Shown: positions 1-64,000 of the stretch, one piece after another
Layout: every line of letters begins with the position of its first letter
How positions within the stretch are numbered: the stretch's first letter is position 1
Assembly (NCBI GenBank): GCA_051294905.1
Contig: CM119372.1
Location: 62,001 to 126,000, forward strand
Origin: Botryllus schlosseri
Lineage: Eukaryota
Direction of reading: 5' to 3'
Length of the DNA stretch: 64,000 bases
Position numbers and translations under genes: made by a program
The notes under the pieces: generated by a model
What the model saw: the letters and a program-made list of their open reading frames with translations, nothing else
Databases searched by the model: none
Told to the model about the DNA's origin: nothing

Positions 1-2325
1 ACACGATGTCCGAGTGTCAACTCAGATCCGAAAACAACCCAGACACCATGCTTGAATGGCCGAACATGCCCCAGACACGATGTCCGATTGGCAGCACAGG
101 CCGAACACACCACAGACATGATGTCCAAACACGCCCCAGATACGATGTCCGGGTATCAACACAGGCCGAACACGCCCTAGACATCATGTGTGAATGGCAG
201 TACAGGCCGAACACCCCCCCCCCCCCCAGACATGATGTCCGAACACGCCCCAGATACGTTGTCCGGGTATCAACACGGCCGAACACACCCAAGACACCAT
301 GTCCGAATGGCAGCTCAGATCCGAAAACAACCCAGACACCATGCTTGAATGGCCGAACATGCCCCAGACACGATGTCCGATTGGCAGCACAGGCCGAACA
401 CACCACAGACATGATGTCCAAACACGCCCCAGATACGATGTCCGGGTATCAACACAGGCCGAACACGCCCTAGACATCATGTGTGAATGGCAGTACAGGC
501 CGAACACCCCCCCCCCCCAAGACATGATGTCCGAACACGCCCCAGATACGTTGTCCGGGTATCAACACGGCCGAACACACCCAAGACACCATGTCCGAAT
601 GGCAGCACAGGCCGAACACACCCCAGACATAATGTGTGAATGGCATCATAGGCCGACCACATCCCAGACATGATGTCCAAAGTCGCCGCAGACACAATGT
701 CCGAACACAGCCGAGACACCATGTTTGAATGGCAGTACAGGCCGAACACCCCCCCCCCCAGACATGATGTCCGAACACGCCCCAGATACGTTGTCCGGGT
801 ATCAACACGGGCCGAACACACCCAAGACACCATGTCCGAATGGCAGCACAGGCCGAACACACCCCAGACATAATGTGTGAATGGCATTAGGCCGACCACA
901 TCCCAGACATGATGTCCGAAGTCGCCGCAGACACAATGTCCGAACACAGCCGAGACACCATGTTTGAATGGCCGAACATGCCCCAGACACGATGTCCGAT
1001 TGGCAGCACAGGCCGAACACACCCCAGACATGATGTCCAAACACGCTCCAGATACGATGATCGGGTATCAACACAGGCCGAACACGCCCAAGACACCATG
1101 TCCGAATGGCAACACAGGCCGATAACACCCCAGACATGATGTCCGAATACGCCCCAGATACGAAGTCCGGGTATCAACACGGGCCGAACACGCCCAAGAC
1201 ACCATGTCCGAATGGCAACACAGGCCGAACACACCCCAGACACGATGTCCGAGTGTCAACTCAGATCCGAAAACAACCCAGACACCATGCTTGAATGGCC
1301 GAGCATGCCCCAGACACGATGTCCGATTGGCAGCACAGGCCGAACACAACCCATACATGGTGTCGGAACGCCCCAGACACGATGTGCTATTGGCAACACA
1401 GTCCCAACACCCCCCAGACACGATGTTAATAAGGTTGGTCGTGTTTGAAATAAGGTCAGTCTAGTGTTTGAAATAAGGATAGTCATGTTAGAAATAAGGA
1501 TAGCCATGTTTGATATAGGGACAGTCATGTTTGAAATAAGGATAGTCTCATGTCAGAAATGAGGATAGTCATGTCAGAAATGAGGATAGTCATGTCAGAA
1601 ATAAGGATAGTCGCTATATTCACTATAAAGTCAGTTACAGTACCAGGCACGACTTTCTAGTGCTAACCCAGTCCGAACACATCCCACACATGATGTCCGA
1701 ACACGCGCCAGATACGATGTCCGGGTATCAACACGGCCGAACACACCCAAGACACCATGTCCGAATGGCAGCACAGGCCGAACACACCCCAGACATAATG
1801 TGTGAATGGCATTAGGCCGACCACATCCCAGACATGATGTCCGAAGTCGCCGCAGACACAATGTCCGAACACAGCCGAGACACCATGTTTGAATGGCCGA
1901 ACATGCCCCAGACACGATGTCCGATTGGCAGCACAGGCCGAACACACCCCAGACATGATGTCCAAACACGCTCCAGATACGATGATCGGGTATCAACACA
2001 GGCCGAACACGCCCAAGACACCATGTCCGAATGGCAACACAGGCCGATAACACCCCAGACATGATGTCCGAATACGCCCCAGATACGATGTCCGGGTATC
2101 AATACAGGCCGAACACGCCCGAGACACCATGTCCGAATGGCATCACAGGCCGAACACACCCCAGACATGATGTCCAAGCACGCCCCAGACACGATGTCCA
2201 AGTATCAATACAGGCCGAACACACCCAAGACACCATGTCCGAATGGCAACACGGACCGAACACGCCCCAGACACGATGTCCGAGTATCAACACAGGCCGA
2301 ATACGCTTAAGACACGATGTCCGAA
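1..2325 (+). repeat. Complex tandem array of ~21-41-bp variants (ggccgaacacaccccagacatgatgtccgaatggcagcaca), with a 21-bp atgtcagaaataaggatagtc block at ~1440-1612
   Basis: Direct repeats visible throughout; the many overlapping repetitive ORFs are artefacts of the array. Confidence 0.95.
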
Positions 2326-3164
2326 TGAATAATTGACCAGGATAATGGAATTTTATCGAGCGATCATTCGGAACAATGCCGATTTCCAGATTTCAGACTT
2401 GGACGGCTATATTTATTGGTGGTTCCGTTGACCTGCCAGCTTTAAAATTGTATTTGCGAAATAGCTTTCGATCAAGATCGGTATTGGTAAATTGTAGTTT
2501 CATTCAAAGTTAATTTATGAGTTCGGCCGATACTAATGTCCCTTGCATTTATTGCGGGTCGCCTGTGTTTGCCGCTGGGTTTATTTGACAAGGACAGGAA
2601 TATTTGGGGCTCACACATATAAATATCGAAGACTCCTGGTTACACGTCTATAATTTCAAATGCCGATGCGAAGTTGGATGTTGGACGCACTGGCGTAGCC
2701 AGGGGGGACGAAAGGGGCGGTTGCCCCCCCCCAAATTTATTGAAAATTTTCGTAAAATCAATAGATATTAGAGTATTTTGGGGCAAAAGTATGCAACCTA
2801 AAATTTTTCTTCGCGCTTGGCGCGATTTGGTGTCCGTTCATGTCTTGATTTTGTTATCGGTGTCACGAAAAAAAATTATTCCGCAAATACCCATTATTGA
2901 ATTTAGCTGCATTCTCAATTATGAGAATACAACAGGACCAGTAGATACACTAGTGTAGCCCGAGGTCGTTGGGTTGATTGAGTCTGTAGGAGTGTCAGTT
3001 CAGTATGGCGGTTGGGAACTGTTAGCTCCGGCAACTAGGCTACCGTTTCGGGACACACGAAGATATATAAAGTATGCTACATGCTACTCCGCAAAGTGCG
3101 CTCCCGAAATGATTGACCACCATAAATCCGACCCACGTATTCCGAAGCCTTCGATATAGATAAG

Positions 3165-4001
3165 CTATAGTTGGCAACTGGAAGCTTCCTTCAGAATTTT
3201 GTAAGAACCACTCGACGAAATATTCATCAAACTGGCATCAGGTAGCTCCACACTACTGGGATAGACAATATTTGTTGGGACTGTACATAGATGCTTGCAC
3301 TGCGCAGCAGGAAAGCCACTTTTCCACATAATCCGCATGTAATCCATGCATCCACTACTTTCACATTCCACTACCGACTCTCCGGCATGGAACTCAGACA
3401 CATTTTTCCTGATGTGAACAGGGTAGGGAATCCCCCCATGAGAGCTCAGTCTGACAAGATATATTCCTTTTTTGTGATCGACGCAGTTCGCAACATTTTC
3501 TGTTTCAATGCCATGAATTGTTCTACAGTGAGTAGGTATTGATCTGCTTGACATCACTTTTTGACATACCGGGCACTCGGCATATTTTTGATTTCCAGAT
3601 GTAGATTTCTTTATTTCTTCATTTATTGGATCCTGTCTTGAACTTTTCTCATCACACCATGCTGTGTGCTGTTTCAGGTGAGGCTGGAAGCGATTCGCCC
3701 AAAATGTGTCATCGCATGCCGGACAGTGGAAGTGTGTATCCCGTGGACTACCATCTTTATGATCTATGCTACATGGAAAGCATACATAGTTCCCAAAGTT
3801 CACAGATCTTTTCCGATGACGTTCGAAAAAATGTCTTCTTGAGCGCGATGGATATTTACAAGAATACTCGCACATGCGACATTGAAAAGATTTTTTTCCC
3901 AGAGAATTTCCGGCACACTCAATAAAAGTGCTTTTGTAAAAATCCTCTGTTCCAACAACATCGGATCGGCCATAGCAATGTGAGACGCTCGACTCCTGCA
4001 T
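3165..4001 (-). CDS. 278-aa intronless Cys/His-rich multi-zinc-finger ORF, probably a truncated N-terminal part of a transposon protein (tentatively KDZ/HMGXB3-like)
   Basis: Longest non-repetitive ORF. Motifs CRMC..H..H, HFHCPAC..H..H, CPVC..H..H and CE..C...CKHL. The family assignment is from recalled similarity and was not searched. Confidence 0.55.
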   Translation of the reverse strand: MQESSVSHCYGRSDVVGTEDFYKSTFIECAGNSLGKKSFQCRMCEYSCKYPSRSRRHFFERHRKRSVNFGNYVCFPCSIDHKDGSPRDTHFHCPACDDTFWANRFQPHLKQHTAWCDEKSSRQDPINEEIKKSTSGNQKYAECPVCQKVMSSRSIPTHCRTIHGIETENVANCVDHKKGIYLVRLSSHGGIPYPVHIRKNVSEFHAGESVVECESSGCMDYMRIMWKSGFPAAQCKHLCTVPTNIVYPSSVELPDASLMNISSSGSYKILKEASSCQL

Positions 4002-4189
4002 ATCTTTCCCCCATTTATAAGACTTGGGTTGATGTATCTAGTGCAACGACTTGTGGTAGGCTATATACATAAACACGAAATAAGATAGGTAAGATTTATC
4101 TTGCATAGGAGTCTAACAGGCATATTCAACAACATACGGATTTATATCCTTGATATTGGTAAAATGATGTACAAATAAAATGAGGTGTA

Positions 4190-4760
4190 TAGCAATGTTT
4201 ACAACGCAGGATATTTGTGGCCAGATAGTTATTGTTTTTAGTTGCTTGCTGATGCTGTATAGTAAAGCGATGCAGTGAAGGAATATGAAATTGCTATAGT
4301 TGTTGAAATTTACGGACGGGTGATCAGAATAGAACCCCGAGGAAGTATCTGGCAGATGTTCAGTACGTTATCGCAAAGTATTCGAAGAAAGAGTGCGACT
4401 GTGATTCCGATTTTTGAAGACACAACTGTCCAGCATTTTGGCATATTAATATTAAATGATGAAGATTATGCTTTTGGAGATGCTGACTATCCACTGAGGA
4501 CTTACTTATTCACGCCACTATTATGGCCAAGAACATTGACCGAAAAATGTCACTATTGTTTTCATACATAATGTTACCCTTTCTGGCATAGAGCACAGTG
4601 CTTTGGGTGTTGAAAAAATATCTCGCGCATTGCCTATATTCAAGGAAGAACCTCAGAATATAATTGTGACAATAGCCTGCCTCTGCCTTCACAATCTATC
4701 AATTCAGACGAGGAAGATGGAGCTGAATTTGATGAAATACTTCAAATGGAAGCGTTGAAC
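4190..4760 (+). pseudogene. Degenerate PIF/Harbinger (HARBI1-like, DDE_Tnp_4) transposase fragment
   Basis: GDADYPLRTYLFTPL resembles the GD.GYPL...L.TP motif; it is followed by a frameshifted IE..FGVLK-like segment near 4590-4620; stops and frameshifts present. Confidence 0.65.
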
Positions 4761-4794
4761 GCACTCGCATGGTGTCGACTCCTACAGACTACAC

Positions 4795-6129
4795 CAGTGG
4801 TTCCCAACCTTTTTTGGCTCATCGCCCCCTTTTCAAACTCCACGCCGATCATCGCCCCCCAAATATGGGGAACCGAAGAATGGGCATACAGACTGAAATC
4901 ACCGGCGAGTTGACTAAGAAAAAAGGTCAACTTTTCGGCTCGACCGCGAAATTTCACTTTCCCAGCTAAATTTTGGTGAGCTGAGTAACAAAAAAGGTGA
5001 TTTCTCCGACTTGATTCCAAAAGGACCATAACAGCACTTCGTCAGCCCCCAATACGTTGGTCTTGACCCCCCCTCCATAGGGCGATAAAGCAAACTTCTG
5101 CACCCCTCATACCCAACTCCCCCGATACCTCTTCACCGCTACTTCTCAGCACAAATTGTTGGACTCATTAGTAAGTCGGCTTAATTCGTGCGAAGCGCGA
5201 AAAATTTCCATCGGTATGATTGAATCGGTCAATATGATCGGGAATTGCATATATATTTCTATCAATTTCTTATCCTCTCTCTGCTCATGTATTCAGATTT
5301 ACCGGTAAAGCTGAGTTAGGTGTCTTGGAAAATGTAGGGCCCGTAAATAATAATTTAACATATTCGGGCGAACCCGTGGGTATAATGACTTCGTTACGTA
5401 ATGACATTTTGTGGCCTGTCTGCTATGCCAAAAGATATTCAAATCGCCCATACGTACTAAACTAAAAGATTCACACGAGTTGAAATTGGTATGTCTGCAC
5501 AGGCAATTAATTTTTCTCTGCGAGATGGCATAATTTTGTGGGGTTCTGATTGCCAGGACAGGAACATTTGGCGCCAGCCATTTAGGCGCATATATACAAT
5601 TAAATATATATGTCTATCGTATATATATCGAAGTCGGTCAGCATAAAGGCAGGCCTTTTCCCTAAGGTTTTCGCGTTCTGGCCCACTTCTCGGAGTCGCA
5701 TGTTACATGGCCTGAGACTATACATATCTCTTGGTGCGACATGGTGTGACTGATGCCGAGATGCCCATTTATATAACTCATGCATATTATTTCTTGGAGG
5801 AAGGGTATCCAATAAGTAAGAAATATGAGACCAAGAAAAGGCGCGCAGCGCGGAATTTTTTTGAAAAAGTTGCCTAAATTTCCACAATAATTATTGTTAA
5901 TTCACGAAAGAATTGTGGGCCTCCTTCGATCTCGGGCCCCCATCCCAATTGGGGTTTGGGTGTGGCAGTTACGGTCATGGACGCCAATATAGCCATTTCA
6001 ACGCGCCATCGCCCCCTATCGCCCCCTTCGTCCGTTTTCGCCCCCCTATCGCCCCCTTGGCTATTTTCGCCCCCCTGGACCGACAAATCGCCCCCCGGGG
6101 GGCGATATCGCCCACGTTGGGAACCACTG
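4795..6129 (+). mobile_element. Non-autonomous hAT element, copy 1, containing an older nested element at 5021-5979
   Basis: TIR cagtggttcccaac / gttgggaaccactg; exact 8-bp TSD GACTACAC (4787-4794, 6130-6137). Confidence 0.92.
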
Positions 6130-6339
6130 GACTACACAAATATTTGCATGACAACGCATGATCTTGAGATTTCTCCTAGCTAGCATTCATGAATATTCTT
6201 GTTTGCAATACATTTGATTACATTCCAAAACATACTTGTGCTTTATTGCTTGCGACACGTCAAAATGAGGTAAAATGTGCATTATGGCTGTATTAAGTAA
6301 GTTCAACCTTATAAATTTGCGACACGAGATAGCGAAGTT

Positions 6340-8621
6340 ATTGGGGCGTGTTCGGCCTATGATGCCATTCAGACATTATATCTGGGGCGTGTCGGCCTGA
6401 GTTGACACTCAGACATCGTGTCTGCGGCGAGTTCGGACATCATGTCTGGGGTGTGTTCGGCCTGTGCTGCCAATCGGACATCGTGTCTGGGGCATGTTCG
6501 GCCATTAAAACATGGTGTCTCGGCTGTGTTCGGACATTGTGTCTGCGGCGACTTCGGACATCATGTCTGGGATGTGGTCGGCCTATGATGCCATTCACAC
6601 ATTATGTCTGGGGTGTGTTCGGCCTGTGATGCCATTCGGACATGATGTCTCGGGCGTGTTCGGCCTGTATTGATACCCGGACATCGTATCTGGGGCGTGT
6701 TCGGACATCATGTCTGGGATGTGTTCGGACTGGGTTAGCAGCACTAGAAAGTCGTGCCTGGTACTGTAACTGACTTTATAGTGAATATAGCGACTATCCT
6801 TATTTCTGACATGACTATCCTCATTTCTGACATGACTATCCTCATTCCAAACATGAGACTATCCTTATTTCAAACATGACTATCCCTATATCAAACATGG
6901 CTATCCTTATTTCTAACATGACTATCCTTATTTCAAACACTAGACTGACCTTATTTCAAACACGACCAACCTTATTAACATCGTGTCTGGGGGGTGTTGG
7001 GACTGTGTTGCCAATAGCACATCGTGTCTGGGGCGTTCCGACACCATGTATGGGTTGTGTTCGGCCTGTGCTGCCAATCGGACATCGTGTCTGGGGCATG
7101 CTCGGCCATTCAAGCATGGTGTCTGGGTTGTTTTCGGATCTGAGTTGACACTCGGACATCGTGTCTGGGGCGTGTTCGGTCCGTGTTGCCATTCGGACAT
7201 GGTGTCTTGGGCGTGTTCGGCCTGTGTTGATACTTGGACATCGTGTCTGGGGTGTGTTCGGCCTGTGTTGCCATTCGGACATGGTGTCTTGGGCGTGTTC
7301 GGCCCGTGTTGATACCCGGACTTCGTATCTGGGGCGTATTCGGACATCATGTCTGGGGTGTTATCGGCCTGTGTTGCCATTCGGACATGGTGTCTTGGGC
7401 GTGTTCGGCCTGTGTTGATACCCGGGCATCGTATCTGGGGCGTGTTTGGACATCATGTCTGGGGTGTGTTCGGCCTGTGCTGCCAATCGGACATCGTGTC
7501 TGGGGCATGTTCGGCCATTCAAACATGGTGTCTCGGCTGTGTTCGGACATTGTGTCTGCGGCCTATGATGCCATTCACACATTATGTCTGGGGTGTGTTC
7601 GGCCTGTGCTGCCATTCGGACATGGTGTCTTGGGTGTGTTCGGCCGTGTTGATACCCGGACAACGTATCTGGGGCGTGTTCGGACATCATGTCTGGGGGG
7701 GGGGGTGTTCGGCCTGTACTGCCATTCACACATGATGTCTAGGGCGTGTTCGGCCTGTGTTGATACCCGGACATCGTATCTGGGGCGTGTTTGGACATCA
7801 TGTCTGTGGTGTGTTCGTCCTGTGCTGCCAATCGGACATCGTGTCTGGGGCATGTTCGGCCATTCAAGCATGGTGTCTGGGTTGTTTTCGGATCTGAGCT
7901 GCCATTCGGACATGGTGTCTTGGGTGTGTTCGGCCGTGTTGATACCCGGACAACGTATCTGGGGCGTGTTCGGACATCATGTCTGGGGGGGGGGTGTTCG
8001 GCCTGTACTGCCATTCACACATGATGTCTAGGGCGTGTTCGGCCTGTGTTGATACCCGTACATCGTATCTGGGGCGTGTTTGGACATCATGTCTGTGGTG
8101 TGTTCGGCCGGTGCTGCCAATCGGACATCGTGTCTGGGACATGTTCGGCCATTCAAGCATGGTGTCTGGGTTGTTTTCGGATCTGAGTTGACACTCGGAC
8201 ATCGTGTCTGGGGCGTGTTCGGTCCGTGTTGCCATTCGGACATGGTGTCTTTTGGGCGTGTTCGGCCCGTGTTGATACCCGGACATCGTATCTGGGGCGT
8301 GTTCAGACATCATGTCTGGGGTGTTTTCGGCCTGTGTTGCCATTCGGACATGGTGTCTTGGGCGTGTTCGGCCTGTGTTGATACCCGGACATCGTGTCTG
8401 GGGCGTGTTTGGACATCATGTCTGGGATGTGTTCGGACTGGGTTAGCAGCACTAGAAAGTCGTGCCTGGTACTGTAACTGACTTTATAGTGAATATAGCG
8501 ACTATCCTTATTTCTGACATGACTATCCTCATTTCTGACATGACTATCCTCATTTCTGACATGAGACTCACCTCATTTCTAACATATTTGTCCTTATTTC
8601 AAACCAATCGAACCAACCCTG
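6340..8621 (-). repeat. Inverted copy of the complex tandem array (right arm of the foldback element)
   Basis: Reverse complement of the 1-2325 units; 21-bp blocks at ~6790-6960 and ~8500-8600. Confidence 0.95.
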
Positions 8622-9751
8622 TAGGCAGTTCTCGCTATATACCGGTACCAGTACCAGAGTAAAGTTATCACACAAAATTCTATCACACAAAACCCAAGGT
8701 ACCAACTAAAGGTTTCATGTGACATACACTACGGAGGTATCACCAAACTGCGAAAGCAAAGGCGGACCCGGATTTGCATACTCACATACAATAAAAAAAA
8801 CGTGCGGGAACTCTCGCCATACCAAATTTCACACGAATCGGCCATCGCAATCGTGCAAAATTATAATTATGATCGGGCTAATGTATATATTTCAACGAAA
8901 TATGCAATAACAATCACGTCAGTTCACTGATAAAAACCATTTTGTAACCGACTTCTGACCATTGCTCAAGATGTTCAAGCGTGTGAACTCTATTCTTTTC
9001 AAATTTCATCGAGATCCAATGTTAGCAATAGGGTCAAAATTCGCCCCGCCCCCCTAACCAACATCCCAGGATTCACGTCAGATAACCGAGAAAACGACTT
9101 TGTAACCGACTTCTGACCATCACACAAGATGTATCAGCATGTGAACTCTATTTGTGCCAAATTTCATCGAGATCCAATGGTAGCAATAGGGTCAAAATTC
9201 GCCCCACCCCCACCCCCATCACGGGATTCACGTCAGATAACCGAGAAAACGACTTTGTAACAGACTTCTGACCATCACACAAGATGTATCAGCATGTGAA
9301 CTCTATTGGTGTCGAATTTCATCGAGATCCAATGTTAGCAATAGGGTCAACCCCCCCTCCCTCCCCCATCGCAGGATTCACGTCAGATAATCGAGAAAAC
9401 GACTTTGTAACCGACTTCTGACCATCAAATAAGATGTATCAGCATGTGAACTCTATTTGTGCCGAATTTCATCGAGATCCAATGTTAGCAATAGGGTCAA
9501 AATTCGCCCCACCCCCCACCCCCATCACGGGATTCACGTCAGATAACCGAGAAAACGACTTTCTAACAGACTTCTGACCATCACACAAGATGTATCAGCA
9601 TGTGAACTCTATTTGTGTCGAATTTCATCGAGATCCAATATTGGCAATAGGGTCGACCTCAACACGGCCCTAATTCGCGAGTACTACGATGGAATTTCTA
9701 TATTCCGTGATAAAAAAAGGAAGGTGCCACGCAAAAGGAAACCAGTTAGCA

Positions 9752-11086
9752 CAGTGGTTCCCAACGTGGGCGATTTCGCCCCCCCAGGGGGGCGAAAATA
9801 GCCGAGGGGGCGATAGGGGGCGAAAACGGACGAAGGGGGCGATAGGGGGGCGATGGCGCGTTGAAATGGCTATATTGGCGTCCATGACCGTAACTGTCAA
9901 ACCCAAACCCCCAATTAAGATGGGGGGGGCCGAGCTCGAAGGGGGCCCACAATTTTTTTGTGAATTAACATTAATTATAGAGTATTATTTTGGAAATTTA
10001 GGCAACTTTTTCCAAAAATTTTCGCGCTGCGCGCCATTTCGTGGTCACTTGTTTCTTGCTTATTGGATACCCTTCCTCCAAGAAATAATACGCATGAGGT
10101 ATAGAAATGGGCATCTCGGCGTCAGCCATTATCACACCATGACGCACCAAGACATATGAAGTTTCAGGCCATGTAACATGCGACTCCGAGAAGTGTGCCA
10201 GAACGAGAAAACCTTGGCGGAAAAGGACTGCCTTTATGCTGCCCGACTTCGAGATATATACGATATACATATATATTTAATTGTCTATAGGCGCCTAAAT
10301 GGCTGGCGCCAAATGTTCCTGTCTGGCAATCAGAACCCCACAAAAAATGCGATCTCGCAGAGGAAAATTAATTGCCAGTGCAGAAATACCAATTTGAAAT
10401 CGTGTGCGTCTTTTAGTTTAGTACGTATAGGCGATTTGAATATCTTTTGACATAGCAGACAGGTCACGAAATGTCATTACGTAACGAAGTCATTATACCC
10501 ACGGGTCCGCCCGAATATGTTCAATTATTATTTAGGGGCCCTACATTTTCCAAGACACCTCACTCAGCTTAACCGGTAAATCTGAAGACATGAGCAGAGA
10601 GAGGATAAAAAATTGACAGCAATATATGTGCATTTCCCGATCATATTGACCGATTCAATCATGAATGATAGAAATTTTACACGCTTCGCGCGAATTAAGC
10701 CGACTAACTAAAGGGTCCGACAATTTGTGCTGAGAAGTAGCGGTAAAGAGGTATTGGGGGAGTTGGGTCTGAGGGGTGCAGAAGTTTGCTTTATCGCCCT
10801 ATGAAGGTGGGTCAAGACCGACGTATTGGGGGGAGGGGACGAAGTGCTGTTACGGTCCTTTTGGAATCAAGTCGCAGAAATCACCTTTTTTGTTAGTCAA
10901 CTCACCAAAATTTAGCTGGAAAAGTGTAATTCCGAGGTCGAGCCGAAAAGTTGACCTTTTTTCTTAGTCGGCTCGACAATAATTTCATTCTGTAAGCCCA
11001 TTTTTCGGTTCCCAATATTTGGGGGGCGATGATCGGTGTGGAGTTTGAAAAGGGGGCGATGAGTCGAAAAAGATTGGGAACCACTG
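9752..11086 (-). mobile_element. Non-autonomous hAT element, copy 2 (inverted relative to 4795-6129)
   Basis: Same TIR; exact TSD AGTTAGCA (9744-9751, 11087-11094). Confidence 0.92.
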
Positions 11087-11817
11087 AGTTAGCACATGTG
11101 CCGAGCCTGAAATCGAAATTTGGAAAAAGAGGAGTCGAGCAGAAAAACCAAAAAACATGTTGGGACGATATTTACAGCCACCCAGCAAAAAAATTCGCGG
11201 TTTCGAAAAGTGCGAAATTGAGGTAATTAGCGAGGAGCCTTCTCAACGCCTTGCTCGGCGTTTCGCCGCGGTCTGGACCCCTGCGCCTAGATCACGTCAA
11301 ATTGACCAATACATCTTGTTTGATGGTCTGAAGTCGGTTACAAAGTCGTTTTCTCGATTATCTGACGTGAATCCTGCGATGGGGGGGGGGATTTTGACCC
11401 TATTGCTAACATGAAATCTCGATGAAATTCGGCACAAATAGAGTTCACATGCTGATACATCTTGTTTGATGGTCAGAAGTCGGTTACAAAGTCGTTTTCT
11501 CGATTATCTGACGTGAATCCTGCGATGGGGGGGGGGATTTTGACCCTATTGCTAACATGGGATCTCGATGAAATTCGGCACAAAAGAGTTCACATGCTGA
11601 TACAACTTGTTTGATGGTCAGAAGTCGGTTACAAAGTCGTTTTCTCGATTATCTGACGTGAATCCTGCGATGGGGGGGGGATTTTGACCCTATTGCTAAC
11701 ATGGGATCTCGATGAAATTCGGCACAAATAGAGTTCACATGCTGATACATCTTGTTTGATGGTCAGAAGTCGGTTACAAAGTAGTTTTCTCGGTTATCTG
11801 ACGTGAATCCCGTGATG

Positions 11818-12292
11818 ACTTCTTTACCTCTGAATCAAAAGCGCACAGGTACAACACACGCGCGTCCACATCGTCCAAATATCATATGATCGACCGAAAA
11901 GATCATCGCTCTATCAAATATGCCGGACCTGATGTGTGGAACAGTATCCCGCCGGCCATCAGGCAGTCGACGAGCATGTCCACATTGAAGTCGAAATACA
12001 AGCAATTACTGCTAAATAAATACAGTCCATCCGCAACATTACCGGACCACGACTGACCTATCGATCTCGCTTCCCATGACATGCCGCCCTATTTCTTGTC
12101 GCTTCCTTTTTCTATGCTATCTTCTTTACTTTCATTCAGTGTGCATGCCTCCTCTTTACATCGCCTAGGCCAAGGTGGGTGTCCGATTCCATAGCCAACT
12201 CCTAGTCGCTTCGACATCTTCCTTTCTTTTCATTGTATCGCATTTTTGTGGTGTATTGAACTGATAAAATTGCTAATAAACCAATGATGATG
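11818..12292 (+). mobile_element. 5'-truncated CR1/L2-type LINE 3' end inserted into a tandem unit
   Basis: Translates as HRYNTR...SIKYAGPDVWNSIPPAIRQSTS..LKSKYKQLLL, stop at 12056, typical of an ORF2 C-terminus; 3' UTR ends aataaa..tgatgatg. Related tails occur at ~16975-17200, 20210-20340, 23340-23580, 24480-24587 and 54970-55400. Confidence 0.75.
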
Positions 12293-13198
12293 GGGGGTGA
12301 GGGGGCGAATTTTGACCCTATCGCTAACATGGGATCTCGATGAAATTCGGCACAAATAGAGTTCACACGCTGGTACATCTTGTATGATGGTCAGAAGTTG
12401 GTTACAAAGTCGTTTTCTCGGTTATCTGACGGGAATCCTGCGATGGGGGGGGGAAGAATTTTGACCCTATTGCTAACATTGGATCTCGATGAAATTTGGC
12501 ACAAATAGAGTTCACATGCTGATACATCTTGTGTGATGGTCAGAAGTCGGTTACAAAGTCGTTTTCTCGGTTATCTGACGTGAATCCTGGGATGTGGGTT
12601 AGGGGGCGCGGCGAATTTTGACCCAACTGCTAACATTGGATCTCGATGAAATTTGAAAAGAATAGAGTTCACACGCTTGTACATCTTGAGCAATGGTCAG
12701 AAGTCGGTTACAAAATGGTTTTTATCAGTTAACTGACGTGATTGTTACTGCATATTTCGTTGAAATATATACATTAGCCCGATCATAAATATAATTTTGC
12801 ACGATTGCGATGGCCGTTTCGTGTGAAATTTGGTATGGCGAGAGTTCCCGCACGTTTTTTTTATTGTATGTGAGTATGCAAATCTGGGTCCGCCTTTGCT
12901 TTCGCAGTTTGGTGATACCTCCTTAGTGTATGTCACATGTAACCTTTAGTTGGTACCATCGGTTTTGTGTGATAACTTCACTCTGGTGCTTCAGGTTCGA
13001 CTATACCCAGTGACGCATTGCAGATTCGGCGGATATATTACAGCGAAGGCAGGCACAATAAATACATCAATACTTACCATCCAATCCACGGCTTAATACA
13101 GCAACAAGCCATAATGGCATAAACTTTGCAACTTTGACAAAGACAACCCATGAAATGACTAACTCTATCAAACTTCTATTTTTGCCAATCCTTTTGAA

Positions 13199-14265
13199 GG
13201 TTGCCGGTGAACTCGGCACTTGGTGAATTCGGCCGGACGAACTCGGCACTTGGTGAACTCGGCACTTGGTGAATTCGGCCACTGGTGAATTCGGCCATTG
13301 GTGAACTCGGACATCGGGAAATTTTGTAATAAAGTGTATTAACAGCTATTAATATGAATTATTAAACCAATAATAGTATTATCAAGTGATTGGCAATCTT
13401 GTAAGGAGGTCAGGGCATGCGTAGATCACGCAGTCACGGCGTGATTAGATCACGTGATCACGGATTGCGCAAGCGCGGGAGATAACGCGACGTTCGCACA
13501 TCGACCACGCGTGGTCGGCTCGGTGTTGATTTGACTTGGCGTGGGACGGACGGACGACTTTTGAGAAGATGGATATCTGTGTTTTACGAAATAACGAAGT
13601 TTTAAAAGGATCACCAATAAACGTTTCCCACGAACACGAACAAAAATTTATAAACGTCAAAATAAATTGTTTTTTTTGTGCCTTTGGAGAGACGGATATT
13701 AGGGTTGGGGAAAATTAGGGTTTGGAAGAGGGATGTTAGGGTTGGGGAAAGAGGGATATTAGGGTTGGGGAAAGGGGGATATTAGGGTTTGGAAGGGGGA
13801 TGTTAGGGTTGGGGGAAAGAGGGATATTAGGGTTTGGGGAAAGGGGGATATTAGGGTTCGGGGAAAGGGAGATTGGAGGTGGGTTAGGGTATCCCAAGAT
13901 TAGGGAAGGGGGGATACTAGGTTGGGGGAAAGGGGGATTGGAGGTTGGGGGAAAAGGGTGATTGGAAGTGGGTTAGGCTATCCCAAGATTGGGGAAGGGG
14001 GGATATTAGGTTGGGGGAAAGGGAGATTGGAGGTGGATATCCCAAGATTAGTGCCGAGTTCACCGGCAAACATTCCAGTAACCAATCATGGTGACCGGTA
14101 CCGCTACGCGATCTACCACGGCACGTGATTCTTCTTTATCTGAGATATATATTCAATGCATTTTTATTACAAAAATTCCCGATGGCCGAGTTCACCAATG
14201 GCCGAATTCACCAAGTGCCGAGTTCGTCCGGCCGAATTCACCAAGTGCCGAGTTCACTGGTAATC
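13199..14265. mobile_element. Non-autonomous DNA element with 15-bp-subrepeat TIRs and an internal G-rich TTAGGG-containing array
   Basis: ggtgaactcggcactt repeats inverted at both ends; flanking direct repeat CTTTTGAA (13191-13198, 14266-14273, extendable to 12 bp). Confidence 0.85.
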
Positions 14266-14489
14266 CTTTTGAATTGAACGTTACACTGTACGCATGACTG
14301 GTCTTGTAACCAGATAATCCAGAGTCATTGTGGCTCCGTAACCGAACGGCTATGTTTGCGTGCGATGATGTAGCTATTTTCGAATCACGATGTTTGTGTA
14401 TTGCAATATATCCTGTGAGGATGTAACGATGTTTACTTGTCACTCAGCTGTAATAGCGAAATAGTGAAATGATAAAGCGTCCTGCTTTT

Positions 14490-14640
14490 TGATCGGTAGG
14501 TCATATGATCAATTCACGGCCATGTCAGACCAAAGACTAAAAAATTGGTATCCGTAGCTATCCGGCTCAGCGTTCAGCATTCCGGGATATCATGGTTATC
14601 GCATCTCAATCGTCAAAGCATCTCAATGGTGCAAACGAGA
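14490..14640 (+). mobile_element. Degenerate SINE with a Meta-domain-like core
   Basis: gtcagaccaaagactaaaaaattggtatccgtagctatccggctcagcgttcagcatt resembles the recalled MetaSINE central domain; the tRNA-derived head is decayed. Confidence 0.4.
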
Positions 14641-14713
14641 ATAAGTCTGATATCATGACACAGAGCGAGTCATGTCATTTCCATGATAAAATCCATGTTC
14701 ATTTTTTACAGTG

Positions 14714-15747
14714 TATATTATAAATTATTTTGCGAGTATTTACTTCAAACTTGCATGCGCCTCATACCAATATACCGAAAATGCGATGATATTCTTATGG
14801 AGCAGGGGCGGGCAACTTCTCCAGTCAGCGGGCCGGATTGCTGAATGGATACATTATTCGCGCATATATACAAGGAATAAATCGTATTTAATGAATGTAT
14901 TTCATCGACAGCAATATGTCACTTCAGAGTTATTTCTCGCCGATAATGACAGTACAATGTGGATTTGAGAACAGCATTGTCATACAGGCGCCGCCATGTC
15001 TGCATCTCTCTGATCAACTAAATCACGGTGCAATCCTTAATTAAGATTTTAAAGCGTTTGATAAGCTCGGTACCCAAAATTTACCACGATTTCAATTCAT
15101 TAGGGTTGAGTACATCGTAAATGTCGATAATGCAAGTCTTCTCGCTTCGACGAACTTACGCGTAAGCTCCACTCTCGCACGCTGCGCAGTGCGCACACCT
15201 ATATAATAACATACAGTCACTAAAATTTGACGTTTAGGCAAGTAGTGGGGAATCTCGGCAGACTGGGGCCGCGGGCCACATTATCATGCAAGACGGGAAA
15301 CTGTACGCGAGCCGGACAAAATCTCGTCGCGGGCCGCATCTGGCCCGCGGGCCGTATGTTACCCGTCCCTTTTATGGACTGTCCTAGATAACAAATCTGC
15401 TGACTATCTTATTTTGCTCGCACAAGCTGCAGAGTAGATGTAGACGGCAGCTCGCCACCGTGAACTAATAAACCTCACCAAAACAGACTCTGCGAAACTA
15501 TCACCAGGAATTAGATTCGCATCATGGCTAGTTCAAGCAAAAATGGCATTCGAATATCAATAATATAGGTGCTAGAAAAGGTACTATACTTATGATATTG
15601 AAGTATTTGAAAGTATGGAATATGTATCAAGTATGGTATGGAACAACGTTGCTATGGTATGGAAAATTGCAAGTGTGGTATGGAGAGAGTAAGGCAAGTA
15701 TGGAGTATGAAAAATTGTCGTTCCATACCATACCATACCATGCCCTG
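14714..15747 (-). mobile_element. Truncated (TATGG)n-subterminal hAT-type element carrying a nested hAT MITE (14803-15371)
   Basis: Terminus ccataccatgccctg at 15747; reverse complement of 28239-30396; nested MITE TSD ttatggag/ttatggac. Confidence 0.8.
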
Positions 15748-15869
15748 CCTATAACCCCAAGTACGTTCTGTTTCGGGTAAAAAATGGGCTGCATGCATGA
15801 GGCAGACAATAATTTCAAGTCACGTTTATTCAAAGTGATTCAAAACATGAATGAAATAAATGGATGATT

Positions 15870-16019
15870 TCAAAGCTCCAGGTGTTGGTCGAACAACCAC
15901 GAAGCGAGTTTGGCATTCCCTTCACTGTTCATGTTTTTGAGTGTGTTGTAATAATTGGCAATTTCCTTCGTGTCCTCGAGTTGATGATCCAAAAATTCGT
16001 GGACGATCATCTCGGCCAA
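15870..16019 (-). CDS. Ferritin H-like exon 7 (helices D/E and stop)
   Basis: ttatttcag|LAEMIVHEFLDHQLEDTKEIANYYNTLKNMNSEGNAKLASWLFDQHLEL*. Confidence 0.9.
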   Translation of the reverse strand: MAEMIVHEFLDHQLEDTKEIANYYNTLKNMNSEGNAKLASWLFDQHLEL

Positions 16020-19000
16020 CTGAAATAATCAGAAAGTTGCGTTTACAACTCGTTCTGCGTTCAGCGAAGACCCAATAACGAACCTCGACGTAGGCATAGC
16101 CAGCAACGAAACAATTTGGTTCCCCGCTTTCACAATTGCAGTCTGTGTAGTTGCTTGTTACCCTCTCTCCGGAATCGTGCTTGATGGTGATCAAAATCGG
16201 CTGAAAATAAGCAAGCTTGTAAATTCCGTGGAACGAATATACTTGAGCAGGATTGACGAGTTTGGCCAATGAATGAGGCATAGATGCTAGATCGCGCCAC
16301 AGCTCGGAAGCGCATTCATCAGCAAAATAAAGAGCTACAACTATATACAACAGCTTGGAGCGAAGCGCAGCTGCTGGCCCAAATACTGCGATTATCTCGT
16401 CAATTCCTTGGGCGAAACAATCTGTGATTTTGTTTTACCCAACAAAAGCACTACCTGCATTTTGCCTATTCAACGGGCGTTTTACCTTAATATCACTGAC
16501 GGGATATATTTACTGGCATAATTTGAGTAAATTCACAAAAACGAGCGTAAATCTAAAAAAAACATACTTGTAGTGCTGTTAGTGCTAAGCCAATTTCGAG
16601 GTATTATGCGAGCGTATTGCGTAGACGTCTATGGCATTCACGATTCACTTGAATCAGTGTAATCGGTCGACCATTAATCCGGAGATGTCGAGGTTGAACC
16701 CCATTCTCCGCCGGCGAATTTCACCAATATATGAAGCACCGAGCAAACTTGTAGGACGTCTCGTGAACATAAGACTTATGGTAGGCTACTTCGGAATTTT
16801 GAAAAATGACACAAATTTCTCGGCTCTGCCCTCATAATGTTGTCGGTTACCTGCGTGAGGCGAAGATCATCATCCTCCAATGCCAACAGGTCTTCGCAAT
16901 TGGATTCGCCGGTAAATTGTATGTTCGAAGCAGCCCTGAGTAAGAAATCAGTACCAGTTTATCAAGAATTTCGTCATTCCACACACCACAAGACTGCGAT
17001 ACAATGTAAAGATAGGTAGGTGTGGAAACAGCATGGAGTAGTCTTGGAAATCAGACACACATCTGGGCCTACGCGATAGGAGGCATGCACAGTGAATGAA
17101 ATATAAATGATAATACAAAAGGACAAGCGGAAAAATGGGGTGGTAGGTGATAGGAGGCGAGATCGATGTGTCAGGTCGTGGTCCGGTAAACTTGACGGCT
17201 GACTAGTAGGAAACGCGACGCGCTACAGACTACTCACTGGTGTAATTCTGTGAGTTTTCTAGTCACATGAGCCTCCAATTCCATCGCACACCGAAAAGCT
17301 TCCTTCACATCCATCGCTGTCTTGCAGCTACCTTCCTCATAAATCTAAAACGGTCGAAAATCATCAATTCTTCGATATCTATAGGCGGGTTTAATAAATT
17401 ATTCTAGGCATAGCAGGGCTGCGAATTTGTGCACAAGAGGCGTTCCTGCACTTTTTTGATCGTGGACGTCTTCTAAAATTGTAGGCGGTCGCGCGTGCCC
17501 CCAGAATTTCAGAAGCCAACGAGAGGAACGTCACTACATCAGACTGAACTCAATTTAGGTTATTACATGCCTAAAATAAGATCACTGGTGACTAGACAAG
17601 GTTGTCAGTCCTACTCATGGCCTAATTCTCGAAGGATAAGCTGTTTTTGTAATTTCTTGAAGTATCACTTTTTCAGGGATCCCCTAAAACTAGTTCGCAG
17701 ACTCCAGTTCAAGAACCCCTGGCGTATAATAAGGTTTTTCATCCTTCCGACCAATCAATCGGACTTGTACTAACCACTATATAAATCTAGTTAGTTGATG
17801 TTCAGCTAACTACTGGCTTTTGGAGTAGTTCTAGATACGGAATTCGAAGATCGGGTAGTTTCAGTTCTATCTCTAGTTTGAGTTGCACATTTTGAAATTA
17901 TTTAGTGCTAGAGCAAGCGGGGAAACACATGTCGCCGTTTGGCGTGAATTGTGATACCGGTCCTGCTGTGTGATGTTATTGCAGCCATTGCTATCTCATA
18001 GTATCTAGGGTTACCATCAGAGCTGTGGAGTCGGTAAATTTTACCACCGACGTCTACTCCTACTCCACACATCTTCAATGGACCGACTCCGACTCCGACT
18101 CCGACTCCGGCTCCGGCTCCGGCTCCGGCTCCCCCTCCGACTCCGACTCCGACTCCCACCCCGACTTCAACAGTATTACCAATTTACTTCGAAAATTATA
18201 TGCCACTGTGACGGTTAAATGACTACGCTTTATAATTAATAACAATTATGTCATGAAAACTCTGTGTACAACTTTACAGTGTGCAGTCATGACCTGGTCG
18301 TGCGAAGCACGAAATTTGTTCAAAGGTAATGAATAAACTCGATCAATAAATATATTACTTGCAAAATTGGGGATCGCCTCTGTATAGCAATGGGCTCATT
18401 TGGCAAGACAGGATTATTTCGCGTTTTAGACATAGCAATATCGACGGTTTCTGTGAACATGCCTCTGTCATTTTGTGCAAATGTTTCATCACCGACGATC
18501 TCGCTTCGAACGCACAAGCGAAGTCGCATGTTGTACGACACGTTCTCTCAATTGCGAGTATAGTTGGACTCAATTCTGTAAATTACGCGTATTTCTAATT
18601 TCCGAGGGTTTGCAATACTAAATGCATGAAATGTGACAATAAATCGCGCGAAGTGCGAAGAAAAATTTCAAGTCAAATAAATCTGCTACGGAATATTCTA
18701 CATTATGGTCGATTTACGAAGATCTGCGATGAATGTGGCTGGCCCCTGGTTACGGCAATGCGTCGAAGCTGATGTTTTATTTATCATCAAATTTCGCGGT
18801 CAGGCTAATCAAATTTTGTAAGGCCTTGCAATTTACCTGATGTTATATCTAATTTCAAGAATTACCTCGCAGGCCACACAAAACCTTCTAGCGGGCCACT
18901 TTCGGCTTGTGGGGCACGGTCTGGCCGCCCCTGATCTGTATCGCTAATAATAAAAGGGATTGATGGTACATAAAAATCATATTCTAGTTATTATTAGTAA

Positions 19001-20114
19001 TTCAAAGTTATCTTCGAAAGCATTTTTTCTCAAGATCAAAAGGTTGGGGTCGGAGTCGAAATCGGGTCATTTTCACAAACTCCGACTCCGACTCCAGTTA
19101 GTATTTTTTCCACGACTCCGACTCCAGCCACCACAGTTTTCACGTCTCCGACGCCATCAATTGAAAATTAGCTCAACTCCCGACTCCGACTCCACAGCCC
19201 TGGTTACCATACGTCCTCCTTCAGGAGGATTTGTCCTCCTTTTTCAGGTTTTTGAAAATGTCCTCCGAGGACGCCTAAATGTACTCCTTTTTGAGATTTT
19301 GTCCTCTTTTTTGATAATTTTGGTTGGATGTATAGTGCCAAGTTCGACTGAGTTACAATAAATCAGCACTGAAGTAACGCTCCGTTATCAACCATTTTCA
19401 TTTTTTTTAGTCAACCGACCACGGAGTGGGGAAAATTTACCACTTTTTCGAAATTTTCCTCCGGTATTTTCAGTTTGAAAATTTTCAAGTGTCTTCCTTT
19501 CCCGATTCCAAAATATGGTAACCCTATAGTAATCACTACTTATAAACGTTTACACGTGTTTTCTAGTAGTTCTGAAACTAAGTTTATTTTTAAAATGCGC
19601 AACTAGAACTACTCCAAAACCAGCAGCTAGTTGTCACAGGTAGTTTAACAAGCCTGTAAACGAAAATCTGACATACTGTGACAAGACTCATTTCAACAGT
19701 TCCGCCTCGTTGATTCTGATATTGAATGAACCGTTCCGCATGGGCAAGTTCTTCCATCGATTTCTGGCGGAAGTATTTCGCTACTTTTGGCAAGTATTGG
19801 GAATGGCGTTCGAACATTTGTGCCTGTCAAAAAAAATCTGCTATCGCTGCAGGGTGAAATATGAATCCAAGCTCACCAATTTCTGGTAAGTGTAGTGCCC
19901 CGTCAACTCCGTCCCAATCTGCAGATTGATCCGATTGTTTAAATCGTTGTCATGGCATCTGAATACCTAAATACAACAAAGATACATTTTCGGATATCCA
20001 ATTCCGGTGACTATCCATTATTCTGCTCAAACCGCGGATACTCACCATTTCGCAATCGCGGCCCGAGCATGTCTGCAAGACAAATGACAAGGCAAATACG
20101 AACAAAATCCTCAT
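15870..20114 (-). CDS. Secreted ferritin, heavy-chain-like (ferroxidase centre intact), 7 coding exons, 254 aa
   Basis: Exons 20114-20046, 19966-19877, 19823-19677, 17344-17238, 16935-16851, 16200-16084, 16019-15870; all introns GT-AG and phase-compatible (765 nt). Signal peptide MRILFVFALSFVLQTCSG; INLQIGTELTGHYTY; SMEELAHAERFIQYQNQRGG; AMELEAHVTRKLTELH; EFLDHQLEDTKEIA; WLFDQHL. AATAAA at 15830-15825. Confidence 0.9.
16084..16200 (-). CDS. Ferritin H-like exon 6 (second half of the C-D insertion)
   Basis: ttttcag|PILITIKHDSGERVTSNYTDCNCESGEPNCFVAGYAYVE|gt; phase 0-0. Confidence 0.72.
16851..16935 (-). CDS. Ferritin H-like exon 5 (first half of the C-D insertion)
   Basis: Phase-2 acceptor completes the Gln split by exon 4; AASNIQFTGESNCEDLLALEDDDLRLTQ|gtaacc. 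Confidence 0.8.
17238..17344 (-). CDS. Ferritin H-like exon 4 (helix C)
   Basis: ttttag|IYEEGSCKTAMDVKEAFRCAMELEAHVTRKLTELH..|gtgagt. Confidence 0.88.
18006..19526. mobile_element. hAT MITE (tagggttaccat TIR) whose left TIR is interrupted by a (GACTCC)n hAT MITE at 18018-19202; lies in ferritin intron 3
   Basis: Inner element has exact TSD GTTACCAT (18010-18017, 19203-19210); outer element ends atggtaacccta. Confidence 0.85.
19677..19823 (-). CDS. Ferritin H-like exon 3 (helix B)
   Basis: AQMFERHSQYLPKVAKYFRQKSMEELAHAERFIQYQNQRGGTVEMSLVT|gtatgt. Confidence 0.93.
19877..19966 (-). CDS. Ferritin H-like exon 2 (helix A)
   Basis: VFRCHDNDLNNRINLQIGTELTGHYTYQKL|gtgagc. Confidence 0.9.
20046..20114 (-). 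CDS. Ferritin H-like exon 1 (signal peptide)
   Basis: MRILFVFALSFVLQTCSGRDCEM|gtgagt. Confidence 0.85.
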
Positions 20115-21350
20115 TTTCAAATGAATGCAAGCACAAAAAATGATGAACTGGAAAGGCAATCACAATCGCTTAGTTGCAACGTTTATTCAGATTAGTCATT
20201 TCTAAACATCACACGAATGCGATACAATGAAAAGTTAGGAAGGTGTCAAAACAACTTGGAGTAGTCTTTGAAATTAGACATCCACCTGGTCCTAGGCGAT
20301 GTAAAGAGGAGAAATTCTCACAGGATGAAAAGTATAAGATAATACAAAAAGACAAGCGACAGAGTGTTGCGGTCGATTCCACTCCCGGAAAGCTACATGG
20401 ACTAGAGCGCAGTCTTCTTACTGTGAATCATAGCCAGTCCGCTAGTTTACCGGACCACGAGCCGGCACATCCACCTCGCCTTCCGACACATGCCCCCTAT
20501 TTTTGTCGCCTGTCGTTTCATATTACCTTCTTTTACTTTTCATCCCGCCGCCTGCATGCCTCCTTTATATATATATATACACCTGCAACGCTAGTCCGAA
20601 AGCAACCGTGTCCCTAACCATTATCGGAACTCCAAAACAACTACAGCTTCAGTCACCATGAAGAACTAAGAACCTAACTGACATATGCCCGGCCATAAAC
20701 AAGCGCCCTTTTCCCATCGACCAATGCTACGACTGATCGGTCGCTCTGTTTACGCCAGCACAGTTAAATTGCTGTTGCGCTACGACGTCAGCAAATACGA
20801 AATCACGCGCTTCTAATCAGGCCATCACAAAGGTCGTTCTCTTTGTCTTGCACAATATCGCTTTTTACGATTGCATCAGTACAAATACAACTTGCAATAG
20901 TGACAATGTGAAAACGTAGATAGTCGTAAAGCATCGAGGCCGAGGCGGATTTGCTTTGTGTAGTGTAATCTCGCGTCGGCGTTCTAATAGGGCATAGTCC
21001 AGTCGCGTAATAGGAAAACTTGGCGCCATTCTCAACTTATAACTGCTAGACCAGACTATTGTAGGCTACAGTTTAGCAGAACGGATCTTTCGATATCTTT
21101 ATGCGCTCACGAGATCCAGTCCAACTGGTATTTTCATCACGTGACAACGCGATTCGGCCTTTACGGAAGGTACGATTATGAAAGTGGATTTTCGACCCAA
21201 CCAAATTAAGCAACTTGTTTGCTTGCGGGCAGAGGTCGAGCATAGTTTGTGTGTTTGGAACAGAAGTTGATTCGCGACGTAACCGAACGTATATGTCAAC
21301 TCGAAGGGTACACGAGATGCAATCTGTACTGGGAGAAGGGCAGTCCCGTA

Positions 21351-21875
21351 CAGACTTGTGTAAACTAGCAATCTAGTTATTCGTGGTCAACCAACTACTG
21401 TTTTTTAGTATTTCTAGTTCTGTTAGCGAATTTTAAAGGCTGAGAAGTTCTAAAGGAGTTGTGGATCTTGAGAAATGAGTAGATTATATAGTTATAATTG
21501 CGCGTTTAAAATATTATACTAGAAGAACAACTACAGAACACCCCTGTTTTACTTTGGCGTGAATCGTGATACCGGCGTTCTGTTGTGTGATGTTCCTACA
21601 GCCATTACTAGTACAGAGTCACAGTACGGTGTAGCCAGAGGACGGATTTTGGGGTCGCAACCCCTCCCATTGCAAACTTGTACTGGAAAACCGATCTGAT
21701 ACCGATAAAATAAAAACAGATGAGTTATACTTCGTAATTGAATTTATAGTTAGGTGGGTTTTAATTAGTTACTTCGGATTTTAAAGGTCGTTGGTCATAG
21801 TTTTGAAAAGTGAGTGGTTTTTAATAGCCTACTATAGTTGCGCATTTTGAAAATCCAATAGTTTGTACAAGTCTG
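21351..21875. mobile_element. MITE family with cagacttg/caagtctg ends and CTAGTT-rich subrepeats; relatives at ~17760-18000, 19560-19657, 26971-27170 and 57971-58650
   Basis: Shared termini and internal motifs across copies; TSDs degenerate. Confidence 0.55.
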
Positions 21876-24818
21876 ATCCCAAATAAAACGAGTCTCAGAT
21901 TTTACATTGAAGAAGCGGGTGACAGATAATGATTGCTATAATGCTGGGGTTTCCATTTCCATACTTTTTATTCGTGTTTGTAAATTAGATACCAAATATA
22001 TTCAAAATCAACGGCGCAGTTGAAGAGTTTGAGGCATGGCTTCTCTGCATCTCCTCATTCTACTTTTGGTTACTTCGCAAGCTGTAAGTCTTGTAATCTG
22101 CGTTATTTCATTCATCCACGACAAGCTCCGTTTTCTGTCAGATATCCAATCATCCAATTCAAACGGAAACGTTCACTTTTGATAACCGCGATTGCCGAGA
22201 TGGTTACACTGTTACGCTCAACGGCTCTTCTGTCCGTGTGAATAACCCACACCATTGCGAATGGGACCAGTGAGTGAATTTCTGGTATTACTTGTAATTC
22301 AGTCGGTGAAGCATGGTATGTCGCGTCCCAGAAGCAGCCCCTAATGCAGGGTTATTAACCGGTGTTTCATAGAACCACAGTCCTGGCGGTTCCATGGAGG
22401 TCGCGATATAGGGCTGGGCAAAATCGGGTACCTGAGTGATTCGAATATGAATCCCGTATTATGCATCGAGTCAAGTCGAGTAATCGAGTATCACCTATTA
22501 TCACGTCATAACGGAATGTAAAAGTCAAATTTCAAATTTGTACCGTTTATGCGACCACGAAGAATATAATGCCTGTTATCCATCTCATAAATGATACTTT
22601 GGTAATGATGGCTCAATCACTAGTAGAATTGCAACTTTTGTGGTCGTAAGTCATGTGTCGTGGCTCAGTTCTTGGGTTCGAAATCGAAACCACGTCTTTC
22701 TGAAGTGCCGATTTTATCTCTACTATTTTAAACCAATTTGCAGTTAAGCGATTGGTATCACGCTGTTGAGTTTCGACCAAACAATACAATGAAACTTTCC
22801 AAGGTGAAGCCTTGCAGAACAGAAGTCACACTGATCAATAAATATTCATCATCATGTATTTTGTTTTGTGTGTTATAATGATTGCACCGAGGTCATGTCA
22901 ACGAATTTACGTAGCCTCGCACTTCTTCATTGTTATTCTAACAAATGCTACGCTAGCACTCGCACGTTCTAGTATAGGCCCAAACTTTTCTTCAAAATAA
23001 TCCACGTTAAATTTGACCCAATATGGATTACTCCGTCACCGCTAAGAGCGGCTAAACATCGGTTGTGGCTCATAATACGAAATGAAAATCAACTGCTCTT
23101 ATTCAAAATTTCATGCGTCATATTTTGTGATACGTTTGTTGATATACAATGCTCTTTCCAATTCTCTACTAATTGCTGACGATTACCCCTAACGAGTGTC
23201 GACCGAAAATATTCGGGTTCATTTCAATATGAATATACTATTCAATTGTATATTGAAGTTCTGTGTCTCCAAGACGTTCTCCATCACAATATATATATTC
23301 TATATATATATATATATATCAATTTCAATTCAATTCAATTTATTGCAAAAATTTCATCATTTCAATGCACCACTAGACTGCGATACAAAGAAAGATAGGA
23401 AGGTGTCGAATCGACTTGGAGTAGTTTTCAAAATAAGACAAACACCTGGCCTGGGCGATTTAGAAAGGAGGCATGCACTGCACACTGTATGAAAAGTAAA
23501 AGAAGACAATATAAAAGGACAGGCGATAAAAAGGTGGTATGTGTAGGAACGCGAAATGGATATGTCCGACCGTGGTAACTGATATTGATTCAGTAGAAAT
23601 TGTTTGTATTTCGACTTGAATATGAAAGGTCAGAACCACCTGAAATCGGTGCAATTATAGAACAGATTCCATAACGGGCTCTGACATTTTGATTTGCGAA
23701 AACTGTCGCCTGGGCTCTGTAATACGCTCGCGTATTTAATTGTTCACCAGAAATCAGGGAGTCACCAATTTACAGCAATTCCGGACTCGTTGGCTTATCA
23801 TACACGTAAAATTGTCAACACGAGTACAGTGTATGATCGCCATTTACGCACGTATTCCCTATATTGGATTGGTGCTATATTGGTAAATTTGAAAAGTAAA
23901 ATCCAAACTCACGCTTTTTATTTCACTCCCCTCCTTATTTTTCGGCTCGCTACGCGCCTTCTGTCACAAAGTGCAATGAAATAGGCATGGTCGAAAATAT
24001 ACTAAACTATGTTCAATGTGACATAAAACTGGCTTTGATTCTTTGTGGTCGCATAAAAGATACATGTGCCTTGTCTATGCTTGAGTTAGAGATCAAAACG
24101 GTGTATATTGAGAGAAGCAGTATTGTAGAACCGCAATAACCGAGTCTTTTTGCGTCTCGACATTCAGGAAAACTCATCACGAAGGAGTGAAAATAAAAAA
24201 GATTGAATCATTGGTTGCCAACGTGACAGTTCCCAGACCACCGAACAACGAGAACATGACATACTTATTCGAACTCGCCAAGCATAAGGGCAGGAAAGAC
24301 AGAATCTTAGCGACCGCAAAGATTCTTTTCTCGGTGAGTGGGCCTTATATGTGGATCGAGCTTGAGGCCAATTGTACCAGCCATGGTTTTCTCTTATACT
24401 GGAACAATGTTCAGTATTTTTTGACTCGATATGGTGTTGTTGAGCAGTGTTGCGAACCCGTTAACTTTCAAAAATCTGATTCCATAGACTACTCCAAGTC
24501 GCTTCGACATCTTCCTGTCTTTTCATTGTATCGCATTTTTGTGGAGTATTGAACTGATAAAAATTGCTAATAAATCAATGATGATGAAAACAAAATTAAC
24601 CCAAAACGTAATTACGGCTAATGTATACCGGGCAAAAGTAGTTATCGAAAGCCTAATTTAATCCTACCTTATAGATATTAGACGTGCTATACGTGATTCT
24701 ATTGAAGTTTCCGCATGGCGAGGCGCCTTTAAAAACGCTGTGTCGTTTCTCCTTAAATTCCAAAACCAGCGATAATTCGGGAAGACTAGTGTATCGAGCA
24801 GACAAAAATGATTACACG

Positions 24819-25273
24819 TAGGGTTGCATTTAAAATAAACGGTGTTTTAAAACACTTCGTTTAAAACATGTTTTGAACAAAGTGTTTTAAACAAAGGTAT
24901 TTTTGAAAAAAAATTGTTTTGTTTCAAGTTGTAAAATTATGCCATAATTGTGTAAATACTTTCCAAAAAACATGTTGTATGAGCCTACGGACAATTACCA
25001 CCCTATATAGCCGACGTATATCGATATGAGATGGTTGGAACCCTCAAAATAGTCGGTTCAACATTAATAGTACACGCAGATATTTCGTCAAATGAGCTAT
25101 ATTTACTCTATATTTTCAATTCCCAATGCCAATCCACTATGACGTCACAAGTGAATATTCGTGACGTCATGACTTAAAAAAAACGTAAAAAACAATATAA
25201 AACATGTTTTAAATTAGGGCCTTGTTTTAAACATGTTTGTTTTAAATAGATTTTTGTTCTAAATGCAACCCCA
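24819..25273. mobile_element. hAT MITE (tagggttgcattt TIR)
   Basis: Exact TSD ATTACACG (24811-24818, 25274-25281); second copy at 46362-48298. Confidence 0.85.
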
Positions 25274-26263
25274 ATTACACGAAACAGATGAATACGAACT
25301 GGAAAGTGCGCATCCTCTCAGCGAAAAGACTATGTATTTTCACCCGTGCACCACCCCTGATATACGGGTGCGAATATATACATCGATATGGTGCACTCAC
25401 ACCGCGGTATAAATCGAGTACAACATTTTAATCCAAATTATGCAGGAGCATCGCACTGCGAGTTAATCTATCTCGCCTTCTAACAGTTGTTCACTGACTA
25501 CAGCGGCATTTTGGCTACTCTGCTGTATTTCCCTATTTACGTTCGCAAATGCTTAATGCTTATACTCGTATATCGATCATGCGCAGGACTAAATTCGAAT
25601 TCGAAGGCTTGAGCCTACACCACTGCACACTGTTCAGTTTCGCGCTACGACTATAAAACTATCACGAAAGAACGTGTATTTGCTCGTCTAATTCAGAGAA
25701 GGAATGGTGTTTCTCGGCGCGCGCGCGCGCGTCCAAATCGACAATGTGCAACGAGCTCACGTTTTTATCATTTGGAGTCGCTTGCTCCGATTACTGGTTA
25801 GTTAATTTGCTCACATAAGCATTAGTCCCGTTTCGCGAAATATACAGTAATCATTATATTTCAAACCGCGCAATTGGCCATCAAGGTTGTGCTGATGACA
25901 AAATTGCAGGTATGCCGGATGCCCACAATGGCCACAAATATCAGAGAGTAGGCCAATGAGGGACATATCCTGCGTACCCAAGTTCGTGCCTATGTAGGCT
26001 ATCAACATGTGACTCCTCCGCTGTCAATTCCCCACGAACATGTCTAGAAGTGGCAACAATTCTTGATTTTGTCAACGGTTGCCATAAAACCATGTGAATT
26101 CATCCAATAGTAGTTGAATTCTTATGAAATACATCGGAGCCATAGCTACTCTTCAGGCAATTGGCTCGAAATCCGCTGAAAATCCATGGCGGCCCCGGCT
26201 CCGAAGCTCTGACCACAACGATGGCATATTATGTGTTACTCTGGCTCTGACAATTTATTTCAG

Positions 26264-26347
26264 GAGTACAGCAGCGAAGGATTGCGAGAACTTGCAACAG
26301 ATGTCGTCCATGCGCTCATCACGCTTCATTACGACTTGGTTTTTCTG
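26264..26347 (+). CDS. Ferritin L-like helix A exon
   Basis: tttcag|EYSSEGLRELATDVVHALITLHYDLVFL|gttagt. Confidence 0.78.
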
Positions 26348-29300
26348 GTTAGTACTGGCTGTTTGTTGTCCATCTACGCATCTTTAGACATATGCGACGT
26401 AAACGAGCGTAAGTGTAGGTGTATTCGCGTCTAATTAGTTGCGGACTCCTTCGAGTTTTGTGGGCGGCTGTGGACCTGGACCCCAAAAACTGCAGAAGCT
26501 GATGACGAAACGAAAGTCTACGCTTTGTGACATAATCTTGACTTGAATTAATTGACATCTAACTCCTAACTGTTGACCATAGGCATGTTTTTTTGACATT
26601 TGAAGAACTAGGTGCCAAAACTGTCAAAATTTTAAAATGCGAAGAACAAGACATTAAGAAAAATTGGTTTTTGACAATTTTTTTAATAAAAACGTAAGCA
26701 GGAATTGAAATGATCACGTTTCGAACGAGTAAACATATGTGTGTGTAAAGCCGGGATTCTTGAACTTGGGTCTGTGAATGATAGCCGGCCCATTCATTGT
26801 ATTTTCAGTCCCATCGGCATCAGAGGTCCTCATGCTTCCACCCGAAAGTCGCCGGTTATTTCCGAAATTTAGCGAAAGAGAAGGTCTCGACTCTGGACGC
26901 GGTCATAAAGTTCATTCATGAAAAGCAGGTAGAAAAAAAATTTGTTTCCTTCGTTCTGTCACCTCACCACCAGACTTGTTTAAACTACAAATCTAGTTGA
27001 TTGATCGTCAACTAGCTACTGGTTTTTTAGTAGTTCTAGTTGTGAACTTTAAAAGTTGATATATAGTTCTATGGTTGTGGTTGCGTATTTTGAAAAGTTT
27101 GTAGTTTTAGTTCTAGTTTCGGAGTTCGAGAAAAGTGATTTCGAAAATCCAGCAGCTTTTACAAGTATGCTTTACATATTCTCTTCTAGGCAACCGAAGA
27201 TGCAACCACCGATTGCCCGACCAATTATGTGGCAATGATGGAAAAAGACGGTTTTAAGGAAACGGTTATGTTAAGAGATCTGGGAGACGACGCCATGATT
27301 TCTTCATTTCGAAAAGCCTACGAGTTCGAAACGAATCTCGCCCGTACCCTCACTCAGGTTTTTCATCACTCGGAAAATAATAAAGAAATTGAGGTGAGAG
27401 CCAGAGTTGGAGGAATTGTAATTTGTAATTGAGCTGAATGTATAATTACATTTTTTCATGTGATTGTAATTGTAATTGAAGCATTTTCATTTTGGTAATT
27501 GTAATAGTAATTGTAATTGGATAAAATTTTTGCCTAATTACAATTACATTACATTGTTATTGAGACCTGAGAAGCACAACACAAAATAATTGACGCTTCT
27601 TCGTTTTACGATCAACAGCTAACCAGTGCTCACCGTGACACTAATAACTGTCTCCCATCAACATGTCAAAATTTATAAACATTAAAATAATTGTTTTTCG
27701 CGTTGGTATTGGTGTTGTGGGTGCGGGATATTAGGGTTCCTACGCATGCCACTTCCTTTCCATCGCTTGCTTTTCTGTTATCTTATGTTGCTTTTCATTC
27801 ACTGTGTACATACCTCAGTGTTGGGATCAAGTCACGACCTTCGAGTCACGAGTCATCTCGAGTCATTGCACATTTTGACTCGAGTCAAGTCAAGTCGATC
27901 GATTTTCGAAGGTGACTCGAGTCATGTCAAGTCACTCGTTTTTTGTAGGTGACTCGTGTCAAGTCGAGTCAAGTCGGGTCAAGTCATGAGTCCAGTCAAG
28001 ATTCAAGTCACGATTCAAGTCAAATGGAATTTTCGAAGTATGAATGATGATGCAAAGTCAGTACATTTTGCTAACTGGGTGAAAGACGGATTAATTGGCC
28101 ATTTATCGAATATAAAGTTAAATATACATGCAAAAAGGCGTTGTATCGCTCACGCACACGAAAAGCTGCTAATAAAGTACGTGGGTAACTGCGCATATGC
28201 TACATGCTACAGACTGGTAATATCAGCCAACTTAGTGGCAGGGCATGGTATGGTATGGTATGGAACGACAATTTTCCATACTCCATACTTGCCTTACTCT
28301 CTCCATACCATACTTGCAATTTTCCATACCATACCAACGTTGTTTCATACCACACTTAATACATATTTCATACTTTCAAATAGTTTCATGTCATAAATAT
28401 AGTAGCCTACCTTTTTTACCACCTATATTATTGATATTCGGGTGTCATTTTTGCTTGAACTAGCCATGATGCGAATCTAATTCCTGGTGATAGTTTTACA
28501 GAGTCTGTTTTGGTGAGGTTTATTAGTTCACGGTGGTGAGGTGCCGTGTACGTCTACTCTGCAGCTTCCGCGAGCAAAATGAGATAGTCAGCAGATTGTT
28601 ATCTAGGACAGTCCATAAAAGGGACGGGTAACATACGGACCGCGGGCCAGATGCAGCTCGCGACAAGATTTTGTCCGGCTCGCGTACAGTTTCCCGTCTT
28701 GCATGATAATGTGGCCCGCGGCCCCAGTCTGCCGAGATTCCCCACTACTTGCCTAAACGTCAAATTTTAGTGACTGTATGTTAGGGTTACCATATTTTTA
28801 TGAAGCAAATTCCGGACACTCTTTAGCGCCCACTAGCGGATTTTAAAAGGAGGTGCAACACATTGACCAACAATATGACGTCACACTAGCAAAGCATTGC
28901 CCATCGACTGTATACACTATGCAGGAATGGAGTGGAACATAGTTCATGAATTGGGCCATCTGTAATGTCAGCTCTGCTGATTGCTACTTGCTAGGGTCTG
29001 CAATAGATTCCTCCACGGGCCGGATGAAATCATCTGGCGGGCCGTGTCTGGCCTGCCATGATTGTGTTTGACAGCCCTGTCGGTGTGGCTATCTATTTAT
29101 GTGTTTTCATCAGGTCCGAAACATCATTTTTTCTGCCTCTTCCGCCCAAAAAAGCACTGATCTTGGGCCCAACATAGGGTAGTCGATGTAAGTTGTTGGG
29201 CACTTACTATATGCATTTGGCTGTTAAATTTTATGAATGAATTCTGTCAATAATATTGATTCTTCCATATATTAGGCTACTATAAAATACACCAGCAGTT

Positions 29301-32300
29301 TGCACATCCCGTGATTTCCAACCTTTTATGGTCGCGACCTCATTTCCGACTTGAAAATGTTCCGTGGCAGAGCTCAAAACTTGATAAACTGATTACTAAA
29401 AAAATGCCGCTTGCCCAAACATACTCACGGCCTAGGAAGCTGATTACGTCTAACATCATCGCGATCCCCAGATAAAGGCGAACGACCCCAAGATTTGAAA
29501 CCACCGTCTGTGACTGAAGCATCCAATCGGCCTTAACCAACTCTAGCAATATACCGTTAGCTTATAATTGCGATTGCAATCAGACTTCTTTCAGTAAATG
29601 ATGGGTATTTATATTTATTTTGATAGCATCTTTTGACGAAGGTGGTGCCTGGTGCCCATACTAATATCATTATACGTTGCATTAACTCGCGCGTGGCGCG
29701 AAGAACAATTTTGAATAGCATAAATCTGCTTGAAAATAATATTGTTTATGTTGATTTACGAAAAACTTTTGAGCCTGCTTCAAGCCTTCAAAATTCCGGA
29801 CATTTAGGCATATTTTAGAAATTCCTCCCGGACGCAGATTTTTCAGTGAAATTCCGGACATGTCCGGGAAATTCCGGACGTATGGCAACCCTACTGTATG
29901 TTATTATATAGGTGTGCGTGCTGCGCAGCGTGCGAGAGTGGAGCTTACGCGTAAGTTCGTCGAAGCGAGAAGACTTGCATTATCGGCATTTACGATGTAC
30001 TCAACCTTAATGAATTGAAATCTTGATAAATTTTGGGTACCGAGCTTATCAAACGCTTTAAAATCTTAAATAAGGATTGCACCGTGATTTAGTTGATCAG
30101 AGAGAAGCAGACATGGCGACGCCTGTATGACAATGCTGTTCTCAAATCCACACTGTACTGTCATTATCGGCGAGAAATGGCTCTGAAGTGACATATTGCT
30201 GTCGATAAAATACATTCATTAAATACGATTTATTCCTTGTATCTGTGCGCGAATAATGTATCCATTCAGCAATCCGGCCCGCTGACTGGAGAAGTTGCCC
30301 GCCCCTGCTCCATAAGAATATCGTCGCATTTCCGGTACATTGGCATGAGGCGCATGCAAGTTTGAAGTAAATACTCGCAAAATAACTTATAATATAGGCG
30401 CACCAAAAAATGTCCGAGCTATTACAGGCGATCAATACTGCAGCGATCTGCGTGATTGGTTGAGGATAGCGTGGTGAGAATTTCAAACTATATCCACCCC
30501 ACTCCCTGATCTATACTCCTAATGTGAGATCGTTTGAAACATGGCCATTAAGATATCTCGCTATGTAAATAGTATAAATGTGAGGACAATATTTCAGAAG
30601 AAATGTAATTATCAATCACATTGAGCAATTAGTACGTTGTATCATGATTGCTTGTAAGCTGTCGTCACTCAAGGAATGAGGTAGTTGGAGTAGCCCACAT
30701 TACCAATTATTGCATCACACGATAGACTTTGCTCGGAGACGTAGTGCTAGATTCAATACGGCCGTAAACCAAACTTTACGCTGATTGGTCGAGAGACAAT
30801 GGCCATGGATACATCGCACCAACGGAGGACGCTGCATTTACCTAAGCCAAGGGTCGGCAACCTACGGCCCGCGGGCCGGATCCGGCCCGCCAAGCGAAAT
30901 CGTCCGGCCCGCGACATGATAATTAGTTATCACAAGAATACGGGCCGCCGCTTCATAATGAGTTTCAATCTGCAGTGCAGCGCTGCATGAAAAAAATGCG
31001 ACATTGCTACGCTATAATAGTAGCCTACATCGTATTAGTCTATTGTTACGCCATGAAACGAAGGTGGTTGAAGTAGGAGATGGAGATAGACTATAGACTG
31101 GATCAGTGCTTATCAATCGGGTGTATCTCGCAACCGAAGGTGTTCCATCCTTTTTAAAGGGCTGATCACTCTAACGGGGCGTGACAATAAAGGTGTTCTT
31201 CCTTAGCTTCAAGAGCGCTTGGAGCATCTCAGACGCAATGACGGAATCTCAAACTATTCAATTATAGATAACTAGCCTCCGTATGTTAGTTAGCCTGTCT
31301 ATAGTTTGATTTTCCAGAAGGCATTGTGTGCCAATACAAAAAACCAGAATAGTGTTTTGGCCACAATGGTGAAAACTGTTAATATGATTTTGTCTCATCA
31401 ACATTATCAGTTACGCCAGATATTACTAGATGCAGAGAATCAATATGGCGATGTCATGTTGGCCTATATCTGTCATGTTCATTGTTCGCTCATTGAGTCG
31501 AGCAGCTATGCTTACACGAGTGTATGATCTGCGAAATGAAATAGCAACTTTCCTCGAAAATACAAATATCGCCGACTCATAATCTTGTAATCGAAAATGG
31601 GTATCTCATCTTGCTTTCCTGGTACATTTAACGTCACATCTGAACAAATTGAACTTGCAACTTCAGGGGGAAAACAACTACATACATGAGATGTTGAGGC
31701 GCATTCAAAACAAATCTGTGACTCTGGAAATGTCAACAGTACAACGAAAATTATGCTCACTTTCCTATACTGGAGGAGAGAAAACCTAGTACCAACACTA
31801 CATTTGTAACTGTGATACGAAATTTAACTACTGAATATTCACCCGCTTTTCCGACATTCCTTGTCTACAAAATGAATTCTGACTATTCAGTATACTCTGT
31901 TTAATATGGACGCCAATACCATTGCCTGAAAATTTCAAATGGGCTTTTCTGAAATGCGATGCAGTTGAATTGAATGACAAATTTCATACAAAGAGCATAT
32001 CGCTGCATGACTTTGACAAAGAGTACGTTCTTGAAATTGGTCTTTATCCCAGCTTGACCAGCAATGCAAAAAAATTGCATCGATTTTTGAAAGCACGTAC
32101 GCATGTCAACAATAGTTTTGAACAATGAAATTCACGAAGAGCAAGCTAAGATCACGTATTTCGGACGTCCATTTTGAATATAGGGTCTGATTCTTGTTTC
32201 ATCTGACTTGTTACCAGAAGTTGAAAACCTTTCACAAAGCAAGCTGCGTCAATTGTCACAATTATTCTGTGTCGTTGAAGTGTAAATACATGTGTCTTCG

Positions 32301-35300
32301 GATTGGTATGATTGAGATTGCAGCAATGTAGGATAATATACCGAAGTGAGCGTAAAATATAGTACTAAGAAAAAATCCGGCCCGCCGAAAGGTTGTACAC
32401 ACGAAATTTGGCCCGCGACGAGCAAAAGGTTGCCGACCCCTGACCTAAGCCTATAGTCGGCACTACGATGTATTCCTATAGCCGTGTAGACTGTATAAAA
32501 ACGACAAGATTACAGTTAAATGTTTATTTCTTCATCAATAATAAAATTAGGAAAGGAAATTAAATATTTAGTAACGTACACCAAAATATAATGCCGAAAT
32601 ACTGCTGTGTTTATAAATTCAGTGCCACCAATGGCAATGAACAGGGAAAGAACAGATTTTTCCATTCATTTCCTTTCAACGCAAAGGTCAGGAAGGCTTG
32701 GGAATGCAGAGTAAGAAGGCAGGATTTCAACCCTACTTCCACAAGCTTCATTTGCTCCTCATCGCTGGTGTCACTGCCGTTGCAGTGACTTAAAAAGCCC
32801 AGAAATCACAGTGAGCCGAGCTGCAAGTCGGCAGGTAAAGACCCGATGAATCGCGAGCCGATGCATGAGAGAGTGGAAAGAATGTCAAAGACAAGAATAA
32901 ATGCATTGATCAGTTCAAATACTGTCATGTCGTGGAGCACAAAGCCTTGAACAGGCTAAAAGCACCACTGTTGTGTACAATAATAATAAACAAAATCAAT
33001 GCCATAAACAGTCTGGCAGTGCCTGTCTTGAGATATAGCTTTGGTGTGGTGAACTGGCGCAAAGATGAAATTAAAAAATTGGACACAAAGACGAGAAAAC
33101 TGATGACAATGCACCACATGCATCACCCAAAATCTGATACACAAAGACTGTACATCCCCAGAAAAAAAGGTGGTCGAGGACTACAAGAAATTGAACAAAC
33201 TTTCAAAACAGAAATCATTGGCTTGTCACAGTACATTAACAACAGCGATAACATTTACTGCAAACTCATTGCACAGGAAGACAAACAGCGCAAAACAAAA
33301 TCTCTGAGCTATCGTCACGACAAGTACGTCAGAGAAGTCAACATGGAAACAGCTAACCTGTACACTGCTGAAAATACTGTTGCCAAACCCACAACAATAG
33401 CAAAAGCAGCATGAGTTCGATACAAAAATGCAACGCTCAAAATGAGAGAAACGATATGGGAGTCAATGCCTGTTCATGGACAGCACAAGAGTTAACTTCA
33501 TAGCCCCATGTAGACGAGCTTTCATGGACCTGGCTACTCAGCTCTGGTCTGAAACCGACAAGCGAAGGGTTCATTTTCGCAGCACAAGACCAATCGCTTC
33601 CTACTAAATACTATCGCAAAAGAATTCTGAAGCAAAACACAGACGGCAAATGCAGAATGTGCCACAACCAAAATGAAACTGTGGCACATCTCATGTCCGG
33701 CTGTGGTGCACTTGCAGCTACCGAATAGGGTAGATGTGGTACCGATGGATCACTGGGACCGAAAATACTTTGAAAATTCTCTATGATAATTCCATGATTA
33801 CACTCCATGAACTTGTCTACAATTGCATGCTGGCAAAATCTTTCCTTGCATACAAAAAAATTCGACGAGCTCGAGCTATGGGGCTCTCAGATGTTTTTTG
33901 CTTTGGGGGGTGTTAACTAAATTTAGATCGACATATACATATTTCTTTGTGACCTTCAACACGAACAAACCAGCAATCATTTTTATTGTGAAGTGTAGGG
34001 CTTGTATCAGGCTATATAATGGCACCTATTATTTTTTTCAGTACTTTCCTTGATTGGAATTTTTTTCAATTCATGTGTAAAATTCATAGGGTGGTGACCG
34101 ATGATACAATAGCAAAATCAAGCAAAATAATCAAGCATTCTAATCATGAAACAAATGAAACATGCCTACGTACAGAAAATCTTTTTTGTAATAATTGCAT
34201 ATGATGTTTTATCGCTATAACGAGGTATTTGGAAGTCACACTGTCGATTTTCGGGCAATATGTATGTATCCTCAAATTTATAAGTTCGAGCCTAAATCCA
34301 AACGTGATTTTACGACAACATTTGAGTTATTATTTATTCTATTTTTTGACATATTTGCGACCAAACATTCTTCTTTGGCTTGCTGTAGCTTTGATTATAA
34401 TACTGAGCAAGAAAAGTTGTCACATCTGTTTTTTAGGGTATATGTGTCATAGGTCCCCGGGTCGTGTGCCATTGGACCCACCGGGTGAGGACCGATGATA
34501 CGTTCGAGCAACAAATTTTGAACGTCCATAAATATTTTTTGAAAAGACGGATATTCATGTATATGTGCGCGATAGAGCTTGTATCAAAGTGCTGAGCCAG
34601 CAAAAGATCTGCTGTTTGCGGCTGAACATTTTGGGGCCAGCGATCATTTTCTAATTTTTGATCCATCGGTACCACATCTCCCCTACACATGGAGACACAA
34701 TAGGGTTGGGCACTACATTCATCTTGAATTATGCAAACATTTTAACATCACTACTTCGACAAAAAATTGGTACGATTACAGCCCAGCACCAGTGACAGAA
34801 AACGACCAGGTAAAAATTCTGTGGGATGTACCAGTTATAACTGACCGCGAAATCAGAAGCAACCGCCCGGATATGATCATCAAACTAAAAAAGAAAAGAG
34901 AATGCTTGTTCATTGAACTGGCTCTCCCAGGTAATCATAATATACAACAAAAAGAATCAGAAAAGCAGTCCAAATGCGCAGACCTCAAAATGGAATGTGA
35001 GAAAATGTGGCGATGCTAAATAAACATTGTACCGATAGTTATTGGCGCTACAGGGGTCGTGTGCAAAAAACTCATGAGACATATCCGACAGATTCCGGGT
35101 AACGTTCGATTCGACATGATCCAAAAGATCACGTTATTGGGCACTGTGCATATTCTTCGGAAGGCGTTGAATGCACCACTCGACTAAAATTATACTAGTG
35201 AATCACAGCATCATTTCTGTAATTTCGATTCTTCATTTTCCATCATCTCTACCTCTGCTCTGTAACCCTTGCCAATTCTTCATCTACTGCAATTCTGTAA

Positions 35301-38300
35301 TCTGACTTAGACTCCATGTATTGCATAGAGATAACAATTTGACTGCATTACTGAAATTTTAAAAAATTTACTCCAATCTCGCCATTTTCCTTTGGGTGCA
35401 GGTTGCTCCCCGGATTATGTGTGTATTGACCAGTTTCTTACTGTGAATAAAGAATATAATAATAATTTGCTAATAATAATAATAATAATTTGCTCCTACC
35501 ACTTTTGCAAGGAAGATTTTGCTGCTAGTGCATTATAGATACACCAATACAGTCACGTCTAAAGAGAGGTGCGATTCCCAGTTGCAATCTCCGTGGTGAA
35601 GCAGAAGATACGCGCATTGCAAAGAGGCGGACCCTGAACTCCATGCCGTGTCAACTGTCTTCCTCCAATGTTGTGGATGATGCACATGCAAATCTTACAT
35701 TGTCATCTGGTGATCATGATCTAGAATCGCCATCGTGTAGCCTTGAAATGGAATCTTCAAATCCATCACCTGAATCTTAGGGTTAGAAGCCAACAAAGTC
35801 AGTCATATGCAGATTAGCTACCTAAGCCCACAGGACATCAGAACAGAGAGGATGTGCAGAATGGGGTACATACATAGGACTCTTCGACTCACAAGTAGCA
35901 GTTTTGGTAGGGTTTTAGGCTACTTTGAGGGGAACAAGAGAGCAGGTACTCCATATGCAAAATCTCTTTTCAAATCACTTCAAGGACAGTACAGTATGAA
36001 CAGGTATTCGATATTGTGGGGGTTATTGCACGAAGAAATGGTCATTCAAGACTACTAAGCATCACTCATATGAATGTAGCAAAGATTGGTCTTGTTTATT
36101 TTCCATATGGATATCTGGGTGCTTCACATGATAGAGTGATTCTAGCTGAGCAGACCTCATCTGCACTGGTGTGCTTGAGGTATCGTAACAGCACATGCGA
36201 TGAGTTCATGAAATTTGAACTTGGGCAGAAATCACAGAAAAAGAGTTTTTATTTGACTGCTGCTAGATAATTACAAGTAAATCACTCTTATTGGCATCAA
36301 ATTCAGGCCTAAATGTATGCCACAAATAGTCCTGCCTTCTTATACTCTGCATTTCCAAGCCTTCCTGTCCTTTGCGTTGGAAGAAAATGAATGGAAAGAT
36401 CTGTTCTTCCCCAGTTCATTGCCATTGGTGGCACTGCATTCATAAACACAGCAGTATTTCGGCATTATATTTCAGTATATGTTATTAAATATTTTCTTTC
36501 CATTCCTAATTTTATTATTGATGAAGAAATAAACATTTCACTGTAATCTCGTCATTTTTATACAGTCTACACGGCTATAGGAATATATCGTAGTGCCGAC
36601 TATAGGCTTAGGTAAATGCAGCGTCCTCCGTTGCTGCGCCGTATCCATGGCCATTGTCTCTCGACCAATCAGCGTAAAGTTTGGTTTACGGCCGTATAGA
36701 ATATCGGATCAACATTACTGTTGTCATTATTACGTCACAAAATCATGTCATTCCAAGTGCTCCTAAAACCGTTGCACAAACGTGTATTTGTTCCTACACA
36801 GCATTCAATAGTTCACGTTCACACATAACAAAAGCGATCGTATTCCGTGAACAGCGATCAACGTACGCTTCATGAAGCTTGTACAGATCACGCGATAAAA
36901 TGTATGAAACGTCCAAGTATGGAAATGTCGTTCCATACCATAGATTAAAATCTTCCATTCCATACCATATACTTGCAATGTTCCATATTCCATACCAAAA
37001 TATCGATCCATACCATACCATACTTCCATACCATACCATGCCCTGCTTAGCAGTGTTGGGATGACTCGAGTCATGACTTGACTCGAGTCAGACTCGAGTC
37101 ACCTTTGTCGCATGACTTGACTTGACTCGAGTCACTTTGCTAAAATGACTTGACTTGACTTGACTCGGCGTATCAGAAATGTGGATTGACTCGTGACTCG
37201 GAGCAAAATTCACGAGTCAATTTCAAGTCATCAAGTAATCGGTGTCGATATAAATCACAGTATCTTGCATATGTTCGGATTGTTCGCGAAACGCTTGTGT
37301 AGCCCGTGAAAGCGACCAATCATTCAATGACCGTGCGTTTCACTGAGCCTCGATTGTTCTCTCACAAATAAATTGACCGCAAACGAAGTGATAGAAGCTT
37401 ACAGTATACGTTGTCGTAACTCAAGCAGTAAAGTAATAGAATAGCAAAATGTATATTTCTGTTATCTGTTCTTACCATAACCAAACCTCTTGTTTTATTG
37501 AAATTCAAGTAGAATATAGTTTATGTAGTCCTCGACCAGGGTTGTAATGACTCGAGTCATGACTCGACTCGAGTCAGACTCGAGTCACGATTTTTTTGTG
37601 ACTCGACTTGACTCGAGTCATTTTCTTAAAATTGGAAAATGACTCGACTCGACTCGAGTCAATATTTGGATTGACTCGACTTGTACTCGAGTCATTACGC
37701 ATGACTCGACTCAAGTCATTGACTCGGCTTATTTCATATGACTTGAAGGTGAAGAAATTTGGGAATTACAATGGTTAGATCAACGCATGTGACGAATTCT
37801 GTCGACATCGCTATTTGTCACCACTGCTTTCGTTGCACTCGTCTGATATCAGATATGCCGCCGTAAAAACAAAAGACAATGGTACATAGTAGCAAAGAGC
37901 AATGCATTGTACAAAATAATCCCGTGGTGAAGAGGTAATAGTACTCAAGACTTTTCAATTATACAAGCAAACAATCGAAGCAAAGTCCAATTAGAGCCAA
38001 TGAAATGACTCAGATGGTCAAGTAGCCTACTTGGAAGAGACTGATAAGCTCATGTGTAGATTTGAAGGCGATGATTCTTTGTATTTTTGGGCGACTAGAA
38101 AGGATGAGTATCTAATGCTCTTCTGTGTGGTTCAAAATTGCTTTTCAATTCAAGCATCTAATGCAACAGTGGAACGTGTATCCAGTAGATGTGGATTATT
38201 CTAAGGCCATCCGCCTTAACATATATGAGAATCTCCTTTCCACTTTAGTATTTTTAAGTGTAACTCATTGATTTGATCTGCTGTCTGTATAAACACACAA

Positions 38301-41300
38301 TACCCTCCGTCCATTTGACGTTTTGTTAGATATGTGCATTGTGCACGTGATTAATAATCAATGGCTAATGTTGTGTGATGTTTGTACAATAGGGCCGATC
38401 AAAAATAACTTTTTTTTTATTCTACATGGTGGCTACTTGATAAAATTGTTACGTTGCATAAAAAGAACACTGAATCTGGCTTGATTTTAAATAGTGGAAT
38501 CAATGATATGAGAGGAGAAAATATTGGATTTGAAAATACATGGAGTATTTTTAGTGAGAAATGATTTCATATAATATAATTACTAGGGCGATTTTTTTTG
38601 ACATGTCAAAAAAAGTCAAAATAAGGTCAAAATTTTAGCGTTAAGTCAAAAAATGTGAAAATTGACAAAATTTTTCGCAACCTGCATTTTATTTGTATCG
38701 TAGATTTTACGCAATCGGTGAACTTATCGTTTGACATTTTACAGTTTGTAGCCTACTTTATAGGCCTACCGTGGCAGACGGCACATTGTCTGCTCATTGT
38801 GAATCATAAACAGTCAAATGAAACAAATAGGTTGACACGGTGTTATGCTCAGCGTGCCGCAATAATCTGAGTGAAGTAAGACTGCGTGGGCATTGCATGG
38901 TTCTTACAAAAATTGAGATATGCATCATTGTCAGAATGAAGCAACACGGTGTGTCACCAGCAGTGTACGCACGCACAACTTCAGTGTTGCCAGTCAATAG
39001 CTGTTTGTATATTCATGGTGTTGTCGACTACAATGGTCATTTACACCAGGCCGATATTCCTTTTTTTCGATTCCGTATCCGCCGAGTATTTGCCGACTTG
39101 TAGCACGGCCCACTCCTATGCTTTTTGTAAGACACCGCTTACGCGGATGAGATGGCGAGGAGGAACCTAGATAAACCTTCAACACTTGGGTAGGAATACT
39201 GGAGTCGACCTCGGTCGGACTAGAACCTAAAACCCATTGGAGTTGTTGCTGTGGATTATCCCACTACGCTATCTCGCCTTCGCCAAATCTTCATCCTTGG
39301 CAAGCTAGTTAGTAAAGACAGACACTTTTTACCCGAGAATCAGGGATATCTAGAACTAGATATCCATGCGGAGAATGCAGGAAAGTATCTTTCGATGTAC
39401 TACAACAAATGTTAATTATTTCCACCATAGTACATCATGTACTGGAATTCATCACAGGGCCAAATTTTGTTAAAATATTATTTCTTCATGTAAAAATTTG
39501 TCAGTTTTTGAGTCAAACAAGTTTTTCAGGGAAAACTACTTCGTAAGGACAGACAATTCAAACCAGAAATGAGGATAAGTAGTAAAATTCTAACATTTTT
39601 TGGGAAAACACCTAATTTGCATACGTTAGGTCAAAATTTGGTCAAAATTTAGTTTTTTAAGGTCAAAAAATGTCAAAATTTAGATTTTTTAGGTCAAAAT
39701 CTTTCGTTTTTTAGGTCAAAAAAAATCGCCCTAATAATTACATACTAGTAGTAAGTCGACTATTTTTTCATATTCAAAATATTCCACTCTAATAACTTCG
39801 CTTCTTCTAGTTGGAATTGAGCCAAATTTGCTATGAATCATACTTTTACACAATCTAACAATATCATGAGGTAGCCGGTAAAATTCGAAAGTCTCTTTGT
39901 AATTAATTCAAAATATTTTCTCATAGCATTGCTTTCTACTGGTTGAAATTGAGCCAAATTTAAGTTCTTTCAGATAATCTAATAATTTAAAGAAGTAGCC
40001 TCCTTTTTAAGATTCTGCCCTGATTTTTGAGAATTTTTGGTAAATGTAGGGAAAATTCGACTAAGATAACAGTAAATCAGCACTAAAGTAACGCTCCGGC
40101 GACTACTTCGGGAGCTGAGCAGGAAAGTTGACATTTTTCTGGTCAACCACCTGATTTAATGTGAAAGCAAAACCGCACCTCTACATAAACGTTTATTTGT
40201 TGATTCTCTACCAGCTTGTATCTAGACGTAAATTCGTAGGTTCTCTATCAGATAGTATGTAGACGTGAATTTGTTAATTCTCTATAAGCTATTTGTGAGC
40301 GGTCGTCGATGTGCTAATAATATAAACTGATTGCTTGCATTTGTGATATATCAGACTGACAGATATTGGATTTAAAGTTCTAAGATTAGTAAAGTTATCG
40401 TATTGGCGGCCCGTCTCGTCTATCTGCAGCATCGGTAAATGAGGCCAGTCCGTTATCTGCCTTAATAAACATGTGCCAAGACTATGATAGGGACAAAATA
40501 AGCATGTTTGGCAAGCAAGGAATTCGATATCACCCAAGCAGGATTGAAAACATAAGTTGAACATGACTTCAATACTGTGACTTGGACTCGACTCGAGTCA
40601 TAACACTATGACTCGGACTTGACCCTTCAAACGGTGACTTGGACTCGGACTCGAGTCGGTGATGAATTGAAAATGACTCGACTCGACTCGAGTCAAAACC
40701 ACAAAAGTCAGATTGACTCGTGACTCGGAACCATGTGACTTGGTTACAACCCTGTCCTCGACCATTGTCGCAGGCTCCAATAGTATCGTATCTATCTGTA
40801 ACTGGGTAGGCTACAATGTATTGCATCATTATCATTCCGATTCTCTATTCTCTATTTTGGCTGCTAACCCTAAACTGAGACTATGCAATTACGTAGTTTA
40901 CCAGTTCTACGCATATGTGACCGATACAGCACCTTCTTGCGCTTATATTTAACTCTATATTCGTTCATCGGTTCGGAATCAATGACCACTCGAACTGTAT
41001 TTCAGACAGCTAGAAAATTGCAATGACGTATTCATGCCTCATACATACTTCGAAAGGGCAACTTGACTTGAAATGTGACTTGACTCGTGACTTGACTTGA
41101 CTTGACTTGACTCGAGTCACCTCCAAAAATCGAGTGACTTGACTTGACTCGAGTCACCTTTGAAAATCGATTGACTTGACTTGACTCGAGTCAAAATGTG
41201 CAATGACTCGAAATGACTCGTGACTCGAAGGTAGTGACTTGATCCCAACACTGCTGCTTAGTGGATCGAATGCGAAGCCTCGAGAAGTTGCAACAAATTG

Positions 41301-44300
41301 ATATCTACACATCCGCGAGAATATAAACGCATAAACTACGTTCGTTCGATTTAAATGATAGGGGAGATGTGGTACCGATGGATCAAAAATCGGAAAATGA
41401 TCGCTGGCCCTGAAATGTTCAGCTGAAAACAGCATATCTTTTGCTGGCTCAGCACTTTGATACAAGCTCTACCTATCGCGCACATATACATGAATATCCG
41501 TCGTTTCAAGAAATATTTATGGGCGTTCAAAATTTGTTGCTCGAACGTGTCATCGGTCCCCACCCGGTGGGTCCAATGACTCACGACCCGGGGACCTATG
41601 ACACATATACCCTAAAAAACTCAAATGTGACTACTTTTCTTGCTCAGTATTATAATCTAAGCTACAGCAAGCCAAAGAAGAATGTTTGGTCGCAACTGTC
41701 AAAAAATAGAATAAATATTAACTCAAATGTTGTCATAAAATCACGTTTCGATTTAGGCTCGGACTTATAAATTTGAGGGTACATACATATTGTCTGAAAA
41801 TCGACAGTGTGACTTCCAAATACCTCGTTATAGCGATAAAACATCATATGCAATTATTACATAAACATTTTCTGTACGTATACATTTTTCATTTGTTTCA
41901 TGATTAGTATGCTTGATTATTTTGCTTGATTTGGCTATTGTATCATCGGTTCCCACCCTACGAATTTTATACATGAATCGAAAAAAAGTCCACTCAAGGA
42001 AAGTACTGAAAAAAATAATAGGTGCCATTATATAGCCTGATACAAGTCCTACACTTCACAATAAAAATTATTGCTGGTTTGTTCGTGTTGAAGGTTACAA
42101 AGAAAAATGTATATGTCGATCTAAATTTAGTTTAGACCCCCTAAAACAAAAATCATCTGTGAGAGACCACATTGCTCGCGCACGTCGATTTTTTTTGTAT
42201 GTGAGGAAAGATTTTCCCAGCATACCATTGTAGACAAGTTCACGGAGTGTAATCATGGAATTATCATAGAGAATTTTCAAAGTATTTTCGGTCCCAGTGA
42301 TCCATCGGTACCACATCTCCCCTACATGAGGGTTGGTTAAGGTGATCACTGCGTAATATAAGCACTGAGTGGTCGCAGGAACAAGATACGTTGCTTATTA
42401 GATTAATCTACTACTGCTACGACAACGTATGCTGTGATCGTTTCGTTTGCGGCCAATTTATTTGTGATGTAGCAATGGAGTATCAGTGAAAGGTACAATC
42501 AGTGGATGACTGGTTTCCCTCACAAGTGACATCGACGTATTGCGAACAATCCGAGCATACATAAGAAAGGGTGATTTAATCGACACCGTTTACTTGATGA
42601 CTTGAAATTGACTCGTAAATTTTGCTCCGAGTCACGAGTCAATTGACATTTATGAAGCGCCGAGTCAAGTCAAGTCAAGTCATTTTACATGGTGACTCGA
42701 GTCAAGTCATGACTCGAGTCATCCCAACACTGCATACCTGTTCTTTACATCGTGTAGGTCGGGGATCATCAAACCGGGGTACGCGAGCAAATTCACATAG
42801 TACACATTCACTGTGACAATTTCAAGGTTTATGTGTCAAGCGAGAAAAAAGCTTAGGCTTGCCAACTGCAGCGTTTAGGGCTTGAGCAGCGATGCCGCGT
42901 GACTAATAATTGGGCTGCTTGTTGTGCCGGGCCGTAACTGCCACACCCAAAACCTCCCAATTGGAGGAAGCCCGAGCTCGAAGAGGGCTCATAACTAAGT
43001 CGTTTATGAACTCGAATTATAGAGTATTTTAGAAAAATTTATGCCGATTTAGCGCTGCCAAGTGTATTGATTTTTGGGAACACTACCCCAAAAGGAAAAC
43101 TATGCATGATTTATATAAATGGGCATTCCGGCATCGGCCATTATTGCGTCACGGTGTGTCAGGGCATGGAGCTTAGGCAAACATGGGACTCTGAGAAGTG
43201 TGCCAAAAAGATCGGCAGCGGGTAAACATTGGCCAAAAAGGACTGACCTAATGTTGACCGAAAACTTCGATATATATATACATATAAATTTATAATTGTC
43301 CATAGGGGCCTGAATAGCTGGCGCCGAATTTTTAAGTCCCGGCAATCTGCACAGCACAGGACAAATACCATCATCCAGAGAAAAGTTCCTTATCAGTAAA
43401 AAAATACCAATTTGAAATCGTGTGGGTCTTTTAGTTTAGTACGTTTGGGCGATTTCAATATTTTATCAGCTATACAGCAGACAGAAAGTAAAAAATAGCA
43501 ACATGTCAAACAATCAATCAATCGACAGATTATATTTTCATTTGCCCAAGACACATACACAATGTACAATGCGATATACAAGACACACAAAACAATGTCA
43601 TGAACAGATAAGGGGATGCCGAGCGACCAACCAGTTGGGGTCTCTTGAACTGGCAGTAAGTAATTATACCAACAGGCCCGCTCGAATATGTCTAATTATT
43701 AATTACGTGCCATACATTTTCTAAGACAACATCTCACTCATTTCTAACGGCAAATTTGATTACGTGGGGTCAGAGAGGATGAAATATTTCTTGAAAAATA
43801 TATATGCAATGACCAATATTATTGGCTGATTCAATCATGAATTATAGAAAATTTTCGTGCGATGAGGACGTCTGAACTCACTGTTGATTACCAATATGAA
43901 ATCTCGAACACAAGTAGTAGTGAAAACAATCATTCCAATGAAGGATTGGGGGGGCTGCGTCCCCCAGACGTTTGGTCCATCACCCTATGGAGGCGGCCAA
44001 GACCAACGTTTTTTGGGGGAGGGAGGGGGCTGACGAAGTGCTGTTTCGACCCTGATGCTGTATAACGTGAATCGCTTCGAAGAGATTGATAGTTTAGTAA
44101 TTTTATGTTGCTCCTCAGCCGTGGTGATGAGTTTTTCCGTAGCCCATTGTCGATTTCGGATTAGTTCTGTCAGCAGTCATTTTTTGAATATGATGATTAC
44201 TTTATTAGCGCTATTCAATGTTCGGTGTTTTGCTTCTGTACAAATAGCCCTGGTCGTGAATAAATACCAGATTATTTCGCTGTAAAGCAGCTGGCATTAT

Positions 44301-45252
44301 TTTCCATTGACCAAATAAGGTACAAATTAAACCTGAGAAGTCATTCATTAAGCTATGACATTATAATAGCACGTAGTACTCAAATCCAGAGTTGGAAATT
44401 AATTGTAATTGTAATTGTAATTGGGCTGAATGTAATTAATTCATTTTTTCATGTAATTGTAATTGTAATTGAGCTGAAATAATGTAATTAATCCAACTCT
44501 GGTGAGAACTCGCTAAGTCGGCAGACTCGGACGACTAGAATATTATAGCTGTCTAATGAGACTAATTAGACCGAAATGTCGGTAATCTCATTCTAATCTA
44601 ATTTGTTAAATGTTTATGCTCTCATTTTAATTCTAATCTATACTTTGATTTTCGCGAAAATGCTAAAGGATAACTGTATGGCGCGAAACGATCCAAGCTT
44701 GCTGCACATACATTTGCCATTCTCATGCTGATGAGAATTAACTCTGAGTTGATATGAATTGAACTTGATTAATGTTGTATATATTTACCAAGGAATACGA
44801 CCGCGGCCATTGATTGCACTTTTATCGACAGAATGTACACGTCAAGGATACAGAATAAAATATCCTCGATGACCAATATGTCGCCATTACTAATCCCAGT
44901 AACACTTTGATTACACGGAGATATCAAATAGGCTAATATGCGTTGCTTGATTTTATTGACTGTGTGTCATATTACTGTTATTATTAGGGTTTTAATGACT
45001 CAAGTCGGACTCGAATACCAAATTTTATTTGACTCGACTTGACTCGAGTCATTGCGCATGAGTCGACCATGTCATTTGCATTGAGTACACTTTTTTCAGC
45101 TCTCAGAGTTCATATCTGCCGAACTACTTCCTCAAGTCACGAAAAACATCGGATCTCTCAAAAACGTGATCGAGACAGCGCTTGGTGGCGCTCATTCCAC
45201 GTCCGATCGACACTTGAAAGAATTTTTATTTGATAAATACCTTGATATCTAA
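26264..45252 (+). CDS. Divergent ferritin paralogue lacking most ferroxidase residues (light-chain-like); 4 confident exons, N-terminus uncertain
   Basis: Exons 26264-26347, 26809-26928, 27190-27393, 45100-45252; all GT-AG, phase 0. Aligns to the neighbouring ferritin (ITLHY/LTGHY; PKVAGYFR/PKVAKYFR; FRKAYEFE/FRCAMELE; EFLFDKYL/SWLFDQHL) and shares two intron positions with it. AATAAA at 45252-45257. Confidence 0.82.
26809..26928 (+). CDS. Ferritin L-like helix B exon
   Basis: ttttcag|SHRHQRSSCFHPKVAGYFRNLAKEKVSTLDAVIKFIHEKQ|gtag. Confidence 0.82.
27190..27393 (+). CDS. Ferritin L-like BC loop and helix C exon
   Basis: ttctag|ATEDATTDCPTNY...MISSFRKAYEFETNLARTLTQVFHHSENNKEIE|gtgaga. Confidence 0.82.
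28782..29893. mobile_element. hAT MITE nested in the MITE at 28619-30307
   Basis: Exact TSD CTGTATGT; the empty site is visible in the paralogous copy at ~15205-15225. Confidence 0.92.
30848..32442 (+). mobile_element. Deleted hAT (Charlie/GTF2IRD2-like) element with decayed transposase, copy 1
   Basis: TIR caagggtcggcaacc / ggttgccgacccctg; exact TSD ACCTAAGC; remnants such as VKTVNMI, QYGD and LRNEIATF. Confidence 0.9.
32760..35487 (+). mobile_element. Truncated R4/Dong-like (restriction-like endonuclease) non-LTR retrotransposon
   Basis: AINSLAVPVLRYSFG..RLYIPRKKGGRGL; CRMC..ETVAHLMSGC zinc knuckle; RHN; NRPD..IE..K nuclease motif; (TAA)n tail; TSD ATTTGCTCCT (32750-32759, 35488-35497); stops and frameshifts present. 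Confidence 0.88.
33728..34683. mobile_element. TA-target MITE (Tc1/mariner/pogo-type) inside the LINE
   Basis: TIR ggg.agatgtggtaccgatggatca; TA TSD; removing it restores the LINE frame (ATEY-TWRHN). Confidence 0.9.
37537..40754 (+). mobile_element. hAT element (cagggttgtaa TIR) with a transposase dimerisation-domain remnant at ~38025-38270
   Basis: Exact TSD TCCTCGAC; FW..RKDEY..L....SIQASNATVERVSSRCG motif. Confidence 0.88.
38584..39733. mobile_element. hAT MITE with ggtcaaaa subrepeats
   Basis: TIR tagggcgattttttt; exact TSD ATAATTAC. Confidence 0.88.
41361..42322. mobile_element. TA-target MITE, inverted second copy of 33728-34683
   Basis: Same TIR, TA on both flanks. Confidence 0.9.
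42927..44054 (-). mobile_element. Free copy of the cagggccgtaac-family element; another copy starts at 62141
   Basis: Homologous to the nested segments 5021-5979 and 9883-10860; termini degenerate. Confidence 0.7.
45100..45252 (+). CDS. Ferritin L-like last exon (helices D/E and stop)
   Basis: ttttttcag|LSEFISAELLPQVTKNIGSLKNVIETALGGAHSTSDRHLKEFLFDKYLDI*; AATAAA overlaps the stop. Confidence 0.85.
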   Translation, partial: LSEFISAELLPQVTKNIGSLKNVIETALGGAHSTSDRHLKEFLFDKYLDI

Positions 45253-45597
45253 ATAAATGAACTGATTTTTTTCTGTGAAAATGTAAGGACCAATAGAATG
45301 CTAGGCTTCTATTTTCTGTGTCCGCGCTCTTTCAATAAGGGCGCGTCAATATCATCTCGCAGACAAATCCATCTCACAATGTCACGATATTGAAGCCAGA
45401 GGTAGTTAGCAGAGCAGGATTTTTACTTGTAGCCTACTATTCAATCAGGTGGCTTTCTTTTGATGTTACTGACTCGTGTTATATTTCTCCCTTTTAAGTC
45501 TGACTGCTTCGCCGAGTAGGTATTCTTTAATTAAATATTTGCATCACTGATATGCGCGAGGTGTGCTCGGTTGGTGATGGGTGCTCACTCCTTTGGG

Positions 45598-46164
45598 CAG
45601 GGTTGTAACTAAGTCACAAGGCTCCGAGTCGCAAGTCAATCTCACTTTTATAGTTTTGACTCGAGTCAAGTCGAGTCATTTTCAATTCACCATGGAGTCA
45701 AGTCCGTGAGCAGAGGATCGAGTCGGAGTCGTGGTATTATGATTCGAGTCGGAGTCCAAGTCATTGTTTTGACTGCTCAATTTCCTCTTAAGGCATGATA
45801 AACCCACTTTTTATGACTCTGTTTGGTGATATCGAATGGTTCGATTTACATTATACTAATTTTCCTCACTTTTAGCAGTTTCTATGGTCGCATTTTCAAG
45901 TACCAGTACCAATAGGCGAAATCCCAATATTGGGAACTATTTAGTTAGTTAGGTCTAATTTACTATTCTTGGCCGTCTGAGTCTCGAGTCATATGACTTG
46001 GTTCGAGTCATGCGCAATGACTCGAGTCCAAGTCAAGTCAATAAACATTGACTCAAGTCAAGTCGAGTCATTTCTGTATTTTTAGAAAATGACTCTCGAG
46101 TCATGTCGAGTCATCAGAAAACCGTGACTCGAGTCGAGTCATGACTCGAGTCATTACAACCCTG
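45598..46164. mobile_element. hAT MITE, cagggttgtaa family
   Basis: Exact TSD CCTTTGGG. Confidence 0.9.
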
Positions 46165-46507
46165 CCTTTGGGGTCGGATTTACAAATCTAAAACTCAGAA
46201 GGTTTCTTGGTCTATTGACGACTTATTGTCTCTTATCACATTAGTAGGCTACTTAGTGTACGTAAGAAGGTACTGTATATCGACAATTGAAGGCAGGTAT
46301 CTAAAATACACAACAGCTACATCATGCAGTAAGAGAAGATGGAATATTGGCTGTGTATACCTAGGGTAGCATTTAAAACGAATGTTTGCTTAAAACACTT
46401 TTTTAGTTGTAAAATCAAGCCATAATTGTGTAAGTACTTTACAAAAACATGTTGTATGAGCCTACGGACAATTACCACCCGATATAGCCGACGCGTATAC
46501 CATATGG

Positions 46508-48092
46508 CAAGGGTCGGCAACCTACGACCCGAGGGCCGGATCCGGCCCGCCAAGCGAAATCGTTCGGCCCGCGACATAGTAATTAGTTATCACAAGAATA
46601 CGGCCCGCCGCTTCATGATGAGTTTCAATCTGCAGTGCAGCGCTGCATGAAAAAAATGCGGCATTGCTGCGATATAATAGTAGCCTACATCGTATTAGTC
46701 TATTGTTACGCCATGAAACGAAGGTGGTTGAAGTAGGAGATGAAGATAGACTAGACTGGATCAGTGCTTATCAATCGGGTGTATCTCGCAACCGAAGGTG
46801 TTCCATGCTTTTTTTTAAAGGGTTAATCACTCTGACGGGGTGTGACAATAAAGGTGTTCTTCCTTTGCTTCGAAAACGCTTGGAGCATCTCAGACGCAAT
46901 TACGGAATCTCAAACTATTCAATTATAGATAACTAGCCTCCGTATGTTAGTTAGCCTGTCTACAGTTTGATTTTCCAGAAGGCATTGTGTGTCAAGAAAA
47001 AAAACCTGAATAGTGTTTTGGCCACAATGGTGAAAACTGTTAATATGATTTTTGTCTCATCAACTGAATCAGTTACGCCAGATATTACTAGAATCAGAGA
47101 ATCAATATGGCGATGTCATGTAGGCCTATATCTGTCATGTTCGCTCATTGAGTCGAGCAGCTATGCTTACACGAGTGTATGAACTGAGAAATGAAATAGC
47201 AACTTTCCTCGAAAATACAAATATCGATGACTCATAATCTTGTAATCGAAAATGGGTATCTCATCTTGCTTTCCTGGTACATTTAACATCACATCTGAAC
47301 AAATTGAACTTGCAACTTCAGGGGGAAAACAACTACATACATGAGATGTTGAGGCGCATTCAAAACAAATCTGTGACTCTGAAAATGTCAACAGTACAAA
47401 GAAAATTATGCTCACTTTCCTATACTGGAGGAGAGAAAACCTAGTACCAGCGCTACATTTGTAACTGTGATACGAAATTTAACTACTGAATATTCACCCG
47501 CTTTTCCGACATTCCTTCTCTACAAAATGAATTCTGACTATTCAGTACTCTGTTTAATGTGGACGCCAATGCCATTGCCTGAAAATTTCAAATGGGCCTA
47601 TCTGAAATGCGATGCAGTTGAATTGAATGACAAATTTCATACAAAGAGCATATCGCTGCATGACTTTGACAAAGAGTACGTTCTTGAGATTGGTCTTTAT
47701 CCCAGCTTGACCGGCAATGCAAAAGAAATTGAATCGATTTTTGGAAGCACGTACGCATGTGAACAATAGTTTTAAACAATGAAATTCACGAAGAGCAAGC
47801 TAAGATCACGTATTTCGGACGTCCATTTTGAATAGGGTCTGATTCTTGTTTCATCTGACTTGTTACCAGAAGTTGAAAACCTTTCACAAAGCGAGCTGCG
47901 TGAATTGATACAATTATTCTGTGTCGTTGAAGTGTAAATACACGTGTCTTCGGATTGGTATGATTGAGATTGCAGCAATGTAGGATAATATACCGAAGTG
48001 AGCGTAAAATATAGTACTAAGAAAAAATCCGGCCCGCCAAAAGGTTGTACACCCGAAATTTGTCCCGCGACTAGCAAGGTTGCCGACCCCTG
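46508..48092 (+). mobile_element. Deleted hAT (Charlie-like) element, copy 2, inside the MITE at 46362-48298
   Basis: Highly similar to 30848-32442; exact TSD CCATATGG. Confidence 0.9.
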
Positions 48093-48722
48093 CCATATGG
48101 GATGGTTTGAATCCTCCAAATAGTCGATTCAACACCTGTAGTATGTAGATATTTATTCAAAGAAGCTATATTCACCCTACATTTTCAATTGTCAATGTCA
48201 AACCACTATGACGTCACAAATGAATATCCGTGACGTCATGGCTTTTAAAAAAACTATAAAAACATGTTTTAAACATGTTTGTTTTAAATGCAACCCTAGC
48301 CTACTACATGTTGGCCGTAGCGACTTCACGATTCGTGCTGCAGTACAGCGTCAGATCGCATCCTAGTGTGTATTGTTAGCCGATAAAGCACATTAATTTC
48401 GCTGTGTTTCGATTGTCTGATTGCCAGATCACAATCGGTGCGGAAAATTTCTGCCGCACATTGCATTGCTGCAAGAGGCGCTGTTATTGTGCATCATAAA
48501 AGCCTAAGTTCTCAACCCTTGGCAAAATGATGTAAAATTGTATTTTGATTTATATTCTAATGCAGGTGTTTCCAACAGGTGGGGAATTCCCCAATTGTGT
48601 GGAAAGTTAGGGCCTTCTGATTGGGAATAGATCGACTCACTTGTATAAAAAAAATACATTATTAACCTCGTTTATTAAACGTCTGTATGAAATGCCGATG
48701 TATCTCTGATATTATTTCTTAG

Positions 48723-50303
48723 TAGGGATGGTGTGTACGTGAGGTTCACGTTCGCGTTCTGTATGTGAACCTCGAAAATTTAAAGGTTCGTGTTCACAGC
48801 AGAACCTTGGCAGATTCTGCACTGTGAACATAGTGTCCTATATGGTGTCGACACAGGCAAATCTCACGCGTCAGTGAAATTGTATCACGTCACAATTTCC
48901 ATTTGGCTACAGGCAATTTGACGGTCATTTTTGACGGGCTAGCATTAAATTTGGTAAAACAGGTATCAAGCGAAAGCCGACTCTGCACTGATTACGAAAA
49001 TATAAATTTTATTCCGCTCGTGGCCCTGGAACTCCCACAATCAGCCTCGAATTTTTCATTGTTATGGAGATTTGCATTGGGACGCAACAATGCTGAACAA
49101 TGCTGTCTGGCTGTTTTTCTCTTGAACTACTCTCTCGTTTCGCCAGACAGCATTGTTGCGTTCCAATGCAAATCTCCATAACAATGACAAATTCGAGGCT
49201 GATTGTGGGAGTTCCAGGGCCGCGAGCGGAATAAAATTTATATTTTGGTAATCAGTGCAGAGTCGGCTTTCGATTGTTACCTGTTTCACCAAATTAATGC
49301 TCGGCAAGCCGGTCAAAAATGACCGTCAAATTGCCTCTGTAGCCAAATGGAAATTGTGACGTGATACAATTTCACTGAGGCGTGAGATTTGCCTGTGTCG
49401 ACACCATATAGGACACTATGCTTTTCATATATTACAATTTTCCACGTCATTATAACATCTTTGGTTCAAAGTTATTGCATCTCAACTGCGGGCCACTCTA
49501 TGCATGGCGCTGGCAGCACTAAAAATCAACACTAAATGAGCACGCACCTTTACAATCTTAAAAGTTTTCCTTGCTTTGTTACAAACGTTTGCTCGAAATA
49601 TCCAGCTTTCCGTTTGTGAATATTTAGTGACTCTCTGCTGTGAGCTTGACCCGCAATCACACAACATCACGAGCAAAATACGTAGTCAGCGAATGATGCT
49701 TATTCAACCAATTAATGAGATTGATGTCGTTTCTGATGTAGAAAATCTAGCTGGCGTACGGCGTCAGTCTTGACTTCATATCTTTACTGCGTCGATAAAA
49801 CCAAATCCGTGCGATTGAGGTGTTGGCTATTGCTGTATAACTTGTTAATGGGGTAATATCGGTAGCAAGTATAGAAACCCGTTTTACACTCTGCTCAATA
49901 TCAATGTAGCAATACTCAGACGCCGAATACATTGTCCGGTCTGGCCTGGACCGTTTAGGCGTAAGCTTATATTCCCTGGTAAGTCCTCGTCGAAATTGTT
50001 GGCAAAGCGACGGAAGATATTGATTTTATGGGATTATTATATCCTTTGATTGCCTCAGTTGATACATTTAGCGACGTTTAAAACGCCAATATGTACTCCA
50101 GCATTGTGGCATCATGTGGCCCGAGTCATAGCTAGGTATCGTGTACATTAATATAGGCTATCAATTCATTGAAAGATAGGGTTGGAATTAGCAATATGAC
50201 GTCACGTGACGTCATGGGGTTCACGTTCGCATTCACACAGAACCTTTCAAAAAGGTTCGCGTTCACACGAACCTGAACCTTTCAGAGGTTCACACCATCC
50301 CTA
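48723..50303. mobile_element. hAT MITE (tagggatggtgtg TIR) containing a 592-bp palindrome
   Basis: Exact TSD TTTCTTAG. Confidence 0.88.
48829..49420. repeat. Near-perfect long palindrome (~280-bp arms, ~30-nt loop), CATAG...CTATG ends
   Basis: catagtgtcctatatggtgtcgacacaggc mirrors gcctgtgtcgacaccatataggacactatg. Confidence 0.92.
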
Positions 50304-50522
50304 TTTCTTAGCTCATTTGCAATTCAGCAATTTGTATTATCAGTACCTCCAATTAGCGAGAGCCGATTGGGCAGCGGCACGCGATCTTCCTTACATAGGT
50401 TGTTATTAATTCGTATCCGAAATGGTGTGATTTAAATCACCGGATTCGTTCTAATAAAAGTCCATAAGTATATGAATATGTATTCACGAAAGATCGTGGA
50501 ATCGCGAATTGATAGCATAGCC

Positions 50523-52057
50523 CAGAGGTCTCAAACACGCGGCCCGCGAGACTATTTTGTGCAGCCCGCCACGGCATTTTGGATTTTCAAGTGTTCAACA
50601 ATATATTCAAGTGCCATATATCTTTTTTAGACATAAGAACTTAAAGTTCACCTTAAAACTACTATAAAAATCGATGAAATCTCAACAAACTTCACTATCA
50701 CATCACCTTTAAAAAGCTACCACGCGGTAGAAGATCAGCTATTACGTCACATTTGGAGTTCATGATGGTGAAACTTGACCCGTTGATGATTGGTGACGCA
50801 AAATTGTGATTTGGTTCGGTGTGAACTTCTCGTAGAATGACTCGATTTCGGATTGACTGGGTGATTAAATAAAAAAGACTCGAGTTGAGTCGGGTCAAAC
50901 CTTAAAATCAGAGAAGGACTTGCGACTCGGAACCGTGACTTGGTAATCCTACGGACGCAACAATCCACGAAACTGTCATGTGCAACAGTAGTATATCAAA
51001 AGGTCGTAGCTTGCGTTGCGTAGGGTATATAGCTATCTAACCAGGTAAGTATGGCAACCATTGGTATTCTCTGACCCCCGTGACGTATAGTTGGTTCCAT
51101 GCTGGGTGTCGTTTGCTCTCTTTATCCATGTTATTATCGGTGGCGAGTATGGTAGTAGTACGCTCTACAGCTGTAACATCAATGAATTTTTCGCCGATTG
51201 GATATTTCTATTCCAGGGGTTCTTAACCAGGGTCCGCAGACCCCATCGGGGTACAAAGCACCACATCAGGGTGTACGAGATTCATTGTTGAATTGGGCCT
51301 ATATTCTGTGGAATATTTTCTTGGCCAATTCATTCAACTGGAAAATAATCTTCGCTTTATAGGCGTGATTTTATGTGAATGGGTTTTCTGATTTCAATAT
51401 AGGTAGGAGGTACCATCAGTAATTGTGTTGACAATGGACAGGGGCTACAAGAAATCTCATTGGAAGCACAATGGGTACGATCGCTAAGGTTAAGAAGCAA
51501 TGCTATTACTATAGCTCAATAATTATTATATTCAAGTTGTTATTGATATGTTTCAATAATAATTGAAGGCAAAATCTAACGATGATTTAATTTGACTTCG
51601 GCAATGACGGTAACAACAGCCTATACTTATCACGACTATATCAAAACTAGGATTAGGCTGCACCGCTCACATCAGATCAATCTTCGGTAGATTTTAAAAT
51701 ATTCTGCGTAAAATTGTGGCTTTTCAAAGGTCCACTATGGCTGCAAATTATAATCCGACAGTTTTACGATGCCATGATGCATCCTCTCGCATGAATCTAT
51801 AACTAATTAATTAAAAAATTTATGCCCGACACAAAAACAATGTTATTCAAATATTTGAAAATGTGATTTTTTTCGTGTCAAGCGTGAATAGTACAATAGT
51901 AAATTACATTTCTTCAATGTTTGTGGAATGCCTGTCTGCAAGGTCCCGTCAAATAAGGATATTATACACCGAATATCCCTATTATTGATGCTGCGGCCCG
52001 CGGCGTCATCAAAACTAGGAAATTGGCCCGCGAGCGCATTTGAGTTTGAGACCTCTG
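50523..52057. mobile_element. hAT MITE (cagaggtctcaaac TIR)
   Basis: Exact TSD GCATAGCC. Confidence 0.9.
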
Positions 52058-53451
52058 GCATAGCCGGACGCGTTACTGATGAAATGGCATATTTATTACA
52101 GTTCGAGTTATAGGAGCGTGCGGCGTGCGAAAGTGTAGCTTCTGACGGCTTATATCTACGCGTAGATTCGTCAGCACCCGGAAGTTTATCCGACGCATGC
52201 ATTATATTCGGCATTTACACATGTTGGTGGTACCTTGGTACATTTGAAAAAATTTCAAACCCTTTCTATTTTTCTGTCGGCTTACCTTACATATTCATTT
52301 TACGGAGGCGCAACATTGCGTTCACGGTTACTGTTCACTGCTCATTAATTTTATTGCGAGCTGGGGGGTCTTAACTTTCACCAATAGCAAGTCTTTACAA
52401 AACAAAGTCTTACCAAATTTTATTGGTGGAGCAATTTTAAATGATAGAAATATAGATTTCAGGTGGTGTTGAGTGAAGAAAAACGGTTGGAAACCTATCT
52501 TATAATTTGACAATACCTTTGTTGTATGTAATTTTGTTGATGACGTTACTGCTAGCAGTGCGTTACCGCACTAGATTAGATGTCGTGAGATTCGGTTGTG
52601 ATTTCCAAATAATCCCGTGTGTATAGGCTATATATTATACGTCCCTGCATCGCTGACGACATATGATATAAAGAACAGGGGATATCATTGGTGCATCAGG
52701 GCTGTTTGAATGGATAATTTTATCCAAAATAATTAGACGGAATATTCCACACTTCAAAAATAGAAAATCACTTGAGAGGTTGGGTAAGTTGCGAAAGTAT
52801 GGAAAAAGTATCAAATATGGTATGGAAGAATGTTGCTATGGTATAGAAAATTGTCAAGTATGGTATGGAACGATTGGACGGGTATGGAGTATGGAAGATT
52901 CCCATTCCATTCCATTACCATGCCCTGGTTTTATTCTAGCAAATAGCAACACCTCTAATCGCGAACAATGGAATTGGTCAAAAGACGATGTTTAGCCTGT
53001 TGAATGCAGTGCAGTTATTAACCGCTAAAACAGTGGTGGTAACGACGGTATGAGTTGGCGTACTTCTTAGCTCCATTAGCTTTGGTCTTAATCTGGCGTT
53101 AGCCTTGTGTATGTATGCATTGTGAGGAATACAGGTATCCGCCTTGTGAGGAATACAAGAGATTCAACTGCAAACGGAAACGTTGGTTGCAATCACGATT
53201 AATTTTTCTGTGGATTCCAGGAACCTTTTGAGTCGGATGCGACACAGCAGAGCGACCACATATACTTGAATTATATCTTTTGAGTAACTAAAGTGAATCC
53301 TCCATGTGATCTTCGTATGACGTCTCCGCTTTGGCGTTTTCAATTCTGTGAATAAGAACATTTTGGTTTGTTTTCAATAAAACTTAAATCAATGTGCACC
53401 TTTGAGCCTTCTCGAAATTAGGTGCCAATGTATTCGACTTGGTCCTAGTGG

Positions 53452-54711
53452 CAGAGGTGGCCAAAGTAGTCAAGAAAGCTACTCAAGTAGAAGTAGAAGT
53501 AGCGACGAAAAAAACTACTCAAGTACGAGTAGAAGTACTTATTTCATGAGCAACCGAAAACTACTTGAAGTAGAAGTAGAATTGACCGATTTTACATCTA
53601 CTCAAGTAAGTAAGTAGTTGTAAAAACGATCGTAATTCGTTCGCATGGACTGTTACATGCTGCAAATCGAGCTAAGATGAAGGTGTAGAGAGCTTGATTC
53701 ATATTGATGCATCCCAGGAGGTGTCAAGTTTTGACAGAATAAGCAGTCGTCCACATCATGGAATGTATATGATAGTGTTGATATCGAAATGCGATAATAA
53801 TCCTTTGTTTACTCGAACACCCCGTATTACAGAATATAATGGCATGCCGCTCTCCCCCAAGTCACCCGTATTATAAGGCCCCTAGTTCAGTCGAAGAGCA
53901 ATACGGAGAAGTTGTGTCTGATAAGGCTTTAACACTTTGCGCGTCAATTAAAAATATGGCAGATCGTAAAAATTCCATATCGTGTATAGCTTTATTTTCG
54001 AAAAATATAAGGCATTACTACACTTGCTTTTATACTTCAATATGTATTTTCTCGAGACAATACAACTGAAACTATAATTGGCACTCAACGTATAATACTC
54101 GTAATTGAAAGAAAAAAACAAATACTACTTCTTAAAAGCGGAAAATATATTTCATGTCTTTTGTCCAGAAGGTTTCAACGGTGGTCTGCTAAAACAGGTC
54201 TAACGTTAAAAAAGTCAAGATCCACTTTTCCAGATTAGGACACGTCATGGGCTGCTAGGTATAATAGGTAATTGCTAGATTGCGAAACGGTAGTTTCAAA
54301 CGTTATGGGTCATACTTACTGTGATGAAATATTTGAAATAGGCGACAATGCGGTGTGAACGGAACCACGCAACCCGGTATCTCAATTATATTCAGCGATA
54401 CTTTCGTTAAAACATATATATTTGAGACTCCATAACTACTGTGCGCGAAGCGCAACGAAAATTCTGGGTATTCCGTGACTTTTATGAAAATCAAATGTTG
54501 TAAGCTCCGAAATTCCTTAGGCTATCTTTCTTATTGCGGGATTAAACTACTTCTACTTGACAAACTGAAAATAGCAAAAAGTAAGTAAGTAGTTCACGAA
54601 ATAATGGAAATAGCAGTAGCGAAAAAATATTTCTACTCGAGTAAGTGCCAGAAGTAGAGGAAAACTTCTTGAGTACTTCGAAAAAGTAGAAGTACTTCGT
54701 TACCACCTCTG
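53452..54711. mobile_element. hAT MITE with (AAGTAG)n subrepeats
   Basis: TIR cagaggtgg; exact TSD CCTAGTGG. Confidence 0.9.
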
Positions 54712-55407
54712 CCTAGTGGTAACTAGAGTGAAAACATCATCACCGCAGTCGGGTCGTTGTGGCCTACGAACATACTCGACATTTGCTGTATTGAGGGATT
54801 ATTTAATGCAAGTATTTCCTCAAACATCTCAACATCAGTTACAGATGTGCTTGATATGATAAACATTTTTTCAATCTACTCAGAATTGCTTCGCAGGCCG
54901 GTTGAAACCGTCTGGCGGGCCGGATGCGGCCCGTGGGCCGTATGTTTGACACCCCTGGCTTATGTGATGTAAAGAGGAGGATTGCGCACTGAATGAAAAG
55001 TAAAAGAAGAAAAAAGCAAGCTACAAAAAATGGGGTGGCATGTCATATGGAAGGCAAGATCGATAGGTCAGGTCGTGGTCCGGTAATTTTGAGGACGGAC
55101 TGGTATTCGTTTCCCGCTCTGAATGAATCAACTCATAATCAAGAATTCATCACGCAAATCACGAGCAAATTCTTTGGAATTTTAGCTTCCACTACAACAT
55201 TACAGGTCCTTTTGTATTATCTTATTTTACTTTTCATTCAGTGTGCCCGCCTCGCTTTTATACATCGCCTAGGCCAGGTAGGTGTCTGATTCCAAAGACT
55301 ATATACTCCAAGTCGTTTCGACGCCTTGCTATCTTATTATTGTATCGCAGTCTTGTGGTGTTTTGACATTATGAAATTCTTAATAAAACTGATACTGATA
55401 CTGATAC

Positions 55408-56826
55408 CAGAGTTGGATCAATTACATTATTTCAGTTCAATTACAATTACAATTACAATTACTTTCATGCATGTTTCAATTACAATACAATTACAATTAC
55501 TCCATGCTAAAAATATCAAATTACAATTACAATTACAATTACTCCTTGCATGCTTCAATTACATTACAATTACAATTTCAATTGCTGCTGTTGAACATGT
55601 AATTGAATAATGATAAATTCAACCGTGCTCCTTGACAACCGTAGCGTCGTAATTAACAACAATTCAAGTATTCATGTTTCATTCATGATACGTAAATACC
55701 CGGTAATTAATAAAAGAAAAACGTTTTCGAACTATTCCAGTATGCAGTATGTCGTTGAAAAAAGTATTATAATCATGCACGGATTGGATTTGCGTATATA
55801 GTATATAATTAAAGAAATAATATTATTTTTATCGAGGGACGTAGGAATTAGGATAAGGGGTGAAAACAAAACCGTGCTTTGTCAGATAAGACGTTATATA
55901 ATATCCAGTGGTCTAATTAGTTAGCCAGACGAAGTAACGATGCAGCATCGTGATCTGAAAGCTTATTGTAGATTGCCAACCCACGGATAGATGCGCAAGA
56001 TGTGAGTCACGGATGAATGCACCGACAAACGTACTGCAGAGCCGCCTAAAAGCAGCAAACTTTGTAGTCCTAGAGCTGGTGATTCAGGCGTCCAAATTTG
56101 ATGCATCTGGTCTTTATCGTAAGCTATTGATGCACTAATTCCGAAAATACAAATTAAAATCTCGTCAGGGCAATGTAACTGCTCCAAAATAGCCGTTTAA
56201 GGCCGACTGTTCTGAAAAGTGAGAGCGCCGCAGCAGCATGACCACAACAATGACCAATTACTCCCAGCGATTGTTCAGAACAATGCCGATTCCCAGACTT
56301 TCACGACTATTTTGGGATGGTACCATTGCCTGGAAATATACTTTTATTGCGGAATCAGTGCGACACTAGCTTTCGATTAGGACCATACATATCAAATTTC
56401 GACGCTTGGATCGTTAGCTATGGGACTATCAATTCTGCTGCTTTTAGCCGGCTCAGCAGTTCGCCTCTCGGCGTATTCAATCGTGAGTCACGCGTTGCGA
56501 ATCCATCCGTTGGTGAGTAATCTAATAATTGTATACAATGGCAGCCGAGGCCAGAATAGCGATAAAAATAAAAAAACTTCGCCCGCAAGGGCGCAGTCAA
56601 GGGCTTCCACGAATGGATCCACCAAATTCCTTGTCGACATTTAAAGAGAATGCATTATAAGTCAATTATTTTATGTTGTGCTTGTCAGGTCTCAATAGCA
56701 ATTTAATGTAATTGAAATTGTAATTGAGCAAAATTTCTGTCAAATTACAATTACAATTACAATTACATTGAAATATGTAATTAATTACATTCAATTACAT
56801 TACAAATTACAATTGATCCAACTCTG
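55408..56826. mobile_element. hAT MITE with (CAATTA)n subrepeats
   Basis: TIR cagagttggatcaatt; TSD ACTGATAC within a (CTGATA)n tail. Confidence 0.9.
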
Positions 56827-58414
56827 ACTGATACTGATAAATCCCATAATTAGCTGTTTTCAACTTAATATCGATTGTTGAAGCAACGAATCAGCATATT
56901 TGGAATAGTTTGGCTGACGATTATTATATTGTTATTTACATCTTGTCTGTTTGTTTGTTTGTTTGGGGTATTCATGGTGTTTGTCGACTACAACGGTCAT
57001 TTACACCAGGCCGATTTTCTGCATTTTTGATTCCGTATATATCTGCCGACTTGTAGCACAGCCCACTTCTAGGCTTTTGTAAGACACAAGACAAAATGAG
57101 GTGGCATGTGACGGAAGACGATGTCGATATGTCAGGTCCGGTCATCTTGAGGGCTGAATAATATTCACCCATTCGTTTTGTTCCAGTGATTATATAATCT
57201 GCGTGTTATAACTGTTGAACCAACAACGTTGCCGAGTGTTCCATTCCATATCTTACACGCCGAACATTTCTGGTCCAAGTCGTCTATGCTACCTGTTTTA
57301 TTTGAAAATATCATATAATTATGATATAGTTATGCAAGTTTCGAGAAAATACCATATTTTTAAATGGCGTTTGTTTGAATCAATTTAGAATATGTGTAAC
57401 AGGGTATTTAAAAATCCACTTCCTGTTTTCAATACAACTCAGAACCTACGTATTTTGATGAATTTCACTAGAACAGAAAGTCATGAAAGAATTAGGTTTT
57501 CTCACTCTGAACATGTGGTTGATTCCAACAGACAAAAGACCGTTTCGGTCCTGATACACGAGACTTGAATCAATAATTCATGTGACATTTTTGCGTAGTA
57601 GGTAACCCACGTCTCTTGGTTTGGTAATTCAAACATATAATGATTCATAACGAGTCAAGTGAGACACTCGTGTTCGGTCGAAGTCTATTGATTCGCAATT
57701 GCGGAGTCGCTACTTCTCTGAACTGATCGCGTTTGCACCCTTGGGCGGTTTTTCTGATTTCACTCCAAAGTATTAACCCGCAGAGGTACGAATGTAATCT
57801 TTAGACTGCTGTAAAAGCGTCATCAGCGAGTGAGAGGTTAATATAAATCATGATGGTCCGGTTCAGTTGGTTTTAGCGCACAATGTTGCGTCATATCGAC
57901 GACGCATTCGATCGAATCTGATCAAATGCTTGAGATCGCGACGGTCGTTGCCAGGAAAGTGGAATCTAGTCAGACTTGTGCAAACTACCGGTCTAGTAAA
58001 TTGACGGTCAACTGACTATTGCTTTTGAGAAGCTATAGTTCTAACTCTAGGAGCGGGTTCTGAAAAGTGAGTAGTCCTAGTTCTAGTTTTGTATTTTAAA
58101 AATAGTTGCCGATCAACTAGAAAACGATCTTCCTCGTCTGGCGTGAATTGCGATTCTGGTGCTCTGTTGTGTGACGTTCTTGATGCGATTTCTAGCTCAG
58201 AGTCATCACCAGTAATGGTGGCGTAGCCAGGGGCGGACTTTGGGGTCGAAATCCCCTTTATTTCAAACTTGCACTGATGTTAATGAGAAAAACTGATCCG
58301 ATTCCGATTAAATAAAAATGAATGAGTTGATTCGAAATTGAATCTAGACAGTTGTTTTTTTCGATAGTTAGTTGCGTATTTTATGTTCTAGTTTCGTATT
58401 TTGAAAAGTGAGTA

Positions 58415-58515
58415 GGCCTAGTTCTAGTTCTGGTTTTATTTTTAGTTCTAGTTCTAGTTCTAGATCTAGTTCTAGTTCTAGTTCTAGTTCTAGCTCTAGT
58501 TCTAGTTCTAGTTTT
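58415..58515 (+). repeat. (GTTCTA)n microsatellite expanded within a MITE
   Basis: Hexamer run visible directly. Confidence 0.9.
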
Positions 58516-58650
58516 GAAAAGGAGCAATTTTAGTTTCGGATTTTGAAAAGTGAGTATTTCTAGTTGCTAGTTCTAAAAAGTGAGTATTTTCTAGTTCCAT
58601 TTCTAGTTGCGTATTTTGATAAGTAAGTAGTAGGCCTACTCGTTCTAGTT

Positions 58651-60403
58651 CAGGGGCTCTCAGCCATTTGTTGGCTGTGGCCTATTTTCCGGTTTGAAAA
58701 TGTTCTGTGGCCCACCTCTTAGTGCATTTTAATGTGTGGTCATAGTGCATTTCAATGTGTGGTAGGCTAATCGTCGCCGATATAGCTATTTCTCTTGAAA
58801 TATACGCATTTTTCTTTGATGAATGGGATACTACAGAGAAGTGGAGAATTTTTTTTAATATGCTAGTAATACAATGTAGGCACCTACCTAGTATATGTCT
58901 TGTAACTGTTGAAGTTGCGATGTAATAACATTAAATCCATTGATACAACCAATTCATGTGACTCTTACATTGTGTGCAATGATTTCAAGGCCGGACATTT
59001 TTAGACCGACTCCGACGATTGATGTGCTGTGACAACCCCTCAATCCATTATAACCTTGCCGGAATACTTGGACATTTCAGCATTAACGTTCAGTTATTAT
59101 ATAATAGAAATTATTTTCGTTGCTGTTGGCCGTCGGAGGTTGTCATAGCTGGAGGGGGGACGAAAGCCGCCGTATATCCTCCCATTTCGACTAGTACAGG
59201 GGTTCTCAGCCCTTTCCTGGCCGTAGCCCATTTTCCGGTTTGAAAATGTGCTGTGGCCCACCTCCCATCTTGGAGTCATAATCCTGTTCAATGCGTGGTA
59301 ATTGATTGCGCCGATCTGCATATTTCTCTAAAATATGCGCATTTGTATCCGAATTTACCGATGATAACTAAACGTAGACCTTTAAGACTATTAAATCGCG
59401 CGAAGCGCGAAGAAAATTTTCAAGTCAAATAAATATCCTCCAATAAACGACCAACGAAATAATCTTGGGCCCCTTCGAGGTCCCGCGATCGGGGATTTCG
59501 GTGCAGCAGTTACGGCATTGGTAGATCATAGACTGAAACTTCTGTGTATATTATGATCGTCCGCTGCTCCATTCGCATCGCGATACACAAACATCAAATC
59601 CACGCATCCATCGTGTGATTGGGATTTTAGTTCCACTATGGTGGGGAGTAGTATATTCAGTCTGGGTCAGCTTCAAACAATTCATTGGTGAATGGGATAC
59701 TGCAGAGAAGTGGCGAAAGATTTTTTTAATATGCGTGCAATAACACATCTTGTGCCAAACCAATTGAAGTTGCGATGTCAGAATATTCAATCCAATGATA
59801 CAATCAATTCAAGTGACTCTTAGATTATGTGCAATGATATCAGGGTGGTCATTAAACCGACTCCATATATTAATGCACTCCGCTAACTCCTCAACCGTTA
59901 CGATTTGTTGCGGTGGTGCAGTAGGCCTATACCTCCACCAGAAGTTGCTATTAATTTGAAATTATGGCTATTTTATCTTACAATAGCACGACTTGCCTAA
60001 GAAGCCTACAGTAAATCTATACATCAATTACATTTCATTCTGAGTTTATTGCACACCCCTTTCAACGGCATACGACATGTGCTCCAGCCCCTGCCGGAAT
60101 GCTTGGTTACTTCAGCATTACCTTCCAGTAAATATATACTCGTAATTATTTTAGTTGCTGTTAGCCCCGTTTTGGACTTGTACATGCTGACTCCATACGT
60201 GCCAACACGTCTCATCAGAGTCGAATGAAAAGCTTTACGTAGCCTACGTATAATTAGATCGTATGAATATATTTTTAGCGATTAACATAACAAATATAAC
60301 TAAACTTACATAAATTATAAAATTTTCAAAATAGCTTTGTGGCCCACCTCAAATGCTCCTATGGCCCACTAGTGAGCCATGGCCCACCCTTTAAGAACCC
60401 CTG
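58651..60403. mobile_element. hAT MITE with an internally duplicated left portion (second left end at ~59197)
   Basis: TIR cagggg.tct; exact TSD TTCTAGTT. Confidence 0.85.
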
Positions 60404-60627
60404 TTCTAGTTCTAGTTCTAGTTGCGGATTTGAAAAAGTAAGTAAAGCTGTAGTTGGAAATGGGTAGGTTATATAGCACAAACCTTTAGGAATACATTTT
60501 GAATATGATTGCAGCTTATAAGCGGCAGCCTAATTAAGTTTTATAGATTTTTCAGCGATAGCTTTCCAACAATTTGTGACTCCGTAGCTGAAAAATGTTA
60601 CTCTGACCGTGACCGCTTTCTGAAACA

Positions 60628-61230
60628 ATGGGAGATAACGACTCGAGACAAGTGGATGACAAAGATGGTGACGTCACGGAAGGCCTGAACGGCAGAACGA
60701 CTTCATGCGTGAGCGTGGCTTCGAGCCAGGCCAGCAAGTCGAGTCGATTGCCCGATTACGATTTTGGGGAGGACGATACGCCGAAAAATCGGCAAAACGA
60801 AAAAAACAAACAGAAGGACAACAAAACAAAAGCGGACAACGAGAATTCGGAAGAAAATGAAAAGAATAAAAATAAAAACAAAACGGTTAAAAAGAAAAAG
60901 AATAAAGAGGATGACGAAACCGCAGTGGCGTCACACGAGACGAGCGAGCAAGCCCGAAAAAAAGACAAAAAACCCAAGACCTCGGGACTGAATTTCTTCC
61001 CGGATAAAAAGGCTGTAAAGAAACAGAATGAAGTTAAGAAAGACAAACAAAGTGGTGACGACGAAGAACGACCTAAAAAGAAAAGCAAAAAAGCCAAGGT
61101 TGTCGTGGTTGACGACGAAGTAATTTCTAGTCAAAACAGACTCGGTTCGAGGAAGGAGCCCCTGATTTACAATTGCTGCCTTTGCTGTAGTTTGGGAGCT
61201 GGGACTCTGATCGGGGGAATCGTGTTCACG
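60628..61230 (+). CDS. First coding exon of a LAPTM/Mtp-like multi-pass membrane protein with a long Lys/Glu/Asp-rich N-terminus; no downstream exon found in the window
   Basis: 201 codons ending NCCLCCSLGAGTLIGGIVFT|gtgagt (CCxCC..G..I.G before TM1); upstream acceptor tttttcag at 60554. Confidence 0.7.
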
Positions 61231-63589
61231 GTGAGTAGTCTACATTGAATTTTTGCCGCCGTCCATCATCTGGCTTTGGCATTGAATTCGTATATCGAAG
61301 TTTTTGTCGGATTCCGACGTGTATAGCAGGGGTAGCCAACCTGTGATCGTATAACGGAAATTATGCATCCGTCTATACATAATTAAGTAGCGTGTGTTGT
61401 TAACATTAAAGACGGAAACAGGATCTGGATTAGATAAGGATACCGTCTTATCCAGGGGGTCAACATTTATGTTATTCGCAGCCACATTTCGATTAGCCTA
61501 GCCTATTAACGTCGCCTACGGTAGCATTCCAGTGCATAATAGGCGTAATGAATTCACTGGGCGCCAAATACCCATGTTAAACTGCCCATGTCCATTTCCG
61601 TCGAACATCCGAATAATATAGGCTACTTATTCCTATCGGCTTACTATGTATAGTTGTATACGCACCAAAAACGCGAGTTGTCATGCATGTTATGAATAGT
61701 TGATGGGATTGGTTTTGTAGTCGTGCGTAGCGCGGAAAATCTTTTCAAATTAATTAATGAATTTCCTCACTAATATTAGTAAGTTTCTAATATTACTATC
61801 AAGTATTTATCCTTTCTCAGCCCGTGTGATCATAGTCACCGGTAGATTTTCTGGGGGGGGGGGGGTGTATTCAAAATTTCAGGACAAGTGATGTTGAGGT
61901 GAGACAATTGTTATTAGTCCATTTGTTACATGCTGTTATTTCTTGACCTACCATCAGGATTTTCGGTACAATAGTGAAAGGATATAGGAACGCCAAAATG
62001 TTCCAGAAACAAATTTATTTCGTAATTAACAGCATAACATTTCAAATTGGTATTTCTTCGTGGGGCGCATCGTTTCCTTCTAGTGTTCGATTCTGCACTG
62101 TGGGATTCAGATATCAAATGGAACTACCTGGGCCTATATCCAGGGCCGTAACAGCACTTCGTCAGCCCCCCCAAACTTTGGCCTTGGGCCCCCCATAGGG
62201 TTATAGACCGAACTTCTGGGGGGCGAACCCATCCGCCAATACACTGTTTACCGCTATTCATCATATTCACTGGGAGTTTGTTTAGTCAATCAGCTTTTGT
62301 CGCCTAAGCGCGCGAAGCGCGGGGAATTTCTAGAATTCATGATTTTATCGGTCACTATGATCGGGATTTGCATATTTGTTATCAATTTTTATCTTCTCTC
62401 TTCTCACATAATCAGATTTGCCGGTAGAGCTGAGTGAGGTGTGCTTGAAAAGGTAGGGCCACTCAATAATAACTAAACATCTTCGGGCGTATACCCGTTG
62501 GCAGGACCGAAACAGCACTTCGTCAGACCCCCATCACGTTGTTCGCGTTTGTCACGAAATTATCTGTACTGTATTGTGAGCCAGCGCGAAACGCGAAAAT
62601 TTTCGATAATTTATGATAAAATCGGTCAATCAGATCGGCGATTGCATATATATTATGCTATCAATTTATTGTCCTCTCTACTTACGTAATTAGATTTACC
62701 GGTAGAGCTGAGTGAAGTGTCTTGAAAACGGGAGGGCCCGTAATGATTAAACATCTTCGGGCGGGCGGACCCGTTGATATGACTTCGTTACATGATGTTA
62801 TTTCGTGACTTCCAGTCTGCTATATCACAAAATATAGAATCGCCCAAACGTAGGCTTCTAAACTAAGAGGCGCACACGATTTCAAATTGGTATTTCTTCA
62901 CTGGCATAAAATTTTTCCCAGCGGCATGTTATTTGTCTTGCGAGGTTCAGATTGCAAAGACAGGAACATTCGGCGCCAGTCATTTAGGCGCCTATGGACA
63001 ATTAAACCTACGTATTTTGTATAGCCTATATGACGAAGTCTTCGGTCTGCATAAGGGCATAGACCAATGCTCTTCAACCGGGGTTGTCGTACACCCTAGG
63101 GTGTACCAGAATTCGCAAAGGGTGTACCAACCGGATGGGGTGTACAGGGGTGTACCAGATCCGAATTACAATGAGCCGATGGCTAGCTATCACAAAGACA
63201 GGTTTATGGGTCAGTACAGGTTGACGCACAGGTTAATGGTACGATGTCATCTCGAGTGTAATACTGTACACCCGGGGCCTACGATAGGCCCCGGTACACC
63301 GCTTGATTGTGATGTCATAAGCAAATATTTCTCCTATTCATTTAGCCGTCGGCAATAGACCAATGGTTCCGTTTGGTGTTTGAAAGTATGCAGTTAACGA
63401 ACATGTGTTCAGCTAGTTATTTGTCTTTTAGTGATTTTTGAGGAAACCGCTGCGCACTGGCGTAGCAGCATGTGCTGCCGCCCCTGGCTCTCGTTGAAAA
63501 TGCCGCCCCCCTAATATGCCGCATCTCAGCCTCACCGTCTCAACGTTAATTAGGCCAAAAATAATAAAGACAAGAAATAGCGAACGAAA

Positions 63590-63800
63590 GTATTGTGCAA
63601 ATAGAAAATCAATAGCCGCCTCAAAGCAAAATCAGCGATATCGTCAAATTCAAGTTTTTGAACGTGGTCTCTTTCTATAGACAGAATTTGTAGAGCTGAT
63701 AGCCGATCATCATTCATGGTAGAACGTAAATAAGACTTAATCAGTTTGAGCTTTGAGAAGCTCCTCACCCAGCTCGCAATTGAAACACCAATGGCCTGAT
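63590..63800 (-). pseudogene. hAT transposase C-terminal dimerisation-domain remnant (ZMYM1-like)
   Basis: RSFSKLKLIKSYLRSTMNDDRLSALQILSIERD. Confidence 0.85.
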
Positions 63801-64000
63801 AAAGTTTCAGACACGAGCATAAATATGGTGTCGAACCAAGTAGGCTAGCTTTGCGTTATCTAACCACTGTAACACATCAAACGCTGTCGCGCTACGATCA
63901 AACGTGGTTCACTGCTCCGCAGAAGCCTCTTGACCCTTTTAAAATCTCAAGTTGAACAACTTCATATGATCAAATCTTAATTTGTGTTCGTCGTAGAGGC

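Follow-up and report, generated by a model that had tools for sequence, protein, structure and literature searches.

The genome of Botryllus schlosseri carries a head-to-head pair of ferritin-type genes, one predicted to encode a secreted ferritin competent as a ferroxidase and the other a relative that is ferroxidase-dead. The pair is located in a stretch of 64,000 nucleotides (assembly GCA_051294905.1, contig CM119372.1, positions 62,001-126,000 of the forward strand), hereafter the window, and all coordinates given below refer to positions within it. The two genes are divergently oriented, the competent one occupying 15870-20114 on the minus strand and the dead one 24256-45252 on the plus strand. 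Genome searches indicated that each of them is single-copy, as is exon 4 of the plus-strand gene. The presence of two divergent ferritin-type genes, as put forward in a preliminary description of this DNA, was confirmed, and part of what the pair shows is new; a search of the literature turned up no paper dealing with secreted ferritins of tunicates. Our favoured reading, to which we assign a probability of roughly 60%, is that the two genes have different likely destinations, i.e. the minus-strand product is secreted and active, and the plus-strand product is non-catalytic and cytosolic.

The minus-strand gene consists of seven coding exons with GT-AG borders throughout and an open frame of 254 amino acids. 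Exon 1 (20046-20114; ATG at 20114-20112) encodes 23 residues, MRILFVFALSFVLQTCSG..., including the putative signal peptide, and ends at a GTGAGT donor. Exon 2 (19877-19966), flanked by AG/GT borders and matched by tblastn to residues 21-61 of the Styela clava protein P0002, encodes the 30 residues of helix A with the equivalents of E27 and Y34, and exon 3 (19677-19823; 147 nt, 49 residues) encodes helix B with the PKVAKYFR motif and the equivalents of E61, E62, and H65. Exon 4 (17238-17344) completes the B-C loop and supplies helix C, including the E107 equivalent, and ends in phase 2. Exons 5 (16851-16935) and 6 (16084-16200) encode the two halves of an insert of ~60-67 amino acids between helices C and D; the first half ends with ...EDDDLRLTQ, matching DDDDLRLTQ of P0002, and the second half (PILITIK...YAYVE) corresponds to strands modelled in P0002. 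Exon 7 (15870-16019; stop codon at 15872-15870) encodes helices D and E with the Q141 equivalent. These two insert exons (16935-16851 and 16200-16084) were missed in the preliminary description, which gave the gene five exons; the real count is seven. If they are left out, the exon that ends at 17238 is no longer in frame, and the exon 4 donor, CA|GTGAGT, requires the next exon to be at 16935 for the frame to be kept. Exon 3 shares 69% identity with residues 54-102 of P0002 (tblastn), and exon 7 shares 61% identity with residues 200-250 (tblastn, E 1.6e-14). The Pfam Ferritin model (PF00210) matched exon 3 alone with 33.3 bits (E 5.5e-8; cut-off 24.5), and a whole-genome profile scan for Ferritin also picked out this place.

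For the minus-strand gene, an exhaustive HMMER search yielded 77 matches, the best full-length one being a 250-aa 'ferritin heavy chain-like' protein of Styela clava with 71% identity over exon 3, and a search with the family profile retrieved 53 members at E <= 1e-10, of which all named ones are from tunicates (Styela, Clavelina, two Ciona species, and Phallusia). Tunicate entries annotated as 'ferritin heavy chain-like' include XP_039266899.1 / XP_077967255.1 of S. clava (250 aa), CAK8682820.1 of Clavelina lepadiformis (248 aa), F6VNH0 of Ciona intestinalis (248 aa), and H2YJB8 of Ciona savignyi (246 aa). These predicted proteins, which are automatic annotations only, resemble the product of the minus-strand gene in having a signal peptide, a full set of ferroxidase residues, both invariant cysteines, and a C-D insert bearing L..(T/G)Q, as well as in length (about 55% identity between the Botryllus and Styela proteins), and none of them resembles the plus-strand gene.

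In an alignment of 34 family members, 45 columns were invariant, among them all seven ferroxidase positions, which we take to be E27, Y34, E61, E62, H65, E107, and Q141 in human H numbering. Their equivalents in P0002 are E43, Y50, E77, E78, H81, E126, and Q213, and the offset between P0002 and human H agrees with the residue ranges obtained in a PDB sequence search. All seven are kept in the minus-strand protein, so that the family alignment bore out what had been claimed for this gene, and 42 of the 45 invariant positions are retained in total, including L162, Q166, Cys109, and Cys121. The N-terminus contains an uncharged hydrophobic run of 16 residues, in agreement with the signal peptide proposed earlier; its best 10-residue Kyte-Doolittle value is 2.99 (family median, 2.77), and the uncharged N-terminal runs of the secreted family members are 16-24 residues long. 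The signal-peptide call is based on the length of this run and the Kyte-Doolittle window. In the tree, the minus-strand protein falls inside the secreted clade, with an SH-aLRT value of 97 for the enclosing set, and its nearest rows by path length (not by a supported local fork) are the Styela proteins P0002 and P0087. The minus-strand gene is the Botryllus orthologue, present as a single copy, of a secreted ferritin of the H type. The view that the active gene lies outside the insect lineage also held as far as names go, the named members of its clade being tunicates and not insects or molluscs in a tree without insect sequences.

The insert between helices C and D is about 57-67 amino acids long in the family and contains the invariant L162 and Q166; the Cys109/Cys121 pair is also invariant. 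In the PDB sequence search, the insert was flanked by the counterparts of chain residues 118 and 124 in ferritins of known structure, which corresponds to the C-D turn. An AlphaFold2 model of P0002 (mean pLDDT 88.1) gave human H ferritin in a Foldseek search with a target-normalised TM-score of 0.86, and the insert is modelled as a three-stranded beta sheet (strands 168-174, 177-182, and 192-198). In the ferritin architecture, inserts in the C-D turn would point outwards, close to the three-fold channels through which iron enters. The minus-strand product would assemble into a cage that oxidises iron and stores or transports it outside the cells, in the blood plasma, tunic, or egg.

The combination of a signal peptide and an extra insert is reminiscent of the secretory and yolk ferritins of molluscs, including chiton sFer. 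These mollusc proteins have a signal peptide and an additional non-helical insert and carry iron extracellularly; the snail yolk ferritin of Lymnaea and Biomphalaria, with an insert of 42 amino acids, lacks an iron-responsive element (IRE) (PMC10799875; bioRxiv 10.64898/2026.10.23.761458). In the mollusc secretory ferritin AjsFer3, as described in the latter report, an extended, cysteine-bearing non-helical loop is located between helices B and C (bioRxiv 10.64898/2026.10.23.761458), whereas the tunicate insert is located in the C-D turn and takes the form of a beta sheet in the model. The two elaborations therefore look independent.

The plus-strand gene contains five coding exons, all with GT-AG borders, and its frame is open throughout for 212 amino acids. 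The coding part of exon 1 (24256-24333, from the ATG; donor GTGAGT) encodes 26 residues without a recognisable signal peptide; exon 2 (26264-26347) encodes the 28 residues of helix A, with L in place of both E27 and Y34; exon 3 (26809-26928) encodes the 40 residues of helix B, with HPKVAGYFR and E/K/T at the E61/E62/H65 positions; exon 4 (27190-27393) encodes 68 residues comprising a long B-C loop and helix C, with E kept at the E107 position; and exon 5, the last (45100-45252; stop codon at 45250-45252), encodes the 50 residues of helices D and E, ending with ...EFLFDKYLDI. RNA reads of four runs (X20, X22, X23, and X24) were aligned over 25300-45299. The proposed intron of 17.7 kb was verified by 152 spliced reads joining 27393 to 45100 (GT..AG; 83, 15, and 54 reads in X20, X22, and X24, respectively, and 0 in X23), and the joints 26347 to 26809 and 26928 to 27190 were spanned by 44 (28 in X20 and 16 in X24) and 82 reads, respectively. 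Thus, the three predicted junctions of the exon chain proved exact, but the start placed at ATG 26231 did not stand: 96 reads (69 in X20 and 27 in X24) join the acceptor between 26263 and 26264 to an exon further upstream, whose last base is 24333, and the consensus of their loose ends before 26264 is an exact and unique match to 24310-24332. Since the gene starts at 24256 and not at 26231, the coding regions are 4.1 kb apart from start codon to start codon (spacer, 20115-24255), instead of the ~6 kb given before. Read depth at exonic SNP sites was up to about 190 in X20, from about 6% of the run, and the plus-strand gene is strongly expressed in some samples.

It is very improbable that this gene is a decaying but still transcribed duplicate, i.e. 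a relic of local duplication without a useful protein. Decay would be in line with the extreme divergence of the sequence (a tree branch of 6.6 and only 12 of the 45 family-invariant positions retained), the loss of catalytic residues, the failure of sequence searches to find an orthologue of the plus-strand gene, and a minor isoform without exon 3 (6 reads). However, the frame is open over all five exons, whose borders are all GT-AG, hundreds of reads are correctly spliced, and the depth in X20 is high. In addition, an AATAAA signal overlaps the stop codon and reads finish near 45269 (loose ends behind 45269 in 23 X24 reads). The listed exonic SNPs also speak against decay: 10 of the 13 are synonymous, compared with about 22% expected for random changes, and eight are at third codon positions. 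The gene is therefore not a pseudogene, and the polymorphisms point to purifying selection; the plus-strand exons, spliced together in RNA, constitute a real gene, as had been supposed.

At the seven ferroxidase positions, the plus-strand protein reads L/L/E/K/T/E/V in three profile alignments, the same residues as in the preliminary description, although the last could be Q with a shift of one residue. In the predicted protein, E27, Y34, E62, and H65 are lost for certain, and Q141 is possibly the fifth ferroxidase residue lost. The protein resembles the vertebrate L chain in having Lys at 62 and Glu at 107, in the loss of ferroxidase ligands, and in being apparently cytosolic. The vertebrate L chain contains a K62-E107 salt bridge and nucleation glutamates at 57, 60, 61, and 64. 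The plus-strand protein differs from it in having N, K, E, and S at these four positions (profile alignment), and in its relationship, which is to the tunicate secreted family and not to vertebrate L chains; its B-C loop is ~15 residues longer than that of the vertebrate L chain.

This relationship is indicated by profile scores. The whole plus-strand protein scored 30.9 bits with the profile of the secreted family and 15.9 bits with that of other ferritins, with the best of 500 shuffles reaching 5.9 and 5.8 bits, respectively. Exon-by-exon scoring covered exons 2-5. Exon 3 alone gave 15.0 bits against the secreted family, a score reached by 0 of 500 shuffles, and 3.5 bits against other ferritins, and exon 5 alone gave 6.3 bits against the secreted-family profile (reached by 1 of 500); the scores of exons 2 and 4 against the same profile were matched by 144 and 12 of 500 shuffles, respectively. 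Exon 4 was also matched to exon 4 of the minus-strand gene by BLASTP (E 2e-4). Pfam Ferritin had no match in four plus-strand pieces (the first-exon model starting from 26231, the second exon of that chain, and the open frames of its third and last exons), and no ferritin was found when the last exon was compared with PDB sequences. The ferritin identity of the protein appears to rest mainly on exon 3. In the alignment of the 212-aa protein to the secreted family, the C-D insert is absent, and Cys121, one of the two invariant cysteines, is replaced by Lys. The protein is best described as a relative of the tunicate secreted family and not as a member of it.

An origin of the plus-strand gene from the ordinary cytosolic ferritin or from a lineage predating the secreted family, instead of by local duplication of the secreted gene, with its adjacency to the minus-strand gene being secondary, is unlikely. 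The ancestral exon structure of helix D, which is devoid of the two insert exons, and the lack of a signal peptide are compatible with such an origin, as are several helix D residues common to cytosolic ferritin (approximately as many as are shared with the secreted family) and the unrooted tree, in which the very long branch attaches between the secreted clade and other ferritins. The scores of the helix B exon cited above, the physical adjacency of the genes, and the presence in the plus-strand protein of the secreted-family characters PKVA.YF, LTQ, and E|L.E.I argue against it. The motif resemblance noted earlier was confirmed, with PKVAKYFR at 19790-19767 in the minus-strand gene, PKVAGYFR at 26842-26865 in the plus-strand gene, and T.HY in helix A of both. 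An old local duplication had also been deduced from shared introns; the two genes do share intron positions at the end of helix A and at the start of helix D, each in phase 0, but introns lie at the same two places in the gene on contig C16 that encodes the ordinary cytosolic ferritin. They are ancestral and not by themselves proof of local duplication. We regard the plus-strand gene as a fast-evolving paralogue that most likely descended from the secreted lineage.

In insects, the Fer1HCH and Fer2LCH genes are arranged head to head, and both subunits have signal peptides. The insect ferritin is described as a 1:1 cage in the endomembrane system (PMC4508113). The Botryllus pair is similar in that one subunit is active and the other inactive and the genes are head to head, but its inactive subunit, unlike Fer2LCH, shows no signal peptide. 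A chordate parallel, as had been proposed, would be a secreted heteropolymer of plasma or yolk, in which an active H-like and an inactive L-like subunit both enter the secretory pathway and co-assemble, their genes being regulated together from the spacer between them; we consider this improbable. Besides the gene arrangement and the contrast in activity, the closer affinity of the dead gene to the secreted family compared with other ferritins and the single-copy state of both genes would agree with it. Exon 1 of the plus-strand gene moreover resembles the signal-peptide exon of the minus-strand gene (26 vs 23 aa; first residues M..LF..A), so that it may be a former leader, and the plus-strand mRNA could begin further upstream with a signal-peptide exon. 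The RNA-supported N-terminus (MTYLFELAKHKGRKDR...), however, is charged throughout and has no hydrophobic core, its longest uncharged run being 5 residues as opposed to the 16-24 of the family, and the absence of the C-D insert and Cys121 and the small number of invariant positions retained also tell against joint assembly with the secreted subunit. As the plus-strand protein appears, as far as the RNA goes, to be without a secretion signal, the data do not support a secreted ferritin of two subunits as in insects.

The spacer also speaks against this scheme. It is 4.1 kb long, contains short interspersed repeat copies at 20181-20572 and 23336-23576, and shares 18% of its sequence with other parts of the window (blastn of the spacer against the window); judged from these features, it is not a compact bidirectional promoter. 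An IRE-type pattern, which we take to be a C bulge, a 5-bp stem, and a CAGUGN loop, was not found in the spacer or at either putative 5' end in the window. The same pattern is present upstream of the contig C16 ferritin (L001:934), at a site without an Rfam call, and Rfam gave no match in the spacer or anywhere else scanned, including the contig C16 ferritin.

Under the reading of one secreted and one cytosolic product, the plus-strand gene would encode a cytosolic protein with the ferritin fold but without catalysis, which may pair in an L-like role with the ordinary cytosolic ferritin (contig C16) or may act alone. It is conceivable, if doubtful, that tunicates independently built a two-component ferritin system, consisting of an old secreted ferritin with a structured beta-sheet domain at its three-fold iron channels and an L-chain-like neighbour devoid of leader, insert, and catalysis, whose partner would be the cytosolic ferritin or, via an undetected leader exon, the secreted one. 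If true, this two-component system would represent a third, convergent inactive ferritin partner, next to the L chain of vertebrates and the LCH of insects.

The minus-strand ferritin gene (15870–20114) has its start codon at 20114. Read along the minus strand, this codon is followed by a typical hydrophobic leader, after which come separate exons for helix A, helix B (147 nt), helix C, and helices D–E. The helix B exon alone matches the Pfam Ferritin family (33.3 bits against a cut-off of 24.5). A five-exon gene had been proposed in the preliminary description, but the helix C exon stops at CA/GTGAGT, i.e. in phase 2, and would be out of frame if spliced to the last exon; that model is therefore broken as it stands. 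The frame fails at 17238, and two exons, 16935–16851 and 16200–16084, had been overlooked; both were matched by the C–D insert of related proteins. With these exons added, the gene consists of seven exons with GT–AG borders throughout and an open frame of 254 aa. A micro-exon, a pseudogene, or an assembly error at the out-of-frame junction at 17238 had also been considered, and these were dropped once the Styela clava orthologue exposed exons 5 and 6. In a scan of the 495-Mb assembly, in which the window is C2:62001–126000, the gene was found to be single-copy, and a cytosolic-type ferritin on contig C16 was the sole other ferritin found.

A word-based homologue search with exon 3 of this gene returned no match, which is weak evidence. 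When the 49-residue exon served as the query of an exhaustive HMMER search, 77 proteins were recovered, headed by proteins of ~250 aa, among them those named in Sty. clava as ‘ferritin heavy chain-like’ and in Clavelina lepadiformis as ‘ferritin heavy chain B-like’. All of these top ~250-aa matches possess a leader and ~60 additional residues between helices C and D, and the best named relatives of the minus-strand gene are ascidian proteins. A profile built from four members collected 53 proteins at E ≤ 1e-10, among which the named proteins are from tunicates without exception (Styela, Clavelina, Ciona intestinalis, C. savignyi, and Phallusia) and the remaining family sequences are unnamed transcript-sized contigs. 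Alignment of 34 family members revealed 45 invariant columns, including all seven ferroxidase equivalents, two cysteines, and the insert residues L162 and Q166; 42 of the 45 are kept in the minus-strand product. The leader and the seven active-site residues originally described for this gene are thus borne out, the latter as family invariants. In the tree, the protein falls within the secreted clade, with Styela sequences as the nearest rows by path, the SH-aLRT value of 97 referring to the enclosing set and not to the local fork. Full-text searches of mainly openly available papers returned no paper that by its title or the start of its abstract concerned a tunicate secreted ferritin or the C–D insert, and none joining ‘secreted ferritin’ with ‘tunicate’. 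These data indicate that the minus-strand gene belongs, as a new member, to a tunicate family of secreted ferritins that is annotated but undescribed and that bears a distinctive structured insert.

In a model of the Styela orthologue obtained with AlphaFold2 from the 34-sequence alignment (mean pLDDT, 88.1; pTM, 0.84), the ferritin helices are accompanied by three strands in the insert (residues 168–174, 177–182, and 192–198). Within the insert, the block pLDDT ranges from 63 to 93 and is lowest in the first, acidic part. A Foldseek search with this model identified human and frog H/M ferritins, with TM-scores of 0.84–0.88 normalized to the target. In the PDB sequence search, the protein was aligned in two pieces, residues 27–141 with chain residues 7–118 and residues 200–247 with chain residues 124–166, which therefore places the insert in the C–D turn. 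In ferritin, the three-fold channels are lined where helix C ends and helix D starts, and three inserts would then ring each iron-entry pore on the outer surface. Snail ferritins are reportedly also the subject of work by Von Darl et al. in 1994. Snail yolk ferritins are described as lacking an iron-responsive element (IRE) and as having a signal peptide and a 42-aa insert (PMC10799875), and a chiton secretory ferritin as having an extended, cysteine-bearing loop that is non-helical and lies between helix B and helix C (bioRxiv 10.64898/2026.10.23.761458). As the tunicate insert lies instead in the C–D turn, the design of the tunicate protein appears to have been elaborated in parallel and to be distinct from the mollusc one.

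For the plus-strand gene (24256–45252), reads from four bulk RNA runs labelled as the same species were placed on positions 25300–45299. Three GT..AG joints were identified, 26347>26809 (44 reads), 26928>27190 (82 reads), and 27393>45100 (152 reads; 83, 15, 54, and 0 in runs X20, X22, X24, and X23, respectively). The 152 reads join 27393 directly to 45100; the proposed 17.7-kb intron is therefore real, and the main form contains no further exon. Hidden insert exons within this intron were considered and rejected, as the main joint passes straight across it. A form skipping exon 3 is represented by six reads. Patches of read depth also occur inside the intron (32637–33970, 34638–35304, 36639–37305, and 40641–41307), together with a non-canonical 958-bp skip (33725>34684, TA..CC). 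The reads in these patches are only 95–99% alike and continue into unlike sequence, which is typical of repeats, and the patches and the skip are thus probably transcribed repeats or a deletion polymorphism and not exons of the plus-strand gene.

At the 5′ end, 96 reads carry sequence upstream of 26264 that differs from the adjoining genomic sequence, and their 30-base consensus has a unique match at 24310–24332, after which an exon ends at the donor GTGAGT, with an in-frame ATG at 24256. The ATG at 26231, previously taken as the start, is ruled out by these reads, which join 26264 to the upstream exon. The resulting protein is 212 aa in length. In its first 40 residues, the longest uncharged run is at most 5, compared with 16 in the minus-strand protein and 17–24 in six named or representative family members. 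The transcript reads end near 45269; an AATAAA overlapping the stop codon lies ~15 bases before this point. Expression is strongly uneven across the runs, with a depth at exonic sites of ~190 in X20 (obtained from ~6% of that run) and near zero in X23. Ten of the 13 listed exonic differences, a list limited by read support and not by codon position, are synonymous, while 22% of the possible single-base changes in the coding sequence are synonymous; the binomial chance of at least 10 in 13 is <0.001, even when a synonymous rate of 30% is allowed. This excess, together with the open frame, argues against a pseudogene.

The similarity between the two genes, compared exon by exon, is weak (helix B, 31% identity, E = 7e-6; helix C, E = 2e-4), and none was detected for the helix A exon and the last exon of the plus-strand gene. 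None of the four plus-strand pieces scanned matched the Pfam Ferritin family. Two scoring profiles were constructed, from 47 secreted-family members (excluding the genes of the window) and from 22 other ferritins, and the spliced product scored 30.9 and 15.9 bits, respectively, compared with best scores of 5.9 and 5.8 bits in 500 shuffles. Against the secreted-family profile, exon 3 alone scored 15.0 bits (reached by none of 500 shuffles), the last exon 6.3 bits (1/500), and exon 4 2.5 bits (12/500), and exon 2 was not significant (144/500). As exon 3 is the only one that is strong by itself, the assignment to ferritin appears sound for helix B and elsewhere would depend on collinearity and intron positions. 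Searches with individual exons yielded little: a word-based search with exon 4 had no match (weak evidence), a metagenome scan with the same exon gave one 19-residue match in a 187-kb contig that was taken as chance, a protein atlas queried with exons 4 and 5 gave no usable match or unrelated bacterial clusters only, and a PDB sequence search with the last exon returned a repeat protein only, a chance match.

The plus-strand protein keeps 12 of the 45 family-invariant positions, compared with 24 in the C16 ferritin. Characters of the secreted family are found at P65 within PKVA.YF, at T134 within LTQ, and, around the intron of helix D, at L201 and E203, and several helix D residues are also common to the cytosolic type. 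In the unrooted tree, the protein has a branch length of 6.6 and is attached between the secreted clade and the remaining ferritins, a position that fits descent from either. Its exon structure at helix D is ancestral and is also that of the C16 gene (99-, 147-, and 126-nt exons); therefore, the plus-strand gene either diverged before the insert appeared or lost both insert exons. The first exon resembles the minus-strand leader exon in length and shares its first residues, which hints at a degenerated signal peptide, although the similarity is too short for a test.

In three profile alignments, the plus-strand protein has L, L, K, and T at the equivalents of E27, Y34, E62, and H65 and keeps E61 and E107. 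The residues first read as L/L/E/K/T/E/V are thus upheld at the first six positions, and the last (Q141) is V, or Q when a one-residue shift is allowed. Vertebrate L chains likewise have Lys at 62 beside Glu at 107. The head-to-head ferritin pair is a real observation that had been mis-modelled in three respects. It had been interpreted as encoding an insect-style secreted heteropolymer of both products, but the plus-strand product has no visible leader, and we regard this as the less likely reading and as improbable. Rather, the plus-strand gene appears to be a real, expressed, and constrained relative, predicted to be catalytically dead and to lack a visible leader in its RNA-supported N-terminus.

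The ordinary cytosolic ferritin on C16 (G000:C16:1297010–1300150; excerpt L001) is 173 aa long and is encoded by five coding exons, the first four of which measure 9, 99, 147, and 126 nt. Upstream of its three-codon first coding exon, an IRE-like hairpin motif, CTTCGTCAGTGAACGAA, which matches an IRE pattern, is located at L001:934. This pattern was found at neither 5′ end of the window ferritin genes, and the difference from C16 is a hint only. No Rfam family was called on the window, the spacer, or the C16 locus; this result is uninformative because the IRE expected at C16 was also uncalled.

A short interspersed repeat occurs twice in the 4.1-kb spacer between the genes (copies of ~180–240 bp) and is also present in intron 4 of the minus-strand gene and intron 1 of the plus-strand gene. 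In the window, its copies measure ~170–240 bp, are 74–86% alike, occur in both orientations, and are located at 12027–12271, 16955–17205, 20181–20572, 23336–23576, 24475–24575, and 55206–55387. Elsewhere in the window, a ~106-bp tandem repeat forms blocks at 58–2281 and 7115–8444 in opposite orientations, each adjoined by a 21-bp repeat (1428–1612 and 6792–6976), and this explains why GC content and AT skew are odd in the first 8 kb. The ~106-bp blocks appear to be arranged as a large inverted satellite structure situated ~62 kb from the end of the contig. A second satellite with ~145–150-bp units (88–96% between copies) is present at 8914–9658, 11309–11817, and 12301–12741, with some arrays inverted, and a G-rich 23–24-bp tandem repeat with TTAGGG-like units (ATTAGGGTTGGGG...) at 13707–14034 may be a degenerate telomere-like sequence of interstitial or subtelomeric type. 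An open frame at 63553–63855 on the minus strand contains a hAT-family C-terminal dimerization domain (Pfam PF05699, 26.6 bits) and is probably the remnant of a hAT transposon.

The transport of iron between tissues by secreted ferritins is well studied in insects and has become a subject of study in molluscs. To our knowledge, chordates are usually credited with cytosolic and mitochondrial ferritin only, apart from a serum form that leaks out. On the evidence of this locus, the vertebrates' sister group possesses a dedicated and conserved secreted ferritin whose structural add-on is sited differently from the mollusc one, which allows a direct comparison of convergent ways of transporting iron outside cells. 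The plus-strand gene, being highly expressed in some samples, selectively constrained, and apparently catalytically dead, would offer a ready-made case for asking how catalysis is lost from ferritin subunits and how they move to another compartment. Because ascidians are known for accumulating metals, a plasma ferritin would bear on ascidian metal biology.

Follow-up and report, generated by a model that had tools for sequence, protein, structure and literature searches.

A constitutively spliced insertion in the C-D turn of a putatively secreted Botryllus schlosseri ferritin, apparently typical of an undescribed tunicate subfamily

The C-D turn of the ferritin subunit rings the outer mouth of the three-fold channel, and few parts of animal ferritins are as strongly conserved as this turn and the acidic lining of that channel. 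Passages of PMC8395497 describe the short turn with its D126 as highly conserved across most of 533 invertebrate ferritins, the Asp/Glu pair of the three-fold channel is described as key to iron uptake (in passages of PMC9785301), and a channel role is given for the three-fold axis in part of PMC11719527. A window of 64,000 nt from Botryllus schlosseri (contig CM119372.1 of assembly GCA_051294905.1, positions 62,001 to 126,000, forward strand) contains a ferritin gene in which, as a sequence-only reading had pointed out, 68 residues separate LTELH of helix C from LAEMIV of helix D, compared with 10 in human H ferritin (alignment numbering). Does this insert, about 58 residues beyond a normal turn, belong to the mature transcript, how widely is it shared, and what might it do at this site? 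Its content is as that reading had described it, with four cysteines (151, 187, 189 and 196), an LEDDD run and an NYT sequon at residue 183.

The insert-bearing gene consists of seven exons on the minus strand with AG/GT ends, and its spliced frame encodes 254 amino acids. Its features are as follows (window positions).

Trans-splice acceptor, 20148..20149, minus strand: 479 RNA reads with a loose end at 20149.
Exon 1, 20046..20114, minus strand: start codon and hydrophobic, signal-peptide-like segment; junction with 490 RNA reads.
Exon 2, 19877..19966, minus strand: helix A with ferroxidase ligands E43 and Y50 (human E27 and Y34).
Exon 3, 19677..19823, minus strand: helix B with E77, E78 and H81 (human E61, E62 and H65) and the invariant R92; Pfam Ferritin, 33.3 bits.
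Exon 4, 17238..17344, minus strand: short B-C loop with invariant C109, then helix C with invariant C121 and with E126 (human E107).
Exon 5, 16851..16935 (85 nt), minus strand, first part of the insert: end of helix C, variable acidic loop and short helix with near-invariant L162 and Q166; restores the phase; junctions with 481 and 493 reads; assigned from conservation and the model of the Styela orthologue.
Exon 6, 16084..16200 (117 nt), minus strand, second part of the insert: three predicted beta-strands, then the conserved Y203-x-E205 immediately ahead of helix D; three of the four cysteines and the NYT sequon; junctions with 493 and 758 reads.
Exon 7, 15870..16019, minus strand: helices D and E, with the rewritten pore positions E208, V211 and H212, and H217 and Q218; stop codon.

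Raw RNA reads of four runs, drawn from two studies, were mapped to positions 15700-20300, and in the bulk run X23 13,108 of 12.9 million records matched. The six junctions from exon 1 to exon 7 were covered in this run by 490, 657, 754, 481, 493 and 758 reads, and thus include the three junctions around the insert that had been predicted from the sequence (17238>16935, 481 reads; 16851>16200, 493; 16084>16019, 758). The two 3'-most junctions were also found in three single-cell runs, with 14-51 reads for 16851>16200 and 313-421 reads for 16084>16019. Exon 5 had been proposed to be obligatory for the phase, and a frame test agrees: the frame shifts without exon 5 or without both insert exons. 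The frame is kept if exon 6 alone is skipped. A joint that skips exon 6 was absent from the 15 strongest of the 28 RNA joints, and a canonical isoform made by exon skipping was rejected on this basis. An artefact of mis-splicing or intron retention was rejected as well, since every junction was read and the intron depth was 0 in bins 16316-16777. The insert is genuine, and its splicing into the C-D turn is constitutive.

At the 5' end, the loose read ends beyond 20149 match the 'Chordata 1' spliced leader consensus (as given in Table 1 of PMC3795323). The leader sequence is absent from the 64-kb window, and 254 copies are present elsewhere in the genome. Both this leader and the nearest named relatives (see below) are those of an ascidian. 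The mature 5' UTR has 33 nt without an iron-responsive element (IRE) pattern. The insert gene therefore lacks the combination expected of a cytosolic, IRE-regulated ferritin, namely an IRE and no signal peptide. A crude hydropathy test detected a hydrophobic N-terminus here and in 46 of the 47 full-length relatives, and from this sequence feature we infer that the protein is probably exported via a signal peptide. The same genome encodes a conventional cytosolic ferritin (L001, contig C16; 934-960 and 1006-2421) of 173 aa with a C-bulge/CAGUGA stem-loop upstream and a C-D turn of 8 residues. Rfam gave no IRE match on L001-L003, although L001 shows the IRE pattern. With such a separate cytosolic ferritin in the genome, the secreted one would be free to specialise. 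The last intron of L001 lies just before helix D, at the same place as in both ferritin genes of the window.

The protein has the profile of a ferritin: with Pfam Ferritin (PF00210, cut-off 24.5 bits), exon 3 scored 33.3 bits and the Styela orthologue 70.7 bits. All seven ferroxidase-site residues (E27, Y34, E61, E62, H65, E107 and Q141 in human numbering) are present, each being kept in 50-53 of 53 relatives, and the intact ligands suggest ferroxidase activity. An AlphaFold2 model of the Styela orthologue, which is 54% identical to the Botryllus protein, was built from a 56-row alignment and reached a mean pLDDT of 85.3. A four-helix bundle A-D with a short helix E is predicted for this orthologue, and the core of the model matches human H ferritin with a TM score of 0.85 by target and a Foldseek E value of 1.8e-9. 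In the model, helix C runs to residue 141 and is followed by a loop, a short helix (161-164), three strands (168-174, 177-182 and 192-198) and helix D from 199, and confidence is modest (63-70) in the loops 141-160 and 181-190. Botryllus exon 6 modelled alone (pLDDT 81.8) gave strands 2-7, 13-17 and 31-37, the same three as in the Styela model, and the two predictions share one alignment and its relatives and are not independent. Exon 6 is thus predicted to form a sheet that runs straight into helix D, and exon 5 its tether.

A borrowed known domain was considered as the origin of the insert and was set aside. Exon 6 had no match to PDB sequences at E<=10, none to Pfam over the cut-off and none by Foldseek at E<=0.001 (best E 3.3), and the Styela insert had no usable match in the ESM Atlas. 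These blanks are weak because the unit, a 39-residue sheet, is so small. A prediction of a three-copy complex of the Styela protein gave a median score of 0.36 compared with 0.27 for a control, which allows no verdict either way.

To what extent is the insert shared? A HMMER search with exon 3 against 1.84 billion representatives yielded 76 matches; among the highest-ranking were four full-length proteins (248-258 aa), two of them named (Styela clava and Clavelina lepadiformis). A profile of these retrieved 54 proteins among 3945 candidates. Five of the 54 are named and all of these are ascidian, from Styela, Clavelina, Ciona (two) and Phallusia; the other 49 are unnamed transcript or metagenome proteins. 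Word-index searches with single exons returned no matches and were blind also to the orthologues later recovered by profile, and are therefore uninformative. The alignment comprises 53 of the 54 proteins (a 100-aa fragment was omitted); 51 of these extend over both flanks and helix D, and the other two end too early. A C-D turn insert of 55-86 residues (median 66) was found in all 51. As a control, 31 ferritins from outside the family were examined; 12 were without a flank, and 18 of the remaining 19 have 8-11 residues in the turn, the sole exception being an internal duplication of helices B-C. The ascidian entries are:

Styela clava, XP_077967255.1
Clavelina lepadiformis, XP_076824181.1
Ciona intestinalis, XP_026690845.1/F6VNH0
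Ciona savignyi, H2YJB8
Phallusia mammillata, A0A6F9DCG6

These entries bear automatic names of the type 'ferritin heavy chain(-like)', both Ciona proteins being 'ferritin heavy chain'. They are orthologues, at most 54% identical to the Botryllus protein, and have a C-D insert of 58-63 aa, the same anchors and the same pore changes; they differ in having 1-4 cysteines per insert, and the insert of Botryllus schlosseri measures 68 aa. A species-specific accident was rejected, the insert being common to several ascidian genera. In a quick tree with 25 other ferritins, insert columns included, the family fell on one side of a branch with a support of 99; this tree contained no named insect or mollusc secreted ferritin, and its placement of the paralogue described below is unreliable. 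The profile search returned no ordinary ferritins, so that distant insert-bearing relatives outside the tunicates may exist. The possibility had been raised that the insert was already documented. This holds for its presence in RefSeq and UniProt ascidian entries and not for a description, since full-text searches of a collection with few subscription journals gave, among the papers listed, no account of a secreted tunicate ferritin or of a C-D insertion; PMC8395497 made use of the Ciona genome, and the protein may be listed in its supplement. Apparently, the insert-bearing proteins form an undescribed tunicate subfamily of secreted ferritin. Two members are extended at the N-terminus, P0136 by EGF domains (Pfam EGF, E 1.5e-11) and P0122 by a Cys-rich segment; these may be true fusions or chimeras of the assembly.

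Within the insert, conservation is concentrated on a few anchors: L162 and Q166 (52/53 each), Y203 (51/53) and E205 (49/53) are near-invariant, and in the family alignment one hydrophobic strand follows Q166 and another precedes Y203. Compared with ten chosen relatives, the insert is 16-38% identical and helices A-C are 40-68% identical. The features that had suggested a disulfide-bonded, glycosylated module are not shared. Among the 51 relatives, the insert has no cysteine in 4, one in 25, two in 7, three in 6, four in 8 and six in 1; a sequon is present in 8 and a run of three acidic residues in 8. A conserved four-Cys or glycan module was thus rejected on the Cys and sequon counts. Net charge of the insert is -10 here, with a median of -4, and is 0 or positive in 6 of the 51 inserts. 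Outside the insert, C109 in the B-C loop and C121 in helix C are invariant (53/53 each) and likely form a disulfide.

The sequence-only reading had placed the insert at the three-fold pore, and the pore region is indeed altered by family-wide substitutions in its lining. The register was taken from the alignment with human H ferritin; human residues 124-128, and the functions of H118, C130 and T135, follow the accepted assignments. In human numbering, D126 is replaced by Y (51 Y and 1 F of 53), D131 by E (51), T135 by H (51/53) and E140 by H (50/53). C130 is replaced by A, S, E, G or T, mostly A, and E134 by S, T, A or V, an acid being found at this position in none of 51 relatives. Thus, where a canonical three-fold channel has D131, E134 and a short turn with D126, the Botryllus protein has E, V and Y and a 68-residue turn. 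This counts against the protein being a 'canonical H ferritin', not against it being a 'ferritin'. Helix D carries new near-invariant residues in the region 212-222, namely H212, H217, D221, T222 and K223; judged from the sequence, these are candidates for a metal transit path along the inner face that is peculiar to the family.

Profile, fold and ferroxidase residues identify the insert-bearing protein as a ferritin; among known systems, it resembles the secreted ferritins of molluscs and insects in lifestyle, not in insert position. In snail yolk ferritin the insertion is located in the B-C loop. The mollusc secretory and yolk ferritins (Lymnaea, Biomphalaria, chiton sFer) share with it a signal peptide, a length of about 250 aa and one large insertion; the snail gene is without an IRE, and the chiton subunits have a Cys-rich loop. 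In Botryllus, the hydrophobic N-terminus and the lack of an IRE are found as well. However, the large B-C insertion of the molluscs, present also in the chiton proteins (in the part of 10.64898/2026.10.23.761458 consulted), is replaced by a near-normal B-C loop and a C-D insert with a predicted beta-sheet, and the two insertion sites are therefore distinct, as had been claimed. The insect HCH/LCH ferritins (12:12 heteropolymeric cage with inter-subunit disulfides, as in Trichoplusia ni; head-to-head genes of Aedes) are likewise secreted and have extra cysteines. They pair a ferroxidase-bearing gene head-to-head with a ferroxidase-poor partner, as the Botryllus DNA may also do, and in the ESM Atlas the nearest matches by feature are arthropod ferritin clusters (0.92-0.94). 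We know of no C-D domain of 55-86 aa in insects. The Aedes HCH carries an IRE, whereas the mRNA of the Botryllus insert gene carries a spliced leader; passages of PMC5751084 describe the head-to-head genes, the 12:12 tetrahedral cages and this IRE. Vertebrate H ferritin shares the four-helix bundle (TM 0.85 by target, Styela model) and all seven ferroxidase-site residues, but has a 10-residue C-D turn, and its D126, C130, D131, E134, T135 and E140 all differ from the residues found here.

A second ferritin gene lies head-to-head with the insert gene on the plus strand, so that an H-like/L-like arrangement is present in the DNA, the partner being known from DNA only.

Candidate exon 1, 22036..22083, plus strand: signal-peptide-like segment, head-to-head with the insert gene; sequence only.
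Candidate exon 2, 22142..22269, plus strand: Cys-bearing N-terminal extension with a phase misfit to the main acceptor 26264; sequence only.
Exons 26264-26347, 26809-26928 and 27190-27393, plus strand: helices A-C; open frame; match to the family profile, E 2e-12; DNA only.
Last exon, 45100..45252, plus strand: helices D and E, after a 17.7-kb intron; DNA only.

Candidate exon 2 ends in phase 2, so that it could be joined only to the alternative acceptors at 26272 or 26275 or to an exon not yet seen. By profile alignment of the DNA, the paralogue has lost five of the seven ferroxidase-site residues (E27L, Y34L, E62K, H65T and Q141V-type), and its B-C loop is lengthened and bears cysteine. The 10-residue turn that had been attributed to this neighbour is obtained, at the DNA level, if exons 27190-27393 and 45100-45252 are joined directly. 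No insert-like exon was found between 27393 and 45100, scanning for splice sites revealed no convincing further exon of the paralogue, and the paralogue exons had no match in the PDB.

What the insert does can be approached from its position; the sequence-only reading had suggested receptor binding, gating or metal selectivity. Tentatively, and as not quite an even bet, we favour a beta-sheet collar at a remodelled three-fold pore that would govern iron passage in a circulating carrier, because a conserved base is combined with a variable, mostly acidic surface and a changed lining beneath. From ferritin geometry, the insert would sit at the outer mouth of the three-fold axis, where three 58-residue units rooted at the C-D turns would crowd together around the channel. 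The conserved base (L162, Q166, Y203 and E205) would take the place of the canonical turn with D126 and, together with the new lining of E208/H212, might control the ease of iron passage in a cage circulating in blood plasma; the outer loops, which vary, would be free for lineage-specific disulfides, glycans or docking surfaces. Consistent with a collar, the pore positions change together with the insert, which measures 55-86 aa in 51 of the 53 relatives compared with 8-11 aa in 18 of 19 other ferritins, and the splice junction reads, the predicted three-stranded sheet leading into helix D and the kept ferroxidase ligands point in the same direction. However, insert and pore changes co-occur as one evolutionary event and not as a repeated correlation, the single-chain models carry no coordinates relative to the three-fold axis, so that the position at the pore is inferred, and the full-length model is that of the Styela protein (54% identical), the predictions not being independent. 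In addition, secretion rests on the hydropathy test, and 6 of the 51 inserts are neutral or positive in net charge. The poorly conserved surface would equally suit a tolerated appendage or a species-specific docking site.

Such a docking site is possible, if somewhat doubtful, as the main role of the insert. It would serve receptor binding or tissue targeting for uptake of circulating ferritin, e.g. by oocytes or blood cells, as a tunicate counterpart of the mollusc B-C insert, with the pore changes being incidental. The conserved scaffold with its hypervariable surface agrees with this, and the EGF domains of P0136 suggest that the family acquires extracellular modules. A four-Cys motif in the chiton B-C loop was proposed as a receptor site (in the part of 10.64898/2026.10.23.761458 consulted), and in a snail the oocytes take up a yolk ferritin whose insert has 42 aa (passages of PMC10799875); yet the chiton proposal is itself a prediction, and docking leaves the family-wide change of the pore lining unexplained. 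By analogy with insect HCH/LCH, the insert might instead act in assembly: by trimerising, it would gather the subunits that bear the ferroxidase site at three-fold axes of their own, within a 12:12 cage shared with the partner that lacks the insert and most ferroxidase residues. The head-to-head paralogue with its 10-residue turn and ferroxidase losses fits this idea, as does the link between head-to-head genes and 12:12 tetrahedral cages in insects (passages of PMC5751084), but we regard it as unlikely: the paralogue is seen on DNA only, its 5' exon has a phase misfit, and other tunicates yielded no orthologue of it. It is very unlikely that the insert is a glycosylated loop, stapled by disulfides, with no role beyond stabilising the secreted protein, or merely a tolerated, near-neutral ornament. 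The Botryllus insert has four cysteines, as do those of 8 of the 51 relatives, among them the three with the highest overall identity, and three non-synonymous allelic variants fall at residues 190-194; however, 29 of the 51 relatives have only 0 or 1 insert cysteine, and the retention of the insert in 51/51, never below 55 aa and with near-invariant L162, Q166, Y203 and E205, argues for a required folded unit.

A clade that has a folded domain and a His/Glu lining in place of the conserved turn and acidic lining, while the ferroxidase site is kept, represents a natural experiment on iron entry and exit. That a chordate ferritin carries what looks like a classical export signal also bears on blood iron transport before the vertebrates, whose ferritin subunits are described as having no leader peptide (in passages of PMC11719527). 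For protein engineering, the family offers a naturally tolerated insertion site for 55-86 residues, presumably adjoining the three-fold axis. The proposals are directly testable with the Ciona or Styela proteins in public databases.

Further observations concern the genome around and beyond the insert. The 254 copies of the 22-base leader motif are scattered over chromosomes with no single array; two copies were inspected, and just one of them has a GT donor behind it, as an SL RNA gene would. Exon 6 of the insert gene is single-copy in the genome. Its alleles show at least seven differences within 16119-16195, four of them synonymous and three non-synonymous, the latter all at residues 190-194 between the last cysteines. 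By eye, a near-identical composite repeat is present at 14700-15780 (minus strand), 3' of the insert gene, and at 28230-30380 (plus strand), within the long intron of the paralogue.
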